A stretch of 51,750 nucleotides of DNA from an uncultured Planctomycetales bacterium. GTDB lineage: Bacteria > Omnitrophota > Gorgyraeia > Zapsychrales > Fredricksoniimonadaceae. Within the stretch, counting starts at the first letter, position 1. Every line of letters starts with the position of its first letter. The translations under genes were made by a program, and so were the position numbers. The notes beneath the pieces were generated by a model. That model was not told the origin of the DNA, searched no databases, and saw only the letters and a program-made list of their open reading frames with translations. Location of the stretch: the NCBI GenBank assembly GCA_964555945.1, contig CAZKUL010000002.1:1-51750 (forward strand), read 5' to 3'. Shown here piece by piece: positions 1-51,750 of this stretch.

Positions 1-62
1 AGTTCAACAATATCGCTGCGTTCAATGACCTGATTGATGACATCATTGGGGATCAATCCCAT
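1..62 (-). CDS. 5' end of a gene leaving the window; N-terminus resembles DNA primase DnaG
   Basis: Minus-strand ATG at 60-62 gives MGLIPNDVINQVIERSDIVE. This has the IP..I..V....DIVE pattern typical of DnaG N-termini. Only 20 codons are visible. Confidence 0.35.
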   Translation of the reverse strand, partial: MGLIPNDVINQVIERSDIVE

Positions 63-90
63 AACCAAATTTCTTTATGTTTAGTTATTT

Positions 91-157
91 GTCATCCCGG
101 CGAAGGCCGGGATCTTATTTCGAATTGTCACAAGATTCCGGCTTTCGCCGGAATGAC
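91..157. repeat. Family B palindromic repeat, inverted pair of hairpin units
   Basis: gtcatcccggcgaaggccgggatc (91-114) and gattccggctttcgccggaatgac (134-157). Each unit is a hairpin and the two are mutually inverted. Related units occur at 6721, 16096, 23365, 23828, 33459 and 39866. Confidence 0.8.
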
Positions 158-209
158 ATACTAAACTATAACTTTGTATTTATCCTGCGGCATTCGAGGA
201 TGAAGATAT

Positions 210-782
210 TTATTTATCTATAGGATGCAGTACTTGGGGGGCGGCCGCATTATAATGCTGACCCTCAAATAATTTATCAACGATATTCTTATATAAAAAA
301 CTGTAGGTACCCACTGCTGCGTGTCCGGCAATCTTAAAACTGTAAGAACGTAGGGTCATCCGTGTCAAAGGGCCATTGTGCGTCAAAAGGACCAAAAATA
401 AAGCCAGGCTGCAAACCAAAATACCCCGGCCCACAGCCACAATACCTGCCGCATACTTATTAAATCCAGGATGGTTCGTCTCCACTTTAAAAAGAATTAA
501 GATTCCGTCACTGATAAATTTAAAAGCAAGGGCGACGATAAACCAAAGGCCGGCAAACACACACAAGTCCCAATACTCCCAGGGACAATGGATTTTGCGC
601 GCGACCCATGCGGCACAGAAACTATAATAGTGAAGGCTGACAAAGACCGCTACTACAACACCCAGAGACTTAAAAAACTCTGAAATAAAACCGTTCTTGA
701 TCCCTACAAAAATCATCCGAACGAATAAAATCACTAGCGCTGCATCAATCCAGTTAATACTCTTAATGATATGTGTTAACAT
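210..782 (-). CDS. cvpA: CvpA-family membrane protein
   Basis: 190 aa with 4 hydrophobic segments. The N-terminus INWIDAALVILFV...GIKNGFISEFFKSLG matches the CvpA pattern (WID, GF..E). Confidence 0.75.
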   Translation of the reverse strand: MLTHIIKSINWIDAALVILFVRMIFVGIKNGFISEFFKSLGVVVAVFVSLHYYSFCAAWVARKIHCPWEYWDLCVFAGLWFIVALAFKFISDGILILFKVETNHPGFNKYAAGIVAVGRGILVCSLALFLVLLTHNGPLTRMTLRSYSFKIAGHAAVGTYSFLYKNIVDKLFEGQHYNAAAPQVLHPIDK

Positions 783-953
783 AATCTTAATCTACGATGC
801 AATGTTGAAGTATAACATGTGCCCCTAAGACTGTCAAGGAACCGCTTGCCCCTTGCTTGTAACGTAAATGACTGATAATGATTCGCTTATGCACCAAATC
901 AAAGTATATTTGGCCTTATTTATAATGAAAAAACCTGAGGATAATCCGTGATC

Positions 954-3900
954 CTAAACCGCGGCAGGGGCAGGCATTGCACGCTCAATCGGCACGGGGA
1001 CCTGGGGACTTTGAGGTTTATACTCATTGAATTTCACAGATACAATGCGTGATACACCCCGCTCCTGCATGGTGACCCCATACATGATATCAGCGGCATT
1101 CATGGTATTTTTATTGTGCGTAATGACGATAAACTGGGCAATTTTAGCAAATTCTTTGAGCATCCCCGCAAAACGCCCCACATTAGACTCATCCAAGGCT
1201 GCATCAATCTCATCCAGGACGCAGAAAGGACTGGGATTGACTTTAAAGACTCCAAAAATAAGCGCAATGGCGGTCAATGTCTTTTCACCACCGGACATAA
1301 GACTGATATTTTGTAATTTCTTGCCCGGTGGCCTGGCCACAATATCAATGCCGCTTTCCAGCGCGTTTTCCGGGTCAAGCAAAACCAATTGGGCTTCCCC
1401 TCCGCCAAAGAGCATACGGAAATAAACTTTAAATTCTTCATTGACCTTAACAAAGGTATCCGTAAACATCTGCCGGGTGGTCCTGTTGATTTTTTGAATC
1501 GTAGAGAGCAACTGCTCGCGGGCGGTCAACAAATCACTTTGCTGCTTGGTCAAGAATTCATACCTGCCTTTGAGTTCTGCGAATTCTTCAATAGCCACAA
1601 AATTAACAGCACCATAAGACTCACAGCGTTTTTTGAGTTTTTCGATTTCTAGAGTGAGTTCGTCGATGCTGAGTTGGGGGAGTTGCTCGGCAGTGGGTTG
1701 GGAAGCTTGCTCGGCAGTCGGGGTTCCCTCGGTTGCTTCTTGTTTCGCGGACGGTGGTTCCACTGGGGTGCTTTCACATTCAATACTACCTTGCTCGGCA
1801 ACCTGCTCGGGGACACGACTAAAGTCATGTCCCCTGGTTGGCAAAGCTTCAGCTTGCGTGGTTGAAAGCTCTCGCACTGGTTCATTCTGGATTTGGTCCC
1901 AGTCGATTTTGTAGGCTTGGAGCAGGCGTTCTTTGAGGGTGCGTTGGTTGAATTGGACTTCCTGCTGGCGCATCTGCTGATGGTGCATTTGGGTTTTGAT
2001 ACGGATGATCTCATCTTCAATGCCCCTGATCCCATTACGCAGGGAATTGAGACGGCGGGACATTTCTTCCTTTTTGGCTGACTCTTCATTGAGGACGACG
2101 CTTAAAGCCTCTTTCTTGCGCTGTAACCCTTCAATCGCCGCCTGCAGAAGGACAATATCTTCGCTGACCTTGATTTTCCTGGCGGCCAATTCCCGGTTCT
2201 CCAATTCGAAACGGTTGATGTCCGTCAAATCTCGATCAAGATTCTGGGTATGTAAGGCCAAATTGTCCTCAAAGCCTTTACGCTTATCGGATAACGAAGA
2301 TAACTCTGTTTCCAATTGGGCCACGGCGATATTCAATTCCTGACGTTCATGGTCCTTGGATGCAATGGCCTCATGTTTGAACTTAATATCTTCCTGGCAT
2401 CGCGTAATTTGGCTCCCCAAGCCTTGCAAACCTATGGATAATTCTGTTTCTTGTATTTTTAAGGACGCGATGGTCGACTCGGCTTCAGCAAATTCAGAGG
2501 TGATGACATCCAATTCTCCCACGAGCTTTCCGGAAACCAATTCAATATCATTTTTCTGGGATTCCAACACGGAGAATTTCTTTTCTTGGTCCTGGATATT
2601 CTTAAGGACATCCTCAACTCCGTTGCCCTGCTCTTGAATCTGCTGGCTAAGCTGGCTTTTTAATTCGAGGGCCTGGGCTAGTTTTCCATCGATCGTGGCT
2701 ATGCGATCATCCAAATACTGCAAATCCAACTCCACATATTTGGTCTCATAGATAATTTCAAAAATTTCCGAAGAATTCTGATAGGTCTCATTCTCACCAT
2801 CCGGCACGCATTCAAAGCCATTGGGCCTTTTGACTTTGACTTCCTTGATCTTGCCGATAATGCCCGTTTGCTTCTCCGTCGGACAGACGGTCGCGGTAAA
2901 ACGCCCTTCAACAACCGGGTCAGGGATGTCCTGGTATTGGACCTGCATTTTCTGGATAAATTCTTTTTGGGACAATAGAAAGACATGGTTCTTTTCCAGG
3001 TCATCAATGGTGGCTTCCTGGACGGCAAAACGGCTTTTTAATTCTTCAAGGGCATGGCGGCGGGTATTGCAATCAGCCCAACAGGCTTCCAATTGGGCTT
3101 GCACTTGGGCAATCGCCTGGCTTAGCGCTTCGCTGCGTTGATAAACCTGCACCTTTTCATCATTGATCTTGGAATTTTCATGCTCCAGACGGGCCTTGCG
3201 TGCCTGGGCTTCCATGGTCCGTTTCATATTCTCGGTCAATTGGTTCTTGAAACGCACCTGCTGGCCATTGAGGCCTAAAATTTCACGCTCCACCTGCTCA
3301 ATGGAAGATTTAGATTGCTCTATAGCGTGCACCAGAACACTTAAATCCTTTTTCTTCTGCTCCAGGCCGGCTTGTAAGGCTGATAAATTCTGAGCCAGAC
3401 GCGACAGGGCTTCCTTGATCTCTTCAATCCTGGCTTGATGGGTGCTGCAACGCCCCAGAGCTGCGGCCTTGTCTGCCTCCAGACGCTGGCAAGTCTCATC
3501 CATGCTTTGCAAGCGCTCTTCATTAAAGGCAATCTGGCGGGTATTCATCGCCACTTCATTTTCTAAATGAATGTCCTGGGCTTTTAATTCATTAATGCGC
3601 TCATCGATCTCTTCTAATTGGAGGGCCTCATTGTCAATGCGGTTATTGAGGTCTTCCAGTTGCTTGGTCAAATCAAGTTCCTGGGTTTGTAAGGCCCTGA
3701 CAGCAGCGGCCATCTCTTCACTCTCATTGATGTAACGGGACATCTGATGGCGCGCAAAGGTCAATTCATAACCTTTGAGGACCTCAAACTCTTCCTTGTA
3801 GCGCTGGGCCTTTTTGGCCTGGCGTTCGATCGTGGCGATCTGGCGCTTGACCTCAACGACAATATCGTTGATCCGCAATAAATTATCTTCCGTGTCCTTA

Positions 3901-4442
3901 AGTTTGCTTAAAGCTTCTTTCTTTTTGCTTTTATATTTGGTAATACCGGCGGCTTCATCGAAAATCTGGCGGCGGTCATCCGGCTTGGCGGAAACAACCA
4001 GGTCTACCTTGCCTTGCTGGATGAGCGAATAGGCCTCGGCGCCAACGCCGGTGCCTAAAAAAAGCTCCACAATGTCTTTTAAGCGTGAGGTATTTTTATT
4101 GATCAAATATTCGCTTTCACCGGAACGGAAAAGGCGGCGCGTGACAATGACTTCATCATGATCGAGCGGTAAAATACGTGATTCGTTGGAAAAAGTGAGG
4201 CTGACTTCCGCAAAGCCTAATGGGGCTTTCTGGTCGGTGCCATTGAAGATGACATCTTCCATGGAGGACCCGCGCAACTCCTTGACGCTTTGCTCGCCTA
4301 AAACCCAGCGGATGGCATCAAAGACATTACTTTTACCGCAGCCATTAGGCCCTACGATAGCAGAAATGCCCGGTTGGAACTCCAACACGGTCTTCTGGGC
4401 AAAGGACTTGAACCCGAATATTTCTAAACGCCTAAAATACAT
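954..4442 (-). CDS. smc: Chromosome segregation protein SMC
   Basis: 1162 aa. Walker A is GPNGCGKSN. Long coiled coils flank a hinge. The signature LSGGEK and Walker B FCVLDEIDAALD lie at the C-terminus. Confidence 0.97.
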   Translation of the reverse strand: MYFRRLEIFGFKSFAQKTVLEFQPGISAIVGPNGCGKSNVFDAIRWVLGEQSVKELRGSSMEDVIFNGTDQKAPLGFAEVSLTFSNESRILPLDHDEVIVTRRLFRSGESEYLINKNTSRLKDIVELFLGTGVGAEAYSLIQQGKVDLVVSAKPDDRRQIFDEAAGITKYKSKKKEALSKLKDTEDNLLRINDIVVEVKRQIATIERQAKKAQRYKEEFEVLKGYELTFARHQMSRYINESEEMAAAVRALQTQELDLTKQLEDLNNRIDNEALQLEEIDERINELKAQDIHLENEVAMNTRQIAFNEERLQSMDETCQRLEADKAAALGRCSTHQARIEEIKEALSRLAQNLSALQAGLEQKKKDLSVLVHAIEQSKSSIEQVEREILGLNGQQVRFKNQLTENMKRTMEAQARKARLEHENSKINDEKVQVYQRSEALSQAIAQVQAQLEACWADCNTRRHALEELKSRFAVQEATIDDLEKNHVFLLSQKEFIQKMQVQYQDIPDPVVEGRFTATVCPTEKQTGIIGKIKEVKVKRPNGFECVPDGENETYQNSSEIFEIIYETKYVELDLQYLDDRIATIDGKLAQALELKSQLSQQIQEQGNGVEDVLKNIQDQEKKFSVLESQKNDIELVSGKLVGELDVITSEFAEAESTIASLKIQETELSIGLQGLGSQITRCQEDIKFKHEAIASKDHERQELNIAVAQLETELSSLSDKRKGFEDNLALHTQNLDRDLTDINRFELENRELAARKIKVSEDIVLLQAAIEGLQRKKEALSVVLNEESAKKEEMSRRLNSLRNGIRGIEDEIIRIKTQMHHQQMRQQEVQFNQRTLKERLLQAYKIDWDQIQNEPVRELSTTQAEALPTRGHDFSRVPEQVAEQGSIECESTPVEPPSAKQEATEGTPTAEQASQPTAEQLPQLSIDELTLEIEKLKKRCESYGAVNFVAIEEFAELKGRYEFLTKQQSDLLTAREQLLSTIQKINRTTRQMFTDTFVKVNEEFKVYFRMLFGGGEAQLVLLDPENALESGIDIVARPPGKKLQNISLMSGGEKTLTAIALIFGVFKVNPSPFCVLDEIDAALDESNVGRFAGMLKEFAKIAQFIVITHNKNTMNAADIMYGVTMQERGVSRIVSVKFNEYKPQSPQVPVPIERAMPAPAAV
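1809..1843. repeat. Hairpin repeat unit (PTRGH type) embedded in frame in smc
   Basis: ggggacacgactaaagtcatgtcccctggttggca. The same ends (ggggacacg...catgtcccctggttggca) recur at 7088-7136. It translates as LPTRGH inside a low-complexity SMC insertion. Confidence 0.7.
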
Positions 4443-4515
4443 ATTATCACTTTATAACATTTAACAGGGGTGTCAACGGAGAATTAATCTTTTTTCGACG
4501 GCATAAAATAGTGGT

Positions 4516-7500
4516 TTATCCAGATACGTGATTAATCCCAAGGAATTGCCGTAAATTCATTGGATGCATGTTGATAATCACCGCCGTGAATCCTGGGGCA
4601 TTTCGTAATTCTGCCAGCATGGCGGGATTAATGTGAAATCTTATGCTTCCTTTCTCATTTCCTCCACCTTCTCTTTTAGTTTCCACATCCATACGCGCAG
4701 GTGTCAAATCGATACCGCCGGGAGTTAAGTCACTATGGTGCATGGCTCTGTCCCCCATAACGTCACGATACAGCGTCTCCAATGTGGGGTCCTCATTCAA
4801 ATGATAAAATCTATTCTTTTCCCATGCTTGGGCACCTGCAAAGGCCTTTACCATTTTTTCCATTTCTTCTATCTCTCTTTGCATTTCTAAATATTCCCTA
4901 GATATTTGCTTATCCTTCAGTTCAAGACGTAACTCCTTTATTTCATGAAGCAGCACCCTCATCTCTTCAGGAGTTTGTATGACAGGAATCTTTTGAGGAA
5001 CGACCGGATGTGGTAGTCGCACCGGTGTATTTAAATCCTCCAAACTTTCAATACCCCTGATTAAAATATTAAAGTCCTTGGGATTTCTACCTGCAAACGC
5101 TGGCTCTTTCATTAGGACATTCTCTACCAACATTTCTGGTAAATGCAAAGCAAGATTTCCATGATGGACATAAATGATCATAGGTTTTTTAAATGCATCG
5201 TTATCGTCCTCATAATGGACTTTCAACACCTCACCTAAATTCCTGTAGAGCTCCGCTGTGATCATCGGTTGTGGTAAGAATACGGCATAACCCGGCCCCC
5301 ATGGCCTGACAGTCATCGTTTCAGGCGGTTCAGCAATCGCGAGGTGCATTTTATTCCAACTGTCTCTTTCATAAATAACGCCACCGGAGCCGACCGAAGC
5401 ATCATTCATCGCTGCATCACTTGCTTTCACCTCGTGACCATTTTTTAGTGCTGAATACATTGCTGGATCCAGCTTCAACAAATCATTCGCCACTCCAACA
5501 ATCTGGCGAATTTCTTGAACAGTAAAAATTGGTTCTTCGGAACGAAAATTCCATTCTTCCAATTGTTCCTGCAATAAGGTATCCGAAATATAGCCATCAA
5601 AATAATGTTTAAAAACAAATTCAAGATTTAATTTTTCTAATCTGTCTCCAAATCGAGCCAACATATAACTGATTTTTCGTTGAACCGCTTGTTCTTTAGA
5701 TAATCCAGAGAAACTAATCATTTTTAATTGTTCAACAAATCTATCCACCTCATCCTCAAACGCATAACTAAATTTACCAACAGATGCGTCATAAGAGAGG
5801 CCATTTCTAGGCACACCTATCTCACGGTACTCTGCCATTGTTCTTGCTTGATTGACTCCTCCATCATAAATGTAATCCAAAACTGCTGATCTCAAAATAA
5901 ATGGCACACTAATTAAGGTCGGCATTTGTTTAACCTTTTCAAAAAAGTCTCTCCCATTTAATCCATGTGGAAAATGTAAATCAGAAACTATAAGGTCAAT
6001 CCTTAAATTTCCTTCAGCAAACTTTTTTAAAGCAGCCTCACATGTTTCGAACGAAATTACATGGAATCCTTTACGTTCCAATATTTTCGTTGCTTTGCTT
6101 ATTTCTTTCGGATCATCATCAACTACAATAGCTATGGGGGCATCTGCTTTTAAAGATCCTATTGATGTCCTCATTGCTGCGTCAATAGAGAACTGGCCAT
6201 CATTTTTAGAAACATTACTTGTCAATTGTGCATTGTCAGGAAGCGGATTAGATGATTTAGTGCGACCATAATGAATTCTTGTATCAACCTCTTCGATTAG
6301 TTGTCTGAGTGTAGGTCGGTCGCGATTTGTTTGTATTTTAAGAAGTTCCGATTCTTCACTTATCACTCTTTTAGCCATGCTAACAGCGTATCTAGGCGGG
6401 ATCCCTGAATATCCTCCCTCTTCTGCCCAGGTCTTAAATCTCGCCAAAAGATTACTGTCAGTACTCATCGCTGCATTACTTACATCTGTGGTTATTCGCA
6501 TATTTACCTGGACCATGGCAGGGTTACCAGCGGGGGCATGGTTGGTTTCAACCTGAAACTCCGTCCCCATAGCCAAATCGGTTCCGCCGGAGAAGTATTT
6601 TCTGGGGATGGGTTGCTGGCTTAAGGGATCAACATCTTCCTTGATATAGTTGTAGGCGCCTTTTTTGAAGGCTTGGAGATAGCGTTGGTAGATGAGTTGG
6701 ACTTCGTTGTTTAAATCTTTGTCATTCTGAGCCGAAGGCGAAGAATCTAAAGGTGTCTTAAGATTCTTCGCTGCGCTCAGGATGACGGGATACTTTGGGA
6801 TGACGGAATTTTCATATTGTATTCCCACCACCTTCTTCTTATCTTCATAAACCATCGCCAGGATGCTGTCTTTGATTTTCTTCTTGTACCACGTGGCCAA
6901 AATCAGGGAATTGTAGACTTGACGCAATTGGGTGAAATTCTGGCCTTCGTTGACTTCTTTGGTGAGTTCGGGGATGACGATTGCGCGGACGACTTGGGAG
7001 CCTAAAGCGTTTATGTCTTTGGTTGACGTATGGGGGTTTACCTGGGATGCTTTCGCATTCAACAGTAGTTGGGTTGGCAACGTGCTTGGGGACACGTACC
7101 CCCGCCATGGCGGGGGAACATGTCCCCTGGTTGGCATCACATCGCGAAGGTCTTTCCCCATTGCCAAATAATCCTGTTCCAGCATGACTTTTAATTTGCT
7201 TTCTACCACATAGGCTGTCCCTGCCTTCGCATTCTCATAAACTACGGCTTTTTCGGGAATAATCCAGACCTTATTAAAGGTATTTACAGGAATATTGGTG
7301 GTCCCAAATTGTTGGGCGGCCTGTGCGTAGATGCGTTTCCAGAATTTCTTTCCTGTTTCTCCTTCGGGATAGATTAAGCTGGCGGTGATTTGCTTAAGCA
7401 TATAGTCCTCGGCAAGCAGATCGCGTCCCATTTCTGTGAAGCCGAAGCTGCGGGGAATGATGCGATTGCGTTCGTAAGGACTCAAATTGACCCAGAGGTC

Positions 7501-7830
7501 ATTTTCCGGGATGGTTAAAGAGGCAAGGAAGTATTTGATTAATTTTGTAGATTCTTTACGTAGAGACGCAAAATTTTGCGTCTCTACATCTCCTTTATCT
7601 AGAATAAAATCGAATCTAAATGGGTTCTCGGGATGGACTTTGATGCCTTTAAGAATTGGAGGGTTAAACGGGAGACTTAGGGGCACCATGACCCCGGGCG
7701 TGGGCAAAAAGAATTCATGAGCTTGGGCCGACGGTAAGGGACCAATGGTATTGATAAAAAATACCAATAAAAGAAAAAAGGCATGCTTTGGCCTTAAAAA
7801 AAGGCCACGCAAGAAAGTATTTGAAGGCAT
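4516..7830 (-). CDS. Large exported modular protein of unknown function (paralog A), with an internal receiver-like domain
   Basis: The ORF-track start at 7866 is GTG. The ATG at 7830 gives the signal peptide MPSNTFLRGLFLRPKHAFFLLLVFFINTIGPLPSAQA. The N-terminal ~330 aa are colinear with 13168..15486. Other features are the segment PIAIVVDDD...LIVSDLHFP, recurrent D/N-A/P-A-M motifs and a C-terminal GGIDL module. Confidence 0.85.
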   Translation of the reverse strand: MPSNTFLRGLFLRPKHAFFLLLVFFINTIGPLPSAQAHEFFLPTPGVMVPLSLPFNPPILKGIKVHPENPFRFDFILDKGDVETQNFASLRKESTKLIKYFLASLTIPENDLWVNLSPYERNRIIPRSFGFTEMGRDLLAEDYMLKQITASLIYPEGETGKKFWKRIYAQAAQQFGTTNIPVNTFNKVWIIPEKAVVYENAKAGTAYVVESKLKVMLEQDYLAMGKDLRDVMPTRGHVPPPWRGYVSPSTLPTQLLLNAKASQVNPHTSTKDINALGSQVVRAIVIPELTKEVNEGQNFTQLRQVYNSLILATWYKKKIKDSILAMVYEDKKKVVGIQYENSVIPKYPVILSAAKNLKTPLDSSPSAQNDKDLNNEVQLIYQRYLQAFKKGAYNYIKEDVDPLSQQPIPRKYFSGGTDLAMGTEFQVETNHAPAGNPAMVQVNMRITTDVSNAAMSTDSNLLARFKTWAEEGGYSGIPPRYAVSMAKRVISEESELLKIQTNRDRPTLRQLIEEVDTRIHYGRTKSSNPLPDNAQLTSNVSKNDGQFSIDAAMRTSIGSLKADAPIAIVVDDDPKEISKATKILERKGFHVISFETCEAALKKFAEGNLRIDLIVSDLHFPHGLNGRDFFEKVKQMPTLISVPFILRSAVLDYIYDGGVNQARTMAEYREIGVPRNGLSYDASVGKFSYAFEDEVDRFVEQLKMISFSGLSKEQAVQRKISYMLARFGDRLEKLNLEFVFKHYFDGYISDTLLQEQLEEWNFRSEEPIFTVQEIRQIVGVANDLLKLDPAMYSALKNGHEVKASDAAMNDASVGSGGVIYERDSWNKMHLAIAEPPETMTVRPWGPGYAVFLPQPMITAELYRNLGEVLKVHYEDDNDAFKKPMIIYVHHGNLALHLPEMLVENVLMKEPAFAGRNPKDFNILIRGIESLEDLNTPVRLPHPVVPQKIPVIQTPEEMRVLLHEIKELRLELKDKQISREYLEMQREIEEMEKMVKAFAGAQAWEKNRFYHLNEDPTLETLYRDVMGDRAMHHSDLTPGGIDLTPARMDVETKREGGGNEKGSIRFHINPAMLAELRNAPGFTAVIINMHPMNLRQFLGINHVSG
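6721..6804. repeat. Family B palindromic repeat inserted in frame in paralog A
   Basis: gtcattctgagccgaaggcgaagaatc (6721-6747) and gattcttcgctgcgctcaggatgac (6762-6786), plus a partial third unit. It encodes VIPKYPVILSAAKNLKTPLDSSPSAQND, a segment absent from paralog B at the aligned position. Confidence 0.8.
7088..7136. repeat. Hairpin repeat unit (PTRGH type) inserted in frame in paralog A
   Basis: ggggacacgtacccccgccatggcgggggaacatgtcccctggttggca, with the nested 18-nt perfect palindrome cccccgccatggcggggg. It encodes MPTRGHVPPPWRGYVSP, absent from paralog B. Confidence 0.75.
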
Positions 7831-7872
7831 ACGGGAAGTATAACACGTATATTTATAGACAACCACCAGGGG

Positions 7873-7901
7873 AAGAGAATTCTTATGGAAAGAGAATTCT
7901 T
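7873..7901. promoter_or_regulatory. Direct repeat of a 12-nt palindrome-containing box, AAGAGAATTCTT x2
   Basis: Identical 12-mers at 7873-7884 and 7890-7901. They sit between the GH1 stop (7908) and the paralog A start. Each contains the palindrome AGAATTCT. Confidence 0.35.
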
Positions 7902-7907
7902 CCAGGG

Positions 7908-9128
7908 CTAAACTTCTAGAATGCCTGTTTTGCAGACTTGAGCAAATTTGGTGGCACTATCTCTGACAGTTCTCTGGTAGGTCTTGAAATCAATATCAAT
8001 CAACCCAAATCGCGGCTTAAAGCCCTCTGCCCATTCGAAGTTGTCCATCAAGGACCAGTACAGGTATCCTGTGACATTGACACCCTGGTCCATGGCCAGG
8101 CGCACATTCTTGAGATGGCTTTGGATGTATTCCCAACGCTCGTTATCATCACTGGTACAAATGCCATTCTCAGCGACGATCACCGGCAATTTGTATTTCT
8201 TTAGTTCCAAGAGGACCTGGGACAGCCCTTGCGGATAAATGTCCCAGCCCAGGCCATTTTTCTTGCACGGATGATGGTTATCACTGCATTTTTCCATCAG
8301 CAAATTGCCAATCCACCAGCTATGCACATCCACCAGGTGCCTGGAATAATAATTAAGTCCGATGAAGTCAAGGGTCCTATAATGGGCCAAATGATCGAGG
8401 ACCGCAAAATTATAGATCTGCTTTCTCATGGCGACGGCCAATCGGTTGCGCAGGCGCTTGTCACAACCCACAATGGCCTGCATATGCTGGGCGATGCTGA
8501 CAGCAGGTTTATCTACCTTCAACTCTTTATAAATTCGATGGATCATCCGGTAGGCCTCGATATGGGCTTCATTCAAATTGTGATAGACGGCCTTGGTCTG
8601 AAGGATGGATTTTTTCTGCGGCGGCCACATGCCCCATAGAAAAGAATGAGAAAAATAAACAGTAGGTTCGTTGATGGTAAACCAAAAATGGACGCCGCGG
8701 GCCAGGGCACGGGTGACAAATTCACCATAACGCAAAAAGCGCTTCATGCTCCGTGCGTCACTCCAGCCACCAGAGTCAGCAAACCACTGGGGGTTGGTGA
8801 AATGGTGTAGAGTCACCATCGGTTCAATCCCACGCGTGCGCAGGGCCCTGATCACATTAATATAATGGACAATGGCTTCATCTGAAAATTCTCCCTCGCG
8901 GGGCTCGATACGGCTCCATTCGATGGAAAGGCGGTGGGCATTGTGGTTCAAACTTTTGACCAGGTCAAAATCCTGCTCAAAAAGCTCGTAATGGCGGCAG
9001 GCCGGGCCAGAGTTTTCATGGCCGGTCTTCTTCTCCCAGGCCCACCAATCCGCGTTGAGATTATTTCCTTCCACCTGATAGGAGGATGTCGCGGCGCCCC
9101 AGTAAAATTCTTTTGGAAATTGGATCAT
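7908..9128 (-). CDS. Glycoside hydrolase family 1 (beta-glucosidase-like)
   Basis: 406 aa. The N-terminus is FPKEFYWGAATSSYQVEGN. The acid/base motif is TINEP and the nucleophile motif is VAENG. Confidence 0.93.
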   Translation of the reverse strand: MIQFPKEFYWGAATSSYQVEGNNLNADWWAWEKKTGHENSGPACRHYELFEQDFDLVKSLNHNAHRLSIEWSRIEPREGEFSDEAIVHYINVIRALRTRGIEPMVTLHHFTNPQWFADSGGWSDARSMKRFLRYGEFVTRALARGVHFWFTINEPTVYFSHSFLWGMWPPQKKSILQTKAVYHNLNEAHIEAYRMIHRIYKELKVDKPAVSIAQHMQAIVGCDKRLRNRLAVAMRKQIYNFAVLDHLAHYRTLDFIGLNYYSRHLVDVHSWWIGNLLMEKCSDNHHPCKKNGLGWDIYPQGLSQVLLELKKYKLPVIVAENGICTSDDNERWEYIQSHLKNVRLAMDQGVNVTGYLYWSLMDNFEWAEGFKPRFGLIDIDFKTYQRTVRDSATKFAQVCKTGILEV

Positions 9129-9270
9129 TGAACTCCTTGCCCCCCTCCCTCACCCCTCCCCACAAGGGGGAGGGAAATAAAAAAGGGAATGATTGGAATT
9201 ATAGCATTCCAAAATAAAAATCCTTTAAAAATGTGTTTATTTGCTTTCAAGTAAAGAGTAAATTAAACGC

Positions 9271-10557
9271 ATGCGCGCCCTCATTAGATTGATCCAAAAA
9301 ACCTATCGCATGGTTGATCCGCTTGAAGGCTCGAGGGTCTTGCGTAATGTGACCTCACTCTCAGGCCTTCAACTCATCACCTATATTCTGCCCATTGTCA
9401 TCCTGCCCTATTTATTCAGGGTGATCGGGCCTGAAAAATTCGGGCTGATTGCTTTTGCCCAGGCCTTTGTGCAATATTTCATGATCCTCACCGACTATGG
9501 ATTTAGTGTTTCAGCGACCAAGGAAATTTCGCTCTGCCATGAGGATACGCCCAAACTGTGCAATGTTATCTCGGCGGTCATGACCATCAAGACCATCCTG
9601 GCCTTTGTGAGCTTGGTCATCCTCTGCGGGGTGGTCTATTTTGTCCCCCGATTCAAAGAGGATTGGATGGTCTATGCGTTAAGCTTTGGGGCGGTCATCG
9701 GAAACACCCTTTTTCCCACCTGGTTCTTCCAGGGTACGGAGAGCATGAAATACACCGCCAAACTCAATATCATCGGAGAATTGGCCTATGCGTTTGGTAT
9801 TTTTCTTTGCATCCATAGCCCCAGCGATTATTTACTGGTCCCCACGATCACGTCGCTCGCAGCGATCTTGACCGGCCTGCTTGGTCAATATATTCTTTTT
9901 ACGCGCTTTAAAGTGTCCTTTCAACTACCCAAAATGAAGGACCTTCACCTGCAAATGGAGGCTGGATGGAACATTTTTATTTCGGTCGTGGCCATCAATG
10001 CCTATACGACCACCCGTGTTTTTGCTGTGGGCCTTTTGACAAATAACACCCTGACGGGGTTTTATTCCATCGCTGAGAAAATTGCCAACGCCGTACAGAC
10101 CTTTCCCTTATATTCCTTTACCCAGGCGATCTTTCCGCGCTTAAGCAAAATCTTCCATAAAAATAAAGCCAAAGCCTATGAAATCATGCGCCATGTGCAA
10201 TTGATCACGGTCATCGTGTCCTTGATCTGCCTGCCATTGATCTTTATCCTGACGCCCCTTATTGTGAAACTTGTCTGCGGAGGGATTTATCCTGCGGCGG
10301 TATTATCTTTAAAATTCCTGCTTATCTCTATATTCTTTATCAGCGCCAACGCTTTTCGGGTACAGTTTCTATTGGTGTGCGGCCAGACCAAAGCTTACTC
10401 AAGGATCCATGTCACCATGGCCACCATCGGACTACCCTTGATCATCTTTTTCATTTATTCTTTTTCCTATGCGGGAGCAGCCATGGCCACGGCCATTATT
10501 GAAGCCGGTGTTTGTGCCTTAACCTATGTCACGGTTAAGAAACTGAACTTTGCATAA
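9271..10557 (+). CDS. Polysaccharide/oligosaccharide flippase (MOP/Wzx family)
   Basis: 428 aa and polytopic (about 12 hydrophobic segments). The N-terminal pattern is NVTSLSGLQLITYILPIVILPYLFRVIGPEKFG. This is the only plus-strand gene in the window. Confidence 0.8.
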   Translation: MRALIRLIQKTYRMVDPLEGSRVLRNVTSLSGLQLITYILPIVILPYLFRVIGPEKFGLIAFAQAFVQYFMILTDYGFSVSATKEISLCHEDTPKLCNVISAVMTIKTILAFVSLVILCGVVYFVPRFKEDWMVYALSFGAVIGNTLFPTWFFQGTESMKYTAKLNIIGELAYAFGIFLCIHSPSDYLLVPTITSLAAILTGLLGQYILFTRFKVSFQLPKMKDLHLQMEAGWNIFISVVAINAYTTTRVFAVGLLTNNTLTGFYSIAEKIANAVQTFPLYSFTQAIFPRLSKIFHKNKAKAYEIMRHVQLITVIVSLICLPLIFILTPLIVKLVCGGIYPAAVLSLKFLLISIFFISANAFRVQFLLVCGQTKAYSRIHVTMATIGLPLIIFFIYSFSYAGAAMATAIIEAGVCALTYVTVKKLNFA

Positions 10558-10560
10558 ATA

Positions 10561-10881
10561 TTATCTTGTCGTTTGAGCGGTGGATCCCGGGGAGACTCCA
10601 AGCAGGTTCTCAATCTGTTGACGGTCAGCCTGGACCTTCTCCTGCATTGGACGCATTTGTTTCCTGATAACAGTGATCTGAGTGGCAAGCTGCAGTATCT
10701 GGGCACGCAAGGGAGCCAGTTGCCCTTCTAATCCCTTTATCTCCTCGGCGAGTTTTTGGACTTGGGCCCGATTTGGATTTCCTAGGAACTTCGTTTGGGC
10801 TTGAGCCTTGGGGCTCATCAGGGATACCATACAAAACCCAAGAATCATCATCCTTAATCCAAGTAACATATCAGCCTCCAT
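10561..10881 (-). CDS. Hypothetical exported coiled-coil protein
   Basis: 106 aa. It has a signal-like N-terminus followed by a Q/L/E-rich heptad region. Its start lies 2 nt after the pyk stop. Confidence 0.55.
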   Translation of the reverse strand: MEADMLLGLRMMILGFCMVSLMSPKAQAQTKFLGNPNRAQVQKLAEEIKGLEGQLAPLRAQILQLATQITVIRKQMRPMQEKVQADRQQIENLLGVSPGSTAQTTR

Positions 10882-10882
10882 T

Positions 10883-12337
10883 TTATAAGGTGACTATTCC
10901 CAATGAATCCGTGTCCCCCGGATGCGGGGACAGCCTGCGTTCCGTCAAAATCACCGTATCTCCCTTTTTGATCAAATGATGTTTCCTAAGATTCTTGAAG
11001 ACGGACTGAGGGTCATGCGCAGTCTTTTTATTCAAGAAGAACGGCTGCACCCCATAAGAAAAATTCAGGAAATCGCAAACTTGAGGGTGCGCGCTAAAGG
11101 ACAATATCCAACAATGGGGTTTGAACCTGGAAATACGCCGGGCCGTGCTGCCGCTGGTCGTCGGTGTAAGAATGTAGCGGATGTCTAACTCCCTGGTGGC
11201 CCGGAAGGCATTGAGGGAAGTGACATCGGTGATGGTCAAGGCTTGGCATTGGGCCACGATATTGTTGATTTGCCGGCCTTCATCGTCAGGCAATTGCCCC
11301 TGATCACGCTGGTTCTCTGTGGTCAGGGCAATTTTAGCCATCATGCAAACCGTTTCAACAGGATATTCTCCGATGGCCGTTTCTTGCGAAAGCATGATAG
11401 CATCTGTGCCATCCAGAATGGCGTTGGCCACATCATTGACCTCGGCACGGGTCGGCCGCACATTCTGGGTCATGGATTCAAGCATCTGGGTGGCTGTTAT
11501 CACCGGGCGACCCATGACGTTGGCTTTTTGAATGAGCCTTTTTTGAATGCCCGGCACCTCTTCGATGGGAGTTTCAACACCCAAGTCCCCGCGGGCAATC
11601 ATCACCGCATCCGCGCTTTGAAGGATCTCGTCAAAATTCTCGATGGCTCCCCGGCGCTCAATTTTGGCCACCAGATAAACGCTGGCCTCTCGCCTTTTAA
11701 CAAATTCCCTGACCTTGATGATGTCCCTGGCCCTTTCGATGAAGGAAAGTCCGAAAATATTGACACCGTGCTTTAATCCAAATTCGATGATCTTTAAATC
11801 TTTGGCGGTGATAGGATTGATATTCAATTTGGTCCCTGGCAAATTCAGGCCCTTATGGGAGTTTAGTTTTCCACCGACGACGACCTTGCAATGAATATCA
11901 CGGCCCGAAATTCTTTGGACCTTTAACTGGATAAACCCGTCGTTTAGAAAAATGATCTGGCCCTTGGAGACTTTTCTCGGCAACTCTTTGTACTCAACGG
12001 GCAATAATTCCTGGGTACCAAGCACATTTCTCGTTGTCAGTGTGACGCTGCCTGCTTTTGTTAACAATACCGAATCATTCTGCAGGCGGCCGATGCGCAT
12101 TTTGACGCCGGGAAGGTCTATGAGAATACTGACCATGCGCCGGGTTTTGTGTCCGGCAGCGCGGATATTGCGGATATTGACGGCATGCTCCTTAAAATCT
12201 CCATGGGAAAAATTAAGACGGGCCACGTTCATCCCGCATTCGATCATACCTTCAATCTTTTGAGGCGAACACGACGAAGGGCCAATGGTACACACAATTT
12301 TTGTCTTATGAAAAGGCAGTTTCAATGGTGCTGGCAT
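10883..12337 (-). CDS. pyk: Pyruvate kinase
   Basis: 484 aa. Motifs seen are KTKIVCTIGPSS, NFSHG and MIARGDLGVE, plus a C-terminal regulatory domain. Confidence 0.95.
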   Translation of the reverse strand: MPAPLKLPFHKTKIVCTIGPSSCSPQKIEGMIECGMNVARLNFSHGDFKEHAVNIRNIRAAGHKTRRMVSILIDLPGVKMRIGRLQNDSVLLTKAGSVTLTTRNVLGTQELLPVEYKELPRKVSKGQIIFLNDGFIQLKVQRISGRDIHCKVVVGGKLNSHKGLNLPGTKLNINPITAKDLKIIEFGLKHGVNIFGLSFIERARDIIKVREFVKRREASVYLVAKIERRGAIENFDEILQSADAVMIARGDLGVETPIEEVPGIQKRLIQKANVMGRPVITATQMLESMTQNVRPTRAEVNDVANAILDGTDAIMLSQETAIGEYPVETVCMMAKIALTTENQRDQGQLPDDEGRQINNIVAQCQALTITDVTSLNAFRATRELDIRYILTPTTSGSTARRISRFKPHCWILSFSAHPQVCDFLNFSYGVQPFFLNKKTAHDPQSVFKNLRKHHLIKKGDTVILTERRLSPHPGDTDSLGIVTL

Positions 12338-12343
12338 CTGGTC

Positions 12344-12985
12344 TTATTTTCCGTAAATGACTTCTAATTGGGAAACCTTGGGAAATTCCGGATAAAATTC
12401 TCCCTGAGGCCCAATATATCCATTTCCTGATTTTTTAAGCGTAACTGCTGTATAGTTGCCTTTTTTATTGGGAATGTTGATTGTTATTGAATCAACATCG
12501 GCACTCGATCCATTCCCCACAGCGGATGTAATTTCCGGCGCTTCCGGTGTGGGAGCTTGATTGGCCTCAACTTCGGGAGGTTGGATGACTGCGTCGGGTT
12601 GGACGCCGGTTACCGGCGGAGGAACCGGTTGATAACCATAGCCATTATACTGATAATATGTCCCGTCGTTTAAATAATAGGTAGTGCCATTGATAAACAC
12701 AGGTTGGTAGATGGAGGGAGAAACAAGGACCGCATCCCCCGGACCGTAATAACCGGTATTATAATAGTAGTTATCCGGCCATAACGCAAAATCAAGTCCA
12801 ATATAGGAGCGGCCACGCCCACCATCATGGTGGTGATCTCCCCCATTACGTCCATGGCCATCATGGCCTCCATCATGGCCATGACCATCATGTCCACCGC
12901 CATGCCCATTCCAGTCGGCATAGGACCACGCAGGACGGAAGATGAGTAAAGCTATAATCAAAGGCAAAAACACTCTATTTTTCAT
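12344..12985 (-). CDS. Secreted His/Gly-rich, Tyr-rich protein
   Basis: 213 aa. Signal peptide MKNRVFLPLIIALLIFRPAWSYA, then GHGGGHDGHGHDGGHDGHGRNGGDHHHDGG, then a YY-rich segment (GTTYYLNDGTYYQYNGYGYQ) shared with 30574..30978. Confidence 0.75.
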   Translation of the reverse strand: MKNRVFLPLIIALLIFRPAWSYADWNGHGGGHDGHGHDGGHDGHGRNGGDHHHDGGRGRSYIGLDFALWPDNYYYNTGYYGPGDAVLVSPSIYQPVFINGTTYYLNDGTYYQYNGYGYQPVPPPVTGVQPDAVIQPPEVEANQAPTPEAPEITSAVGNGSSADVDSITINIPNKKGNYTAVTLKKSGNGYIGPQGEFYPEFPKVSQLEVIYGK

Positions 12986-13167
12986 ATAGTCTCCTGACTC
13001 AATACAACATTATTATAGCACATGAGGTCTCTTCAGCCCTCATTAAATTAGACAAGAGCTACTCACAAATAGTTGCATCAGCACAGGAGGTCTCAGTCTG
13101 GTTTAAAGAAAGAAATTTTAAAGAGAAATTTTACGAAAGTAGAAAGTAGACTAAGAAGTATTGGTAT

Positions 13168-15486
13168 TTAAGCTGGCTGGGCCTGAGATTCCACTCTCAG
13201 ATTCTTAAAAATAGATAAATTTGTCGCTGGTTGGATCTCCCAAATATGTGGCTCCAAGCCTTGGACGTTCATCATGGCTGGGTCTTGATTAGACAAGGGC
13301 AACGGCACGCCAGAACCATCCCGTCTTAACTTAAAACCCATTGGATCAAAGTCGATACCACCCCGGATCTCTGGTATCGCGACTATTTGTCTTTTAGTGA
13401 AAGTGACAGGGTTTGCGATCTCAGCCAAGTCATTATCTCTAACCTCATTTTGCTTTACTTGGACCATTGCCGCATCCACTATTCTTACCTTTATTGTTAG
13501 GCTGCCATTGGAGGACATGAGGTATTCGATTACGTAATCTCCACCCGTTAAGGCACTTGTCACAAGAGTTTTAACTCCCTCAATCTCATCTTCACGTATG
13601 TTTGGCATTTGAATTAAATGAATCTGTTCCACAATATAATGATCCACTCTTCCACGGAACCTGCCCTTTAAATCTTTTACTAATTTTCCAATAGTATTTT
13701 CTTGGCCGCTCTTTTTTTCACTAGCATGACGCGCCTCGGCTTCTAATAACGCCAACTTTCGTCTAATTTGTTCATCAGCCCTCACTCTTTTATATATCTG
13801 CAGAGCTATTTTAACATCAAGATCCTCCTGTAATATAAGAAAAACCGACCCCACAAATACTGCTGCCAATGCCCAAATGGGGAATGCCATGAACCCGAAT
13901 TCAGGCCAACTCATTTTGTAAGAATTATCATGGAGATTATCGTAGAATTGATGAACCGTATGTGAGGAAGATGCAGCCCCAACCGCAAAAAGCATCATTG
14001 CAGCGACCAATTTTCTAAATGCTCCCATTGCAGCGTCAATCTTCTTATCAAAAACCATAATTAACAGCCCATCTTGCAATGTATAACTTCGCAGACCGCT
14101 TCCTGTAAAATGAACGATCAAACCCAAGAAAGAACCTAGCCGTCGCATGGCTTTTGAGCTTAACTTTGGCAACCTTACAGTAACTCTATTGTTATTAATG
14201 CTCATGCCATCCACAATTTTATCTAATACTCTAAGATAAGCTTTTGTATCAGGCTTTCTCAACACTACAGAATTAAACCCAATGCCTGTCATGGCCGCAT
14301 TACTATTTAAGCCTGTAGCAGCAATAACAGCCTGTGCGGCATCCAACCGTGAAACTGTTTTGTAATCAAACTTTGCAGCCGCTTGCGCTGGGTTGGCTTC
14401 CTCTAATACAGATGCCATGGCCAAATTGGAGAATCCTCCGGAAAAATACTTCCGCGGAATCATTTGACCCGTAATAGGATCTTGGTCTTCTTTAATAAAA
14501 TTATACACACCCTTTCTAAACGCTTTTACATATTGCTGATAAACCTCTTGCTGGTCCTGCTCTGGATCAGCCAAATTAACGCCTTGCACCTTGTTCTTAT
14601 TAGCATACACCTGCGTTAAAATACTTTTCTTTAAAGCTTGTTTGTACCAAGTTGCCAAAATCATCCCATGAAACATTTGCCGTAAATTCGCAAAATTTTC
14701 GCCCTCATTGACTTCCTTGGTTAATGCAGGAATGACAATTTCTAGCATCATATTTTTTGCAATATCCTGAGGATTTTGATATTGGATTCCCGATTTCGCA
14801 AAATTAACACTAATTGTATTTTGTTTCTCATGATTCTTTTCTGTAGCTAAGTAATCTTTTTCCAGCTGAACTTTCAATTTACTTTCAACAATTAAGACTG
14901 TTCTATCTTTTTCATATACGGAAGCTTTATCCGGAGTTATCCATACTTTATTGAAAGTATTTATGGGTATATTGGTTGTTCCATACTTATGGGAAGCTTC
15001 AGTATAGATTTTATTCCAGAATTCTTTGCCGATTGCATTCTCAGGATATAGCAAGGATGAAGTGAGCTGTTTTAGCATATAATCTTGCGCCAAAAGATCA
15101 CGGCCCATTTCCGTTTTACCAAAATTTATATCAATAATGCGATTCTTTTCATAGGGAGAAAGATTGACCCATTGCTTATCCTCGGCTATTGTCATCGCGG
15201 CTAAGAAATATTTGATCAATTTCTCATACAATTCTTTCTTTTGATCCGTTGCAATTGGTCTGTCACCACGATCAATTAGAAAGGTAAAAGCAAAAGGATT
15301 TCTAACATCAATGGTCATGCCCCGAATGATCGCAGGGGTAAATTTAGGACTTAAATTTACCATTGTTCCAGGCGTAGGCATAAAAGACAATACTCCGTTA
15401 GCTTGAGATTGGGGTAGATATAAGGAAGACCCAACAAAGGCAGCAATGAGAATAATATGAATGATTTTAAAATTATGGGGTTTCAT
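13168..15486 (-). CDS. Large exported/membrane modular protein of unknown function (paralog B)
   Basis: 772 aa with a signal peptide. The N-terminal ~330 aa are colinear with paralog A (NLSPYE.NRII, TEMGRDLLA.DYMLKQ, NTFNKVWI, IPRKYFSGG). It has central hydrophobic segments, recurrent DAAM motifs and a C-terminal GGIDF module. Confidence 0.85.
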   Translation of the reverse strand: MKPHNFKIIHIILIAAFVGSSLYLPQSQANGVLSFMPTPGTMVNLSPKFTPAIIRGMTIDVRNPFAFTFLIDRGDRPIATDQKKELYEKLIKYFLAAMTIAEDKQWVNLSPYEKNRIIDINFGKTEMGRDLLAQDYMLKQLTSSLLYPENAIGKEFWNKIYTEASHKYGTTNIPINTFNKVWITPDKASVYEKDRTVLIVESKLKVQLEKDYLATEKNHEKQNTISVNFAKSGIQYQNPQDIAKNMMLEIVIPALTKEVNEGENFANLRQMFHGMILATWYKQALKKSILTQVYANKNKVQGVNLADPEQDQQEVYQQYVKAFRKGVYNFIKEDQDPITGQMIPRKYFSGGFSNLAMASVLEEANPAQAAAKFDYKTVSRLDAAQAVIAATGLNSNAAMTGIGFNSVVLRKPDTKAYLRVLDKIVDGMSINNNRVTVRLPKLSSKAMRRLGSFLGLIVHFTGSGLRSYTLQDGLLIMVFDKKIDAAMGAFRKLVAAMMLFAVGAASSSHTVHQFYDNLHDNSYKMSWPEFGFMAFPIWALAAVFVGSVFLILQEDLDVKIALQIYKRVRADEQIRRKLALLEAEARHASEKKSGQENTIGKLVKDLKGRFRGRVDHYIVEQIHLIQMPNIREDEIEGVKTLVTSALTGGDYVIEYLMSSNGSLTIKVRIVDAAMVQVKQNEVRDNDLAEIANPVTFTKRQIVAIPEIRGGIDFDPMGFKLRRDGSGVPLPLSNQDPAMMNVQGLEPHIWEIQPATNLSIFKNLRVESQAQPA

Positions 15487-15727
15487 GCAAGTGCTCTCTT
15501 TTTATAAACTTCAATGAAAGTATACCTTATAATCTTTAGCAATGCTAATTTATGTTGAAGCAGATGTCATTGTAGAACGATGGCAGATTGATGTTTCTCG
15601 AGGAAATTTTTGGATTGGAGGGTCGGAAGTCCCGTCAGGGGGTTAAGAAATATTATTTGTAAACTATTAATTCACATAGACTTGCAGAATAATCTTGTAA
15701 GAATGAGTTAGGAAAATAGGGATTTTG

Positions 15728-16090
15728 CTACTGGTACTGCGGCATGTTGAGCCAGATTTTCATTTGGTCAGGAGATAGGATGGCAGCGAGGGCGCGGTTC
15801 TCATCATTGATGACTTGCAGCCTTTGGGTGACCAGCGTTTTACCATCGATATTGCCTTCTTTCAGGCTAAGGTAGATATTTCTTTCCTTAACGATCCGAT
15901 CGACGACAATTGGCCTGATAGCGCTGATTTGGTCTTCGGTCAATTTCATATTGGCCGTTAGTTGAAACATAACGGCATCAGCAGCTTTGATGACTATTTC
16001 ATCGCTGGGAGATGCTTCCTGGGCAAAGGCTGAAATTGATATTAAAATAAAAATTGCCCCACAAAAGTAAGCAAATCTTCTCATATTCAT
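15728..16090 (-). CDS. Periplasmic LTXXQ-motif (Spy/CpxP-like) protein
   Basis: 120 aa with a signal peptide. Two LTXXQ-type motifs are present (LTEDQ, LSPDQ). Confidence 0.5.
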   Translation of the reverse strand: MNMRRFAYFCGAIFILISISAFAQEASPSDEIVIKAADAVMFQLTANMKLTEDQISAIRPIVVDRIVKERNIYLSLKEGNIDGKTLVTQRLQVINDENRALAAILSPDQMKIWLNMPQYQ

Positions 16091-16095
16091 TTAGA

Positions 16096-16179
16096 GATCC
16101 TTCGGAGCATCTGCGAGCTCCTGCGAGTGTCCGGTTCGAGGACCGAATGTCCGGCATGAGGACCTTCGCTCAGGATGAC
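16096..16179. repeat. Family B repeat, long variant
   Basis: gatccttcgg...ctgcgagtgtccggttcgaggacc...cttcgctcaggatgac. It shares the ctgcgagtgtccgg core with 23828 and 33490. Confidence 0.75.
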
Positions 16180-16192
16180 AAATTGAAAATGT

Positions 16193-16582
16193 TTACTTAA
16201 AACCCCGGGCCATCCATAACAAAAAAAATGGGACAAATAGGCCTAAGAACAAAAGCACCCAAACTCTCCAGGGACGGGTGTACTTAAAGGCCATGACAAT
16301 ACCTAGCACCGTCGTCACTAATAATCCTAAAGACATCAATACAATGAGATAACGGAAAATGACCGAAGGCTTGGGACGAACATCGCCACTGCTCCAGCGC
16401 TGGCTCATATGAACTTGGGAGAGGGATTTAACAATCTCCGGTGGTTTGTAGCCGTTGGCTTGCTTGCTGGCCTGGTGCAAGTCAAATGTCTGCCAGCATC
16501 CGGTGACTAAAAAAAGAATCAATAGAGGCGCAAAAAAGCACCCTAAATACAAGTGGACATTTCTCATGGCTTTAATATTCAT
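16193..16582 (-). CDS. Small membrane protein, PepSY-associated TM-like
   Basis: 129 aa. The N-terminus VHLYLGCFFAPLLILFLVTGC resembles the PepSY-TM helix motif, and there are two more TM segments. Confidence 0.5.
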   Translation of the reverse strand: MNIKAMRNVHLYLGCFFAPLLILFLVTGCWQTFDLHQASKQANGYKPPEIVKSLSQVHMSQRWSSGDVRPKPSVIFRYLIVLMSLGLLVTTVLGIVMAFKYTRPWRVWVLLFLGLFVPFFLLWMARGFK

Positions 16583-16585
16583 AAA

Positions 16586-17071
16586 TTAGCGGTCCTTTTT
16601 CTCTTGCATGTCATTTAACCATTCTTCCCATGAAACGTTGGTACTTTTATTGGTGGTTTGGCATGTCTTGGCCACGCACGCTGTTTGCGGCTGGAAACCA
16701 GGATCAATGGACGCCACGCAAGCATTCAAATCCTTGCCAAGCTTGTGTAAATACTTTTTATTGAGCGCCTCCCAAGAGACGCAATCAACCACGCCTGCAG
16801 TACACTCACTATCCGCGTCACACGCCTTCCATCGGCCTGGAATACTTTGTAAGCCGGAGGGTTTAGTGTCCTGCTTATCTGCCCGTTTCTCGACTACATC
16901 ATTCGGCGCGGCAGTTATATCCAAAGCTTTGTTGACCGAATTCTTCGAAGATGCTTGGGACGAATTGATATAATCACTGAAGCTATACCCATGGACGATA
17001 GGACAACTGAAAAATGTCATGCAAAATACCAGAGAACTATAGACACATAATATCAAAGGGCGATGAGTCAT
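16586..17071 (-). CDS. Hypothetical exported Cys-rich protein
   Basis: 161 aa with a signal-like N-terminus and eight or more Cys in the mature part. It lies 3 nt upstream of the next gene. Confidence 0.55.
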   Translation of the reverse strand: MTHRPLILCVYSSLVFCMTFFSCPIVHGYSFSDYINSSQASSKNSVNKALDITAAPNDVVEKRADKQDTKPSGLQSIPGRWKACDADSECTAGVVDCVSWEALNKKYLHKLGKDLNACVASIDPGFQPQTACVAKTCQTTNKSTNVSWEEWLNDMQEKKDR

Positions 17072-17447
17072 TGGCCTTAATATTATCCATTTCCGGAGAT
17101 CAAGTCAAGCAATGACAAAGACCTTCGCGTTATTTACTTTTTTGCTACCGGTGCTTCTTGTTTTAATATGGCCAATCTCTGGGCGATTTGATGGCTTAAG
17201 GAGGCGCAGGCTGCATTCAGGGTTTTGGCTAAGCCGGAATAATTTGGGGGGAGAATCGGCTGGGGGAATTCTAATCTTTGGATGGTCGGCGAACTGCGAG
17301 GAAACTTCACTTTCCGAAAGAGGGCATGCGGAAACCTGCCAATCCCCGCTTAATTTAATAAGCAGTATCTTGGGGTTTGAGTCATCAAAGGCGAGCTTTT
17401 GGGAATCTACCCTCACAAGAATATTCTAAAGGTAGAAAAAAACGTCT

Positions 17448-17468
17448 TCAATTGTACCTGGGTATAAT
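17448..17468 (-). promoter_or_regulatory. Copy of the 21-nt intergenic motif TCAATTGTACnnnGGTATAAT
   Basis: tcaattgtacctgggtataat. On the minus strand this reads ATTATACC-CA-GGTACAATTGA. Confidence 0.6.
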
Positions 17469-17490
17469 GCCGGGACGATCCCTCGCTTGC

Positions 17491-18420
17491 TTAGAGTTTA
17501 TCATCGATCTGGTACAAAACCCCCCCTGCAGTCTCGGGTTGGGGAAACATGTATTTGCGTGCGGAAATCGTGATTTCTGTTTTATTGGCAATGCCTTTGG
17601 TAAGCCTGAGCGCCACCATCGCCCCATGAATATCAGCTTTTATCACACCCTTGGAGGCATCATTCTCCCTGATGGTTCCCATACTCTTGACCACATTGAG
17701 AGAGACTTGGTAGGCATGATCAAAGGTAGCATCAATGTCTTGCTTCACACTGTCCTGACCTATAAACGTCGCTGCGATGGCCACAGGCAGCACAGCCACC
17801 CCTGCAACTGCGGCGACGCCGTAGATCTCCGCATCTTTGATGGCAGCGGCCTTCATAGGGGCAGCCAGTACCAGCAAGCCCAACTGTTCAGCGCTGGGAA
17901 CACTCTTATAGCTCTTGCGGCTATTGACATTGTAGGCCCGGACACTGGGAGGCCCGCTCGTTGAATAGTCCATATAAACAATCTTGCCGATGCTTAAATT
18001 GAGACGGTCAATTTGCATGGGCGCAGACGGGGAAGATTTCGACTGTTGTACTATTTTTAAAGAATCCACATTGAGTTTTCCCTCTTTATTCTTCGTGATC
18101 ACCATGTCTTTGAGCTCAATATCGACAAGTAAAAAATGAGGGGTCTTCTTAAATAGGGAAGCGCGCTTAAAGATGACCTTTATCTGCGGGCAGGACACCA
18201 AGACACCCTCCGGGAACCCGGCAGGGTTATCCATTTTAAAACCGGTAATATGGATTGTTGAGGTAAAAAATTGCAGGGAAAAACCATCCATATGCACCGG
18301 CGTACCGATGATCTTGGTCGCCATATTTGTCACCATGGATTTAAGGATTACATCCTTGGTAAAACCCAGTCCCACAAAAACGGCAACTACGATGCCCAAC
18401 ACTATAAAGAATTTTTTCAT
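17491..18420 (-). CDS. Hypothetical membrane-anchored protein
   Basis: 309 aa with the N-terminal TM anchor MKKFFIVLGIVVAVFVGLGF. I could not assign a domain with confidence. Confidence 0.6.
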   Translation of the reverse strand: MKKFFIVLGIVVAVFVGLGFTKDVILKSMVTNMATKIIGTPVHMDGFSLQFFTSTIHITGFKMDNPAGFPEGVLVSCPQIKVIFKRASLFKKTPHFLLVDIELKDMVITKNKEGKLNVDSLKIVQQSKSSPSAPMQIDRLNLSIGKIVYMDYSTSGPPSVRAYNVNSRKSYKSVPSAEQLGLLVLAAPMKAAAIKDAEIYGVAAVAGVAVLPVAIAATFIGQDSVKQDIDATFDHAYQVSLNVVKSMGTIRENDASKGVIKADIHGAMVALRLTKGIANKTEITISARKYMFPQPETAGGVLYQIDDKL

Positions 18421-18558
18421 AGCCCTAGGGTATTTCCAAGAGAATTTTTATCATGAGTTGATGACTTTCCATAAGATGATTTATAACAAAAACAACATAA
18501 AGACAAAATGAAAACTAGATTAAGGCCAGATAGCTGCAATGAAGGTATGTACTACGCA

Positions 18559-20310
18559 CTAGAATATCCGACGGATTTTATTTTTTATAACGGTTTTGAC
18601 GATGTCCCAGCGGTCTTTTTCTCCTCGGATCATCGCTTCGGCAAAATGCCACGCTTGGGAAGAAGTGATGTGGCCGGGCATGGGGGCTTCATGAGGGTCA
18701 ACGTGGGCGTCAATGACCGATGGGCCAGAGGTGCTCAAGGCTTGACGGAATATCCCTTCAGCCTCCGCGGGATCATCAAGACTAAAGGCCTCTACCCCGC
18801 AGGAACGCGCGAACATGGCGAAATCAATGGGGTGAAGGTCCAGGCCGTATTGGGGATTACCTTCAAAAACAATCTGCTCCCATTTGATCATACCAAAGGT
18901 GTTGTTCTTAAAAATAATGATTTTAACCGGAAGTTTATATTTGGCGATCGTCGCCAGTTCGCACATGAGCATTGAGAATCCACCGTCCCCGCAAAGGCAA
19001 ATGATCTGGCGGCCGGGATTTCCCATGGCTGCACCGACGGCATAAGGCAGCGCATTGGCCATGCTTGAAAAATTACCGGAGACGGAGAATTTCATGCCCC
19101 CACGGATCAAGAGATGACGCGCGGCCCATGTGGTCACCACCCCTGTATCGGCGCAGATAATGCAATCGTTATTGATATGGGCATTAAGCTGGTAGGCAAC
19201 CACCTGCGGTTTAAGCGGTTTGTCTGTGCATGTACCTTCAGCAGTCAACAATTCATTCCACCGCTTCATCCGTTCCTGGGACCTTTGCAGAAAAATCTTA
19301 TCTTCCTGGGGCTGCAGCTGGGTGAGTAAAGCCCGTAACGTTTCCCGGCAATCACCCGTTAATCCCACGTCTACCTTACACCTAAGGCCAATACGGGCCG
19401 AATCAACATCGATTTGGATGGTCCGGACAGGTTGTTTTGGATAAAATTCCAAGTACGGAAAGCTTGTGCCCACCATGATCAAGGTATCGCATTCCTGCAT
19501 GGCATCTTGGGAAGGAGCGGTCCCAAGAAGTCCTATACCACCCGTCGTGTAGGGGCTGTCGTCGGGTACAACGGCCTTGCCCAGAAGCGCTTTTATGATG
19601 ACCCCCTGGGTCAAGGCGGCGAGAGACAGGATTTCCTCGCGCGCATCCAAAGCCTCTCGACCGGCTAGAATGACAATCTTTTTTCCGCTATTGATGATGG
19701 CCGCGGCACTATTTAATTCCAGCGCTGAAGGCACTGGCCTGGACAATTGATAAATATCAGCGCTGTGGGACGGGATATTGGCCACAGAGCGCTGTCCATC
19801 CATTTTCCATTCCTGAATGTCTTTAGGAATATTGATATGGACAACGGTACGCTGACTTAAAGCCGTTTTGATCGCTTCGTCGACAACATTGCAGACATGC
19901 GAAGGGCCCATGATCCGTTCATTATAAGCGGCCACATCCATAAATAATTTATCGAGATCCAGGTCCTGCTTGTAATGGGTACCGATTAGATCATGGAAAG
20001 TATGCCCGGTGATAGCCAGCACCGGCTGGCCGTCGAATTTGGCATCATAAAGCCCGTTGAGTAAATGCACGCCTCCGGGGCCGGAGGTCGCCAGGCATAC
20101 CCCTAAACGCCCGGAGTATTTCGCATAGGCGCAAGCCGCAAAAGCCGCAGCTTCTTCATGGCGCACCTGCACTAATTTGATTTTCTTTTCATTGAGGCGA
20201 AGGACTTCATAAATACCATTGATACCATCCCCGGGAAGACTGAAGATCGTATCCACACCCCACTGCATCAGGCGTTCTATCAGTAATTCGGCGACTGTTT
20301 CATTGGACAT
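18559..20310 (-). CDS. Thiamine-diphosphate enzyme, PoxB-like pyruvate oxidase/dehydrogenase (quinone)
   Basis: 583 aa. The N-terminus is colinear with the PoxB/ALS family (HEEAAAFAACAYAKYSG, ATSGPGGVHLLNGL). The TPP motif is GDGGFSM...NNTFG. Confidence 0.8.
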   Translation of the reverse strand: MSNETVAELLIERLMQWGVDTIFSLPGDGINGIYEVLRLNEKKIKLVQVRHEEAAAFAACAYAKYSGRLGVCLATSGPGGVHLLNGLYDAKFDGQPVLAITGHTFHDLIGTHYKQDLDLDKLFMDVAAYNERIMGPSHVCNVVDEAIKTALSQRTVVHINIPKDIQEWKMDGQRSVANIPSHSADIYQLSRPVPSALELNSAAAIINSGKKIVILAGREALDAREEILSLAALTQGVIIKALLGKAVVPDDSPYTTGGIGLLGTAPSQDAMQECDTLIMVGTSFPYLEFYPKQPVRTIQIDVDSARIGLRCKVDVGLTGDCRETLRALLTQLQPQEDKIFLQRSQERMKRWNELLTAEGTCTDKPLKPQVVAYQLNAHINNDCIICADTGVVTTWAARHLLIRGGMKFSVSGNFSSMANALPYAVGAAMGNPGRQIICLCGDGGFSMLMCELATIAKYKLPVKIIIFKNNTFGMIKWEQIVFEGNPQYGLDLHPIDFAMFARSCGVEAFSLDDPAEAEGIFRQALSTSGPSVIDAHVDPHEAPMPGHITSSQAWHFAEAMIRGEKDRWDIVKTVIKNKIRRIF

Positions 20311-20340
20311 AGCCCTATTGTAGGGATGAAAGGGTGTCGA

Positions 20341-20361
20341 TCAATTGTACCGAGGTGTAAC
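20341..20361 (-). promoter_or_regulatory. Copy of the 21-nt intergenic motif
   Basis: tcaattgtaccgaggtgtaac. It ends 30 nt upstream of the PoxB-like start. Confidence 0.55.
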
Positions 20362-20364
20362 TTC

Positions 20365-21372
20365 CTATTTTTTCATGACTTTAAAAACACGGATGAGATA
20401 AAAAAGGATGGGCAAAAAAAGTAAGGCGCCAATCATCAGTGACCAGGCAAGAACGTTGATGGTCGCCTCAGGCGTGGCGGCATCCAGCAGAGAAAGGCGG
20501 GCCCCGCCCCGATAAAACAATACATTAGGAAATATCACGGCAAGCCATGCCAATAATACCAAGCTAACCTGAAGACCAGCAAGAACGCGGATAGACCACT
20601 CTGTTAATCGGCCTCGCCGGATTTTTTGCCAGAAAATGAGGGTAAAGACACTGGCCGCGGCAAAACAGGTGACACTTACAGGATTAGTAAAGAATGGGGC
20701 TAATAATGGATGAGGGCTTCCTTGCGCCAGGAGAAAAACCAACAGGCCGGCCAATAGCATCGTCAGGCTTGCTTTTTGGCAGCAGCCCGTGTAAAACTTC
20801 CTTGTCTCTGGATCCTCAGACTCTCCGATTAAGTAGACGCTGGCTAGATACATAAATAAACTCAGCACAAAAATGCCCAGCGCAAAGGACGGCCAGTTAA
20901 ACCAGGATGTAATGTACTTCTGGAAATATGTTGGGGCCTGGGGGTCAACACCAAAAAACATGCCTCCCATGATCATGCCAAACATAATGGGAGTTAATAG
21001 GCTGGAGATCCCAAAACCTAATGAATAATAACGATGGGTGTTGTCTTTGACAGCATCATAATTGCGGAAGGTGAAGGCGCAGCCACGAGCGACGATGCCG
21101 ATTAACATCAGGGTCAATGGAACATGAAAATAGATCGAGCATTGGGTATAGACTTGGGGAAAAGCATTAAATAAGATCACGATCAACAGGATAAGCCAGA
21201 TATGATTGGCTTCCCATACAGGCCCCATCGCATGGGCGACCAATTCTTCATGCCTTTTGCGGTACTGCTTAGGCACAAAGAACTCTAAAGCGCCGGCGCC
21301 AAAGTCAGCACCGCCCAGTAGGCAGTAGAACAGCAGAGACATCACCAAGAATACTATGACGATGTAAAGCAT
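20365..21372 (-). CDS. cydB: Cytochrome bd oxidase subunit II
   Basis: 335 aa and polytopic. The N-terminus is LLGGADFGAG. It lies downstream of cydA. Confidence 0.9.
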   Translation of the reverse strand: MLYIVIVFLVMSLLFYCLLGGADFGAGALEFFVPKQYRKRHEELVAHAMGPVWEANHIWLILLIVILFNAFPQVYTQCSIYFHVPLTLMLIGIVARGCAFTFRNYDAVKDNTHRYYSLGFGISSLLTPIMFGMIMGGMFFGVDPQAPTYFQKYITSWFNWPSFALGIFVLSLFMYLASVYLIGESEDPETRKFYTGCCQKASLTMLLAGLLVFLLAQGSPHPLLAPFFTNPVSVTCFAAASVFTLIFWQKIRRGRLTEWSIRVLAGLQVSLVLLAWLAVIFPNVLFYRGGARLSLLDAATPEATINVLAWSLMIGALLFLPILFYLIRVFKVMKK

Positions 21373-21548
21373 AATAACTCCCTATTATTGCCCCATCGGG
21401 TCCTGGCTGGTCGTGACATTAACGTGCTCCTGATTCGAAATTCAACCCTATCAGCGGCCAGAATGCCGGTTTTCCTTGTACGATGACTTGAGCAGTCACC
21501 GTCCGCCCGTTAACATCACTCCTCGCCACCCGATGTAATTCTCTTAAA

Positions 21549-22859
21549 CTAACGCGAGTTTGACAGTGATTTGAATTGGCGGAGCATGAGCCAGGTCACA
21601 ATTACTGATAAAAACAGGTACAGGATTGTGATGGCCAGAAATGGCACGATCAAACCTGGCATCGGCGTTACGGCATCCTTGGTCCTCATGATGCCAAAGA
21701 TGATCCATGGCTGACGGCCAACTTCGGTGACTGTCCATCCTGCTTCCAGCGCTATAAATCCTAAAGGCAGGCAAAAGACGAGCCATTTCAAGAACCATCG
21801 TTGAAACAGCACATCTTTCTTCACCAAAAACTGCTGGACAAATAGGAGTCCGGTTGCAGCCAGGAGCATACCGCAGGCAACCATCAACTCAAAGGCATAA
21901 TGCACAATCAGGACAGGCGGCCAGTTATTCCGGGGGAAATCATCCAAACCTTTGACCGTCGCATCAACACGATTAAAGCTCAACAAACTTAATACGCCGG
22001 GAATCTCTATCGCGCCATTGACCTTTTCCGTTTCCATATCCAGAATGCCACCGATACGTAACGGCGCGTAACTTTGAGTTTTAAAATCAGCTTCCGCGGC
22101 TGCCAATTTAATGGGCTGTCGATGAGCGATATCTTTAGCGCTATGGTCCCCGCTCAAAGGCTGGAGCATGGCGGCTACGACGGCAAACCAAATGGCTATC
22201 CGGATGGCTTTTGTATGAAATATGTTCTTGGGGTCCTTTAATAAAAAATAGGCATGAATACCGGCCACAGCAAAACCCACCGCTTCAAAGGCAGCGATGG
22301 TCATATGCAGGCTTTGGGAAAACCAGGCATCATTGAAAAGGGCTTTGAGGGGATCAATGTGAATCGCGTGGCCATTGACCCAATCAAATCCTGAAGGTGC
22401 GTTCATCCAACTATTGGCTGCGACGACAAAAATTCCCGAGGCAATCCCGGAGATTCCAACCAGCCAACCGCAGAACCAATGGAGGGTTGGGTCGATCTTG
22501 TTCCAACCATATAAATAAAATCCAATGGCAATGGCTTCAATAAAAAAAGCCGTCCCCTCGAGGGAGAACGGCATTCCGAAAATAGGGCCTGCATGCACCA
22601 TAAAACCAGGCCAAAGCAATCCTAATTCAAACGACAAAACAGTGCCGGACACAGCCCCGGTGGCAAAGAGGATGGCCACCCCTTTGGACCATGCCCTGGT
22701 CATGTCCTCATAAACAGGCTCCTTGGTCTTAAGCCAGAGGCCATGCGCAGCGACCATTAAAAAAGGCATGACCATACCCACACACGCAAAAATGATGTGA
22801 AACCCCAAAGACACGGCCATTTGCATTCGAGCGGAAAGAAGGTCGGGCATTCGTATCAC
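21549..22859 (-). CDS. cydA: Cytochrome bd oxidase subunit I (short Q-loop type)
   Basis: 436 aa. The N-terminus is ARMQMAVSLGFHIIFACVGMVMPF, and WMNAP and GWTVTEVGRQPW motifs are present. Confidence 0.93.
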   Translation of the reverse strand: MIRMPDLLSARMQMAVSLGFHIIFACVGMVMPFLMVAAHGLWLKTKEPVYEDMTRAWSKGVAILFATGAVSGTVLSFELGLLWPGFMVHAGPIFGMPFSLEGTAFFIEAIAIGFYLYGWNKIDPTLHWFCGWLVGISGIASGIFVVAANSWMNAPSGFDWVNGHAIHIDPLKALFNDAWFSQSLHMTIAAFEAVGFAVAGIHAYFLLKDPKNIFHTKAIRIAIWFAVVAAMLQPLSGDHSAKDIAHRQPIKLAAAEADFKTQSYAPLRIGGILDMETEKVNGAIEIPGVLSLLSFNRVDATVKGLDDFPRNNWPPVLIVHYAFELMVACGMLLAATGLLFVQQFLVKKDVLFQRWFLKWLVFCLPLGFIALEAGWTVTEVGRQPWIIFGIMRTKDAVTPMPGLIVPFLAITILYLFLSVIVTWLMLRQFKSLSNSR

Positions 22860-22929
22860 GCAGCTCTACTTAAAATCTGCGCCTCCTATCACCCAATTCT
22901 CATCTTTGGCGGCCATTTGTCAATATATT

Positions 22930-23331
22930 TCAACGCTCCCCGGCCTCTTGGTCGATGACCGCACGGACTACGTGGGGAACGCCAGAAAACTTGCCCCAGG
23001 TTTCTTCTCTAAAGAGGTAAATCAAAACACCTGTCGCTCCCAGAAACTCTATGGCCCCTAAGATGAGCGCCATGATAAACTTCGTTTCATTGGTCCACTC
23101 AGAATAATTAAAAAATGCTGTTTGGATCAGGGACAGGCCGTTAATCAAGAAAATAAAAGAGAGAAGCACAAACAAAGCCCCTAGAAAGAAAACCCTCGTT
23201 TTCCTGACTCCAAGGACATAAATCCGGGCGACCTTTATCTTCATCAACTCAGATCTGCTTTTAAATTTTCTGACCATATTTAGAAGCAAAAATGAAGAAA
23301 CCAATTGTTGAAAAATCCGACGTATCGGCAT
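22930..23331 (-). CDS. Small membrane protein, YqjE/holin-X-like
   Basis: The ORF-track start at 23364 is TTG and abuts a repeat. The ATG at 23331 gives MPIRRIF.... There are two TM segments, and it lies directly downstream of a YqjD/ElaB-like gene, as in the E. coli yqjDE arrangement. Confidence 0.5.
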   Translation of the reverse strand: MPIRRIFQQLVSSFLLLNMVRKFKSRSELMKIKVARIYVLGVRKTRVFFLGALFVLLSFIFLINGLSLIQTAFFNYSEWTNETKFIMALILGAIEFLGATGVLIYLFREETWGKFSGVPHVVRAVIDQEAGER

Positions 23332-23364
23332 ACTTTTCCATCCTGGATTCTTAAGATATCTCAA

Positions 23365-23399
23365 GATCCTTCGGCCTGAAAAGCAGGCCTCAGGATGAC
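23365..23399. repeat. Family B repeat unit
   Basis: gatccttcggcctgaaaagcaggcctcaggatgac, a hairpin with the family's gatcc...ggatgac ends. Confidence 0.7.
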
Positions 23400-23423
23400 G
23401 GAATATCTTATGTTGAACTCACG

Positions 23424-23765
23424 TTATTTACGTTTAGACCCCATCAAATAGCCCACGAGCAAAGAGGCGGCGGCAGCTCCGGCGATATAGACCCACGGGT
23501 CCTTGTGCACACGCTTATCGATGTCGGTGGCGATGGCGGTCGCTTTTTCCTTGCCCTGTGCCATCGCCTCCATGGCAAAATCCTGAGTATGCTTTAAAAC
23601 CTCTTTGCCGTGATCAACACCTGCTGTCATGGCCTCACGGATGTGCGAATACCTGTTGGCCATGAGTCCTTTTAACTCATCTTTCTTTTCTTTAGCCGCC
23701 TCATTTAAAAGTTCCAGGGCGTCACTGATCTTGGCATTGCTTGTCCTGCCTTGAGTTTCTGTCAT
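23424..23765 (-). CDS. YqjD/ElaB-family (DUF883-like) membrane-anchored stress protein
   Basis: 113 aa. A helical N-terminal part is followed by the C-terminal anchor DPWVYIAGAAAASLLVGYLMGSKRK typical of the family. Confidence 0.75.
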   Translation of the reverse strand: MTETQGRTSNAKISDALELLNEAAKEKKDELKGLMANRYSHIREAMTAGVDHGKEVLKHTQDFAMEAMAQGKEKATAIATDIDKRVHKDPWVYIAGAAAASLLVGYLMGSKRK

Positions 23766-23827
23766 AAAGACTTCTCCTTTTCTGTGGTGAGAACTGTTAT
23801 ACGTGCACTATCTCTTTCACGATACTG

Positions 23828-23881
23828 GATTCCGAACTCCTGCGAGTGTCCGGTATGAGGACCCGCTTTCGCGGGAATGAC
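23828..23881. repeat. Family B repeat, long variant
   Basis: gattccgaactcctgcgagtgtccggtatgaggacccgctttcgcgggaatgac. Confidence 0.75.
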
Positions 23882-23926
23882 AGTCTATTAGAAACTAATT
23901 TAAACATGTACACGTGTCCAGTGGCA

Positions 23927-24286
23927 TTAGGCGGTTTGGAGGATATCTAAAAGTCTATTGACGTCATAAGGTTTGGAGATAAAGCCGCTGATCATGGGCC
24001 CTAGCCCAAGTTTCTTGATCTCTTTTTCAAGAAACGGTTTACCGGACATAAGAATGACCTTACCCTTGAAGCCAGTGTTCTCCATTATTTTTAAAAGATC
24101 GAGGCCATTGATGAAGGGCATTTTAATATCAAGTAGAATAACGTCATAGGGGTGCTTGTTGATGAGACGTACACCTTCCAGACCATCGAAGGCAGCCTGA
24201 ACGCCATACCCTTCAGATGATAAAAGATCAACCATTTCTTCGGACAATTCTTTGTCATCATCGATAAAAAGTATTTTTCTTTTCAT
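23927..24286 (-). CDS. Stand-alone response-regulator receiver (CheY-like)
   Basis: 119 aa. Motifs seen are ILFIDDD, ILLDIKMP and a conserved Lys (SKPY). Confidence 0.88.
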   Translation of the reverse strand: MKRKILFIDDDKELSEEMVDLLSSEGYGVQAAFDGLEGVRLINKHPYDVILLDIKMPFINGLDLLKIMENTGFKGKVILMSGKPFLEKEIKKLGLGPMISGFISKPYDVNRLLDILQTA

Positions 24287-24290
24287 ATTA

Positions 24291-26042
24291 TTATCTTTTC
24301 TTGGGTAAAGAGATGGTTACCGTGGTCCCGTGGCCTATTTGGCTTTTTATATCGAATTCACCATTATGCACAGTGATGATTTGCTGGCAGACCGTGAGGC
24401 CAAGGCCGGTGCCTTTGGCCTTGGTTGTAAAGAACGGCTCGCGTATCTTCTTGAGATTTTCAGGCGGAATGCCAATACCGTTATCCTTGATATGAATTCC
24501 TATTGACGCGCTGTCATCAACGTGCAAGCCCACGGTGATGACGCCCTTGACACCTGCGGTCGCATCAAAAGCGTTATTGAGAAGATTACTAAAAAGTTCC
24601 TTCATCTGCAAGGAGTCGGCGTCAATAATCACCTTTGCGTTGCCTGTCCATTGGATGAGTTTAAACCTTCGCTTACCATCCCTCTTTTTAATGGCACTGA
24701 TACATTCATTAAGAATGGAGGGAATATCAACGGCTTCATAATGTGGCATTCTTATTTTTGAGCAAAAGAGGAGATTATTGATGATCTGGTCACTTTCGAG
24801 CACCTTTTTCTCAATATTGTCAAGGTGCTTTTCAATCGGCAAATCCTGCTTTTTGCGGCGGATATTCTGCGTCGCAATATTGATGGCCGCCAAAGGATTA
24901 CGCAGCTCATGGGCCACGGTTGCCGCCAATGTCCCAATATCCGATAAACGCTTGGATTGGGCCAATGCGTGGTGGGCGATTTCCATTTTGTTTTCCATAT
25001 CAAATTTATCGATCCCCTCGGCAATCAAAGGTGCCAGTTGTTCAATGAACTCAATCTTACTTAAATGGACCATGCCAGCTTTTTCGTCAGCCAAATGGAT
25101 GGCTGCGGTCATTTGACCCCGGTTATAGACGGGAACGATGGCAACAGACATAAAACCATTCTTCACACGGGCTTTCAAAAATCTTATTTTTGCCTTCTTT
25201 GAGATGCCGGCAACGAACTCTCTTGTATTATCGCAGCGAAAAGACCCTTTGGGGGTCATGGCCATGACGTATTCCGGTTCTACCTGAGGATTTAAGACAT
25301 CGATATTAAAGACCTCTTTTTTAAGAAGGGAAATTCCATTCTCACGTTTCCAGAATCCAGGCGTAAAGCCTTCAAAGGAATCATAGTGAAGTGGTTCCTT
25401 GCCATTGATGACCTGGAGTCCCACACAACGGCATTGGGACCAGTCCTTAAGGTATTTAATCAAGGTGCATGAATACTGGTTTTGAGAAATTTTCTTGGAA
25501 ATCAATAGCTTCAAGACCTTATTGCTGGCATTAATAAGTCTCTCGCTCGCCTGTCGGTCAAGAATTTCATGCTTTAGTTCTTCATTCTTCCCCGTTAGCT
25601 GATGCGTACGTTGAGTGACCTGTAGTTCCAATGACTCATAATACTTTTCAAGCTTTTCTTCCGTCTTTTTACGGTCCGTAATGTCACGGATATTGCATTG
25701 GATGACGTTCTTCCCATTAACAGTATAGATATTGTTGACAAATTCAACCTGGATCTTCTTGCCTCTCTTGCTTTCAAGAGGCAAGTCTTCAAAGCGTGTA
25801 TACTTTTTGACCTGCAATTCTTTAAACCTGGCCATGGGTATCTTCTGGAGAGGAAAAATGTCCCAAAAATCCTTTTTTATCATTTCCTGATGGGAATACC
25901 CCAGTAATTTGAACAAAAACGGATTGGCATCGTCAATCCTGCCTGTCTGGGCATTTAAAATAGCTATCCCGTCTCTGGCGGTCTCAAAGAGCCTGCGGTA
26001 GCGTATTTCAAAACTTTGGGAAGAAACAGGCGTGAGCGTCAC
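24291..26042 (-). CDS. PAS/GAF-like sensor histidine kinase
   Basis: 583 aa with an N-terminal PAS. The H-box is VAHELRNPL, and N, G1 (DNGIGI) and G2 (GTGLGL) boxes are present. Confidence 0.9.
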   Translation of the reverse strand: MTLTPVSSQSFEIRYRRLFETARDGIAILNAQTGRIDDANPFLFKLLGYSHQEMIKKDFWDIFPLQKIPMARFKELQVKKYTRFEDLPLESKRGKKIQVEFVNNIYTVNGKNVIQCNIRDITDRKKTEEKLEKYYESLELQVTQRTHQLTGKNEELKHEILDRQASERLINASNKVLKLLISKKISQNQYSCTLIKYLKDWSQCRCVGLQVINGKEPLHYDSFEGFTPGFWKRENGISLLKKEVFNIDVLNPQVEPEYVMAMTPKGSFRCDNTREFVAGISKKAKIRFLKARVKNGFMSVAIVPVYNRGQMTAAIHLADEKAGMVHLSKIEFIEQLAPLIAEGIDKFDMENKMEIAHHALAQSKRLSDIGTLAATVAHELRNPLAAINIATQNIRRKKQDLPIEKHLDNIEKKVLESDQIINNLLFCSKIRMPHYEAVDIPSILNECISAIKKRDGKRRFKLIQWTGNAKVIIDADSLQMKELFSNLLNNAFDATAGVKGVITVGLHVDDSASIGIHIKDNGIGIPPENLKKIREPFFTTKAKGTGLGLTVCQQIITVHNGEFDIKSQIGHGTTVTISLPKKR

Positions 26043-26779
26043 TTTGTCCTTTGGATTTTATTTCGGTACGCGGTCGGGGTAAGCGCAAAAATGCGCTTAA
26101 ATTGGCGGCTAAAGGATTCGCTATTTTCATAGCCCAATGCCTCAGCTACCTGGTAGATATTATAATCTAAGTCAACCAATAATCTTTTGGCTTTCGCCAT
26201 TTGTACATTGAGGCGGTAATCGCTAAAATTGATGCCCTCCCTGAGCTTAAAAACACGGCTTAAATATTTTGGACTCAAGGACACCAGCGTCGCAATATCA
26301 TGTAAGAGGATCTTTTTACAACTATTCTTTACCACAAAGTCCTTTGTTCGTTGGATCTTGCTTTTGATGCCGTTCTTGCTAAGCCCATTAAGACTTTCAC
26401 CATCTAAGAACCGCTCCACAATGTCCTTTAATTTCTGCACATCAAGGGGTTTTTCAAGGTAATCATCCGCATGTCCCTTGAGCGCTTCAATGGCCGTGTC
26501 CTTTGAACTGGTCCCTGTAACAATAATGACGCAAAGATCAGGGTTATTTTTTTTGATGACAGCCAAGACATCAAGTCCGCTCATGCCTTTCATCATCACA
26601 TCCAGGACCACGACCCCAATATTATTGATACGTTTCAGCAAATTTAAGGCTCCCTCGCCGCTTTCTGCCTCTATGACTTCTTCTCCCTCAAGAAAATCAC
26701 GGAGTTCGCTTCTTAATATTGCATCATCATCCACAATCAGGACTTTACTTCTCATACGGGATCTCTCCTTGATTTGCAT
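26039..26779 (-). CDS. Response regulator with AraC-type HTH output
   Basis: 246 aa. REC motifs are VLIVDDD and VVLDVMMKG. The C-terminal AraC HTH is LSPKYLSRVFK...ESFSRQFKRIF. It overlaps the HK gene by 4 nt. Confidence 0.9.
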   Translation of the reverse strand: MQIKERSRMRSKVLIVDDDAILRSELRDFLEGEEVIEAESGEGALNLLKRINNIGVVVLDVMMKGMSGLDVLAVIKKNNPDLCVIIVTGTSSKDTAIEALKGHADDYLEKPLDVQKLKDIVERFLDGESLNGLSKNGIKSKIQRTKDFVVKNSCKKILLHDIATLVSLSPKYLSRVFKLREGINFSDYRLNVQMAKAKRLLVDLDYNIYQVAEALGYENSESFSRQFKRIFALTPTAYRNKIQRTK

Positions 26780-26862
26780 CTAAACAACTTGGCCTCATCA
26801 ATGATCATGATTTGCAAAGAATGTAAATCAATGGGTTTATTCTAGGGAAGGGATAAAAAATA

Positions 26863-26883
26863 ACAATTATACCTGGGTATAAT
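26863..26883 (-). promoter_or_regulatory. Copy of the 21-nt intergenic motif
   Basis: acaattatacctgggtataat, 84 nt upstream of the REC-AraC start. Confidence 0.55.
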
Positions 26884-26895
26884 CGATGAAGAATG

Positions 26896-28194
26896 TCAGG
26901 TATTGACATCGGGTAAAGCCTGCGGGGATTGAGTCAAGTACGCTCCTGTGGCATGAGATAGATTTTTCGCCAATCCCCACTGGGTTTGGAAAGATCGGAC
27001 AGCTTTTGACCAAAAACCATCTTCTTTAGCTTTAATACGACGGGAAAACCCTTGGTTCGTGGTCAGTGTGCTATAGATATCCATGGCCCTTTGGGCGCAA
27101 ATCTTCATGGTGAAACTTCGGGCTGTTTCTTTGCATGCGATTTTTATTTTCTTGAGGCTTGTCACTGGCTCTTTTTTGAACCACTCCAATGCCGTAACAA
27201 ATTCTTCAATAGATTCATTCATAATCAAACGGCCGTTCACCCTGTCACGGACCACCTCGCGCACGCCAGGAGCATCAACAGCGACCACGGGAATGCCAGC
27301 AGCCATGGCTTCGGTCACAACCAATCCCTGGGTCTCGCTTTGGGAGGCAAAAACAAAAACATCCATGGCATGATACGCATTAATCAAGTCTTTGCCTCGC
27401 AGCAGGCCCGCTAAATGCAAACGCTCACTTACACCCTCTTGGGCCATGATCTCTTTGATGGTCTCCTCTGAGGGGCCGCTGCCTCCGATGAGAAAATGAG
27501 CGTTGGGAACCTTCTTTAAAAACTGACCCACGGCCCGCGTTAAGAATTCCAAATTCTTCTCAGGAGCCAACCGTCCCACATGGCCCACGACAAAAGCATC
27601 GGAGGGAATATGCATCTTTTTCCGGAAAGCCTTTCCAGCCCCCCGGTTAAACTGCTCTATATAGATCCCGGTGGGTACCACAGTCATGGGGCTTAGCACT
27701 CCTCTTTCGATCATCATGCGCATGACGCTTTCGCTGGGGGCAAAAACATGGTCTGCCAGATTGGCATATCCCGTTGATAATTCAATCATAAAACGTTTGA
27801 GGGCCTCTTCATTCCCAGGCATATAGTGGACATTCTCCTCGTAGAGACTATGGTGTGTGAAGACCAACGGTACATTATATTTGGAAGCGATTTTCAAGGC
27901 GGTGTCCCCGATAAGAAAGGGGTGCTGGGAGTGGACAATATGGGGAGAGAATCCATCCAAGGCTGTTTTCAATGTTCCCTGAATGGGTAATTGTACGGAA
28001 AAATCCGACCCATTAAAATTCTTCATCGCCGCGACCCGGATCACATCTTCTTCCGGTACCATATCAGGAAATTCGGGAGCTATAATAATGACCTTGTGCC
28101 CCGCCGCTCTATACTCTTGAGCAAAACTACTGACGGATTTTTCCAGTCCGCCGACCAAGGGCTTATAGGTGTTGGTCATCAGTAATATATTCAT
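26896..28194 (-). CDS. Glycosyltransferase family 4
   Basis: The start was moved from 28260 to the ATG at 28194 (MNILLMTNTY...), because the upstream 22 codons read through a hairpin repeat. The GT4 EX7E motif is ETQGLVVTEAMAAG. Confidence 0.88.
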   Translation of the reverse strand: MNILLMTNTYKPLVGGLEKSVSSFAQEYRAAGHKVIIIAPEFPDMVPEEDVIRVAAMKNFNGSDFSVQLPIQGTLKTALDGFSPHIVHSQHPFLIGDTALKIASKYNVPLVFTHHSLYEENVHYMPGNEEALKRFMIELSTGYANLADHVFAPSESVMRMMIERGVLSPMTVVPTGIYIEQFNRGAGKAFRKKMHIPSDAFVVGHVGRLAPEKNLEFLTRAVGQFLKKVPNAHFLIGGSGPSEETIKEIMAQEGVSERLHLAGLLRGKDLINAYHAMDVFVFASQSETQGLVVTEAMAAGIPVVAVDAPGVREVVRDRVNGRLIMNESIEEFVTALEWFKKEPVTSLKKIKIACKETARSFTMKICAQRAMDIYSTLTTNQGFSRRIKAKEDGFWSKAVRSFQTQWGLAKNLSHATGAYLTQSPQALPDVNT

Positions 28195-28217
28195 AAGTAT
28201 TGCTTTCCAAGTTGGGC

Positions 28218-28275
28218 GTAGGGGCGGACCTTGTGTCGGCTTATTCCTTCGGGCGGACACAAGGTCCGCCCCTAC
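28218..28275. repeat. Family A GC-rich hairpin repeat, inverted pair
   Basis: A perfect 20-nt inverted repeat, gtaggggcggaccttgtgtc / gacacaaggtccgcccctac, separated by 18 nt. The unit gggcggac-acaag-gtccgccc is itself a hairpin. Confidence 0.85.
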
Positions 28276-28299
28276 GAAAATCTTATGTATCGAGTAGAC

Positions 28300-29754
28300 T
28301 CATGAATTCTTTAATTCCACGAGTGCTTTTCTGGCGGCCAGGCAGATGGCTTCATAAGGATCTTGGGCACCCATGGATATGCCCTCCTTCTCTAAATCTC
28401 CGGGAAGGAGGGGTTTTCCGAATTTAATGTTGATCGGATGGCGTTTGGGATACTTTGCGGTGCTGGGCCAAGCCTCATGGGCCCCGGTGATGGCCACCGG
28501 CAGGAGCATGGCGCCTGTCACCTTGGCCAAAATACCAAAGCCTTTTTTAAATTCCCCTATCTTACCGTCCGTGCTGCGTAAACCCTCGGGAAAAAAGCAC
28601 AGGCCCTTACCGTGTTCCAGAACAAAATAACAGCTGCGCAAGGCTTCCAGAAAATGGGTGGAAAAATCAAAGGGAATAAACCTCCCCATCTTGACAAAAT
28701 TCCGCAAAACACGGTTCTTGATAAACGGCCTAAAAAAATAGGGTCCGAAGACAAAATAAAAGATCTGAAATACCGGCCTGCGGGGCAGGCAAGCGCCAAT
28801 GGCCGGACCATCAAGAAAACTGGTATGATTGCCATACAAAATATAAGCGCCTTCTAGAGGGACATTCCCGGCCCCTTCTTGCTTAATACTGAAGAATAAT
28901 TTAAAAAGCAAACAGTCGATGGCTGTAAACAGAAATCGAAACAACCACGCAAAATAACCAGTTGTCAATTCAAGCATCCGCAAGGTGTCTTGCTTAGGGA
29001 GAACCTTCAGATTTTCTTTCCAATAATCTTCACCGGGGGATATGTGTTGGTCTTCCAGCGGTATATCTTTGGCACCTATCAGGGCCTCCGTTATGCTCAA
29101 TATCAGGTCCTTGACGCTAAAGGCCCTTGATATTGATTCAATCTTCAAGTCCGCGCTAAAAGCTGACTGAAGCGCTGAAGCCAGTTCAATTCTCCCCAGA
29201 GAATCTACCCCTAAGTCCAGTTCCAAAGAATCCTCCAGGATGATGGGCCTTCGGATGCCGCTTTGTTCCCTGAGGCATTGGAGTATCCTTTTGCCGATCA
29301 CGGAACCTGTTAAGGCAAGATCCTGCCCTGAAAGTCTTCCTGACACCGGAAGAGCGCCCTCTTTGCCGGCGATCACCCGTTGCTCGTAAATGGCCTTAAT
29401 CTTATTTCTATTGATCTTGCCGGAGGCCTTTAAAGGAAAATCATCAAGTGTTACCGTAAAGCCTGTAATCCTTTTGTATAATGGAAGCCCCTGCGAGGCA
29501 TTATCAAACCTTTCCTGGAGCACTCCACGGAGATTCACTTCTCCAAATTCCCTGAAACTATCGAGATCAGGTCGAATGACAGCCCAAAGCACTTTTGAAT
29601 TTACAACCCCATGCATGCCTGAGACTGAAAAGACGCACATCTCTTTAATAGGGGCCAGCTTTGTATAAAAATCTTCCAACTCTTGAGGGTAAATCTCTTC
29701 CCCCGAATTCAAGACTATAGTATCCTCAATGCTGGTTATGGAAGCTTCTGCCAT
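28300..29754 (-). CDS. Fusion of an acyl-AMP ligase C-terminal subdomain, an acyl carrier domain and a PlsC-type acyltransferase
   Basis: 484 aa with a strong SD (GGAGG) before the ATG. The N-terminus matches only the post-hinge part of ANL enzymes (IVLNSGEEIYPQELE...ASGKINRNKI). The PP-binding motif is LGVDSLGRIE, and the PlsC motifs are NHTSFLD and FPEGLRS. Confidence 0.8.
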   Translation of the reverse strand: MAEASITSIEDTIVLNSGEEIYPQELEDFYTKLAPIKEMCVFSVSGMHGVVNSKVLWAVIRPDLDSFREFGEVNLRGVLQERFDNASQGLPLYKRITGFTVTLDDFPLKASGKINRNKIKAIYEQRVIAGKEGALPVSGRLSGQDLALTGSVIGKRILQCLREQSGIRRPIILEDSLELDLGVDSLGRIELASALQSAFSADLKIESISRAFSVKDLILSITEALIGAKDIPLEDQHISPGEDYWKENLKVLPKQDTLRMLELTTGYFAWLFRFLFTAIDCLLFKLFFSIKQEGAGNVPLEGAYILYGNHTSFLDGPAIGACLPRRPVFQIFYFVFGPYFFRPFIKNRVLRNFVKMGRFIPFDFSTHFLEALRSCYFVLEHGKGLCFFPEGLRSTDGKIGEFKKGFGILAKVTGAMLLPVAITGAHEAWPSTAKYPKRHPINIKFGKPLLPGDLEKEGISMGAQDPYEAICLAARKALVELKNS

Positions 29755-30244
29755 GTACCTCCTCTGGATTTAATTCTTTTTGGTTTGATTTGGGGCCGAA
29801 AACCCACCACTTAAAAAGAACAAAGTTAAAAAGGCCCGTAAATGCGGTGGCCATAACCAAAGCCATCAGCACATGCCCTGGCCAGTGGATCAAAGCCTCC
29901 TGATTGATAACAACATTGAGACCCAAGGCCAGGGAATTAATGAAGACGTAACGGACCGCTTCAGCCAAGGACGTCTGATTTCTCTTAAAGATCCAATATT
30001 TATAAAGTACATACCCCAGAACGCCGGCGCAGGTAAAAGATATCCCTTTAGAAATATTATAGGCAAAGAAATGAAATAAGACGTAGTAAATACTAAAGTC
30101 CGTGGCCGTGACAATGCTCCCTGCCACACAACAGAGGACAAATTCTTTTCTAATGTGTCTATCCATTGCCGAATATTGTCTATTTCCATCCGCCTTCATT
30201 GGTACGCGCCTGCACCAATACGTGGGGATTGGGCCCAGAGACAT
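29726..30244 (-). CDS. GtrA-family membrane protein
   Basis: 172 aa with four TM segments and the terminal pattern FVLFKWWVF. It overlaps the next gene by 29 nt. Confidence 0.7.
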   Translation of the reverse strand: MSLGPIPTYWCRRVPMKADGNRQYSAMDRHIRKEFVLCCVAGSIVTATDFSIYYVLFHFFAYNISKGISFTCAGVLGYVLYKYWIFKRNQTSLAEAVRYVFINSLALGLNVVINQEALIHWPGHVLMALVMATAFTGLFNFVLFKWWVFGPKSNQKELNPEEVHGRSFHNQH

Positions 30245-30310
30245 AAGTAGTAAAACTTAGAACAAAAAGGGCGAGTAACAGGAAAAATTTGATAAACTGT
30301 ACGCTGTTCG

Positions 30311-30556
30311 TCATTTTCTTATCTCCATGTGGTTCTTCACTTTATCATCCACGGCAACGGCTGAAGCCGTATTGGTGGCGAGATTCATTTGTTGATCGTT
30401 AAAAACTTGCCCATCCAATGTCACCGTGCCTTCTTTGACACTAACATGGATGTCCTTGGCCACCGCGGATAATCCCTGATCATCTTTGAGGGCTTGGCGT
30501 ATCATTTGAGCGGATTGTTGATCAGAAGAAGTCGGCTTTGCTTTATATTTATCCAT
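30311..30556 (-). CDS. Single BON-domain protein
   Basis: 81 aa. The segment VSVKEGTVTLDGQVFNDQQMNLATNTASAV..VKNHMEI fits the BON pattern. Confidence 0.7.
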   Translation of the reverse strand: MDKYKAKPTSSDQQSAQMIRQALKDDQGLSAVAKDIHVSVKEGTVTLDGQVFNDQQMNLATNTASAVAVDDKVKNHMEIRK

Positions 30557-30573
30557 TTGATTTTTCCCTTATT

Positions 30574-30978
30574 TTAATTCGTTAAAGATACATTGACCAC
30601 GGCAAACCCGCCTGCAGGCACTTGTCTAAAGTACATGTCATTACCATAGTAATAGGTATTGCCGCCAACCAGGACCGTTGTAGAGCCCGGCGGTAGTGAC
30701 GCCACCAGCACGCCATCAGACATCACTGGAAAAGGAGTCCCCCACCCATACCAACCGTTCCTATTCCAATTGCCATTATGATAATAATGCCTGTTTCCAT
30801 GCCCCCCTCTTTGCCCATTGTTCCTGCCATGCGCCATGGAACCCCTATTCATGGTGCTTCGGTTATGTCCGCCATTATGTCCCTCTTGATGTCCTTGCGC
30901 AAATGCGCCAGGCGTGACCATTGACAGCCCTACTGAAAACATCAACGCTGTTTTAAATCTTAAGATGTGCTTTAACAT
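30574..30978 (-). CDS. Secreted His/Gly/Asn-rich protein
   Basis: 134 aa with a signal peptide. The segment QGHQEGHNGGHNRS...GGHGNRHYYHNGNW is followed by a YY-containing C-terminus (GGNTYYYGNDMYFRQ) similar to 12344..12985. An AGGAG SD is present. Confidence 0.75.
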   Translation of the reverse strand: MLKHILRFKTALMFSVGLSMVTPGAFAQGHQEGHNGGHNRSTMNRGSMAHGRNNGQRGGHGNRHYYHNGNWNRNGWYGWGTPFPVMSDGVLVASLPPGSTTVLVGGNTYYYGNDMYFRQVPAGGFAVVNVSLTN

Positions 30979-31058
30979 TTTTTACTCCTATCTTACATTA
31001 TTCATTGACCACAGACTCATTGTCTACAATGCTGACAACGACGGGTTAGATGTTGAAA

Positions 31059-31244
31059 CTATTGGGTGTCATGCCGTATGGAATCGGCCACATCACGGCC
31101 TGAAGATCTAAGGTCTTGACCTGCATCATGAACGGTAGTCCGTAGATCCCCTCCGGCGTGTCTAAATGGCCGGCCTCCGGCCAAGAACCAAACAAGCAGG
31201 ACAATCAAAAGTACTGTAACAATTCCTATAGGTCCGTTTCCCAT
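31059..31244 (-). CDS. Small single-TM protein
   Basis: 61 aa with an AAGGAG SD. One TM (IGIVTVLLIVLLVWFLAG) is followed by a charged tail. Confidence 0.55.
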   Translation of the reverse strand: MGNGPIGIVTVLLIVLLVWFLAGGRPFRHAGGDLRTTVHDAGQDLRSSGRDVADSIRHDTQ

Positions 31245-31271
31245 CTTTGTCTCCTTTCAATAACTGTCTAT

Positions 31272-31730
31272 CTATAAAAGTGCGAGGCGATCATTCTGGC
31301 TGACAGGGATGATCTTGGCGAACTGAACCAGCATGTCATTGAGAGAACTTAATTTAGTGACCCTGACATTATCTTGGGCCAATTTGACTTCATAGCCCGT
31401 CTGGTCTTTGATGATCCTTTCAAGGCTGGCCATACTGCTATGTTTGGGATCAAATTTCACTTCTTTGAAATTCTTAAGGTCCAGGGAGCTTCTCATGCCT
31501 CTTTCCGGCAGGTAAATGGTCCCATTACCAAAATCGACGCAAAAGGCAATAACGCCCGGGATAATAAAAAATAATAAGCCTATGCCATCCAGAATGGTCA
31601 CGCCGACATCCAATCTTCCGCCTCTTTGCCCGCGGCGTTCAGGGTACATCAGTGTCCCGCAGCCAATTAACTGCATCGTTAAAGCCGCACAGACAAACAA
31701 ACGTAATGAGTTGACTAATGTTTGGGTCAT
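31272..31730 (-). CDS. Lipoprotein with an additional TM segment
   Basis: The start was moved to the ATG at 31730, which has a GGAGG SD (the track start at 31751 is TTG). The lipobox is LIGC. Confidence 0.6.
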   Translation of the reverse strand: MTQTLVNSLRLFVCAALTMQLIGCGTLMYPERRGQRGGRLDVGVTILDGIGLLFFIIPGVIAFCVDFGNGTIYLPERGMRSSLDLKNFKEVKFDPKHSSMASLERIIKDQTGYEVKLAQDNVRVTKLSSLNDMLVQFAKIIPVSQNDRLALL

Positions 31731-31747
31731 ATTGCCTCCATGGTTAT

Positions 31748-32158
31748 TCAAGTTGGATCAGGGCTATGCGTGTCGAGTTTGCCTTCTTTTAAATCTTCTT
31801 TGGTTTTTTCGGCCAATAAGCCATATTTTCTCTGGATCTTTCCCAGGTCTTCATCTGTTAATTTCTCAATGTCCATCATTTCGTTATGAGCGCCCTTGGT
31901 GGCCCGGATGATTTCATCGAGCTTTAACTGGATCGCGATGGTATGGCGGTTCTGGCTGTTTTGGATGATAAAAAGCATCAAAATGGAAATGACCGCTGAT
32001 AACGTGCCGATAATCAAGTGCCACATCACGTCAAAATGATAAGGAAATCCGGCGAGGGCCCAAACCAAGACAATCAGGAAGGCCGCGAAGCCTACATAGG
32101 ATTGCGCGGCTTTATCTGATACCCATTTCGCGATCGAAGAAAAACACTCCATATTCAT
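31748..32158 (-). CDS. Low-affinity iron permease-family protein
   Basis: 136 aa. The segment LMLFIIQNSQNRHTIAIQLKLDEIIRATKGA matches the family hallmark (IQN.QNR....Q.KLDELIRA) as I remember it. Confidence 0.7.
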   Translation of the reverse strand: MNMECFSSIAKWVSDKAAQSYVGFAAFLIVLVWALAGFPYHFDVMWHLIIGTLSAVISILMLFIIQNSQNRHTIAIQLKLDEIIRATKGAHNEMMDIEKLTDEDLGKIQRKYGLLAEKTKEDLKEGKLDTHSPDPT

Positions 32159-32172
32159 CCCGGAAAACTTGA

Positions 32173-32340
32173 TTATCCATGTAAATGCACATCGACGCCT
32201 GCATCATGGTCGTGATGATCGTCATGATGATCGTCATGGTGGTCATAATCACGGCGGTGGTCGCGGTCAGAGAAAAAGCATCCTGTGAGTTGAACAGCCA
32301 AAGCGACTCCGAATAATATTTGTAACGTTTTCTTAAACAT
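32173..32340 (-). CDS. Small His/Asp-rich lipoprotein
   Basis: The start was moved to the ATG at 32340, because upstream codons read through repeat A. The sequence is MFKKTLQILFGVALAVQLTGC with lipobox LTGC, then DHRRDYDHHDDHHDDHHDHD. It is a paralog of 47369..47518. Confidence 0.65.
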   Translation of the reverse strand: MFKKTLQILFGVALAVQLTGCFFSDRDHRRDYDHHDDHHDDHHDHDAGVDVHLHG

Positions 32341-32370
32341 ATTCCTTTTCTCCTTGCTGTCCAAATTGAG

Positions 32371-32433
32371 CGTAGGGGCTAGGCCCTTCCATCGGGCGGA
32401 CACAAGGTCCGCCCCTACGCAAAATTGGTGTGA
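32371..32433. repeat. Family A GC-rich hairpin repeat
   Basis: cgtaggggctaggccc...gggcggacacaaggtccgcccctacgcaaaattggtgtga. Confidence 0.85.
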
Positions 32434-32439
32434 TATGAC

Positions 32440-33201
32440 TTATGGATTAATGGTCATATTGTTGATGACATTGGTCACACCGTTGATATCATTGGCGACC
32501 TTGGTGGCCATGTCTTTGCCAGCCCCGTTGATGGCATTGCCGCTGAGGGTGACGATCCCATTGTTTGTCTCAACGCCGGTCTTAAAGGCACTGGTCGAGT
32601 GGTGCGTCAGGAAAGCCATCTTGACCTGGGCGGTGATGGAGGCATCATCGATCTTATTGTCTTTGTTCTGATCGGATTTATCAGCATTTTCCACGATGGT
32701 CATTTGGTTATCGATACCTTTAATACCATCGATGTCTTTGGCATATTCACCGGTCAGGTCTTTTTGGGCCTGGCTGTCAGCGTGGCCCTTTAAGGTGGCA
32801 ATCCCGTCGGTAACATAAACTTCGGTATTCACAGCGCTCACATTGCGATTGAATAACAGGGCCCCTTTGACCTTCATGCTGAGCCATCCATCGGAATTCT
32901 CAGGCGGCTGTTGGCCGGAGATGGTCAGCTGATTATCGACACTTTTGACCCCGGGCAAACTGGCCACGGTCTCTTGGGCCAATGATTTATGGGACTCTTC
33001 ACTGACTGTGCCCGTCAAGGTCACCACGCCGTCATTAGAGGATGTGTTGATGGCATCATCTTTAAGGTATGTCCTAAAGACATAGGAGTCCTTGGCCGAT
33101 GATTGGATGCGGTCATCGGTCTGGGAGGCGCGTACGGACACGCTGGAGAATAAAAGGCCGAACATGACTGCTAGAAAGACTTTTGAGTAATTTGTGTTCA
33201 T
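32440..33201 (-). CDS. OsmY-like periplasmic protein with three BON domains
   Basis: The start was moved to the ATG at 33201 (AAGGA SD, signal peptide MNTNYSKVFLAVMFGLLFSSVSVRA). There are three V/I-TL.G......K.....A....GV..V.N.(L/M)TI repeats. Confidence 0.85.
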   Translation of the reverse strand: MNTNYSKVFLAVMFGLLFSSVSVRASQTDDRIQSSAKDSYVFRTYLKDDAINTSSNDGVVTLTGTVSEESHKSLAQETVASLPGVKSVDNQLTISGQQPPENSDGWLSMKVKGALLFNRNVSAVNTEVYVTDGIATLKGHADSQAQKDLTGEYAKDIDGIKGIDNQMTIVENADKSDQNKDNKIDDASITAQVKMAFLTHHSTSAFKTGVETNNGIVTLSGNAINGAGKDMATKVANDINGVTNVINNMTINP

Positions 33202-33265
33202 AGAAATCCTTCCTAAACTGGTACTATTGAGTAAATCCCCTCTTGATGAGGCCTTCATTGTAAAA

Positions 33266-33430
33266 CTACGCGGAAACTCTCCGGCCAAAAACGAACGACA
33301 CGACCGCTAAAACTAAAAAGACAAAGAACAAAATCTTAGCGATGTCAATGGCTGAACCTGCGATGTTGGTGAATCCCAACACTGCGGCTACAATGGCGAT
33401 AACGAAAAAAGTGACGGCCCAATTTAACAT
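33266..33430 (-). CDS. DUF1328/YtjA-like small membrane protein
   Basis: The ATG at 33430 has a GGAAGGAGG SD. The sequence is [46 protein letters not shown]. Confidence 0.8.
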
Positions 33431-33458
33431 AGAAACCTCCTTCCCTAAATAAAGTTGT

Positions 33459-33543
33459 GTCATCCCGACGAAAGTCGGGATCTTTTAAAGATTCCGGCGA
33501 GCAACTGCGAGTGTCGGTCAATACGAGCTTCCGCCGGAATGAC
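33459..33543. repeat. Family B repeat, unit plus long variant
   Basis: gtcatcccgacgaaagtcgggatc (33459-33482) and gattccggcgagcaactgcgagtgtcgg...ccgccggaatgac (33490-33543). Confidence 0.8.
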
Positions 33544-33586
33544 CAACTGGTTGATGACTGTAGTCTAGTGAAAGGGTCGTGATGAA

Positions 33587-33607
33587 TCAATTGTACTGAG
33601 GTATAAT
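33587..33607 (-). promoter_or_regulatory. Copy of the 21-nt intergenic motif
   Basis: tcaattgtactgaggtataat. It is separated from the DUF1328-like gene by the family B repeat. Confidence 0.6.
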
Positions 33608-33623
33608 AAGGGGAAAAGGGTGG

Positions 33624-34244
33624 TTATTCCGAGGAGGATGTGATGCCGGCTTGTTTGGCAAAGCCGATGAGTTCGGTGACGGTTTTGGCTTGCATCTTCT
33701 GCATGACCCGTCCGCGGTGGACCTTGATGGTCTGCAGGGAAGTCCCCCGTTTGGACGCGATTTGTTTATTTAACAGGCCTTGGGCCACAAAAAGAAAAAC
33801 TTCCAGTTCCCTGGGGGACAATGTCTTGATGCGCTGCCTGATCTTAAGGATTTCACCTTGCTTTTTATTCTGGGTCTTACTTTTTAAGATGGCCTGGGCA
33901 ATGGCCTCAAGCAGTTTCTTTTCAGTAAAAGGCTTAGGCAAAAAATCAATGGCCCCTGCCTTCATCGCTTTGACGCTCATGGGGATGTCCCCATGGCCGG
34001 TGATAAAAATAATAGGCGTGATGATCCCCCGCTGGGCCATGATTTCCTGAAGGGCAAATCCATTGATATTAGGCAAACGGATATCCAAGACAAGACATGA
34101 AGGTAATTTAGGATGCTTGAAGGCCAGGAAATCGGAGGCCCGCGTAAAGGTCTCAACCGTAAAGCCGTTTGATCCCAGCAGCAAAGACAAGGCCTTGCAA
34201 ATAGAGGCATCATCATCAACCACATAGACAATGGCATTGGTCAT
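33624..34244 (-). CDS. Response regulator, FixJ/NarL (LuxR HTH) family
   Basis: 206 aa. REC motifs are VYVVDDD and LVLDIRLP. The C-terminal segment LSPRELEVFLFVAQGLLNKQIA is a LuxR-type HTH. Confidence 0.92.
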   Translation of the reverse strand: MTNAIVYVVDDDASICKALSLLLGSNGFTVETFTRASDFLAFKHPKLPSCLVLDIRLPNINGFALQEIMAQRGIITPIIFITGHGDIPMSVKAMKAGAIDFLPKPFTEKKLLEAIAQAILKSKTQNKKQGEILKIRQRIKTLSPRELEVFLFVAQGLLNKQIASKRGTSLQTIKVHRGRVMQKMQAKTVTELIGFAKQAGITSSSE

Positions 34245-35527
34245 GGCTTATTCTTCATGTTCACAGGAATGGTAAAAAAGAAAGTCGAACCGCGATCCAG
34301 ATTATTCCGCCCTTCCAGATGTCCGCCATGGGCCTCGACAATGGAACGGCTGATGGAGAGTCCCATCCCCAGACCATCCGGCTTGCTCGTAAAGAAATGC
34401 GCAAAGAGCTTCTTTTTATTTTCCTCTGGAATACCACAACCAGAATCTTTGACTTCTATCAGGATCGTATTATTATCCTGACGGAATGTGCGGACCATCA
34501 ATTCATGGGAATCCTTGCTTGTCTCCATGGCTTCCAGGCTATTGCTGATCAGATTGAGGAGCACCTGCTGCAGTTGGATGCGGTCCCCGTAAATTTGCGG
34601 AAGACTTTCCGCCAAGTCGAATTTAATAGCATTATTGCCTGCTGTGATGTGAGGCATGATGAGCTTGACCGTATCATTAATAATGGCATTGATATCAATC
34701 GCCTCGAATGTAGGCTTGGTCTTTTTTAACAAGGACCTCATCCTGCGAATGACTTCAGCGGCCCTTTGGTCATCGTTAATGATGTACTGCAGGATCTCCT
34801 TGAGTTTGGGCTCCCTGTCATTAAGTATCCGTTGGCCGGCCTGGGCATAGGAAAGGATCGCGGTCAAAGGCTGGCTAATTTCATGGGCCAGGGATGACAC
34901 AAATTCCGCCAGTTTTCCCACACGCGTCACATGCAGGAGTTCTTCGCGCTGGTCGGCAATCTCCAAATCCCTCTGTCTCATCAAGGTGGTATCGGTCTTA
35001 TTGCCTACATAGTGGGTCGTGATGCCGTTTTTATCACGGACCAACGTCATGCGCAATAAACTCCAAAATTTCTCGCCGTTCTTTTTAAAATTGAGCAGCT
35101 CTCCGTGAAAGGACTTCCCCTCGCGCAGTGCTTGTTTGATCTCCTCATAAACATGTGCATTATCATCCGATCCATAAAGCAAGAAATAATTTCTTCCAAT
35201 GACTTCACTTTTTGAATAACCAGTAAGCATATAAAAAGAGGGGTTAGCATAGACAATGGGATAATTAGGCTTCTGGGCATCGATAATAAAAATGCCATCA
35301 AATGTCGATTCCATGGCCTTGGTGCGAATGTGGATTTGTTCTTCAGCCACCTTTTCCCGGTCAGCACCCTGTTTTTCCCGGTCAGCGCCTTGTTTTTCGC
35401 GGTCCACCCCTTGCTTTAATTGGCCTTCCTGCTCACGGACCTGCTCCTCCAGATGGCTACGGGACCTTTGTCGCAAGAGGAGCCCTTGGGGTATTTTCTT
35501 TTTTACCTTACTTATTTTTCTGTTCAT
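34241..35527 (-). CDS. PAS sensor histidine kinase
   Basis: 428 aa with a PAS domain. The H-box is LAHEISQPL, G1 is DSGCGI and G2 is GMGLSI. It overlaps the RR gene by 4 nt. Confidence 0.92.
   Translation of the reverse strand: MNRKISKVKKKIPQGLLLRQRSRSHLEEQVREQEGQLKQGVDREKQGADREKQGADREKVAEEQIHIRTKAMESTFDGIFIIDAQKPNYPIVYANPSFYMLTGYSKSEVIGRNYFLLYGSDDNAHVYEEIKQALREGKSFHGELLNFKKNGEKFWSLLRMTLVRDKNGITTHYVGNKTDTTLMRQRDLEIADQREELLHVTRVGKLAEFVSSLAHEISQPLTAILSYAQAGQRILNDREPKLKEILQYIINDDQRAAEVIRRMRSLLKKTKPTFEAIDINAIINDTVKLIMPHITAGNNAIKFDLAESLPQIYGDRIQLQQVLLNLISNSLEAMETSKDSHELMVRTFRQDNNTILIEVKDSGCGIPEENKKKLFAHFFTSKPDGLGMGLSISRSIVEAHGGHLEGRNNLDRGSTFFFTIPVNMKNKP
35351..35413. repeat. 3 x 21-nt in-frame tandem repeat in the HK gene
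   Basis: cttttcccggtcagcaccctg / tttttcccggtcagcgccttg / tttttcgcggtccaccccttg. It encodes (Q)G(V/A)DREK x3. Confidence 0.85.
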
Positions 35528-35533
35528 AGCTGC

Positions 35534-35896
35534 CTATACAAATGACGAGACCTTGATCAATTCCACCAATGTCTCACCATTCACGGGTTTTTGCAAAAAA
35601 CCTACCGCGCCTACCTTTAAAGCCCTCTCACTGGCGTCATCTTTCTTCTCAGCAGAAATAAATATGATCGGACGTTTGGATCCAGAGTCCAAAATCCTTT
35701 GTTGTGTCTCCCATCCATCCAAGCCCGGCATATGGATATCCAGCAGCAAACAACCAGGTTCATCATGGGGCACCTTGTCAAAAAAACTTTGCGCGGAATT
35801 AAACGTCTGTACCTCGAACTCATAGGTCATCAAAAGCGTCTTGAGCGCGCGGCATACGGACTCATCGTCATCAATAATAAAAATATTGGGTGGCAT
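35534..35896 (-). CDS. Stand-alone response-regulator receiver
   Basis: 120 aa. Motifs seen are IFIIDDD, LLLDIHMPG and LQKP. Confidence 0.88.
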   Translation of the reverse strand: MPPNIFIIDDDESVCRALKTLLMTYEFEVQTFNSAQSFFDKVPHDEPGCLLLDIHMPGLDGWETQQRILDSGSKRPIIFISAEKKDDASERALKVGAVGFLQKPVNGETLVELIKVSSFV

Positions 35897-35951
35897 TTTT
35901 CTCCTTTACCAAAATATAATAGGCTTTTGATCCTGAAACCGCAAGGGCAAA

Positions 35952-36215
35952 TTAAACTTGCCTAACCACCAAGCGTGTCAACCCCACCAAAACCACAGCA
36001 CCGAGAACAGCCATCAGGAACATACCGAAGGAAGAGCCGATCGAGAGTCCCAAAACATTGGATATCCATCCGCCAAGCATGGCGCCCACAATCCCAATGA
36101 CGATATCTCCCAGGACCCCAAAGCCCCGGCCGCGTGTGATGATACCCGCCACCCATCCGATGATTCCACCGACAAAAAGAAACCAAAACCAATAACCTAA
36201 AGAATTATGTTCCAT
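35952..36215 (-). CDS. GlsB/YeaQ/YmgE-family stress membrane protein
   Basis: The ATG at 36215 has an AAGGAG SD. The segment GIIGWVAGIITRGRGFGVLGDIVIGIVGAMLGGW is the family hallmark. Confidence 0.8.
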   Translation of the reverse strand: MEHNSLGYWFWFLFVGGIIGWVAGIITRGRGFGVLGDIVIGIVGAMLGGWISNVLGLSIGSSFGMFLMAVLGAVVLVGLTRLVVRQV

Positions 36216-36291
36216 ATCGTTCTCCTTTTTCATAGTGACCACCTGTCACGTTGAGTTCATGGATGTATTCTATGGAAGGGTCATGGCTAAA

Positions 36292-36312
36292 TCAATTGTA
36301 CCAAGGTATACG
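36292..36312 (-). promoter_or_regulatory. Copy of the 21-nt intergenic motif
   Basis: tcaattgtaccaaggtatacg. The core TACC-TT-GGTA is a perfect palindrome. Confidence 0.55.
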
Positions 36313-36354
36313 CATGCGGAATCGTGTGAAAAGGGAGAAAGAATACGCGCCAAA

Positions 36355-36687
36355 TCAGGTTAAAGGTTTCGTGTCGACCAGTCTGGTCACCACGTTCAGA
36401 CCCGATCTGTTGCTGTATTGAACAGTGACGGGATCACCTTTTTGAAGTTCAATGATGGACATGTGACGGGTAAAGTTCAGTAAATCGGATTCCAGCATGA
36501 TATGAAACGTCATGGATGTTCCCTGGTCAGTCTGGACGCTAATGGTGTCACTTTCAGGGTCGCTATAGGTTATCTTGCCTGTAACTGTTGCCAGTTTATC
36601 GTCGCTAATGGCTACCTGGCCATGGACGGGACCGGCTATAAAAAGCGCTGTCAATAACACTACACCCATCACGTTTAATTTATACAT
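36355..36687 (-). CDS. Hypothetical small exported protein
   Basis: 110 aa with a signal peptide (ALFIAGPVHG) and an AAGGAG SD. Confidence 0.6.
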   Translation of the reverse strand: MYKLNVMGVVLLTALFIAGPVHGQVAISDDKLATVTGKITYSDPESDTISVQTDQGTSMTFHIMLESDLLNFTRHMSIIELQKGDPVTVQYSNRSGLNVVTRLVDTKPLT

Positions 36688-36722
36688 GCATTCTCCTTTG
36701 TATGGAACACTCCAGTGACACC

Positions 36723-36752
36723 ATTGTACCTGATTTTTGATGCCCCTGGCAA
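36723..36752 (-). promoter_or_regulatory. Sigma70-like promoter containing a half copy of the 21-nt motif
   Basis: The minus strand reads TTGCCA (36752-36747), an 18-nt spacer, then TACAAT (36728-36723). This is about 35 nt upstream of the start at 36687. The left half ATTGTACCTG of the motif is conserved. Confidence 0.45.
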
Positions 36753-36776
36753 TGGCTTAATGAGGAAATTTTAGCG

Positions 36777-39047
36777 TTAACCTTTGCCCATGTTAAAACG
36801 GTTATAAATGTAAGAAACACCTAAGAATAACAAGCCTAAAACAATCAATGTAATTATTTTGAATATAATATCCAGCCCCGAGAGATCAATCAGGACAACG
36901 CGTCCAAGCGTCAAGGCCAGCAGGGCCATCCCTCCCAGCCGTTCAATTTTATGGCCGCTGATAAAGCCGGTCAAAATCAATACTACACTGGCTATCCCTA
37001 AACTCAAGGATATCCACTGAAAAAATACATATTGATGGATGGCGATGATTAAAAGGAGGAGCCCCACGGCAAAGGCCATTTCTTCTTCATACTCGAAAAA
37101 TAAGTCACTGGGGCTGCTGTGTTTGAGGTATTTGACTGAATAATAAACGGCCAAGATGGACAAGGCATCCACACTGACAATAAACCATTTGAAAAAACCG
37201 TTGGCCGCATGAATATGTTCCCCTAAGAATACACATGCTGAAAAACCAAATGCCACGTAAGCATAAGCCCTAAAACGGCGCAAGCCCAGCCATCTCCCAA
37301 TGGCCAAAAAGAACCACCCTTCCAGGGCCAAGGCAAAGGCGCACCACGGCTGATGCACCATGGACCAGAGACATTGAGACAAGTAAAAGCATGCTGCCAG
37401 AGAGAAAATCTGGTCAAAACCCAGATCAATGGGATCACATTGCGGGTCTTTCTTAAAACCTTGGGTCAGATTAAAACATCTGGCCATGGACAGGCAGACC
37501 CAAAAGGACATAAACCCAAGCCAGGTAAAGTGGTGTCCCAAAAAAATAATATCAGGCATAAACCCAAGCGTACCTAAAAAGATAAGGCGAAAAGCCACAA
37601 CAACAGCTAAGGCATAACTGAAATAATTAAATATCCTCTCTTTAAAAGTGATGCCAACAAATAACAGAGAAGGAATTTCAATCAACCACAGCAGCAGCGT
37701 AGAGGTGGGCAGGAATTTCAAAGAGAGGGCAAAGGTAATGCCAAAAACAGCAGCAATGATGTCGCTCAGATACATTTTCTCCTGCCTGGTCTTCTTCATC
37801 ATCAGTGCCGCGATTAAATAGATCAGTCCCTCCCCCAGAACAATGATAAACCGTTGGGTATAAAATAACCTAAGGACCAGAGGATAGGACAACAGGCTAT
37901 AGAGAGCGACATTGGCAAAATTAGTTGAGGCCAAGCTCCGCGCAAGGTCGTTATCCTTCAAGGACCTGATCAAGTGAACCCCGGTAAAGTAGACTAACCA
38001 ATAGGATGTCAGGAATATAAAATTCATCGCATCGTGATAATGGATTGGGTCCATATCAAAAAGGGTGTTGATGGGAGTGGCAAATAATCTTGGCAATATC
38101 CAAACGTAGTGGATGCCATAGGTCATGACTATTCCTAATGAAAGTATCCTCACCCACTGAAACCTATAAACCAAGACCAGAATCAAACAGGCTAGAAGCA
38201 GGGTGCTTAGAACCGTAAAACTCGTTATGGCGCCGATCGTGGATGTCAAATATGCCACAAAAATGGCCACGGCCATCATTCCCTCCGACTTGTATCTGAG
38301 CGTATGGGCCATCATGCCCAGCACAACCAAAGACAAGAGGATTAAATCGATAAACTCGTTGGAAATGATCCGCGAGGCTTCAAAATGATACATCGCGTAG
38401 GTCGTAAAATAGGTAATGGCCCAGGCCCCGCCCAGAAGGGCGCGGCCATAGTTTTTGAGCTTCTCTTGGGCCTCCAGTTTAATCCCCGCATAAAAGATTC
38501 CGCCAGCGACCATGTAGCCAAAGGCTATTTTTAAAAATGGTCCAAAATATTTAAAAGAATAACTGATCAAAAAGGCCACTCCGAGGGCCAGGACAGCTAT
38601 GCCTATTTTGCTCAGCCAGTTGCGACCGAAATCTAATTCCATGTCTGGGCGCTTGATAGGCACGGGAGAATCTTGAAGTGCTATGGGTCGTGAGGGAAGA
38701 ACTTCAGCTGCGGGCTTGGCATCTGGGACAAAGACCTTTACTAAAGGGGCTTCTGCGGTAGGTCCGGATAATTTGTTGATCAGGATCTCCAGTTGCTTGA
38801 TTTTTTCTTCCTGGGCCCATAAAGACGTTTGAAGATCACGCAATTGCCGGCGGGCGTCATCAAGGCTTGGAACATTATAATTATTAAGGTCCGGTTGGGA
38901 TGCTCTGCTGGAGACCAATAAGACAATCATGAATGCCAACGGGCCGGTAAATAATGACAAGAAAAAATACCCTACCAGCCCAAGTTTCTTTTGATCGGCA
39001 ATATAGAGTGTTGCAATGATTGATGCAATCCATAATGTCGCGAACAT
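36777..39047 (-). CDS. Large polytopic membrane protein, DUF2339-like
   Basis: The start was moved to the ATG at 39047, which has a CAGGAGG SD (30 upstream codons read through repeat A). An N-terminal TM and a coiled coil are followed by GRNWLSKIGIAVLALGVAFLI and more than 15 TM segments. Confidence 0.75.
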   Translation of the reverse strand: MFATLWIASIIATLYIADQKKLGLVGYFFLSLFTGPLAFMIVLLVSSRASQPDLNNYNVPSLDDARRQLRDLQTSLWAQEEKIKQLEILINKLSGPTAEAPLVKVFVPDAKPAAEVLPSRPIALQDSPVPIKRPDMELDFGRNWLSKIGIAVLALGVAFLISYSFKYFGPFLKIAFGYMVAGGIFYAGIKLEAQEKLKNYGRALLGGAWAITYFTTYAMYHFEASRIISNEFIDLILLSLVVLGMMAHTLRYKSEGMMAVAIFVAYLTSTIGAITSFTVLSTLLLACLILVLVYRFQWVRILSLGIVMTYGIHYVWILPRLFATPINTLFDMDPIHYHDAMNFIFLTSYWLVYFTGVHLIRSLKDNDLARSLASTNFANVALYSLLSYPLVLRLFYTQRFIIVLGEGLIYLIAALMMKKTRQEKMYLSDIIAAVFGITFALSLKFLPTSTLLLWLIEIPSLLFVGITFKERIFNYFSYALAVVVAFRLIFLGTLGFMPDIIFLGHHFTWLGFMSFWVCLSMARCFNLTQGFKKDPQCDPIDLGFDQIFSLAACFYLSQCLWSMVHQPWCAFALALEGWFFLAIGRWLGLRRFRAYAYVAFGFSACVFLGEHIHAANGFFKWFIVSVDALSILAVYYSVKYLKHSSPSDLFFEYEEEMAFAVGLLLLIIAIHQYVFFQWISLSLGIASVVLILTGFISGHKIERLGGMALLALTLGRVVLIDLSGLDIIFKIITLIVLGLLFLGVSYIYNRFNMGKG

Positions 39048-39063
39048 ATCAACCTCCTGATTC

Positions 39064-39147
39064 GGGCGGACACAAGGCCCGCCCCTACACGCATGTTCCC
39101 TTAATCGGGTGGACACGAGGTCCGCCCATACGCACAATTGGTGTCAC
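39064..39147. repeat. Family A GC-rich hairpin repeat, two direct units
   Basis: gggcggacacaaggcccgcccctacacgc ... gggtggacacgaggtccgcccatacgcacaattggtgtcac. It abuts the stop codon of the upstream gene. Confidence 0.85.
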
Positions 39148-39837
39148 TTAATTTACGTCCCGTCCCATGTATACCGTTCGTGGAGCTACTACAGTGTCCT
39201 TGGGGACGATGGCGCCGGCGGCGATGATGGCGTGGTCTCCAATCTCGACACCCGGCATGATAACGGAATTAAGACCTATGACAGCATTGGCCCCAATCTT
39301 CACTTTTTTGAGCTTGAGTCCCCGGCGTTCAAAGAGATGGCAGATGACCGTCGCATTGCCACCGATGACGGTGTTTTCCCCTATTTCCAATAGGGAGAGA
39401 TCTGCCACATTCTTCGAATTAATTTGCACGTTAGCCCCGAGTTTGGCCCCCATCATCCGATAAAACAAGTTGGAAAAAGGCGTCAAGAGCATAAAATCCA
39501 TAAAAAAAGCTTTCACGGCCTGGACCAGGGCATTTAAAAAGAACCACTTGAACAGTTCCGCATCTTTAAAAATGAAATTTCCTTCTTTAAGACGCAAATT
39601 CAAGACCATGTTCAATAAACCAACCAGCAATAACAATGTAAGGCCAAAAAGAAAAAAGCCCCCGGCAATACCAAATCCTAAGATCAGGGCCCGGGGGAAA
39701 AGGCCCCAAGCCTGTGTCATGGACAGTACATTCAAGAATAACGCCAGCACGGGTGCGAGCGCCAGGCCCACCACCAAAGCCCCCAGAAAATATAAGAATA
39801 TAACGATAATTCCCTGCACCATGGCTCTTCCCATCAA
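39148..39837 (-). CDS. Membrane-anchored left-handed beta-helix (hexapeptide) acyltransferase
   Basis: 229 aa. N-terminal TM segments are followed by hexapeptide repeats (IGENTVIGGNATV, IGANAVIGLNSVI, IGDHAIIAAGAIV). Confidence 0.75.
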   Translation of the reverse strand: MMGRAMVQGIIVIFLYFLGALVVGLALAPVLALFLNVLSMTQAWGLFPRALILGFGIAGGFFLFGLTLLLLVGLLNMVLNLRLKEGNFIFKDAELFKWFFLNALVQAVKAFFMDFMLLTPFSNLFYRMMGAKLGANVQINSKNVADLSLLEIGENTVIGGNATVICHLFERRGLKLKKVKIGANAVIGLNSVIMPGVEIGDHAIIAAGAIVPKDTVVAPRTVYMGRDVN

Positions 39838-39865
39838 AGGCTCCTTTAAAATTAGTCTTGTTATG

Positions 39866-39894
39866 GATCCCCGATTAAAGCATTCGGGGATGAC
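39866..39894. repeat. Family B repeat unit
   Basis: gatccccgattaaagcattcggggatgac. Confidence 0.7.
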
Positions 39895-39898
39895 AATT

Positions 39899-40654
39899 CT
39901 ATAGTTTGTCTTTAAACCATTCCAAGGAAGGATTCATCAATAAATCCGGCTGCTGGTCAAACATGGTTTCCGCATGACCAAGCTTGGGAAGAATGATGAG
40001 CTTCTTGGGCTCCTTGGCTTTGTTATACAATTCCCGGCTGTGCCTGGGATGAATTAACCAGTCTTCTTCTCCGTGGATAAACAAGACCCCTCGGGGAGAT
40101 ATCTGGTCGACAATGTCAATGGGAGCTATCTTTAGCTGCCACGGATGGCTGGGCCTGACCCCCTTGCCCTTGGCTTTAAACCCTAGGTTTAACAAAAAAT
40201 CATCCCACATGCCCCGTTTCCAAAAATGATAATCGATTTTCCAGAAATCATAAGGCGCACTGACGGCAATCACAGTCTTTACGTCCGGGTTCTGCGCGGC
40301 TTCTATCAGGCTGATGGCTGCCCCTAAAGAAAATCCCATAAGACCAATTCCCTCATAGCCGCAACTTTTGACATAAGCAATAACGGCCTGAAGGTCGACG
40401 CACTCCTTGGCCGTCCATGTAAAAAGTCCTGAACTTTTGCCATGTCCGCGAAAATCAAAACTGACCACATCAAAATGAAGGGCAATAACCTTAGCGATCT
40501 GTTGAAACAGATAGGTGTCTTTGGCGTTATAAAATCCATGCGCCAGGATAACGGCCTTTTTAAATCCACCCTCATGGTGCTCCGCTTCGATGCGGTGTTC
40601 GTCTTTAGTCTTTAAGGTCACGTTACGCACTGACTTCTCCCTTGTTGCGTTCAA
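39899..40654 (-). CDS. Alpha/beta hydrolase
   Basis: 251 aa with the nucleophile elbow GFSLGA and HG...D/H motifs. The start is uncertain: the track start is TTG, and GTG codons at 40630 and 40621 are alternatives. Confidence 0.8.
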   Translation of the reverse strand: MNATREKSVRNVTLKTKDEHRIEAEHHEGGFKKAVILAHGFYNAKDTYLFQQIAKVIALHFDVVSFDFRGHGKSSGLFTWTAKECVDLQAVIAYVKSCGYEGIGLMGFSLGAAISLIEAAQNPDVKTVIAVSAPYDFWKIDYHFWKRGMWDDFLLNLGFKAKGKGVRPSHPWQLKIAPIDIVDQISPRGVLFIHGEEDWLIHPRHSRELYNKAKEPKKLIILPKLGHAETMFDQQPDLLMNPSLEWFKDKL

Positions 40655-43600
40655 CTAATTCCTGAGCTAACATTTTAATTTTCTTTAAATCCAGTTTACC
40701 GGTGCCGAGCAAAGGAATGGCATCAATCTTATAATAACACTCCTTTTTGGGAACCCATAAATTCGGAATGCCTTTTCTCGTTAAGGCGTCCGTAATCGCC
40801 TCAATATCGATATCAACCGTATGCAAGACAATCAACCGTTCCCCTTTTTTCTCATCAGCGACCGATGTGACGGCAACCACCGGGTCAACAGCACCGATGG
40901 CCTCCATGATATTCTCTTCGATCTTAATATGCGGTACCATCTCCCCGCCAATTTTACTAAAACGGCTTAAGCGATCGGTGATCTTGATAAAGCCGTCTTC
41001 ATCCATATTAGCGATGTCGCCGGTGATATACCAGCCATCCTTGATGACCTCAGCGGTCTTAGAGGGATTATTCAAATAGCCTTTCATCACATTGGCACCC
41101 TTGATGAGCAATAGGCCCTCTTCATCAGGCCCCTTGGTTTCAAAGGTGTCGGGATCCACAATTTTGGCGGCCACCCCTGGAATGGGATTGCCTACCTTTC
41201 CAAATTTATGCCCCACCTGGCGCTCATTGGTTTCCCTCCACACATAATCCGGCGTACCCACCATGGCGATGGGAGATAACTCCGTGGCACCATACCCTTC
41301 CAAAGGTATGATACCAAATTTTTCCTCAAATGCCTGCGCCAGTGTTTCTTTGAGCTTCTCAGCACCGACCACCGCCATGCGTAAATGGCTGAACTGTTCC
41401 TTGGTGCATTTCTTGATATACGCGGACATAAAGGTCGGTGTCCCCATAAGAATAGTACCCTTATAACGTAAGGCCAATTTTCCGATTGTTGAGGCGTCCA
41501 GGGGATTGGTATGAAAGGCCACACCCACCGCTGTCCCAATGGGAAATCCCATGGTGGCTGTAAATCCAAAAGAATGGAAAAACGGCAATGCCGCGATGAC
41601 GACGTCATTCTTCTTAATATTAAAGACCTGATAGAAATTCTCGATATTGGAAAAAATATTCCCGTGGGTCAGCATCACACCTTTAGGTTCCCCTGTCGAT
41701 CCGCTGGAGAAGATGACAGTGGCCACATCATCGACGTTTGCCCTATCGCCTTTGACGAACACATGGCTTAAAAATGCCTTCGGCAGCATAAGGGCGGCCA
41801 GGAAATAAATCCCGCTCTTAACGGGGCTCACCCTTGTTTTTAAATCTTCCAGAAAGACCATGCCCTCCCGGGGTTGCATGCCTAGTTTTTCAATAAAAGC
41901 CCTGGAGGTGACGATCGTCTTCATCTGGCATTGTTTGATGCAGGATTCAAAAGCTTCCTGCGACAATGTAAAGTTTAAATTGACCGGTACCTTGCCTGCA
42001 AAGGCCACCGCCAAATTGGCGATCACCCCCATGCACGAGGAGGGCAATAAAAGGCCTACCATTTCGTTTGTTTCCAGGGGACGGCGATCTTGAGGAAATA
42101 AAATCTGGCCCAAGGAAACCACCGCCGCAAAACTTTTGGCATAGTTGAATTCCAAACCCATGGAATCGGCCATGGAAAACTTGAAAGGATGCCGCTTGAC
42201 CTCATCGATGAAGGCCAGGTGTAATTTCTTGCGCCAGGCGCCCCTTAAAATGTTAGCTTGCGCGCCTAATTCCTGAACTGTTTGTCTCACCTGGAGGGCT
42301 TTTGATGCCGCTGCCATCGGTTTTCCGAAAACGATAGAGACCGGATACAAAGTGAGTTTCGGAAACTTCCAAAAGAATCTTCCATCTGAAAAACTAAAAA
42401 TGCTGGGCCAAATATTATCCAAATACAAAGGGATGATAGGGACATCCACATTCTTCATGATATGTTCAAAACCCCGATTAAAGGGAAGCATATTGCCTGT
42501 CCTGGTCAAAACCCCTTCGGGAAAAATGCATACCAATTCGCCATTCTGAATTGCTTCCCTGGCTGTCGTCAGCGCGAGCAAAGTGGCCTTGGGACCTTCG
42601 TCTTTATCAATGGGGATGGCCTTAGTGACGCGGCAAATGAAATGAATAAGGGGCATCTCATAGATCTTGCGATAAACCATAAAACGCACCGGCCTTTTTA
42701 ATGCCGCCGCGATCAACACGCCATCAACGTAGGAAATGTGGTTGGCCACGAGCAGCGCTCCCCCTTTGGGCGGAATATGGTCACCTCCGACTATTTTTAA
42801 ACGATAGACGATGTGCGCCAGCAGCCAGTTAAAAAGCCTGATGAAAGCAATAGGAAGCTTGACCACAATAAAAACTGTTGCCACCAAGGACAGTCCTGAG
42901 GCAATCAAAAATACCTTATCTGAACTTATCCCCATTTGCCCGGCGATAATCCAAAGAAAACCACCGGCGACCAGGGAGCCGGCAGCGGTCACGATCCCCA
43001 ACACAGAGAGATACATCCCCCGATATGCCTCCGGCGAATATTGTTGAAAAAAGGCATTGAGGGGAACGGTGTAAAATCCTCCGCATATCCCGAGGACAAA
43101 TAGGAAACAGAGGATCACATCATAAGGACCACCTATTCCCAGCAAAAAAGTCATTACACAGATGCCCAGGGCCCCTAGAGGTACGAGCCCCAGTTCCACC
43201 TTGCCTTCAGAGGCCCCACCGGCAAGCACACTGCCTAAGGCCAGCCCAAAGGAAACAGCCAGCATCAAAAGGCTGATTTGGATCTCCCCCACATGTAATA
43301 CGTGCGGCCCATAGACTAAAATATTCATCTGAAAGATGGAGCCGGCAAAGTTAAAAAAGGCCAGGGCCAACATGGCCAAAAACAAACCCTCGTCTTTGTA
43401 AATTCCTTTTAAGGCCAGCACGAATTCCCCATAAATATCTTTCTTAATAAAAATTCTCTGTGTCTTTTCCAATTTAATAAGAAGGCTTAATCCAAAGCCG
43501 ACGATCATCAGGGCCACCATCAAAAAACCAACCATGTATAACTGATGGTGGAATATTTTAAACAGCAGCCCACCTAAAGCCGTCCCTAATATAATGCCTA

Positions 43601-44048
43601 CAAAGGTGGCCATTTGCATATAGCCGTTGCCTTTGGATAGTTCCGACTCTTCCAGCATTTCTGCGAGCAAACCTGCCCTGGAGGGGCCAAACAAAGCGCT
43701 GTCGGCTTCAAATAAGAATAAGATGGCTGTTAAGAACCAAAGGTTCCCCTTAAACAGGGCCCAGCAAGCCAACAGGGCCATGAACATCTTGAGGGCAAAC
43801 ATGGCGACGATCACATTTCTCTTATAAAACCTGTCGGCCAAATAGCCGCCCAGGGGTGAGAAAATAACAAAAGGTAAAATAAAAACAATCCCAATGATGC
43901 TGACAAACCGGGCAATTTCCCCTGCACCTAATAACACCTGGATGGCACAGAATGAAACAATGATCTTAAACAGATTGTCACTAAAGGCCCCCACAAACTG
44001 GGTCAGACCCAAGGCTTTAAATGACAGTGTCTGGCATGTGCGTTCCAT
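40623..44048 (-). CDS. Triple fusion: MFS lysophospholipid transporter (LplT-like), PlsC acyltransferase and acyl-ACP synthetase (Aas-like)
   Basis: 1141 aa. About 12 TM segments of MFS type come first. Then come HISYVDG and FPEGVLTRTG (PlsC motifs). The AMP-binding motifs are SSGSTGEPKG, GYGATE and the GWYITGD/KIGGEMV tail. Confidence 0.88.
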   Translation of the reverse strand: MERTCQTLSFKALGLTQFVGAFSDNLFKIIVSFCAIQVLLGAGEIARFVSIIGIVFILPFVIFSPLGGYLADRFYKRNVIVAMFALKMFMALLACWALFKGNLWFLTAILFLFEADSALFGPSRAGLLAEMLEESELSKGNGYMQMATFVGIILGTALGGLLFKIFHHQLYMVGFLMVALMIVGFGLSLLIKLEKTQRIFIKKDIYGEFVLALKGIYKDEGLFLAMLALAFFNFAGSIFQMNILVYGPHVLHVGEIQISLLMLAVSFGLALGSVLAGGASEGKVELGLVPLGALGICVMTFLLGIGGPYDVILCFLFVLGICGGFYTVPLNAFFQQYSPEAYRGMYLSVLGIVTAAGSLVAGGFLWIIAGQMGISSDKVFLIASGLSLVATVFIVVKLPIAFIRLFNWLLAHIVYRLKIVGGDHIPPKGGALLVANHISYVDGVLIAAALKRPVRFMVYRKIYEMPLIHFICRVTKAIPIDKDEGPKATLLALTTAREAIQNGELVCIFPEGVLTRTGNMLPFNRGFEHIMKNVDVPIIPLYLDNIWPSIFSFSDGRFFWKFPKLTLYPVSIVFGKPMAAASKALQVRQTVQELGAQANILRGAWRKKLHLAFIDEVKRHPFKFSMADSMGLEFNYAKSFAAVVSLGQILFPQDRRPLETNEMVGLLLPSSCMGVIANLAVAFAGKVPVNLNFTLSQEAFESCIKQCQMKTIVTSRAFIEKLGMQPREGMVFLEDLKTRVSPVKSGIYFLAALMLPKAFLSHVFVKGDRANVDDVATVIFSSGSTGEPKGVMLTHGNIFSNIENFYQVFNIKKNDVVIAALPFFHSFGFTATMGFPIGTAVGVAFHTNPLDASTIGKLALRYKGTILMGTPTFMSAYIKKCTKEQFSHLRMAVVGAEKLKETLAQAFEEKFGIIPLEGYGATELSPIAMVGTPDYVWRETNERQVGHKFGKVGNPIPGVAAKIVDPDTFETKGPDEEGLLLIKGANVMKGYLNNPSKTAEVIKDGWYITGDIANMDEDGFIKITDRLSRFSKIGGEMVPHIKIEENIMEAIGAVDPVVAVTSVADEKKGERLIVLHTVDIDIEAITDALTRKGIPNLWVPKKECYYKIDAIPLLGTGKLDLKKIKMLAQELVERNKGEVSA

Positions 44049-44547
44049 GGAGAGTCCCTTCTGCCTGGCGTGTTAACCACTTTTGCAACAAACCTGCTAA
44101 AACCTTTTGTTCTTCCCCGGAAATATTGTTGGCCAATCCCTGAAGCCTTTCTTCATAACCCGGCCAAACTTGATCTAACAAGGCTGAACCTTTGGCGGTG
44201 ATGGTGACCAGGTTGACCCTGGCATCCTTCTTATAGATGACGCGTTTAAGCAGGCCTTTTTTCTCTAATCGCTGGAGGGCACGGGTCATATTGTGGGCCG
44301 TGACCATTAATTTTTGCCCTAAATCGACCTGGGATATGCCTTGTCGCTCTCCTTGATGCTTGACGAGCATAAGGACATTCATGTCTGTGGGTGAGAGATC
44401 ATGGTCTTTGAGGTAGGCGCCAATGACATTAATCATGGAAATATACACAAGCCCCACCCCATAGACCATTTCTTCATCATACCTCCCCCGGCCGATGTCG
44501 ACCCCCTTGTGCTTAAAGTGATTTTCTGTTGACTGGTGTGTCTTCAT
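44017..44547 (-). CDS. MarR-family transcriptional regulator
   Basis: 176 aa with a winged HTH (ISQVDLGQKLMVTAHNMTRALQRLEKKGLLKR). It overlaps the fusion gene by 32 nt. Confidence 0.85.
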   Translation of the reverse strand: MKTHQSTENHFKHKGVDIGRGRYDEEMVYGVGLVYISMINVIGAYLKDHDLSPTDMNVLMLVKHQGERQGISQVDLGQKLMVTAHNMTRALQRLEKKGLLKRVIYKKDARVNLVTITAKGSALLDQVWPGYEERLQGLANNISGEEQKVLAGLLQKWLTRQAEGTLHGTHMPDTVI

Positions 44548-44567
44548 ATCGCCTCAACTGTTATTGA

Positions 44568-44579
44568 TTGCAATTGCAA
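44568..44579. promoter_or_regulatory. Perfect 12-bp palindrome TTGCAATTGCAA, putative MarR operator 1
   Basis: It starts 21 nt upstream of the MarR start codon. An identical copy lies 43 nt away. Confidence 0.6.
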
Positions 44580-44610
44580 CTAATCCTAAACAAACTATAG
44601 CATCTTTTAG

Positions 44611-44622
44611 TTGCAATTGCAA
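44611..44622. promoter_or_regulatory. Perfect 12-bp palindrome TTGCAATTGCAA, putative MarR operator 2
   Basis: Second identical copy, flanked as tagTTGCAATTGCAAgta. Confidence 0.6.
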
Positions 44623-44664
44623 GTAATTATTGTGGATAAGGTGGATAAGGGGAGTTGCAGGGAA

Positions 44665-45000
44665 CTACAGATGGTCATAGCCGATAAGTAAAACCACTCC
44701 AAGAAGAAAAATCAATGCAATAGCCATCACTATTTTTATCATTGCTTTATCGGCTTCTTTGCCATCTATTTCCACTTTCTTCTCAAAATCCCGTTCTATA
44801 TCCTTTATCACACCAACGGCCTTCCCATAATCGCCATCTTCCACAAACAGCCTTAACATTGGCCTCAATGTCCCCATTGTTGCCCAGCTGGCCCCAAAGT
44901 ATCCTCCTACTTCTTCAACCGTCGGGAAGATGTCTTCATCCTCTAATTTTTCTTTATACACGCTCGCGGCTTCAAAGTTATATTCACCTAAAAATTTCAT
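44665..45000 (-). CDS. Hypothetical protein with a C-terminal TM anchor
   Basis: 111 aa. A soluble acidic N-domain is followed by IVMAIALIFLLGVVLLIGY. Confidence 0.55.
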   Translation of the reverse strand: MKFLGEYNFEAASVYKEKLEDEDIFPTVEEVGGYFGASWATMGTLRPMLRLFVEDGDYGKAVGVIKDIERDFEKKVEIDGKEADKAMIKIVMAIALIFLLGVVLLIGYDHL

Positions 45001-45069
45001 TTCTTTTTTCTTTCTAACGGGCCAATTAAGAACCTTCCCCTGTCGGGGTTATTGGCCTTGATCGTCAGG

Positions 45070-46338
45070 CTAAATTTTAATCTCTAAGAGTTCGTCCCAC
45101 CGCGTTGTGTACCGCTTTGATTTCCGCGACTGCTTCATAAACCAGGGCTTACCTAATCCTTCAGCCGCAAAGAAGAGCTGGCCGCTATCAGCCGAACGGT
45201 TGTACTCATCCATGACCTTCATTAACCTCTGATCCGGACTTTCCGTATAAACAGGCTTAAACAAATCCTGCTGGACTTTAGTTTCATCCGAAAAATTGGT
45301 CAACATGACCCCACAACTTTTATAACGATAACCTTCCTTGTATATCCTCAATAACAGCTTCTTGGCGATCTCAATCAACTGCGGCGTGTAGGCCGTTGGC
45401 GGTGTTATATCAATGCTGGCCGAATTGCGGTAATAATGCCGTTTAAACGGGTCCGTTTCAATAAAGACTTGGGCATGCCCGGCCACCGCATTTTGATGAC
45501 GCAATTTCTCCGCAGCCTTTGAGACATAGGCCGAAACGGCTTCTTGCATCTCATTGAGGCCGCTGACCTCATAGCCAAAGGTACGGGAAGTGACTATGGC
45601 CTTCTTGTTGGGCTGGACTTCATCACAAGATATGCAAGGCACTCCTCTTAGCTCCCTGACGGTCCGCAGGGTCACAACAGTTAAATGCTTTTTTATCCAC
45701 TCATCAGGTGCTTGTCTCAATTGTAATGCGTTGTTGATGCCATGACGGCTTAGAAACAGGGCCTTTTCGTGCCCTATCCCCCAAATTTCCCGCACCGGCG
45801 TCTTTTCAAGCCACTGGTCAATGTCCTTTCCATCAATAAAGCAAAATACCCCACCCATCTTGGGATTGTCCTTGGCAATATGATTGGCAACCTTGGCCAG
45901 GGTCTTTGTAGGGGCAATGCCTACAGAAACCGGAATACCAGTCCGTTCTTTGACCGTGCTTCTGATCTTCCGGCCATAATCTAAATATCCATGATTTTCA
46001 AAACCTGCCAAAGACAGGAAAGCTTCATCAATCGAATAAATTTCCAAATTGGGTGTGAATGCAGATAACGTGGCCATGACCCGGCCGGACATGTCTCCGT
46101 ATAAAACAAAATTTGCCGAAAATACCTTAACGTCATGCTGTTTGACCAGCTGTTCGCATTTAAAAATCGGCGCGCCCATGGCAATGCCAATGTCCTTGGC
46201 CTCCTGGGACCGCGAAATTGCACAACCGTCATTGTTGGACAATACGACTACGGGCTTATTTTTAAAGGCAGGATGAAATACTCTCTCACAGGATACAAAG
46301 AAGCTGTTGCAGTCAACGAGGGCAAAAATATTTTTCAT
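45070..46338 (-). CDS. umuC: Y-family translesion DNA polymerase, UmuC-like
   Basis: 422 aa. The N-terminus is FALVDCNSFFVSCERVF...PVVVLSNNDGC. It lies downstream of a umuD-like gene. Confidence 0.9.
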   Translation of the reverse strand: MKNIFALVDCNSFFVSCERVFHPAFKNKPVVVLSNNDGCAISRSQEAKDIGIAMGAPIFKCEQLVKQHDVKVFSANFVLYGDMSGRVMATLSAFTPNLEIYSIDEAFLSLAGFENHGYLDYGRKIRSTVKERTGIPVSVGIAPTKTLAKVANHIAKDNPKMGGVFCFIDGKDIDQWLEKTPVREIWGIGHEKALFLSRHGINNALQLRQAPDEWIKKHLTVVTLRTVRELRGVPCISCDEVQPNKKAIVTSRTFGYEVSGLNEMQEAVSAYVSKAAEKLRHQNAVAGHAQVFIETDPFKRHYYRNSASIDITPPTAYTPQLIEIAKKLLLRIYKEGYRYKSCGVMLTNFSDETKVQQDLFKPVYTESPDQRLMKVMDEYNRSADSGQLFFAAEGLGKPWFMKQSRKSKRYTTRWDELLEIKI

Positions 46339-46351
46339 ATTAAACCTACAT

Positions 46352-46780
46352 TTATACAGAATGAATCACATGAACCACCACTCCCCACACTTCAAAATCC
46401 ATGCTGTCATTTATTTCAATAGGACCATATTTAGGATTCTCGGATACCAAAGACAACTTATCTCCCCTTTTACTGATCCTTTTAACGGTAAATTCCCCAT
46501 TAACAACGGCGACAATAATACGTTTATCTTTGGGTTCAAGGGAACGGTCAACAATGAGGATATCGCCGGAATTTATGCCGGCCCCTACCATCGAATCCCC
46601 TTTGACCTTCACAAAAAAAGTCGAGGCCGGATGTTTGATTAAATACTCATTCAAATCTAATTTCTTGTCTAAATAATCTTCTGCTGGGGAAGGGAAACCA
46701 GCCTTAATGCGGGATAGGTAAAGCGGCAGCTGCTGCTGGACGGTTGTATCAGCTTTAAAGATGTCTGTGATTTTTACCAT
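46352..46780 (-). CDS. umuD: UmuD/LexA-type S24 self-cleaving peptidase
   Basis: The start is taken as the ATG at 46780 (the track start at 46807 is TTG). An AG cleavage site (IKAGFPSPAEDY), the Ser motif GDSM and a Lys in FTVKRI are present. Confidence 0.88.
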   Translation of the reverse strand: MVKITDIFKADTTVQQQLPLYLSRIKAGFPSPAEDYLDKKLDLNEYLIKHPASTFFVKVKGDSMVGAGINSGDILIVDRSLEPKDKRIIVAVVNGEFTVKRISKRGDKLSLVSENPKYGPIEINDSMDFEVWGVVVHVIHSV

Positions 46781-46788
46781 GTGCCGTA

Positions 46789-46817
46789 ACTTTACTCCCC
46801 GGCCCAAAAATGGTCAA
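46789..46817 (-). promoter_or_regulatory. Sigma70-like promoter for umuDC
   Basis: The minus strand reads TTGACC (46817-46812), a 17-nt spacer, then TAAAGT (46794-46789). Only 8 nt separate the -10 from the ATG, so the mRNA would have a very short leader or none. Confidence 0.4.
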
Positions 46818-46823
46818 GAAAAA

Positions 46824-47012
46824 TCAAGGATGGGCCACAAGATCAGCAAATAACGCTGTTTGGCTGGCGGGTTTGATGGAAAGAATGACCGGGTCAAGGC
46901 CTTCCATATTACTGCTAAACTGGGCCAGGTCTTGTTGGCTCAACATAGGTATGCCGTTGCCGTCACGCTTGATGGTCATGGCTAGGTTAGCGGAGTTTAG
47001 GTCGATACCACC
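46824..47012 (-). pseudogene. Orphan C-terminal module of the large exported paralog family (third, decayed copy)
   Basis: The minus-strand frame gives GGIDLNSANLAMTIKRDGNGIPMLSQQDLAQFSSNMEGLDPVILSIKPASQTALFADLVAHP*. This aligns with the last ~60 aa of 13168..15486 (GGIDF...RRDGSGVP..LSNQDPA...GLEPHI..IQPAT) and of 4516..7830. No upstream body of the gene is present. Confidence 0.65.
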
Positions 47013-47014
47013 AT

Positions 47015-47299
47015 ACTGGCCGTTATCAATCCGTCTTCCATAATACCTGCTTGAAGATAACGTCGGATAAGCTTTGTGATTCGCTCGTCCTTCACCTTTC
47101 GCTCAACCCTATCCATCAGAATGTCGTGATTAACTGTGTCAAAGAACTTCCCAAGTCAATGTCTACCACCCAACGCCGTCCTTGCGCCACATATGCTCGT
47201 GCTGCTTCAACCGCTTGTTGCGCATTCCTGCCAGGGCGATAGCCGTACTCGACTGTAAGGGACTTGCACCCTCTAGTAAACGCGCCCTGCCGGGCGCAC
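47015..47299 (-). mobile_element. Group II intron remnant: truncated, frameshifted reverse-transcriptase fragment
   Basis: The minus strand encodes YGYRPGRNAQQAVEAARAYVAQGRRWVVDIDL. After a 1-nt frame change near 47150-47160 it continues LGKFFDTVNHDILMDRVERKVKDERITKLIRRYLQAGIMEDG, which are typical intron-encoded RT blocks. The N-terminal RT, the YADD region and the maturase are missing. GTGCGCCC at 47299 resembles an intron 5' end. Confidence 0.7.
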
Positions 47300-47304
47300 A
47301 ATAG

Positions 47305-47333
47305 AAAAAAACACCCGACCTTTCGATTGGGTG
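47305..47333 (-). terminator. Rho-independent terminator after the small His-rich lipoprotein gene
   Basis: The minus strand reads CACCCAATCG-AAA-GGTCGGGTG (one mismatch) followed by TTTTTTT. Confidence 0.65.
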
Positions 47334-47368
47334 CTTCTTAAGGATTGCGCCTTCTGCTGGCTTAAAGT

Positions 47369-47518
47369 TTATCGGTCATGCACATGCACTATGAGGGCAT
47401 CGTCATGATGATGATACCAATAGGGATGGTACCGGCGATCTCCGGAATAGTAAACACAACCTGTACATTCAATGACTAAGGCAAGACTGAGGGCTATCTG
47501 TAACGTTCTTTTAAGCAT
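47369..47518 (-). CDS. Small His-rich lipoprotein (not in the ORF track, 49 aa)
   Basis: A GGAGGA SD precedes the ATG at 47518. The sequence is MLKRTLQIALSLALVIECTGCVYYSGDRRYHPYWYHHHDDALIVHVHDR. The N-terminus and the V.VH.H tail parallel 32173..32340. Confidence 0.6.
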   Translation of the reverse strand: MLKRTLQIALSLALVIECTGCVYYSGDRRYHPYWYHHHDDALIVHVHDR

Positions 47519-47658
47519 ACATCCTCCACTGTCTAACTGTTAGTTCTGCGGTCCGGTTTAGGACAGCTTTCCTGGATAGTTATAACAGGACGAACATTAA
47601 GATACGATGAAAAAACCGGGACAAATGATTACGAGACGGATGCCCCCCGAGTGTCGTG

Positions 47659-48150
47659 TTATTTACGTGCCCCAAGTTCATGGTCAAATGCGTCTATCCC
47701 CTCTGTGGTGTCCTTAATAAACTTAAACCTCTCAACGTTATTGTTAGCCGTATCTTCTTCCTCGACTTGTTCAGTAACAAACCACTGAAGCATAATTTCT
47801 GTAGCATGATCGTGCTCGTCTTTCGCCATATCCATAAGATCATTGATCTGAGCACTTACCTTTAACTCCTGCGCATAAGCGGCTTCAAAGACTGACAAAA
47901 ATGACTTCCATTGATTTTCGGGCGCCTCAACAGCCAGCAAAATGACTTTTCCCCCTCTCGAAATGAGATATTCGTATAGCTTCATCGCATGCTTGAATTC
48001 CTCGTTTGATTGAATTTTATACCACTTGGTAAATCCAGGCATATGATGAGATTCAAAATAAGCGGCCATGGATAAATAAGAATAAAAAGCGCTGAATTCT
48101 ACATTAACTTGTTTATTAAGGGCTTTTTCAATTTTTGGTTTTATCATCAT
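47659..48150 (-). CDS. ftn: Ferritin (non-haem, Ftn type)
   Basis: 163 aa. The segments LNKQVNVEFSAFYSYLSMAAYF, NEEFKHAMKLYEYL and LQWFVTEQVEEE carry the ferroxidase-centre E/H pattern. Confidence 0.9.
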   Translation of the reverse strand: MMIKPKIEKALNKQVNVEFSAFYSYLSMAAYFESHHMPGFTKWYKIQSNEEFKHAMKLYEYLISRGGKVILLAVEAPENQWKSFLSVFEAAYAQELKVSAQINDLMDMAKDEHDHATEIMLQWFVTEQVEEEDTANNNVERFKFIKDTTEGIDAFDHELGARK

Positions 48151-48725
48151 AGACGCCCCATTGATACTTTCTTCCCATTATTTTTCTTTTGAATCAAGCT
48201 TATCTTTTGCCTGGGTTTTTTCTTTATGTCTGAACTGCCTTTAACCGTTTGCTCTTTGTTCTTTAATTGTTGATCTATGCCAATTGCCTTATGGGGGGGC
48301 AGGCCATTGATCTTGCGTGCCACGATAAAATCCTTTTCAGAAAGTCCGCCCGCATCATGTGTTGTCAGCGCAACGCGCAGGTTACGATATTGTGTCAAAT
48401 GAATATCCGGATGATGTTTTTCATCTTCGGCGATCAGGGCGATACGATCAATTAAATCAATGGCAGTCATAAAATCCTGCAAGATGAATTCACGGTAGAT
48501 CATTTTGTGGTCGTCAGTTGATTGCCAACCATCGAGATTCTTTAAAGATTCCCGGGCTTTGTTGGCTGTGACTACGGAGGGAGTTTCAACTTCTCTCTTT
48601 AATGTTTTCTTTTGTTCTTTAGGAACCCTGTCTTGATGTTCTTTTTGGTATACAAAATCAGTCTTATATTGGGGCATTGAAAATATCCTGTCTTTGTGTG
48701 AATTCTTTCTATCGGGTTTATGCAT
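48147..48725 (-). CDS. Pterin-4a-carbinolamine dehydratase (PCD/DCoH) domain protein with Lys-rich extensions
   Basis: 192 aa. The core LDGWQ...FILQDFMTAIDLIDRIALIAEDEKHHPDIHLTQYRNLRVALTTHDAGGLSEKDF is flanked by ~60-aa N-terminal and ~50-aa C-terminal basic tails. Its stop overlaps the ferritin start by 4 nt. Confidence 0.8.
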   Translation of the reverse strand: MHKPDRKNSHKDRIFSMPQYKTDFVYQKEHQDRVPKEQKKTLKREVETPSVVTANKARESLKNLDGWQSTDDHKMIYREFILQDFMTAIDLIDRIALIAEDEKHHPDIHLTQYRNLRVALTTHDAGGLSEKDFIVARKINGLPPHKAIGIDQQLKNKEQTVKGSSDIKKKPRQKISLIQKKNNGKKVSMGRL

Positions 48726-48865
48726 ATGATCTGCCTTTCATTAATGGTGGGTCGTGACCACCCTTTCGTTTTTTCTCTCCCCACCTTGTCTTAATACATA
48801 CAAAATGGGGAGAGAAATAAGGCAACTACTGCTTCCTAGGCCTTAGTTACCAATATATTTGAATC

Positions 48866-49345
48866 CTACCTATCAGTCGGTAAACCGGCTTGGGACCATT
48901 CTTTAATGCCGCCTTCATAAGCTTTAACCTTAAAGCCTTTGGCCGCAAGTTTCTCAGCTGCTTTCATAGAAGCATCACATTCAGAACTTGCACAATAGGT
49001 CACAACTTCTTTGGTTTTATCCAACTCACCCAAACGGCCATTTAATTGTTCCAAAGGAATCTTCTTAGAGCCCTTGATAAATCCCTTGCCATAATCCTTG
49101 GTGCTTAAAACATTAACCACTTGGAACCCATGATTACTGTTTATTTTTTCTAAAAGCTGTTCTTTACTGATGGTTTGTACGTTAGACTTATTATCATTCG
49201 CATAATCATGCTCTTTAACAGTAGAACAGCAACCTTCTTCCTTTGTCGCTGAACTGGCCCCCTTTATCTGCACAGGTTGATTTAATGTTTCTGTGCTTCC
49301 CCGGCTAGATTGCTCTTTATGCTGTGTTGGTTGGTTCATCACCAC
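48866..49345 (-). CDS. Rhodanese-domain protein
   Basis: 159 aa. A single rhodanese fold has the active-site loop YCASSEC. A Cys-containing N-terminal extension is present and the start is uncertain. Confidence 0.8.
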   Translation of the reverse strand: MVMNQPTQHKEQSSRGSTETLNQPVQIKGASSATKEEGCCSTVKEHDYANDNKSNVQTISKEQLLEKINSNHGFQVVNVLSTKDYGKGFIKGSKKIPLEQLNGRLGELDKTKEVVTYCASSECDASMKAAEKLAAKGFKVKAYEGGIKEWSQAGLPTDR

Positions 49346-49532
49346 CCCCTGTTATACTTGTTGATGGAAAAGGCATTGATTCATGGGACCTGCCTGACAA
49401 GAAATCTTCTGCAATATCTTGAAACAACCATCTAAATTCTTCTTTAGCAATGGATGCTTCCTCCATAGTTGCTGCATTCATCTCCGGTTCGTACCAGCTT
49501 GAAGACGGGTAATACGGTTCTTTTGATTTCAT
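49317..49532 (-). CDS. Hypothetical small acidic protein
   Basis: 71 aa with no recognisable domain. It overlaps the rhodanese ORF by 29 nt. Confidence 0.4.
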   Translation of the reverse strand: MKSKEPYYPSSSWYEPEMNAATMEEASIAKEEFRWLFQDIAEDFLSGRSHESMPFPSTSITGGGDEPTNTA

Positions 49533-49592
49533 AAAAACCCTCTTTCTGACTTTATCTTAATGATTGCATTCTAGGGATTGGGCCAAAATGAA

Positions 49593-49613
49593 TCAATTGA
49601 ACTGAGGTATAAC
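49593..49613 (-). promoter_or_regulatory. Copy of the 21-nt intergenic motif
   Basis: tcaattgaactgaggtataac, 60 nt upstream of the start at 49532. Confidence 0.5.
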
Positions 49614-49620
49614 CTGCTAT

Positions 49621-49920
49621 TTACCTTTGTGTATTTGGGTTTCCTTCGTTAATAAAACTTAACGAGTCCTGATCGATATTTCTTAAAATTCGTTCTGCTT
49701 CTAACCAGTTATCCAAGGCATCTCCTCCTTTTTTATCATGAATTTGATAGGCCCTAAGCTGTATCAAAGGGCTATCAACGGCAGTCTTCGGTTGAATATC
49801 ACCGGAATCCATTAAATCATTTGCTTGATAAGGACTGCTCCCATAATGAAATGGGGCTGAACCGTGCCCTTTATCAGCGATTTGCTCTGCCATGCTCTTA
49901 AGATGTGTATATTTCGGCAT
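49621..49920 (-). CDS. DUF2934-like small protein
   Basis: 99 aa. The C-terminal segment LRAYQIHDKKGGDALDNWLEAERIL matches the DUF2934 signature as I remember it. Confidence 0.65.
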   Translation of the reverse strand: MPKYTHLKSMAEQIADKGHGSAPFHYGSSPYQANDLMDSGDIQPKTAVDSPLIQLRAYQIHDKKGGDALDNWLEAERILRNIDQDSLSFINEGNPNTQR

Positions 49921-50063
49921 TTTTCTTCTTTATCCGTTATTGAATCGTTTGACTAACTGATTACCCCTTAAGCACTCAAATGAGGGACAAAATACCGAAA
50001 CTTGATTTTTGTCGAATGTTCTCTCCAATGCATAGCTGATTGTATTCTTGGGGGCAGAGAGTA

Positions 50064-50084
50064 TCAATTGTACTGGGGTATAAT
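50064..50084 (-). promoter_or_regulatory. Copy of the 21-nt intergenic motif
   Basis: tcaattgtactggggtataat. Confidence 0.6.
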
Positions 50085-50145
50085 GGGATGCAGCGACGGA
50101 GGTGAGAATAATGGGGTGACCCGCAAGGGACAGGGTTGCAGTTTT

Positions 50146-50292
50146 TTACATCATGGTTCTACGATACAAAAAATAAATACCTAAAATAAAAATGACTAAA
50201 AATACGGTCAGAAAAACCTTAAAAAGGTCCCAATCTGAACCCTCAAAGTGAAAATGACCATGGGAAATAATATGTCCCCACCCAAACATCAT
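50146..50292 (-). CDS. Small single-TM protein (not in the ORF track, 48 aa)
   Basis: A GTAGGAGGTC SD precedes the ATG at 50292. The sequence is MMFGWGHIISHGHFHFEGSDWDLFKVFLTVFLVIFILGIYFLYRRTMM. Confidence 0.55.
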   Translation of the reverse strand: MMFGWGHIISHGHFHFEGSDWDLFKVFLTVFLVIFILGIYFLYRRTMM

Positions 50293-50354
50293 GACCTCCT
50301 ACATAACATCAAACCTCAATGCCAAACTACTTCGGTTGAGGAAGAGTATCGCGA

Positions 50355-50666
50355 TTAGCCATCTTTATTATCAATTGCATCCTGTAAATATCCCAAAACT
50401 ATTTTAATCATTTCCTTAACTTTATCATTGCAGTCCTTAAATAATAATATGTCTAGAACATCATCTCCATATTGTCTAACTGGATCACTTATGAGTGAAT
50501 GAATAAATGATTGCGATGCTCTATCTATTTTTTCAAAATTGAGAATCACCTTATTCTTCTTTTCTAACTCAGGCATAATCTCCTCTATACGGATTCTTTT
50601 GCCAATGTCCTTGTTCTCGGCGAAGTCTTTTTTACCAATTTTTTTATAAATATTAATTTCTCTCAT
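50355..50666 (-). CDS. STAS-like (DUF4325-type) small protein
   Basis: 103 aa. The segment VILNFEKIDRASQSFIHSLI fits the STAS-like DUF4325 pattern from memory. Its start overlaps the ATPase stop by 4 nt (ATGA). Confidence 0.55.
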   Translation of the reverse strand: MREINIYKKIGKKDFAENKDIGKRIRIEEIMPELEKKNKVILNFEKIDRASQSFIHSLISDPVRQYGDDVLDILLFKDCNDKVKEMIKIVLGYLQDAIDNKDG

Positions 50667-51616
50667 AAGAATTTAGCCTTTTTATGTTTTTTCTTTGTTT
50701 TTCTCAATTCATAATAAATGTCTCTAATAGCATCTAACAATTCAGAATACTCTCGAGTCTGATCTAGACTCATATCAATACCGACTAGTGTCCCCTGCCA
50801 ATACGGCAATTCCTCTGACTTAGAATGACGGTCTTGGAAGGGATCCGCATTAAGTTTGATTTTATTACCTTTTTGAGCTAACAATTTATAGAAACCATGT
50901 CCACTATACACAACGAAAAAATCTCTATTTAGATTTGCTATAGACTTAATAAAGAATAAGCCTGCACCAGCATTTTGTGCTGTTCCTCCAGGAGCGCTAG
51001 TTGTACCGGTAATACCTGGCCATAAGGCTAAATGGATGGCATCTAAATCTGTATTTGCAGTATGGGATTGGTTAATGGTTTTCTTTATCCCAACACCTGT
51101 ATCTGCGATTCCTATACGAATAGTATTACTTTTTGTATAAAATTGAGCAGATAATATGGCTCCATTATCTGATGAAGAATGTTCAAGAACATTTCTCCCA
51201 AGTTCGCTTATAATGTACCCAATAGTTTTAGATTGTTCCGGATCTGAATGAAGAAGGGGAATCATATCAGTAATAAACTCTGCCAATTCATCTGACGTGC
51301 GGACTTGTTTAAGCGGAATAAATCTTCCTTCAGGGGCATGTTCTTGTATAACAGTGCCACAAGAGATGTTAAGTAATTTATATAGGCCCATTCTTACAAA
51401 ATAGTGGCTTGATCTCGCAACCAGCTTATCAATATGGATATTTTCGGGTTTTACAGTTAATCCAAGGGCAGCGATCATGGACAAAACCAGTGGATGTACT
51501 GACATCCAATTAGGATTGAGTGTTATATGCAATGAGTCTGGGTCAGTAGGATCAAATCCTTTCAGAAAAGGATCTATGTTGCCAAGAAAGGCACTATTGG
51601 GAACATGTATTTTCAT
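50663..51616 (-). CDS. GHKL-superfamily ATPase (RsbW/SpoIIAB-like Bergerat fold) with an uncharacterised N-domain
   Basis: 317 aa. The N-box is SELGRNVLEHS, G1 is IADTGVGI and G2 is NAGAGLFFI. No His-kinase H-box is present. Confidence 0.7.
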   Translation of the reverse strand: MKIHVPNSAFLGNIDPFLKGFDPTDPDSLHITLNPNWMSVHPLVLSMIAALGLTVKPENIHIDKLVARSSHYFVRMGLYKLLNISCGTVIQEHAPEGRFIPLKQVRTSDELAEFITDMIPLLHSDPEQSKTIGYIISELGRNVLEHSSSDNGAILSAQFYTKSNTIRIGIADTGVGIKKTINQSHTANTDLDAIHLALWPGITGTTSAPGGTAQNAGAGLFFIKSIANLNRDFFVVYSGHGFYKLLAQKGNKIKLNADPFQDRHSKSEELPYWQGTLVGIDMSLDQTREYSELLDAIRDIYYELRKTKKKHKKAKFL

Positions 51617-51626
51617 GCTTGAATTC

Positions 51627-51676
51627 TACCGGGAATCCCGGTAAAAATCAAGCAAATTTTACCGGGATTCCCGGTA
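51627..51676. promoter_or_regulatory. Twin 17-bp palindromes TACCGGGA(A/T)TCCCGGTA
   Basis: Copies at 51627-51643 and 51660-51676 differ only at the central base and repeat with a 33-nt period. The first lies 11 nt upstream of the GHKL start. Confidence 0.6.
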
Positions 51677-51685
51677 ATGTTTAAA

Positions 51686-51750
51686 CTAAGAAAGTGTTTT
51701 CGCAATCCACCAACGCATCACTGCGACAATCGACCAGATAATATCAACAA
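51686..51750 (-). CDS. 3' end of a gene entering from the right edge
   Basis: The minus-strand frame gives ...VDIIWSIVAVMRWWIAKTLS*. It is hydrophobic, and only 21 codons are visible. Confidence 0.3.
   Translation of the reverse strand, partial: VDIIWSIVAVMRWWIAKTLS

Follow-up and report, generated by a model that had tools for sequence, protein, structure and literature searches.

How can hairpin-forming repeats lie within intact protein-coding genes, and what is it that is copied, the encoded peptide or the nucleic acid? The question is raised by the window analysed here, the whole stretch of 51,750 nucleotides of contig CAZKUL010000002.1 from an uncultured bacterium of the phylum Omnitrophota, the genome of which is a metagenome assembly of 281 contigs (94% complete). 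The earlier note on this DNA had recognized three segments, at 6721–6804 and 7088–7136 in a gene termed paralog A and at 1809–1843 in smc, as copies of intergenic repeat families inserted in frame in the manner of the Rickettsia palindromic elements (RPEs). The segments are probably non-autonomous hairpin repeats of the kind of the RPEs and the intragenic REPs, which lie within intact genes, in loops and linkers that permit them, and which, judging from the open frames, would be translated as disordered peptide. The Rickettsia-like reading is supported by copies that match at the nucleotide level, by the intact frames and by the lack of the inserts at the corresponding position in many paralogs and orthologs.

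Host genes and insertions

The smc gene (954–4442, minus strand), which serves in chromosome organization, encodes 1162 residues without internal stops, matches TIGR02168 (E = 1e-261) and PF02463, and has orthologs with 77–82% identity. Paralog A (4516–7866, minus strand), with an intact open reading frame, encodes a head-domain protein with a receiver domain (Response_reg, residues 580–657) that is predicted to be exported; the head-domain family has around 70 paralogs in the genome and is predicted to be secreted. Paralog B (13168–15486, minus strand), a head-domain paralog with none of these inserts, served as the empty-site reference (row C2_14377 of the alignments). The translations contain ALPTRGHDFS in smc and VMPTRGHVPPPWRGYVSP and VIPKYPVILSAAKNLKTPLDSSPSAQND in paralog A, and the coordinates, encoded peptides and open frames first given for the three segments were all reproduced. 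Both paralog A segments proved to be true insertions, as had been claimed: paralog B contains neither, nor do most of the paralog heads in an alignment of 50.

The segments at 1809–1843 and 7088–7136 are real repeat copies with an exact 17-mer in common, for which 0.19 occurrences are expected in the window even at three mismatches; their original boundaries, however, were too narrow, and the nhmmer extents identify them as the hairpin part of one element of ~90–105 nt, referred to below as the ~100-nt element. The copy in the smc linker is of the short-loop type (1758–1846, minus strand; ~89 nt; nhmmer E = 2.8e-18; covariance model E = 3.3e-21) and encodes ALPTRGHDFSRVPEQVAEQGSIECESTPVEP. Its hairpin (1809–1834, minus strand) reads GGGGACAUGAC-uuua-GUCGUGUCCCC on the sense strand and contains a U·G pair, and the 101-nt stretch around it (1752–1852) folds with −37.9 kcal/mol, with a z-score of −3.9 in the sense and −2.2 in the antisense direction. 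Two extra copies of the central 10-mer of the element, TGCCGAGCAA, lie in the same linker (1683–1716, minus strand) and encode PTAEQASQPTAEQ; the 10-mer thus occurs three times within 1683–1800, compared with 0.16 occurrences expected for the entire window. An origin of the linker from tandem repeats was rejected, as Tandem Repeats Finder returned nothing although this 10-mer recurs three times.

The copy in paralog A lies in head loop 2 (7037–7138, minus strand; ~102 nt; nhmmer E = 4e-24; covariance model E = 7.5e-24), is of the GC-hairpin loop type and encodes MPTRGHVPPPWRGYVSPSTLPTQLLLNAKASQVN. Its extended hairpin (7088–7127, minus strand) combines the conserved 10-bp stem with a 7-bp GC stem, and the surrounding 114-nt stretch (7031–7144) folds with −47.5 kcal/mol (z = −3.9). 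The five closest paralogs of paralog A have no element in head loop 2.

The ~100-nt element

The element is a composite cassette of a 5' GCCAACC, a 10-bp stem (GGGGACAUGU/ACGUGUCCCC) with an exchangeable loop, the segment AAGCAGGCUGCCAAGC and a conserved tail, UGAAUGUGAAAGCACCCCAGGGAAAC. The stem is invariant and was found in every copy; conservation of the tail is equally strong. The U·G pair of the stem, present in 21 of 21 copies, is complete on the sense strand only; the opposite strand would give a C·A mismatch. Loops are interchangeable between copies, and by our count their length classes are mostly multiples of three apart. At the foot of the stem the preceding bases are CCA, and neither a GTAG nor a CGTC tag is present. 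No terminal inverted repeats were found in the alignment of 21 copies, and the same alignment contained no variable target-site duplication: the terminal direct repeat CCAGGGRA is identical in all copies and belongs to the element itself.

The reading frame of the element differs between copies. Depending on the copy, its first part is read as QPGDMF..TCPQAGCQ, PTRGHV..VSPSTLPS or ADQGTC, and its tail as LNVKAPQGN, ECESTPVE or ECESTPGK. Frames differ among copies even within one head loop; every open frame is used, and the orientation is always sense. A peptide-level module is ruled out by these different frames, and because all open frames are in use among the copies, the copied or conserved unit would be DNA or RNA rather than peptide. 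Deletion scars, found between CCAGGGGA..CCAGGGAA direct repeats as well as between copies of TGCCAA, show that the element decays through in-frame deletions between short direct repeats.

Sites of insertion in the proteins

In an AlphaFold model of the head domain, the quality of which is modest (mean pLDDT of 61), both inserts of paralog A are placed in coil with a pLDDT below 50: residues 204–237, encoded by the ~100-nt element, lie within such a segment at 200–242, and residues 315–342, encoded by the family B pair at 6721–6804, within one at 303–346. The insertion site in smc is a linker that varies strongly in length among 28 orthologs and closely precedes the part of the protein that can be aligned with the B. 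subtilis SMC head constructs 3ZGX and 5XG3. The models and alignments support the view that the inserts occupy tolerant places, probably surface loops and linkers. The same three head loops hold different hairpin families in different paralogs, and because several unrelated families are found there the loops are better regarded as permissive sites colonized by repeats than as the home of a native segment.

Distribution, orientation and history

Genome-wide, nhmmer found 26 copies of the ~100-nt element, of 88–134 nt. The earlier note had described the segments as copies of intergenic families; they are indeed repeat copies in open frames, but the PTRGH element is mostly intragenic and has no intergenic copy in the window. 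As many as 22 of the 26 copies (85%) lie inside open reading frames of more than 350 residues, and all 22 host frames are open. Head-domain genes contain 17 of the 22 in-gene copies, in three loops, and ~41 of 47 in relatives. Outside the head family, an E2 acyltransferase gene has a copy in each of two lipoyl linkers, the smc linker has one, and copies also occur at the 5' ends of tig and a NodT-type outer-membrane gene; the four copies outside genes lie in operon spacers with co-directional neighbours. The presence of the element in head loop 2 is scattered on the paralog tree: the best tree implies 11 changes, and at least five are forced when only well-supported branches are counted. These forced changes rule out that the head family acquired the element by one ancestral insertion.

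All 26 copies are oriented with transcription, as are ~33 and 54 copies in relatives, and all 26 lie on the majority strand, with ~91% of coding bases on one strand per contig. GC skew is uninformative on the direction of replication, because the skew at third codon positions is near zero and coding is concentrated on one strand to this extent. A further 40 loci of 20 kb from relatives include three copies in genes on the minority strand, and these too are sense; since all three hosts are head-family paralogs, the copies may have kept the orientation in which they were inherited as part of the gene.

The insertion in smc can be followed across species. It is common to six species of the genus, in which the stem is kept and the loops differ, and it is reduced to eroded remnants in sister lineages; in the five species other than this one, all independently assembled, the insert-bearing smc is intact (~1130–1170 residues). 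The smc copy of the present genome is 87% identical to a copy in its own E2 gene (C49:16293), whereas its identity to the orthologous smc copies is no higher than 72%, which is sequence-level evidence that copies may be exchanged inside one genome. Of 24 genomes of the family, 16 contain the element; it was found in none of 16 genomes from other families of the order and in none of 148 genomes from other families of the phylum; among the genomes searched, it thus appears to be confined to one Omnitrophota family.

Mechanism and alternative explanations

A plausible course of events is that the nucleic acid is copied or conserved and that the peptide is its passenger, with spread among paralogs occurring by duplication, gene conversion or re-insertion. 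Copying would act on one strand, and the candidates are an HUH/Y1 (RAYT-like) transposase acting on a single-stranded hairpin or a process linked to transcription. Much of the spread may be due not to transposition but to duplication or gene conversion, because the element is concentrated in one paralog family; with the low copy number and ~85% of in-gene copies in one family, recombination among paralogs could explain most of the spread without transposition. Five Y1 transposase genes are present in the genome, two of which are flanked by other hairpin families (GTAGGGGC..-type REPs on contig C13 and GAGACGCCAT hairpins on contig C22), and the GGGGACATGT hairpin of the ~100-nt element was found beside none of the five in this 94% complete genome.

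The alternative that survives best takes the element to be a native hypervariable-loop segment of the head family that is shuffled among the ~70 paralogs by gene conversion, the copies in smc, E2 and the spacers being rare ectopic recombination. This would agree with the predominance of head-domain hosts here and in relatives, with the invariably sense orientation, which the three minority-strand copies could also have inherited with their head-paralog hosts, with the small number of copies per genome, and with the failure to find a transposase link, terminal inverted repeats or a target-site duplication. We consider it unlikely, however, since the element occurs in three separate head loops and, in addition, in unrelated genes and non-coding spacers, its frames differ even at one loop, and several unrelated hairpin families share the same loops.

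Beyond permissive insertion of hairpin repeats, a more elaborate version can be imagined in which the cassette is a sense-strand-specific mobile hairpin, its copying tied to transcription or to one strand, that acts as a loop-diversifying module, used or tolerated, of the ~70-member head-cargo-tail family. We regard this as distinctly improbable; if it were true, the hot-spot loops would be more than linkers that tolerate junk and would provide the protein with an inbuilt place for rapid variation of its surface.

Improbable to a greater degree is that selection keeps the hairpin as a functional signal of the sense strand, in RNA or single-stranded DNA, for example in mRNA processing, stability or translation pausing, with the peptide as a tolerated by-product. 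The strictly sense orientation, which extends to all of the spacer copies between co-directional genes, the sense-strand U·G pair in every copy aligned, the stronger fold z-score on the sense strand, the stem kept at the smc site in six species despite changing loops and the equal conservation of the tail are all what such a signal would produce. Against it stand the scarcity of covariation, with a compensatory change at only one of ten stem pairs, which follows from the invariance of the stem, and the loss or erosion of the element in most smc orthologs and its absence from most paralogs without visible consequence. Moreover, the sole trait common to the hosts is a flexible linker, and an Rfam scan of positions 1–9000 gave no meaningful match to any family (three matches, all far under the gathering scores).

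Assembly artefacts or interrupted pseudogenes, the latter named in the earlier note as a possible refutation, come to mind because repeats are easily misassembled in a 281-contig metagenome, but they can be dismissed as extremely unlikely, since no interruption was seen in any of the 22 host frames, the same insertion is found in an intact smc in five independently assembled species and copies in relatives likewise lie in long open frames.

Relation to known repeats

Permissive insertion of non-autonomous hairpin repeats, the reading preferred here, is a known phenomenon, of which Omnitrophota is a further example. RPE-1 to RPE-10 are in-frame palindromic repeats in Rickettsia protein genes (Ogata et al., 2000, 2002; summarized in PMC10969869), and a conserved encoded peptide is attributed to them (PMC10969869). 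The ~100-nt element shares with them a hairpin-forming, dispersed unit of ~100–150 bp without a transposase gene of its own, restriction to one lineage, and in-frame insertion in unrelated functional genes, without breakage, at sites where the fold tolerates an extra loop. It differs in its phylum and its unrelated sequence, in being read in every open frame so that no one peptide is conserved per family, in having most copies in three loops of one expanded gene family, and in the sense orientation of all copies, non-coding ones included, with an exchangeable hairpin loop. Common descent with RPE-1 to RPE-10 is very unlikely, because all copies found come from one Omnitrophota family.

REPINs are extragenic. 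With the REP/RAYT (REPIN) systems and the IS200/IS605 single-strand model, the ~100-nt element shares a strand-specific G·T(U) pair and uniform orientation, and Y1 (HUH) genes occur in its genome, two of them flanked by the genome's other hairpin families; in contrast to REPINs, it lies mainly in long open reading frames, carries no GTAG or CGTC tag and has no Y1 gene flanked by its own hairpin. Like MITEs with in-frame fusions (ERIC, BOX, Nezha and others; PMC10969869), it is small and non-autonomous, lies inside open reading frames and adds peptide; unlike them, it has no terminal inverted repeats or variable target-site duplication.

A full-text literature search for Omnitrophota and palindromic repeats found no paper describing such repeats. 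The present case adds free-living, uncultivated Omnitrophota to Rickettsia and the few other bacteria with protein-coding palindromic repeats, and it is a clean one for study: the element is read in every open frame, its insertion in the essential gene smc is traceable across a genus from intact to eroded, and there is evidence of copy exchange within a genome. In practical terms, such inserts inflate and distort protein alignments and annotations of Omnitrophota.

Family B and the GTAG-tagged hairpin

The segment at 6721–6804 (minus strand), in head loop 3 of paralog A, is an inverted pair of family B (GTCATYCTGAGC..GAAGRATC), as had been reported, with a partial third unit in addition, and it encodes VIPKYPVILSAAKNLKTPLDSSPSAQND. 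The two full units are at 6721–6747 (+) and 6762–6786 (−), and the segment folds with −35 to −44 kcal/mol (z of −6.4 to −7.5); a comparable insert at head loop 3 is missing in most paralogs. Family B is a REP-like unit of 25–27 nt, usually in inverted pairs. It is mostly intergenic, as REPINs are, with a minority in genes: 21 of its 95 units lie in open reading frames of at least 300 residues, which make up 67% of the genome, and 74 lie outside, where the ~100-nt element shows the opposite preference.

A fourth intragenic hairpin, absent from the earlier note, lies in head loop 1 of paralog A (7560–7587, minus strand); it is a GTAG-tagged palindrome, GTAGAGACGCAAAATTTTGCGTCTCTAC, and encodes VETQNFASL. 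Intragenic GTAG- and CGTC-tagged REPs reach their highest numbers in Opitutus terrae and R. conorii (Di Nocera et al., 2013; PMC3733652), and intragenic repeats have been suggested to fall in flexible linkers or loops (PMC3733652). Family B and the GTAGAGACGC hairpin at 7560–7587 resemble the tagged REPs in being short palindromes, often inverted dimers, that are mostly intergenic with a minority in known genes, including DNA-maintenance genes; the ~100-nt element, in contrast, is untagged, three to four times longer, 85% intragenic and equipped with a conserved unpaired tail. The GTAG-tagged hairpin occurs 54 times in the genome, head loop 1 of paralog A is only one residue longer than usual, and the same hairpin family also flanks the Y1 transposase gene on contig C22.

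Architecture and genomic locations of the repeat element

The genome assembly (2.88 Mb in 281 contigs, 45% G+C), whose contig C2 is the window, carries smc at 954..4442 (-), which encodes a protein of 1162 aa (TIGR02168, E 1e-261), and paralog A, the gene of an exported head-domain protein, at 4516..7866 (-), in which a receiver domain is the sole Pfam match. The peptides that an earlier note had quoted for three intragenic repeat segments were all found in the translations, and the frames of smc and paralog A are open. The first segment of paralog A (6721-6804) had been described as an inverted pair of family B, a REP-like unit of 25-27 nt; the pair is present (6721-6747 and 6762-6786), with a partial third unit besides, and the fold of the segment is very strong, with z-scores of -6.4 to -7.5. 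The second segment of paralog A (7088-7136) and the segment of smc (1809-1843), which have an exact 17-mer in common, are repeat copies as proposed, but their boundaries did not hold, each being only the hairpin portion of an element of ~90-105 nt that was delimited by collecting genomic matches to the 17-mer and extending them. A search with nhmmer located 26 copies of this element in the genome, including those in paralog A (7037-7138, (-)) and smc (1758-1846, (-)); a scan of 1-9000 against Rfam gave no meaningful match.

On the coding strand the element consists of GCCAACCA, the hairpin GGGGACAUGU-loop-ACGUGUCCCC, AAGCAGGCUGCCAAGC with ~10 nt more, and finally UGAAUGUGAAAGCACCCCAGGGAAAC. 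The stem of 10 bp does not vary, and a U·G pair stands at its eighth position in 21 of the 21 aligned copies; the opposite strand would have a C·A mismatch there. The loop is interchangeable among copies: it may be an AT-rich stretch of 20 nt, a GC mini-hairpin that extends the stem (seen in paralog A), a tetraloop atop a stem with 3 bp added (in the copy on contig C65) or a short type, whose loop has 4 nt and whose inner stem differs, found in smc, in one copy in the gene of an E2 acyltransferase and in one spacer copy. By our own count, the stem halves are spaced 26, 26, 23, 17, 29 and 35 nt apart, each 2 modulo 3, and 12 nt apart in the short type. A small repeat, GAGCACCTGCGAGTGTCCGGTATGAGGACC, is nested inside two element copies (C6:34341-34486 and C124:2024-2169), where it reads CEHLRVSGMRT, and has three copies in the window as well, at 16114-16144, 23833-23863 and 33498-33528.

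The view that the repeat families are intergenic applies to family B and fails for the ~100-nt element, 22 of whose 26 copies lie in ORFs of >350 aa. Just 21 of the 95 units of family B fall in ORFs of >=300 aa, which make up 67% of the genome, so that this family behaves like a classical REP-like repeat, largely extragenic and with a minority of its units inside genes. Seventeen element copies lie in paralogs of the N-terminal head domain of paralog A, of which tblastn finds ~70 in the genome. The non-head hosts are smc and the E2 acyltransferase gene, with one copy in the linker behind each of its two lipoyl domains; the other copies are located at the 5' edge of the gene of a NodT-type outer-membrane lipoprotein, immediately ahead of trigger factor and, in four further cases, in short spacers between co-directional genes, which they nearly fill.

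Insertion sites in the head domains

Insertion sites were compared across 50 aligned head domains. In 14 of these paralogs the element occupies the loop behind EDYLxLxK, and in the paralogs on contigs C20 and C65 it is found in two other head loops. In other paralogs the same three loops host other hairpin inserts, among them family B, the VIPAKAGI, SPNVLIGDP and RHPERSEGS types and an insert that recurs, GVGSKPTQERAGYEPAPT. With the loops excluded from the head tree, at least five changes in element presence are needed on branches of good support, and 11 on the best tree. Paralog A is the sole carrier in its well-supported six-member clade, and the absence of the ~100-nt element from the other five members corroborates the earlier proposal of a true insertion. 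In the AlphaFold model of the paralog A head (mean pLDDT 61, core 80-90), the two inserts (residues 204-237 and 315-342) are placed in coil segments of pLDDT below 50 that lie between helices.

Paralog A also contains a fourth hairpin, overlooked previously: the GTAG-tagged perfect palindrome GTAGAGACGCAAAATTTTGCGTCTCTAC at 7560-7587 (-), which encodes VETQNFASL, replaces a DKGD loop with a net gain of one residue and belongs to a family of 54 hairpins in the genome. Separately, an insert, YKNNVGVGSKPTQERAGYEPAPT, is nearly unchanged in head loop 2 of ~11 paralogs on different branches of the head tree (e.g. C8:29020-30081 and C85:9793-10929); it is probably another repeat family.

History of the smc insertion

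Alignment with orthologs places the element at the same site of smc in six species of the genus. The site is the linker between KIDWDQIQNE and LSIDEL..EIE.LKKR, which varies in length among the 28 orthologs that cover it and immediately precedes the portion alignable with the B. subtilis SMC head constructs of solved structure. The stem is recognizable in all six species, with point changes in three, and the loops measure 4 to 16 nt. These species are distributed across the entire genus clade of the SMC tree, and their sister lineages retain remnants only; in one of these just the tail is left, as if the sequence between two TGCCA(A/G) repeats had been deleted. This pattern is most simply read as a single old insertion that has since eroded repeatedly. 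Comparable losses are seen in the head family, where the scar MPTRG|N on C65 is an exact deletion with the terminal direct repeats CC(A/C)GGGGA..CCAGGGAA as its endpoints and the hairpin on C37 has been removed by a micro-homology deletion.

The smc copy of this genome shares 87% identity with an E2 copy of the same genome and 81% with a spacer copy, whereas its identity to the orthologous smc copies, which have their own common signature, is <=72%; the resident copy has thus been converted or replaced within this lineage. Downstream of the element, the linker contains two more copies of the central 10-mer TGCCGAGCAA at 1683-1716, which read PTAEQASQPTAEQ, so that some of the 65-aa linker has seemingly arisen through local duplication of element sequence.

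Reading frames and orientation

In most paralogs the element is translated as QPGDMFKSELQRTCPQAGCQ..PLNVKAPQGN, in paralog A and in many copies from relatives as PTRGHV..(N/Y)VSPSTLPS..LN.KA.QG, and in smc and E2 as LPTRGHDFSRVP...ECESTPVEP, each sub-segment being used in every stop-free frame. Because identical DNA is read differently among copies, the unit, judged from sequence, is a nucleic acid rather than a peptide. The second-frame copies lack the TAA that the consensus has there, an outcome expected if the open frame is under selection and the copies are therefore translated, and we infer translation through the inserts.

The element points the same way as its host or flanking genes in all 26 copies of this genome, in 35 of 35 matches from 30 loci (28 loci of relatives; ~33 new copies among the matches), and in 54 of 54 copies in 40 further 20-kb loci. 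These counts exceed the number of independent events, which we estimate at about a dozen to twenty, because paralogs and kin genomes do not supply independent copies. Avoidance of stop codons does not by itself account for the sense bias, since the antisense consensus keeps one open frame and the non-coding copies obey the same rule. The bias is compatible with either transcription or replication: the gene-strand bias of this genome is extreme, with ~91% of coding bases on one strand per contig (contigs >=10 kb), and all of its element copies are on the majority strand. Adjacent long ORFs share a strand in 89% of cases, and the third-codon-position GC skew is near zero. Three minority-strand hosts occur in relatives, each a head paralog, in which the element may have been inherited along with the gene.

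Distribution and relation to known systems

Of 24 other genomes in the same taxonomic family, 16 contained the element in a search with a covariance model, which found it in none of 16 from other families of the order and in none of 148 from other families of the phylum; a full-text literature search found no papers on such repeats in Omnitrophota. The likeness to Rickettsia palindromic elements suggested in the earlier note is borne out by their summary in PMC10969869. The behaviour also agrees with that of intragenic REPs, many of which lie in replication and repair genes and which may occupy flexible linkers or loops (Di Nocera et al., PMC3733652). Compared with both systems, the present element differs in its multi-frame reading, its preference for one gene family, its universal sense orientation and its modular loop.

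Unlike in these known systems, no enzyme for the ~100-nt element was identified among the five Y1 (HUH) transposase genes of the genome, none of which has its hairpin alongside. Two of these genes are classic RAYT arrangements for other repeat families. The RAYT-like gene at C13:8135-8720 has GTAGGGGC(C/G)GACCTTGTGTC(G/C)GCCC hairpins on both sides and, with the GTAGGGGC-type REPs at several gene ends of the window (28212-28299, 32391-32442 and 39061-39155), looks like a classic REP/RAYT pair; a second gene, on contig C22, is flanked by GAGACGCCAT hairpins, the family of the 7560-7587 palindrome. Finally, an intergenic inverted pair, GTCATCCCGGCGAAGGCCGGGATC ... GATTCCGGCTTTCGCCGGAATGAC, at 91-160 of the window, for which Rfam sRNA matches are weak and sub-threshold only, looks from its sequence like a sister family of family B.

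Follow-up and report, generated by a model that had tools for sequence, protein, structure and literature searches.

MARTX toxins have constant N- and C-terminal regions around a strain-variable mosaic of effector modules, the linkers of which are processed. The phylum Omnitrophota is not known for T9SS. Among polymorphic toxins, the VENN demarcation of CdiA-CT has been described (PMC3150448), and giant 'Archaeovorin'-type proteins are reported from Omnitrophota (bioRxiv 10.1101/2023.11.21.568195; 10.64898/2026.06.07.730766).

Two genes, A and B, in a window of 51,750 nucleotides (the whole stretch of DNA that was analysed) are members of a very large superfamily that has not been described previously and is, as far as sampled, present in Omnitrophota only. 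Its members have fixed ends and a swappable middle. At about even chances, we are dealing with polymorphic cargo proteins peculiar to this lineage and exported by Sec, in which the constant ends would act as a handle and the short peptide DxAM as a junction.

Two genes with constant ends

The features of the two genes are as follows.

4516-7830, minus strand: gene A, open reading frame from its ATG, 1104 aa, stop codon at 4516-4518
7720-7830, minus strand: predicted signal peptide of A, aa 1-37 (...PLPSAQA/HE), read from the sequence and the family heuristic
6580-7716, minus strand: constant N-domain of A, aa 39-417, with the invariant RKYFSGG at its end
4723-6579, minus strand: variable cargo of A, aa 418-1036
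6568-6579, 6514-6525, 6466-6477 and 6172-6183, minus strand: [DN]-x-A-M junctions of A at aa 418, 436, 452 and 550
5458-5469, 5407-5418 and 4741-4752, minus strand: [DN]-x-A-M junctions of A at aa 788, 805 and 1027
5896-6129, minus strand: receiver (Response_reg) domain in the cargo of A, aa 568-645, PF00072
4519-4722, minus strand: constant C-module of A, aa 1037-1104 (GGIDL...IRFHINPAML...GF..VIINMHP)
13168-15486, minus strand: gene B, 772 aa, stop codon at 13168-13170
15400-15486, minus strand: predicted signal peptide of B, aa 1-29 (...LPQSQA/NG), read from the sequence and the family heuristic
14431-15390, minus strand: constant N-domain of B, aa 33-352
13366-14430, minus strand: variable cargo of B, aa 353-707
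14416-14427, 14290-14301, 14026-14037 and 13465-13476, minus strand: [DN]-x-A-M junctions of B at aa 354, 396, 484 and 671
13831-13887, minus strand: hydrophobic helix of B, aa 534-552, followed by a long helix
13171-13365, minus strand: constant C-module of B, aa 708-772 (GGIDFDP...LRRDGSGVPLPLSNQDPAMM..GLEPHIWEIQP), major subtype

In both genes the order is signal peptide, N-domain, cargo and C-module. The earlier note had described A and B as exported paralogues with a colinear N-domain of no assignable family, bodies that diverge after it, a receiver-like domain in A and a common C-terminal GGID module, and this description stands and extends to an entire family. Both open reading frames are present on the minus strand, each with a putative Sec-type leader in which a basic n-region precedes a hydrophobic core and a site of A-x-A type (...PSAQA/HE in A, ...QSQA/NG in B). 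A BLASTP alignment of the two proteins covers 421 columns at 45% identity (E 3e-106), with nothing significant beyond the FSGG motif; the N-domain common to both spans ~320-380 aa, and the GGID module is common to both as well. HMMs built without the window sequences match the N-domains of A and B at E 1e-141 and 3e-154, and their C-modules at E 7e-15 and 1e-24, respectively. Searches of Pfam, NCBIfam, PDB sequences and PDB folds return no match to the N-domain or C-module of either protein. The C-module of A is of a minor subtype, IKFHIDPAM, present in 4 of 210 family members, and protein B is identical to P0001, encoded on an ENA contig.

The AF2 models, of moderate confidence, give no fold clue (mean pLDDT 63.7 and 55.2). 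The N-domain of B is modelled as an alpha/beta domain with pLDDT mostly 65-95, and the B model has no match among PDB folds at E<=1e-3.

Between A and B lie unrelated housekeeping genes, encoding a GH1 glycosidase, a Polysacc_synt flippase, a pyruvate kinase and two small secreted proteins. The gene downstream of A encodes SMC, and the gene downstream of B a His-rich secreted protein.

Family size, probable export and cargo replacement

Relatives of B number at least 3,283 matches, and every one with a named source comes from a Candidatus Omnitrophica MAG. A profile search with the C-module retrieves 5,335 cluster representatives (50%-identity clusters), and GTDB species representatives hold at least 583 confirmed loci, the best 80 of which derive from 48 assemblies, as many as 8 of them from a single assembly. 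Genomes often harbor several family genes, frequently in tandem. The constant parts are an N-domain of ~320 aa ending in RKYFSGG and a C-module of ~62 aa starting at an invariant GGID. Between them lies a cargo of about 200 to 2,200 aa, which results in protein lengths of 0.6-2.6 kaa; the longest carrier among the best 150 C-module matches has 2,568 aa. An alignment of 120 N-domains reveals 44 invariant and ~85 nearly invariant positions. The median pairwise identity of family N-domains is 60.6%.

The members are, in our best reading, Sec-exported. A signal-peptide heuristic is passed by 133 of the 135 members with a complete N-terminus, and the predicted leaders comprise a basic n-region and a core of ~15 residues, with A-x-A in 87 of the 135. 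Cysteine makes up 0.11% of residues in the family vs 1.23% in neighbouring genes, an 11-fold depletion that includes the cargo, and in 119 of 210 members cysteine is absent after the leader. Both the leaders, which carry the signature of cleaved Sec signals, and the reach of the depletion into the cargo argue against an intracellular alternative, in which the leader is an uncleaved anchor or unused and the proteins are scaffolds bearing signalling modules inside the producer cell. The alternative would accommodate the cytoplasmic types of domain found in the cargo; it is nonetheless highly improbable, also in view of the junction peptide discussed below.

Cargo similarity of any kind is detected in 105 of 21,945 pairs (0.5%). 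Even pairs with 86-97% identical N-domains carry unrelated cargo of different length. In P0193/P0231, P0025/P0043 and P0021/P0042 the similarity stops 0-3 residues past a DAAM or DEAM, and it resumes at GGID in six pairs. In its cargo replacement, the family behaves as polymorphic toxins or effectors do. Gene conversion, as opposed to cargo swapping, could account for part of the high N-domain identity among members.

The content of the cargo was surveyed by a Pfam census of 48 members together with precomputed Pfam annotation for 120. The domains recognised are Response_reg, DnaJ, cNMP_binding, PP-binding (ACP), methyltransferases, Metallophos and Hpr_kinase_C, and most of the cargo is without a Pfam match. 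No toxin family is present in either set; most cargo is unannotated and may hide toxins. In A, a search against 5.8e9 proteins yields no homologue of the cargo except one weak receiver match. The receiver domain is confirmed: it scores 34.1 bits against a PF00072 gathering cutoff of 30.2 (E 3.3e-8) and aligns to profile positions 2-74 of 111. The cargo of B contains a single strongly hydrophobic segment, residues 534-552, at the start of a long predicted helix (534-590). Downstream, 30 of 57 genes are followed by a same-strand ORF within 150 nt; these ORFs vary in length, from 61 aa to more than 440 aa, and include only 2 homologous pairs. No immunity-like gene is recognised downstream of these genes, and no orphan cassette was found.

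As a rule, domains of the receiver, J-domain, cNMP-binding and ACP types depend on a cytoplasm that offers ATP and partner proteins. Cargo of this type is hard to reconcile with a role in the envelope or outside the cell, except where the protein is delivered into another cell. Since the recognisable domains belong to cytoplasmic signalling, the proteins may act in a cell other than the producer.

In the favoured reading of an exported polymorphic cargo family, a member would be synthesised with a Sec-type signal peptide, followed by the N-domain up to RKYFSGG, by a cargo of one or more modules each opening at [DN]-x-A-M-[TA]-[AS], and last by the C-module from GGID. The N-domain and C-module would be passed on together and the cargo swapped wholesale by recombination, with the 5' break points directly after a DxAM and the 3' break points at GGID. 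The constant ends may give every member a common handling, in the form of export, envelope retention or delivery, and each cargo would provide a member-specific activity outside the cytoplasm of the producer.

The DxAM junction peptide

The recurring D-A-A-M punctuation that the earlier note had seen, and had proposed to mark domain boundaries, is borne out on both counts. A contains 7 copies of the form [DN][APR]AM and B contains 4, counts that are reached in 0 of 5000 composition shuffles (mean ~0.05); A holds one more copy than had been listed, NPAM at residue 436. Leaving x free adds one site per protein directly behind FSGG, namely DLAM at 418 (A) and NLAM at 354 (B). In all other six-frame ORFs of at least 100 aa in the window, neither GGID nor the motif with x = A or P is present.

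Across the family, D-x-A-M forms predominate among the tetrapeptides with the strongest enrichment in the variable regions, where DAAM alone occurs 60 times vs 0.58 expected. The cargo contains 586 [DN].AM sites vs 33.6 expected, and non-family ORFs of the same loci 44 vs 37. The position of the motif coincides with module boundaries: BLAST HSPs between members start exactly at the D of DxAM in 36 of 168 cases internal to the variable regions, and 41% start within 5 aa of a DxAM vs 6% at random. Modules of ~125 aa with a DxAM at either end are found at different places in different members, as in P0013 (159-285) and P0209 (767-898). The junction consensus is [DN]-x-A-M-[TA]-[AS], with 4 to 6 residues conserved and free flanks. 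The motif is encoded with all four codons for Ala and with both D and N codons, which indicates selection on the peptide. DxAM is a module junction under peptide-level selection, as judged from its sequence pattern, and a candidate processing or recognition site.

Two alternatives bear on the motif. The invariant Met precedes T, A or S, a common arrangement at natural N-termini, and homology blocks begin at the motif. Both features would suit the intracellular scaffold, for which the Met would be a start codon of captured genes, either a relic or an internal one. No purine-rich Shine-Dalgarno-like signal, however, precedes the motif ATG, and the D/N and Ala are conserved as peptide.

The other alternative, an exported polyprotein cleaved at DxAM, most simply as [DN]-x-A/M, with release of the modules, is unlikely. 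Conservation of P3 and P1 with a free P2 would resemble the specificity of Ser-Lys-dyad peptidases, and the protease could be a separate enzyme or the N-domain itself, in which Ser110, Lys139 and Lys180 (numbered as in B) are invariant. The precise placement of the motif at module boundaries and its short conserved core are consistent with cleavage, as is an N-domain unusually conserved for an exported domain, which would fit an enzyme; giant Omnitrophota proteins are also suspected in a preprint to be cleaved, at sites not known to its authors (bioRxiv 10.1101/2023.11.21.568195). The models place the motifs in low-confidence linkers or at predicted helix starts; the six motifs of A from 436 to 1027 fall in segments with pLDDT <50, as do 48% of all its residues. 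D/N followed by the helix-forming Ala and Met equally resembles a helix N-cap, however. The N-domain shows neither a peptidase signature nor a peptidase fold match, and no His or Cys in it is invariant. Cleavage also leaves the constant C-module unexplained.

The C-module and known systems

The earlier note had proposed the C-module as a sorting or anchoring module. Its C-terminal position on leader-bearing proteins is upheld: in 122 of 122 new cluster representatives, taken from the 150 best profile matches, only 1-25 aa separate the end of the module from the C-terminus, and the heuristic leader is present in 133 of 135 members. The likeness to T9SS-CTD or PEP-CTERM tags on unrelated proteins is not supported, as the C-module almost always comes with one N-domain. 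Of 72 complete genes, 61 have both, and a further 4 are such genes split by a stop codon or frameshift, so that the two occur together in at least 65 of 72; in 2 others of the 72 a divergent GGID tail stands beside the N-domain. Of the apparent occurrences of the C-module without the N-domain, one is a frameshift artefact and the others are leaderless and fragment-like.

A dedicated sorting or anchoring signal, read by a lineage-specific secretion or sortase-like system and perhaps removed on export, has a small but real chance of being right. The strict C-terminal placement, the restriction to leader-bearing proteins, the extreme diversity of the cargo and the sharp boundary at the invariant GGID speak for it, and the near-constant tie to one N-domain speaks against it. 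The module has no TM helix with a basic tail (median maximal 15-residue hydropathy 1.17 vs 2.23 in leaders; on average 0.73 K/R in the last 8 residues), and it shows no tripartite signal of LPXTG, PEP-CTERM or GlyGly-CTERM type, with no NCBIfam match. Scans of A and B against NCBIfam and Pfam at E<=1 return no sorting-signal model and no T9SS CTD profile. Machinery is likewise not linked: no secretion, sortase or protease gene recurs beside the family in 80 loci, and T9SS components (PorU, PorV, SprA) are not seen in the window or in the 8-kb flanks. The B module is modelled as one strand and two short helices with no autonomous beta-sandwich; residues 670-724, which reach into its first half, have pLDDT <50, and the last 30 residues form a single 10-residue strand plus helix at 79-93.

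The same lone strand would need a partner sheet, which the two long hairpins in the modelled N-domain of B might supply. The N-domain and C-module may fold as one unit, with the cargo as a giant insertion shown from a constant base, such as a surface-layer or envelope-bound scaffold, and DxAM as a structural linker cap. The two parts are almost never separated, their identities co-vary (Spearman 0.70), and members with cargo as short as ~200 aa exist. Co-variation is equally expected from co-inheritance, however, and the A model builds its C-module differently and with lower confidence; this arrangement is distinctly improbable.

T9SS cargo resembles the family in the N-terminal Sec leader, the diverse cargo and a C-terminal module of <100 aa, and differs in that the C-module here matches no CTD model, is not predicted as an Ig-like sandwich and is almost always coupled to a constant N-domain of 320 aa. 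The Archaeovorin-type giants belong to the same phylum, combine leaders or TM segments with domains of cytoplasmic type (receiver, methyltransferase and HATPase, for example), and are suspected to be processed at sites their authors do not know; unlike the A/B family, they have 10-147 kaa, numerous TM helices and peptidase domains of C39 or S8 type, and the searched passages of the two preprints mention neither this N-domain nor the GGID module or a DxAM motif.

MARTX toxins offer an analogy in the constant ends that flank variable modules set apart by short junctions. The A/B family is, however, far smaller (0.6-2.6 kaa), has a Sec leader and no T1SS context, and Pfam detects neither Peptidase_C80 (CPD) nor the glycine-rich A/B/C repeats in A, B or 48 members. 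In comparison with polymorphic toxins (CdiA-CT with VENN, Rhs with PxxxxDPxGL, MafB), homology is absent, the variable part is central with a second constant module beyond it, each protein has several junctions and not one, a Sec leader replaces the T5, T6 or T7 trafficking domains, and a recognised toxin domain, an evident immunity gene and orphan cassettes were not found. What the two share is the abrupt loss of similarity after a short conserved peptide, the swapping of variable parts between otherwise near-identical proteins, and the many paralogues per genome, often in tandem.

Two family members in the window

Genes A and B of the window belong to a protein family of fixed architecture, in which coupled constant ends enclose a middle part that is replaced like a cassette and a four-residue motif marks module boundaries. 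The constant front part is referred to as the N-domain (~320-380 aa, ending in RKYFSGG), the constant end of ~60 aa as the C-module or tail, the variable middle as the cargo, and the motif within the cargo, [DN]-x-A-M, as DxAM. Both are ORFs of the minus strand.

4516..7830, minus strand: gene A, 1104 aa counted from ATG
13168..15486, minus strand: gene B, 772 aa

In both proteins a basic n-region comes first, followed by a hydrophobic core and an A-x-A-type site. BLASTP aligns them at 45% identity over the first ~420 residues (E 3e-106) and finds no alignment past the common RKYFSGG, in agreement with the earlier note, which had described a colinear N-domain in two leader-bearing proteins with divergent bodies. 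The recurring motif reported there is likewise real and exceeds expectation from composition, with seven [DN][APR]AM occurrences in A and four in B against ~0.05 expected, and the observed count is reached in none of 5000 shuffles. The other six-frame ORFs of ≥100 aa in the window contain neither GGID nor the motif (scanned with x = A or P). The sole Pfam or NCBIfam recognition in the two proteins is a receiver domain at residues 568-645 of A; their N-domains and C-modules have no match in either collection at E≤1. Cysteine occurs once in A and is absent from B.

A and B lie among ordinary genes that show no link to them, encoding SMC, GH1 glycosidase, flippase, pyruvate kinase, cytochrome bd and two-component systems. 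For the small unannotated ORFs adjoining B, no homologue lies near other family genes. The same holds for a 213-aa protein (12344-12985, minus strand) whose signal peptide is followed by a His/Gly/Asp run (HGGGHDGHGHDGGHDGHG...HHHDGG) and then a Tyr/Gly/Pro-rich region; it is unmatched in Pfam and could be secreted and bind metals. Elsewhere in the window, a single 1141-aa ORF (40623-44048, minus strand) joins an MFS transporter, an acyltransferase and an AMP-binding enzyme in an LplT/Aas-like lysophospholipid recycling fusion, and a further acyltransferase, at 28300-29754, carries a PP-binding domain.

Distribution and coupled constant ends

Searches with B as query return at least 3,283 significant proteins of 620-1350 aa, in which the aligned part, ~45% of B, is the N-domain; all source-named matches are Candidatus Omnitrophica MAGs. 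A scan of GTDB species representatives with the full alignment confirms at least 583 family loci. The best 80 of these are spread over 48 assemblies, a single MAG having as many as 8, and by their record titles, from which the taxonomy is taken, 48 are Omnitrophota/Omnitrophica, 31 "uncultured Planctomycetales" and one a plain "bacterium". Two or three family genes lie within 8 kb in 10 of the 80 loci, as they do in the window. A profile of the C-module only, run against 1.84 billion cluster representatives, matches 5,335 at E≤1e-3 and 2,792 at E≤1e-10. With >5,000 clusters at 50% identity and several genes per genome, the family is among the largest uncharacterised ones definable for Omnitrophota, and a literature search found no account of it or of the DxAM motif. 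A viral origin is unlikely, as the N-domain occurs on merely 3 of 2.9 million IMG/VR contigs. On these three, classed as viral (L082, L083 and L084), the N-domain gene sits close to one contig end and could belong to a prophage flank or to misclassified cellular DNA.

The N-domain is highly conserved. An alignment of 120 sequences has 44 invariant and ~85 nearly invariant positions, including stretches such as WVNLSPxE, DYxLKQ, NKxWI and RKYFxGG, and the median pairwise identity is 60.6% over 21,945 pairs. HMMs made without the window sequences still match the N-domain and C-module of both A and B. The N-domain takes on one and the same alpha/beta layout in two AF2 models (mean pLDDT 63.7 and 55.2); Foldseek finds no match to either model in the PDB at E≤1e-3, and sequence-profile searches of the PDB return nothing except a low-complexity Huntingtin artefact in variable columns.

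The C-module opens with an invariant GGID. Its end lies 1-25 residues short of the C-terminus in every one of the 122 new cluster representatives examined among the 150 best profile matches. The proposal of the earlier note that the module is a sorting or anchoring tag accounts for this strict position, but the module fits none of the known tag classes: it lacks a TM helix with a basic tail and matches no sorting-signal model in NCBIfam. Nor is it predicted by AF2 to form an autonomous sandwich. Among 72 complete N-domain genes of the GTDB loci, 61 carry the C-module, a further four are interrupted by a stop in frame or by a frameshift, and two more have a divergent GGID tail. The stop is single, with the tail-bearing part continuing in frame, in the loci L023 (TAG, nt 10284-10286) and L053 (TAA, nt 4692-4694), which could reflect a pseudogene, assembly error or read-through.

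Conversely, no C-module is found on proteins devoid of the N-domain beyond apparent artefacts and fragments. The seemingly N-less proteins also lack a leader and begin at an internal Met, and for one of them (P0149, 986 aa) the N-domain is found upstream, spread over three frames of an error-rich contig. Together with the split GTDB genes, this suggests that seemingly free-standing C-modules are artefacts of gene calling. The family gene on this ENA long-read contig (L081, nt 690-6961) amounts to ~2,090 aa and is called as several ORFs because of the scattered N-domain, and many C-module-only database 'proteins' are taken to be such artefacts.

The two ends also vary together, N-domain and C-module identity being correlated (Spearman 0.70), and they may form an N-C clasp that displays the cargo. 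The C-module occurs in two subtypes, a major one (...IKRDGxGVPLPLxQQDMAQL..., to which B, 13171-13365, is close) and a minor one (...GxIKFHIDPAMLQQLQNAPGF..., A, 4519-4722) found in A and three others among 210 members. The N-domains of the minor-tail members are fairly alike, at 60-84% identity in this small sample.

Cargo replacement at the DxAM junction

Comparison of cargo, and with it the inference of recombination, rests on 210 non-identical full-length members drawn from the best-scoring matches. Cargo similarity (E<1e-6) is present in only 105 pairs, or 0.5%, and pairs whose N-domains are 86-97% and tails 53-95% identical carry unrelated cargo of different lengths. The 619-aa cargo of A, searched against 5.8 billion proteins, has no homologue except one weak receiver match, and yields no usable stand-alone or giant-protein homologue.

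The earlier note had proposed that the DAAM motifs mark domain boundaries or processing sites, and the boundaries are borne out by local alignments of cargo. Internal HSPs start exactly at the D of [DN]-x-A-M in 36 of 168 cases and within 5 aa of the motif in 41%, compared with 6% at random, while their ends cluster 3-7 residues past the next motif. Modules of ~125 aa with DxAM at both borders appear at differing positions in differing proteins. In three close pairs the two sequences match as far as ...DAAM or ...DEAMTT and lose their similarity at about the next residue, and on the 3' side of the cargo similarity starts again exactly at GGID. The junction logo reads [DN]-x-A-M-[TA]-[AS] with free flanks, and DAAM is ~100-fold over-represented family-wide.

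The enrichment of DxAM is 17-fold in family cargo and absent from neighbouring genes of the same genomes; the motif is not a general Omnitrophota linker, as 568 non-family ORFs of the same loci show no enrichment. A conserved non-family protein of ~1,000-1,250 aa at the loci L064, L041, L019 and L013 carries, in four genomes, a pair of [DN].AM sites spaced exactly 383 residues apart, probably by coincidental conservation in an orthologue and not as a family junction. A nucleotide signal, such as an internal Shine-Dalgarno sequence with ATG or a recombination site, is rejected: every Ala codon occurs in the motif, as do both D and N, with no bias beyond a modest GCG/GCC preference in the Ala codon before the motif ATG, and no purine-rich, Shine-Dalgarno-like signal precedes that ATG. 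Selection therefore acts on the DxAM peptide and not on the DNA. The junction may also be a processing site, cut between A and M of [DN]-x-A-M, for which the conservation of P3 and P1 with a free P2 fits a peptidase site.

Export, putative function and known systems

Several features point beyond the cytoplasm. Of 135 members whose N-terminus is complete, 133 pass a simple signal-peptide heuristic and 87 show A-x-A. Cysteine makes up 0.11% of whole proteins, cargo included, versus 1.23% of the 568 neighbouring ORFs, and is absent after the leader in 119 of 210 members versus 2 of 51 large neighbouring ORFs. Bacteria without disulfide catalysts are known to exclude cysteine from proteins destined to leave their cytoplasm. 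An intracellular scaffold is accordingly less likely, as the leader features and cysteine depletion speak against it. Most cargo has no Pfam match, and what is recognisable is of cytoplasmic types: receiver, DnaJ, cNMP-binding, ACP, methyltransferases, Metallophos, HPr-kinase-like, HTH, PGK and HATPase. By crude hydropathy, in an analysis of TM parity between the N and C ends, 76% of cargo regions lack a strongly hydrophobic segment. No gene for export or sorting machinery recurs beside the 80 family loci, which have no conserved gene neighbourhood; those recurring most often are an ABC-F-like ATPase (11 loci), a membrane protein (8) and a GT2 glycosyltransferase (7).

The constant ends would share a handling role in export, retention or delivery, and the cargo would confer a member-specific activity beyond the producer's cytoplasm. 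In a bolder and rather improbable version, the N-domain and GGID tail would be the handling parts of an undescribed Omnitrophota-specific route that takes thousands of different cytoplasm-type modules from the producer into host or prey cells, with [DN]-x-A-M as a processing code that is cut to free them. If true, the exported multi-domain proteins of this host-dependent phylum would gain their first defined cleavage or junction signal.

Omnitrophota are widespread and almost uncultured, many of them being presumed host-dependent or predatory nanobacteria. The family is experimentally tractable, with a sharply bounded N-domain of no known fold, a constant tail and a four-residue junction for cargo swaps; its constant ends and the motif Met are handles for asking whether Omnitrophota deploy a polymorphic effector arsenal. 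Even with a mundane function, such as envelope scaffolding, the DxAM/GGID cassette is a clean new case of modular protein evolution outside known toxin systems.

The giant proteins of Omnitrophota, according to two preprints, pose the same paradox of being exported yet having cytoplasm-type domains (bioRxiv 10.1101/2023.11.21.568195; 10.64898/2026.06.07.730766). Cleavage is suspected for them, with "information about cleavage points" lacking (bioRxiv 10.1101/2023.11.21.568195), and the searched passages of both preprints make no mention of the present family or motif. Motif-bounded swapping has been described in the polymorphic toxins CdiA (VENN) and Rhs (PxxxxDPxGL) (PMC3150448), and DxAM behaves as these motifs do. 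Unlike in polymorphic toxins, no toxin domain is recognised by Pfam in the family cargo (48 members plus 120 precomputed). On the side where an immunity gene would be sought, 30 of 57 family genes have a same-strand ORF within 150 nt, and only two homologous pairs occur among these ORFs. Because membership among polymorphic toxins fails on toxin domains, we regard the family as a new form of the polymorphic-cargo principle that belongs to no known system.

Follow-up and report, generated by a model that had tools for sequence, protein, structure and literature searches.

Between the genes of the 51,750-nt stretch of DNA analysed here as a whole (the window), a 21-nt sequence, ATTATACC-NN-GGTACAATTGA when read on the gene strand, recurs in seven full copies where none would be expected by chance. 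The question raised by this locus is what kind of signal the sequence represents and which protein could read it. The copies lie at positions 17448, 20341, 26863, 33587, 36292, 49593 and 50064, with coordinates and text as given in the initial annotation, and it also holds for all seven that they are on the minus (gene) strand, intergenic and followed by a start codon 30-160 nt downstream. A search of the window with TCAATTGTACCNNGGTATAAT, allowing at most 3 mismatches, returned eight matches, the eighth being the palindromic copy at 26863 read in reverse, while the dinucleotide-shuffled window returned 0. The PWM check proposed earlier was run with a matrix built from independent loci and not from the window copies; it recovered exactly these seven at 24-36 bits, the next-best match reaching 11.6 bits (in a reverse reading) and shuffled sequences at most 13. 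A half copy had also been counted as a family member, and its text is indeed present at 36723, but it scores below 8 bits and belongs to another kind of promoter:

36723-36752, minus strand: non-member; the "half copy" is the -10 of a TTGCCA-18-TACAAT promoter of ordinary type that precedes a 110-aa ORF.

The motif contains an 18-bp dyad, ATTATACC-NN-GGTAyAAT (y = C/T), whose last base is at the same time the first base of a sigma-70-type -35 box (TTGAtt), and in full copies this box is the terminal TTGA of the motif itself. The initial annotation had recognised a -35 only in the half copy and had read the internal TACAAT as -10-like; however, all seven full copies have a -35, and the -10 proper to each of them (TAGAAT, TACAAT or TAGACT) lies 16-17 nt beyond TTGAnn, so that the internal TACAAT is not the -10. 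An independent sigma-70 scan called a promoter at four of the five window copies within its range. The seven units and their predicted targets are:

17423-17468, minus strand: unit 1, dyad ATTATACC-CA-GGTACAAT, -35 TTGAAG, 17-nt spacer, -10 TAGAAT, PWM score 36.3 bits; GTG start (17416) 6 nt past the -10, leaderless type; predicted targets the 103-aa ORF 17105-17416 and the following genes.
20317-20361, minus strand: unit 2, dyad GTTACACC-TC-GGTACAAT, -35 TTGATC, 16-nt spacer, -10 TACAAT; ATG of the TPP enzyme (PoxB-like, 18559-20310) 6 nt past the -10, leaderless.
26839-26883, minus strand: unit 3, perfect 18-bp palindrome ATTATACC-CA-GGTATAAT, -35 TTGTTA, 16-nt spacer, -10 TAGAAT; predicted targets REC-AraC (26039-26779), PAS-HK, REC, DUF883 and probably cytochrome bd.
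33562-33607, minus strand: unit 4, dyad ATTATACC-TC-AGTACAAT, -35 TTGATT, 17-nt spacer, -10 TAGACT; predicted targets DUF1328, a 3xBON OsmY-like protein, iron permease, DUF6515 and a BON protein.
36267-36312, minus strand: unit 5, dyad CGTATACC-TT-GGTACAAT, -35 TTGATT, 17-nt spacer, -10 TAGAAT; predicted targets GlsB (35952-36242) and the REC/HK/RR operon.
49568-49613, minus strand: unit 6, dyad GTTATACC-TC-AGTTCAAT, -35 TTGATT, 17-nt spacer, -10 TAGAAT; predicted targets a 71-aa ORF and rhodanese, possibly also pterin-dehydratase-like and ferritin genes.
50039-50084, minus strand: unit 7, dyad ATTATACC-CC-AGTACAAT, -35 TTGATA, 17-nt spacer, -10 TACAAT; predicted target the 99-aa protein 49621-49920, which by BLASTP clusters with proteins that are DUF2934 in other loci.

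The general-stress character earlier ascribed to this gene set is borne out by the genes behind the copies (OsmY/BON, DUF1328, GlsB, DUF883, PoxB); the PepSY domain named for the 13168-17416 cluster was not found there by Pfam. For a sigma-S (RpoS)-type promoter one would look for a -10 with C at -13, a weak or absent -35 and no conserved dyad upstream; four of the seven window copies have a C at -13, alongside the strong TTGA -35 and the dyad.

A genome scan with the motif gave 116 loci, about 100 of them from Omnitrophota MAGs, and judging by sequence the motif is conserved across this uncultivated phylum and does not mark a local regulon. In these approximately 100 MAGs the same promoter architecture stands before small stress-type genes (DUF1328, GlsB, DUF2934, DUF883, BON/OsmY, entericidin and DUF3309), and phylum-wide the gene immediately following the motif is most often a single-domain receiver. 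The proposed check for intergenic enrichment placed 58 of 62 sites outside long ORFs, although such ORFs cover 85% of the DNA (P = 3e-43). The suspicion that the motif is a regulon signal is supported, and on a phylum-wide scale that lay beyond the view of the initial annotation.

The geometry of these promoters is strict. TAnnnT occurs at the -10 spacing of the motif at 86% of 166 sites in Omnitrophota-type loci, in contrast to two of eight chance matches in other phyla; the distance from the dyad end to the -10 is 21-22 nt at 139 of the 166, and across about 250 sites the register of the dyad to the -35 and -10, with few exceptions, varies by no more than 1 nt (spacer of 16 or 17). Furthermore, at 23 sites the ATG or GTG of an ORF of at least 50 aa lies exactly 6 nt past the -10, against a random-position baseline in which a qualifying start falls within 3-11 nt at 6.3% of positions, or about 0.7% per position if evenly spread. 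Such starts fit leaderless mRNAs and thereby fix the start site, which puts the dyad centre at about -43 (-42.5/-43.5). The dyad thus occupies the place of an activator site, near -41.5 to -44.5, adjoining or overlapping the -35 and in fixed register with the -10. Of the earlier proposal of a dimeric-regulator site overlapping the -10, the dimeric site stands and the overlap does not, since the dyad adjoins or overlaps the -35 instead.

The logo of protein-selected loci presents an inverted repeat with two half-sites of about 7-8 bp, a 2-bp gap and an ACC-NN-GGT centre, and the two halves were never found separately. Perfect 18-bp palindromes exist as well, some with TTGA on both flanks, which indicates divergent promoters. 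On the other hand, position 15 is asymmetric yet conserved, with C in 79% of sites, and a symmetric dimer alone does not account for this asymmetry.

In regard to the protein that could bind such a dyad, the operon behind unit 5 encodes three regulatory proteins:

33624-34244, minus strand: FixJ/StyR-like response regulator (RR; REC and GerE/LuxR HTH), the proposed dyad binder on grounds of homology and linkage.
34241-35527, minus strand: cognate soluble histidine kinase (HK) with one LOV-fold PAS and a FixL-type DHp/CA module.
35534-35896, minus strand: single-domain receiver, the first of the operon's regulatory genes, proposed as a feedback element or phosphate sink.

The position of unit 5 before the regulator's own operon points to autoregulation, and unit 4 starts 17 nt past the stop of the regulator gene. 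The best solved homolog of the RR is StyR (E = 2e-48), followed by FixJ (E = 5e-41), while its best-scoring model is FixJ, at 203 bits against an NCBIfam equivalog cut-off of 255; the HK reaches 197 bits against the FixL equivalog cut-off of 850. Both proteins thus miss the cut-offs of the FixL/FixJ oxygen-sensing equivalogs, and the PAS is LOV-like and not the haem PAS of FixL. A LOV blue-light histidine kinase was likewise rejected, as the window HK reads GRNYFLLYG, without the flavin-adduct Cys of GxNCRFLQ; none of the HK orthologs spanning this motif (38 of 40 matches) has that Cys, and all read x-x-Y-F-x-x there. The recognition helix of the RR is at least 95% conserved across 67 orthologs, matching the near-invariant operator.

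Orthologs of REC, HK or RR are present in 49 motif-selected loci, usually in the order motif-REC-HK-RR-motif, with RR identities of 62-82%. In the reciprocal test, loci were picked by the RR protein alone, as orthologs (at least 68% identity) or distant homologs (46-58%), and the motif was present at 34 of 36 ortholog loci versus 1 of 44 distant-homolog loci; at 33 of the 36 it lies 0-250 nt past the RR stop. This makes the LuxR-type RR the best of the candidate binders named earlier, whereas orthologs of the AraC-type regulator, also named, are absent from the vicinity of the motif in other genomes, so that this protein is hardly credible as a binder phylum-wide. Symmetric sites are enriched at the operon's own promoter (7/10 vs 27/236; P = 5e-5). 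However, since regulator and motif alike are lineage-specific, part of their co-occurrence is phylogenetic, and an operon that was simply one target of some other factor would show the same linkage.

Beyond the orthologs, 8-2-8 palindromes built on the core AC[CT]-NN-[AG]GT (mostly ACC-NN-GGT) accompany distant RR homologs, 26-120 nt past the RR stop, and in eight of nine cases examined a single-receiver gene follows. At several loci from distant phyla a -10-like box lies 22-23 nt past the dyad although TTGA is absent, while at many of the distant-homolog loci searched no dyad was seen after the RR gene. RRs with E-K-T before the recognition helix go with a GAC[CT] arm in 8/8 loci, and those with other residues there go with a [T/A]ACC arm in seven lineages, StyR included. 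The operator thus co-varies with the RR residues before the recognition helix, a correlative pattern from few independent lineages.

Taken with the observed anatomy, phylum-wide conservation, promoter geometry, linkage and covariation, we consider it probable that the dyad is the operator of the FixJ/StyR-family RR 33624-34244, which would act on stress promoters by class-II activation; physical binding and the direction of regulation by this RR are what we infer. The LOV-fold PAS kinase 34241-35527 would phosphorylate the RR, which would then dimerise, bind the dyad centred at -42.5/-43.5 and touch RNA polymerase as a class-II activator in the manner of LuxR-type activators. In this way the RR could turn on a set of promoters for small proteins of the envelope and of stress responses, as well as its own operon, in a positive autoregulation that often uses a perfectly symmetric site, and the single-domain receiver genes. 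The products of the latter would probably act back on the kinase, whether as a phosphate sink or as an inhibitor like FixT. The module of regulator, dyad and receiver is probably older than Omnitrophota, in which the regulon would have grown to a general-stress-like set including a second two-component system (the REC-AraC operon), cytochrome bd and the PoxB-like enzyme.

Alternatively, the same RR on the same operator could be a repressor, its dimer blocking the -35 of intrinsically active promoters until stress releases them. The almost invariant TTGA, together with a -10 and a 16-17 nt spacer near consensus, suggests promoters that might fire unaided, and the dyad shares one base with the -35; boxes so near consensus are seldom seen in promoters that depend on an activator, and they would fit a repressor just as well. 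Yet the register is fixed within 1 nt at nearly all of the sites, and the distant-phylum -10-like boxes keep their place without TTGA. Fixed spacing between dyad and -10 points to stereospecific contact with RNA polymerase, which occlusion alone would not require, and StyR, a homolog, is an activator at that very position (PMC2442086), so that we regard repression as unlikely. Binding of the RR to the dyad is a prediction from sequence, and the REC-AraC operon carries the motif too, which leaves some room for REC-AraC or another dimeric factor, unlinked to these loci, as the binder, with the FixJ-like operon merely one of its targets. We find this improbable, because REC-AraC orthologs are absent from motif-selected loci, short perfect palindromes are not usually read by AraC-type proteins, the dyad arms co-vary across phyla with the residue that precedes the recognition helix in the FixJ-like RR, and the position directly past the RR gene is kept even in StyR.

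Two further explanations were weighed. The whole 45-nt unit could be a dedicated promoter for an alternative (stress) sigma factor that reads an extended -35, with no separate transcription factor involved, as the initial annotation had also considered, given that 21 nt and the T-rich spacer are conserved before general-stress-type genes and that a STAS-like/HATPase_c_2 pair, a possible partner-switch module, is encoded at 50355-51616. A sigma factor, however, needs no inverted repeat, whereas the upstream half is a true palindrome with perfectly symmetric variants and single dyads serving divergent promoters; the -35 TTGA, the spacer and the -10 TAnAAT are sigma-70-like and match the housekeeping consensus, and the other loci lack homologs of the STAS/HATPase pair, which makes this reading very improbable. 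A mobile-element end or a dispersed repeat of the REP kind could also be multi-copy and partly palindromic, but we give this almost no credence: partner ends were not found, copies are single, distances to the -10 box and start codons are fixed, and the copies keep orthologous positions in about 100 genomes while flanks outside the promoter are not conserved.

The preferred reading, a class-II activator dyad read by the FixJ/StyR-like RR, makes the motif and regulator a new instance of an already known kind of system. In LuxR/TraR class-II activation, a GerE/LuxR HTH dimer occupies a dyad overlapping the -35 at about -42 to -44 (-42.5 for the lux box), and the proximal sites of DosR are centred near -43.5. 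LuxR and TraR differ from the system described here in being activated by ligand and not by phosphorylation, and their promoters are usually without a good -35 box.

A close likeness is to StyS/StyR, from Pseudomonas styrene catabolism and related to TodS/TodT, where the STY2 box of PstyA is also a 7-2-7 repeat with an ACC-NN-GGT core just past the RR gene. Phosphorylated StyR dimers bind this operator, the site is essential for activation, and its centre is at -42.5 from the primer coordinates (PMC2442086). On pSTY, the operator ATAAACCATGGTTTAT lies 98 nt past styR, and its half-sites, ATAAACC-AT-GGTTTAT against TTATACC-NN-GGTAyAA here, differ at two of seven positions. On the other hand, StyR serves one catabolic operon with IHF and extra low-affinity sites, whereas here many stress promoters have one site each, and StyS is large (about 109 kDa), unlike the small, single-PAS HK of the window. 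With FixL/FixJ and FixT of Caulobacter the system has in common the FixL-type catalytic core of the HK, an RR that scores best on the FixJ model and a single-domain receiver in the circuit, but the window regulon consists of stress proteins and not of microaerobic respiration or nitrogen fixation genes. FixT inhibits FixL in a negative feedback loop (PMC7078487), and the window receiver may act likewise. The DosS/DosT-DosR dormancy regulon of Mycobacterium tuberculosis likewise has a LuxR/NarL-family RR with sites at the promoters of about 50 stress or dormancy genes, and its palindromic operator TTSGGGACTWWAGTCCCSAA (PMC2275270) has the centre ACy-NN-rGT in common with the window dyad, although phylum, RR subfamily, sensors (GAF-haem) and gene content are different.

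In gene content, the resemblance is to the sigma-S, sigma-B and EcfG regulons (OsmY/BON, DUF1328 (YtjA), GlsB, DUF883 (ElaB/YqjD), entericidin, lmo0937-type DUF5670 and PoxB), but the common cis element here is a transcription-factor dyad on sigma-70-like promoters and not an alternative -35/-10. It is possible, at a little under an even chance in our estimate, that Omnitrophota and some neighbouring candidate lineages run their general stress response by a FixJ/StyR-like RR and a cysteine-less LOV-fold kinase instead of an alternative sigma factor, through one near-invariant operator fused to the -35. Such a system would derive from an ancient, cross-phylum module of regulator, dyad and single receiver, with an operator specificity that a single residue preceding the recognition helix may reveal (Lys with G), and the two-component system encoded here would be a candidate master switch of general stress.

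With the motif consensus of the initial annotation and up to three mismatches allowed, seven copies of the 21-nt repeat were recovered from the window, as had been claimed, and none from shuffled sequence; the only additional match is the reverse reading of the palindromic copy at 26863. All of them are intergenic and point the same way as the genes (minus strand), in agreement with the placement and single orientation described before. A position weight matrix (PWM) trained on loci from other genomes only, with the window excluded, scored the seven copies at 24-36 bits, while the rest of the 51.7-kb window did not exceed 12 bits and shuffled sequences reached a maximum of 13. The repeat is therefore real and far above chance. 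On the gene strand it reads ATTATACC-NN-GGTACAATTGA, and the copies and the genes they precede are as follows.

17448, minus strand: copy preceding a cluster with a 103-aa ORF
20341, minus strand: copy preceding a TPP enzyme of the PoxB type
26863, minus strand: copy preceding a REC-AraC / PAS-kinase / REC / DUF883 / cytochrome bd string
33587, minus strand: copy preceding a DUF1328 / 3xBON / iron-permease / DUF6515 / BON string
36292, minus strand: copy preceding GlsB, then REC / PAS-kinase / REC-LuxR
49593, minus strand: copy preceding a 71-aa ORF with rhodanese
50064, minus strand: copy preceding a 99-aa protein that clusters in BLASTP with DUF2934-family proteins of other loci

A half copy at 36723, previously counted as an eighth, partial member, was removed from the family, as it falls below the PWM range and corresponds to the -10 box, TACAAT, of a promoter of ordinary type (TTGCCA-18-TACAAT) called by a sigma-70 consensus scan. 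An Rfam search of the window returned no RNA families, which means that the conserved leaders do not belong to any known RNA.

In regard to its distribution, at least 116 loci matching TTATACCNNRGTACAATTGA were found in a scan of a species-representative genome collection, and the other genomes were examined as pieces of 8-12 kb. Among the loci listed, about 100 belong to MAGs named Candidatus Omnitrophota/Omnitrophica or to bins called "uncultured Planctomycetales" whose gene content is the same, a few carry the label Firestonebacteria, Elusimicrobia, UBP3 or Peribacteria, and 8 are obvious chance matches within Bacteroidota and Firmicutes genes. The window is thus part of a genome of Omnitrophota type, and the motif is a phylum-wide element in Omnitrophota. 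Bona fide motif promoters were also present in MAGs labelled Elusimicrobia, Firestonebacteria, UBP3, Peribacteria, Clostridia and 'proteobacterium' (loci L044, L052, L103, L069, L102, L003/L042 and L011), and orthologs of the window's REC-LuxR regulator, 69-74% identical, occur in L003, L052, L069 and L103. Such labels could come from mislabelled bins, sister lineages or horizontal transfer.

Alignment of the seven window copies revealed that each is followed, after 16-17 nt, by TAGAAT, TACAAT or TAGACT. This makes the terminal TTGA(nn) of the motif a -35 hexamer and puts the motif on a full sigma-70-type promoter. TTGAnn-16/17-TAGAAT was also called independently, by a consensus scan, at four of the five copies within its range. 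In 166 sites from the listed Omnitrophota-type loci and the window, TAnnnT is found 15-19 nt past the -35 in 86% (2 of 8 for the chance matches), with a spacer of 16 nt at 79 sites and of 17 nt at 60. Upstream of the -35 lies an inverted repeat of 18 bp, ATTATACC-NN-GGTAyAAT, whose axis falls between positions 9 and 10 of the motif and whose final T doubles as the first base of the -35. Furthermore, 23 sites have the start codon (ATG or GTG) of an ORF of 50 aa or more exactly 6 nt past the -10 hexamer; for random positions, a qualifying start anywhere within 3-11 nt is met in 6.3% of cases, which corresponds to about 0.7% for each position under an even spread. In the window, the copies at 20341 (PoxB-like enzyme, start at 20310) and 17448 (start at 17416) show this spacing, which was also seen, for example, in L031, L048, L064 (6131) and L079. 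Such start codons fit leaderless mRNAs, and leaderless translation seems common in this lineage. They independently place the transcription start about 7 nt past the -10, and the centre of the dyad accordingly at -42.5 with a 16-nt spacer or -43.5 with a 17-nt spacer. The TACAAT within the motif, initially considered as the -10, is ruled out by the separate downstream -10 at a fixed distance and by the leaderless ATGs 6 nt behind that box.

Several features of the dyad indicate what kind of protein could recognize it. Within the motif loci, every right half GTACAATTGA is accompanied by a left half that can be recognised, and a subclass of sites forms a perfect palindrome, ATTATACC-NN-GGTATAAT. 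In L017 (4896-4913) and L111 (6636-6653), a lone palindrome carries TTGA on both flanks, TCAATTATACCnnGGTATAATTGA, and apparently serves two divergent promoters through one dimer site. Together, these structures favour recognition by a dimeric DNA-binding protein over a sigma-factor element. The symmetric variant was found at the regulator operon's own promoter in 7 of 10 cases, compared with 27 of 236 elsewhere (Fisher P = 5e-5), which fits autoregulation through a predicted high-affinity site. Position 15 of the motif, in the promoter-proximal half, is C in 79% of sites, where a symmetric dyad would have T. With T at this position, a perfect TATAAT hexamer would arise immediately before the -35.

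Two candidate binders had been named for the motif, a LuxR-type and an AraC-type response regulator, and the former is the candidate that stands. Orthologs of the trio composed of a receiver (REC, 35534-35896), a PAS kinase (34241-35527, minus strand) and the REC-LuxR regulator (33624-34244) were detected by tblastn in 49 loci selected by the motif, with regulator identities of 62-82% and the usual order motif-REC-HK-RR-motif-next gene. REC-AraC had no orthologs in the motif-selected loci by the same search and was rejected as a binder. In the reciprocal test, the metagenome scan was queried with the regulator protein, blind to the motif. Regulator orthologs of at least 68% identity were accompanied by the motif in 34 of 36 loci (79 sites in 255 kb), and in 33 of the 36 a copy lies 0-250 nt past the regulator stop codon, whereas only one of 44 loci with homologs of 46-58% identity (261 kb) contained it, as a weak copy. 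In protein-selected loci, 58 of 62 sites avoid ORFs of 120 aa or longer, and such ORFs make up 85% of that DNA (P = 3e-43). Among 67 Omnitrophota orthologs, conservation of the recognition helix LQTIKvHRgRVMqKm is 95% or higher, in keeping with the near-invariant operator. An exact-sequence look-up of the regulator protein gave no record, and both kinase and regulator score below the NCBIfam FixL and FixJ equivalog cut-offs. The best matches of the kinase are LOV-FixL fusion proteins and LOV domains. Its LOV signature GxNCRFLQ reads GRNYFLLYG in the window protein (PAS residues about 70-185), and all kinase orthologs spanning the signature (38/40 matches; L001-L151) have x-x-Y-F-x-x, none with cysteine. 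Since the adduct-site Cys is missing, a canonical LOV photoreceptor is ruled out, and the kinase represents a class of cysteine-less LOV-fold PAS sensors.

The distant homologs reside on contigs whose composition differs, in most cases with a higher GC content (reaching 67%), and therefore probably come from other lineages. Their loci hold palindromes of their own, of 8-2-8 design with the core AC[CT]-NN-[AG]GT (mostly ACC-NN-GGT), situated 26-120 nt past the regulator stop (L152 6620, L153 6646, L158, L160, L166, L168 6721, L171, L172 1393, L176 1857, L177 2837, L186 6645, L190 1377), such as ATTAGACCAAGGTCCAAT, ATTGGACCAAGGTCCAAT, CGTATACCAAGGTATACG and CCTTTACCAAGGTAAAGG; by our estimate, about one such palindrome would be expected by chance in all 261 kb. 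A single-domain receiver gene comes next after the palindrome at 8 of 9 sites examined, and several of the loci have a -10-like box 22-23 nt past the dyad, as in Omnitrophota, even without TTGA. The arms covary with the residues before the recognition helix: E-K-T corresponds to a GAC[CT] arm in 8 of 8 loci, and E-I/A/V-T, or L-Q-T in Omnitrophota, to a [T/A]ACC arm, so that in the distant FixJ-like regulators Lys pairs with G.

The best solved homologs of the regulator are StyR (1yio, E = 2e-48) and FixJ (5xso). StyR dimerises upon phosphorylation and binds the high-affinity STY2 site at "about -40", which is essential for activation (PMC2442086). Its operator was read directly from the styR-styA spacer of plasmid pSTY of Pseudomonas sp. 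VLB120, where the perfect palindrome ATAAACCATGGTTTAT lies 98 nt past the styR stop, centred at -42.5 according to the -8 primer coordinate of PMC2442086. The StyR and Omnitrophota operators share the 7-2-7 design, the ACC-NN-GGT centre, the promoter position and the placement behind the regulator gene. A related consensus, TTSGGGACTWWAGTCCCSAA, is known for DosR, a LuxR-family protein with a stress regulon (PMC2275270). The single-domain receivers of Omnitrophota, found behind the motif more often than any other gene family, bring to mind FixT of Caulobacter, which is a receiver exerting negative feedback on FixL (PMC7078487), and they may have a similar feedback role.

The first genes behind 146 sites in the listed loci encode single-domain receivers (28), DUF2934 (5), STAS-MlaE permeases and DUF5670/lmo0937-type proteins (4 each), DUF3309, DUF1328, DUF6515, radical-SAM/B12 and entericidin (3 each), followed by OmpA, GlsB and others. 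The general-stress character first noted for the window genes is thus borne out at the phylum level. The permeases are themselves frequent targets (L026, L034, L062, L093), and the 103-aa ORF at 17105-17416 matches the N-terminus of 375-aa STAS-MlaE permeases over its first 43 residues, the remainder being without match; with homology so confined, a broken permease gene was rejected. A second two-component set, composed of REC-AraC (26039-26779), PAS kinase (24291-26042) and REC (23927-24286), stands behind the palindromic 26863 copy, and since it is not conserved in other loci, it suggests a regulatory cascade specific to the window genome. Directly upstream of the 50064 copy, adjoining DUF4325 (STAS-like) and HATPase_c_2 genes (50355-51616, minus strand) resemble a partner-switch module, and this pair had no homologs in any of the other loci analysed. 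A 1116-aa protein (4516-7866, minus strand), with a receiver domain as its sole Pfam match, has homologs beside motif sites in L045, L056, L063 and L070. No motif copy precedes the umuD/umuC pair or the large MFS / acyltransferase / AMP-binding fusion beside a MarR gene (45070-46807 and 40623-44048), all of which are situated between the motif clusters.

We consider it likely that a phosphorylated dimer of the regulator binds the dyad at about -43 and would there bring about class-II activation of sigma-70-type promoters, including positive autoregulation of its own operon, with the receiver feeding back on the circuit. The main rival, repression by the same protein, appears unlikely but deserves attention, as both the -35 and the -10 match the consensus well. 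Recognition by a different binder, not linked to these loci, is improbable, a dedicated sigma factor more so, and the end of a mobile element, raised at the outset and rejected on the other-genome loci and the dyad analysis, can practically be dismissed. All three are disfavoured by the covariation, by the palindromic and divergent sites, and by the fixed register with the -10 and the start codons.

Omnitrophota are widespread and uncultivated, and to our knowledge nothing is known of transcription control in them; a literature search found no published link of the phylum to a promoter motif, a regulon, FixJ or a general stress response. Response-regulator operators in class-II positions are a kind of feature already well known. 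The novelty lies in the member itself, in its conservation throughout the phylum, in the stress-type regulon and in a regulator-dyad-receiver module shared across phyla. The analysis yields an explicit promoter model (-35 and -10 boxes, with leaderless starts being frequent), a defined operator, named candidates for the regulator, the kinase and the feedback receiver, and a regulon that can be scanned in any MAG, all of it open to testing with purified protein and synthetic DNA, with no cultivation needed. If true, it would be among the few general-stress-like regulons that depend on a two-component activator instead of a dedicated sigma factor. The cross-phylum covariation of the dyad also supplies a simple rule of specificity for the FixJ/StyR response regulators, a large branch that is poorly characterised.
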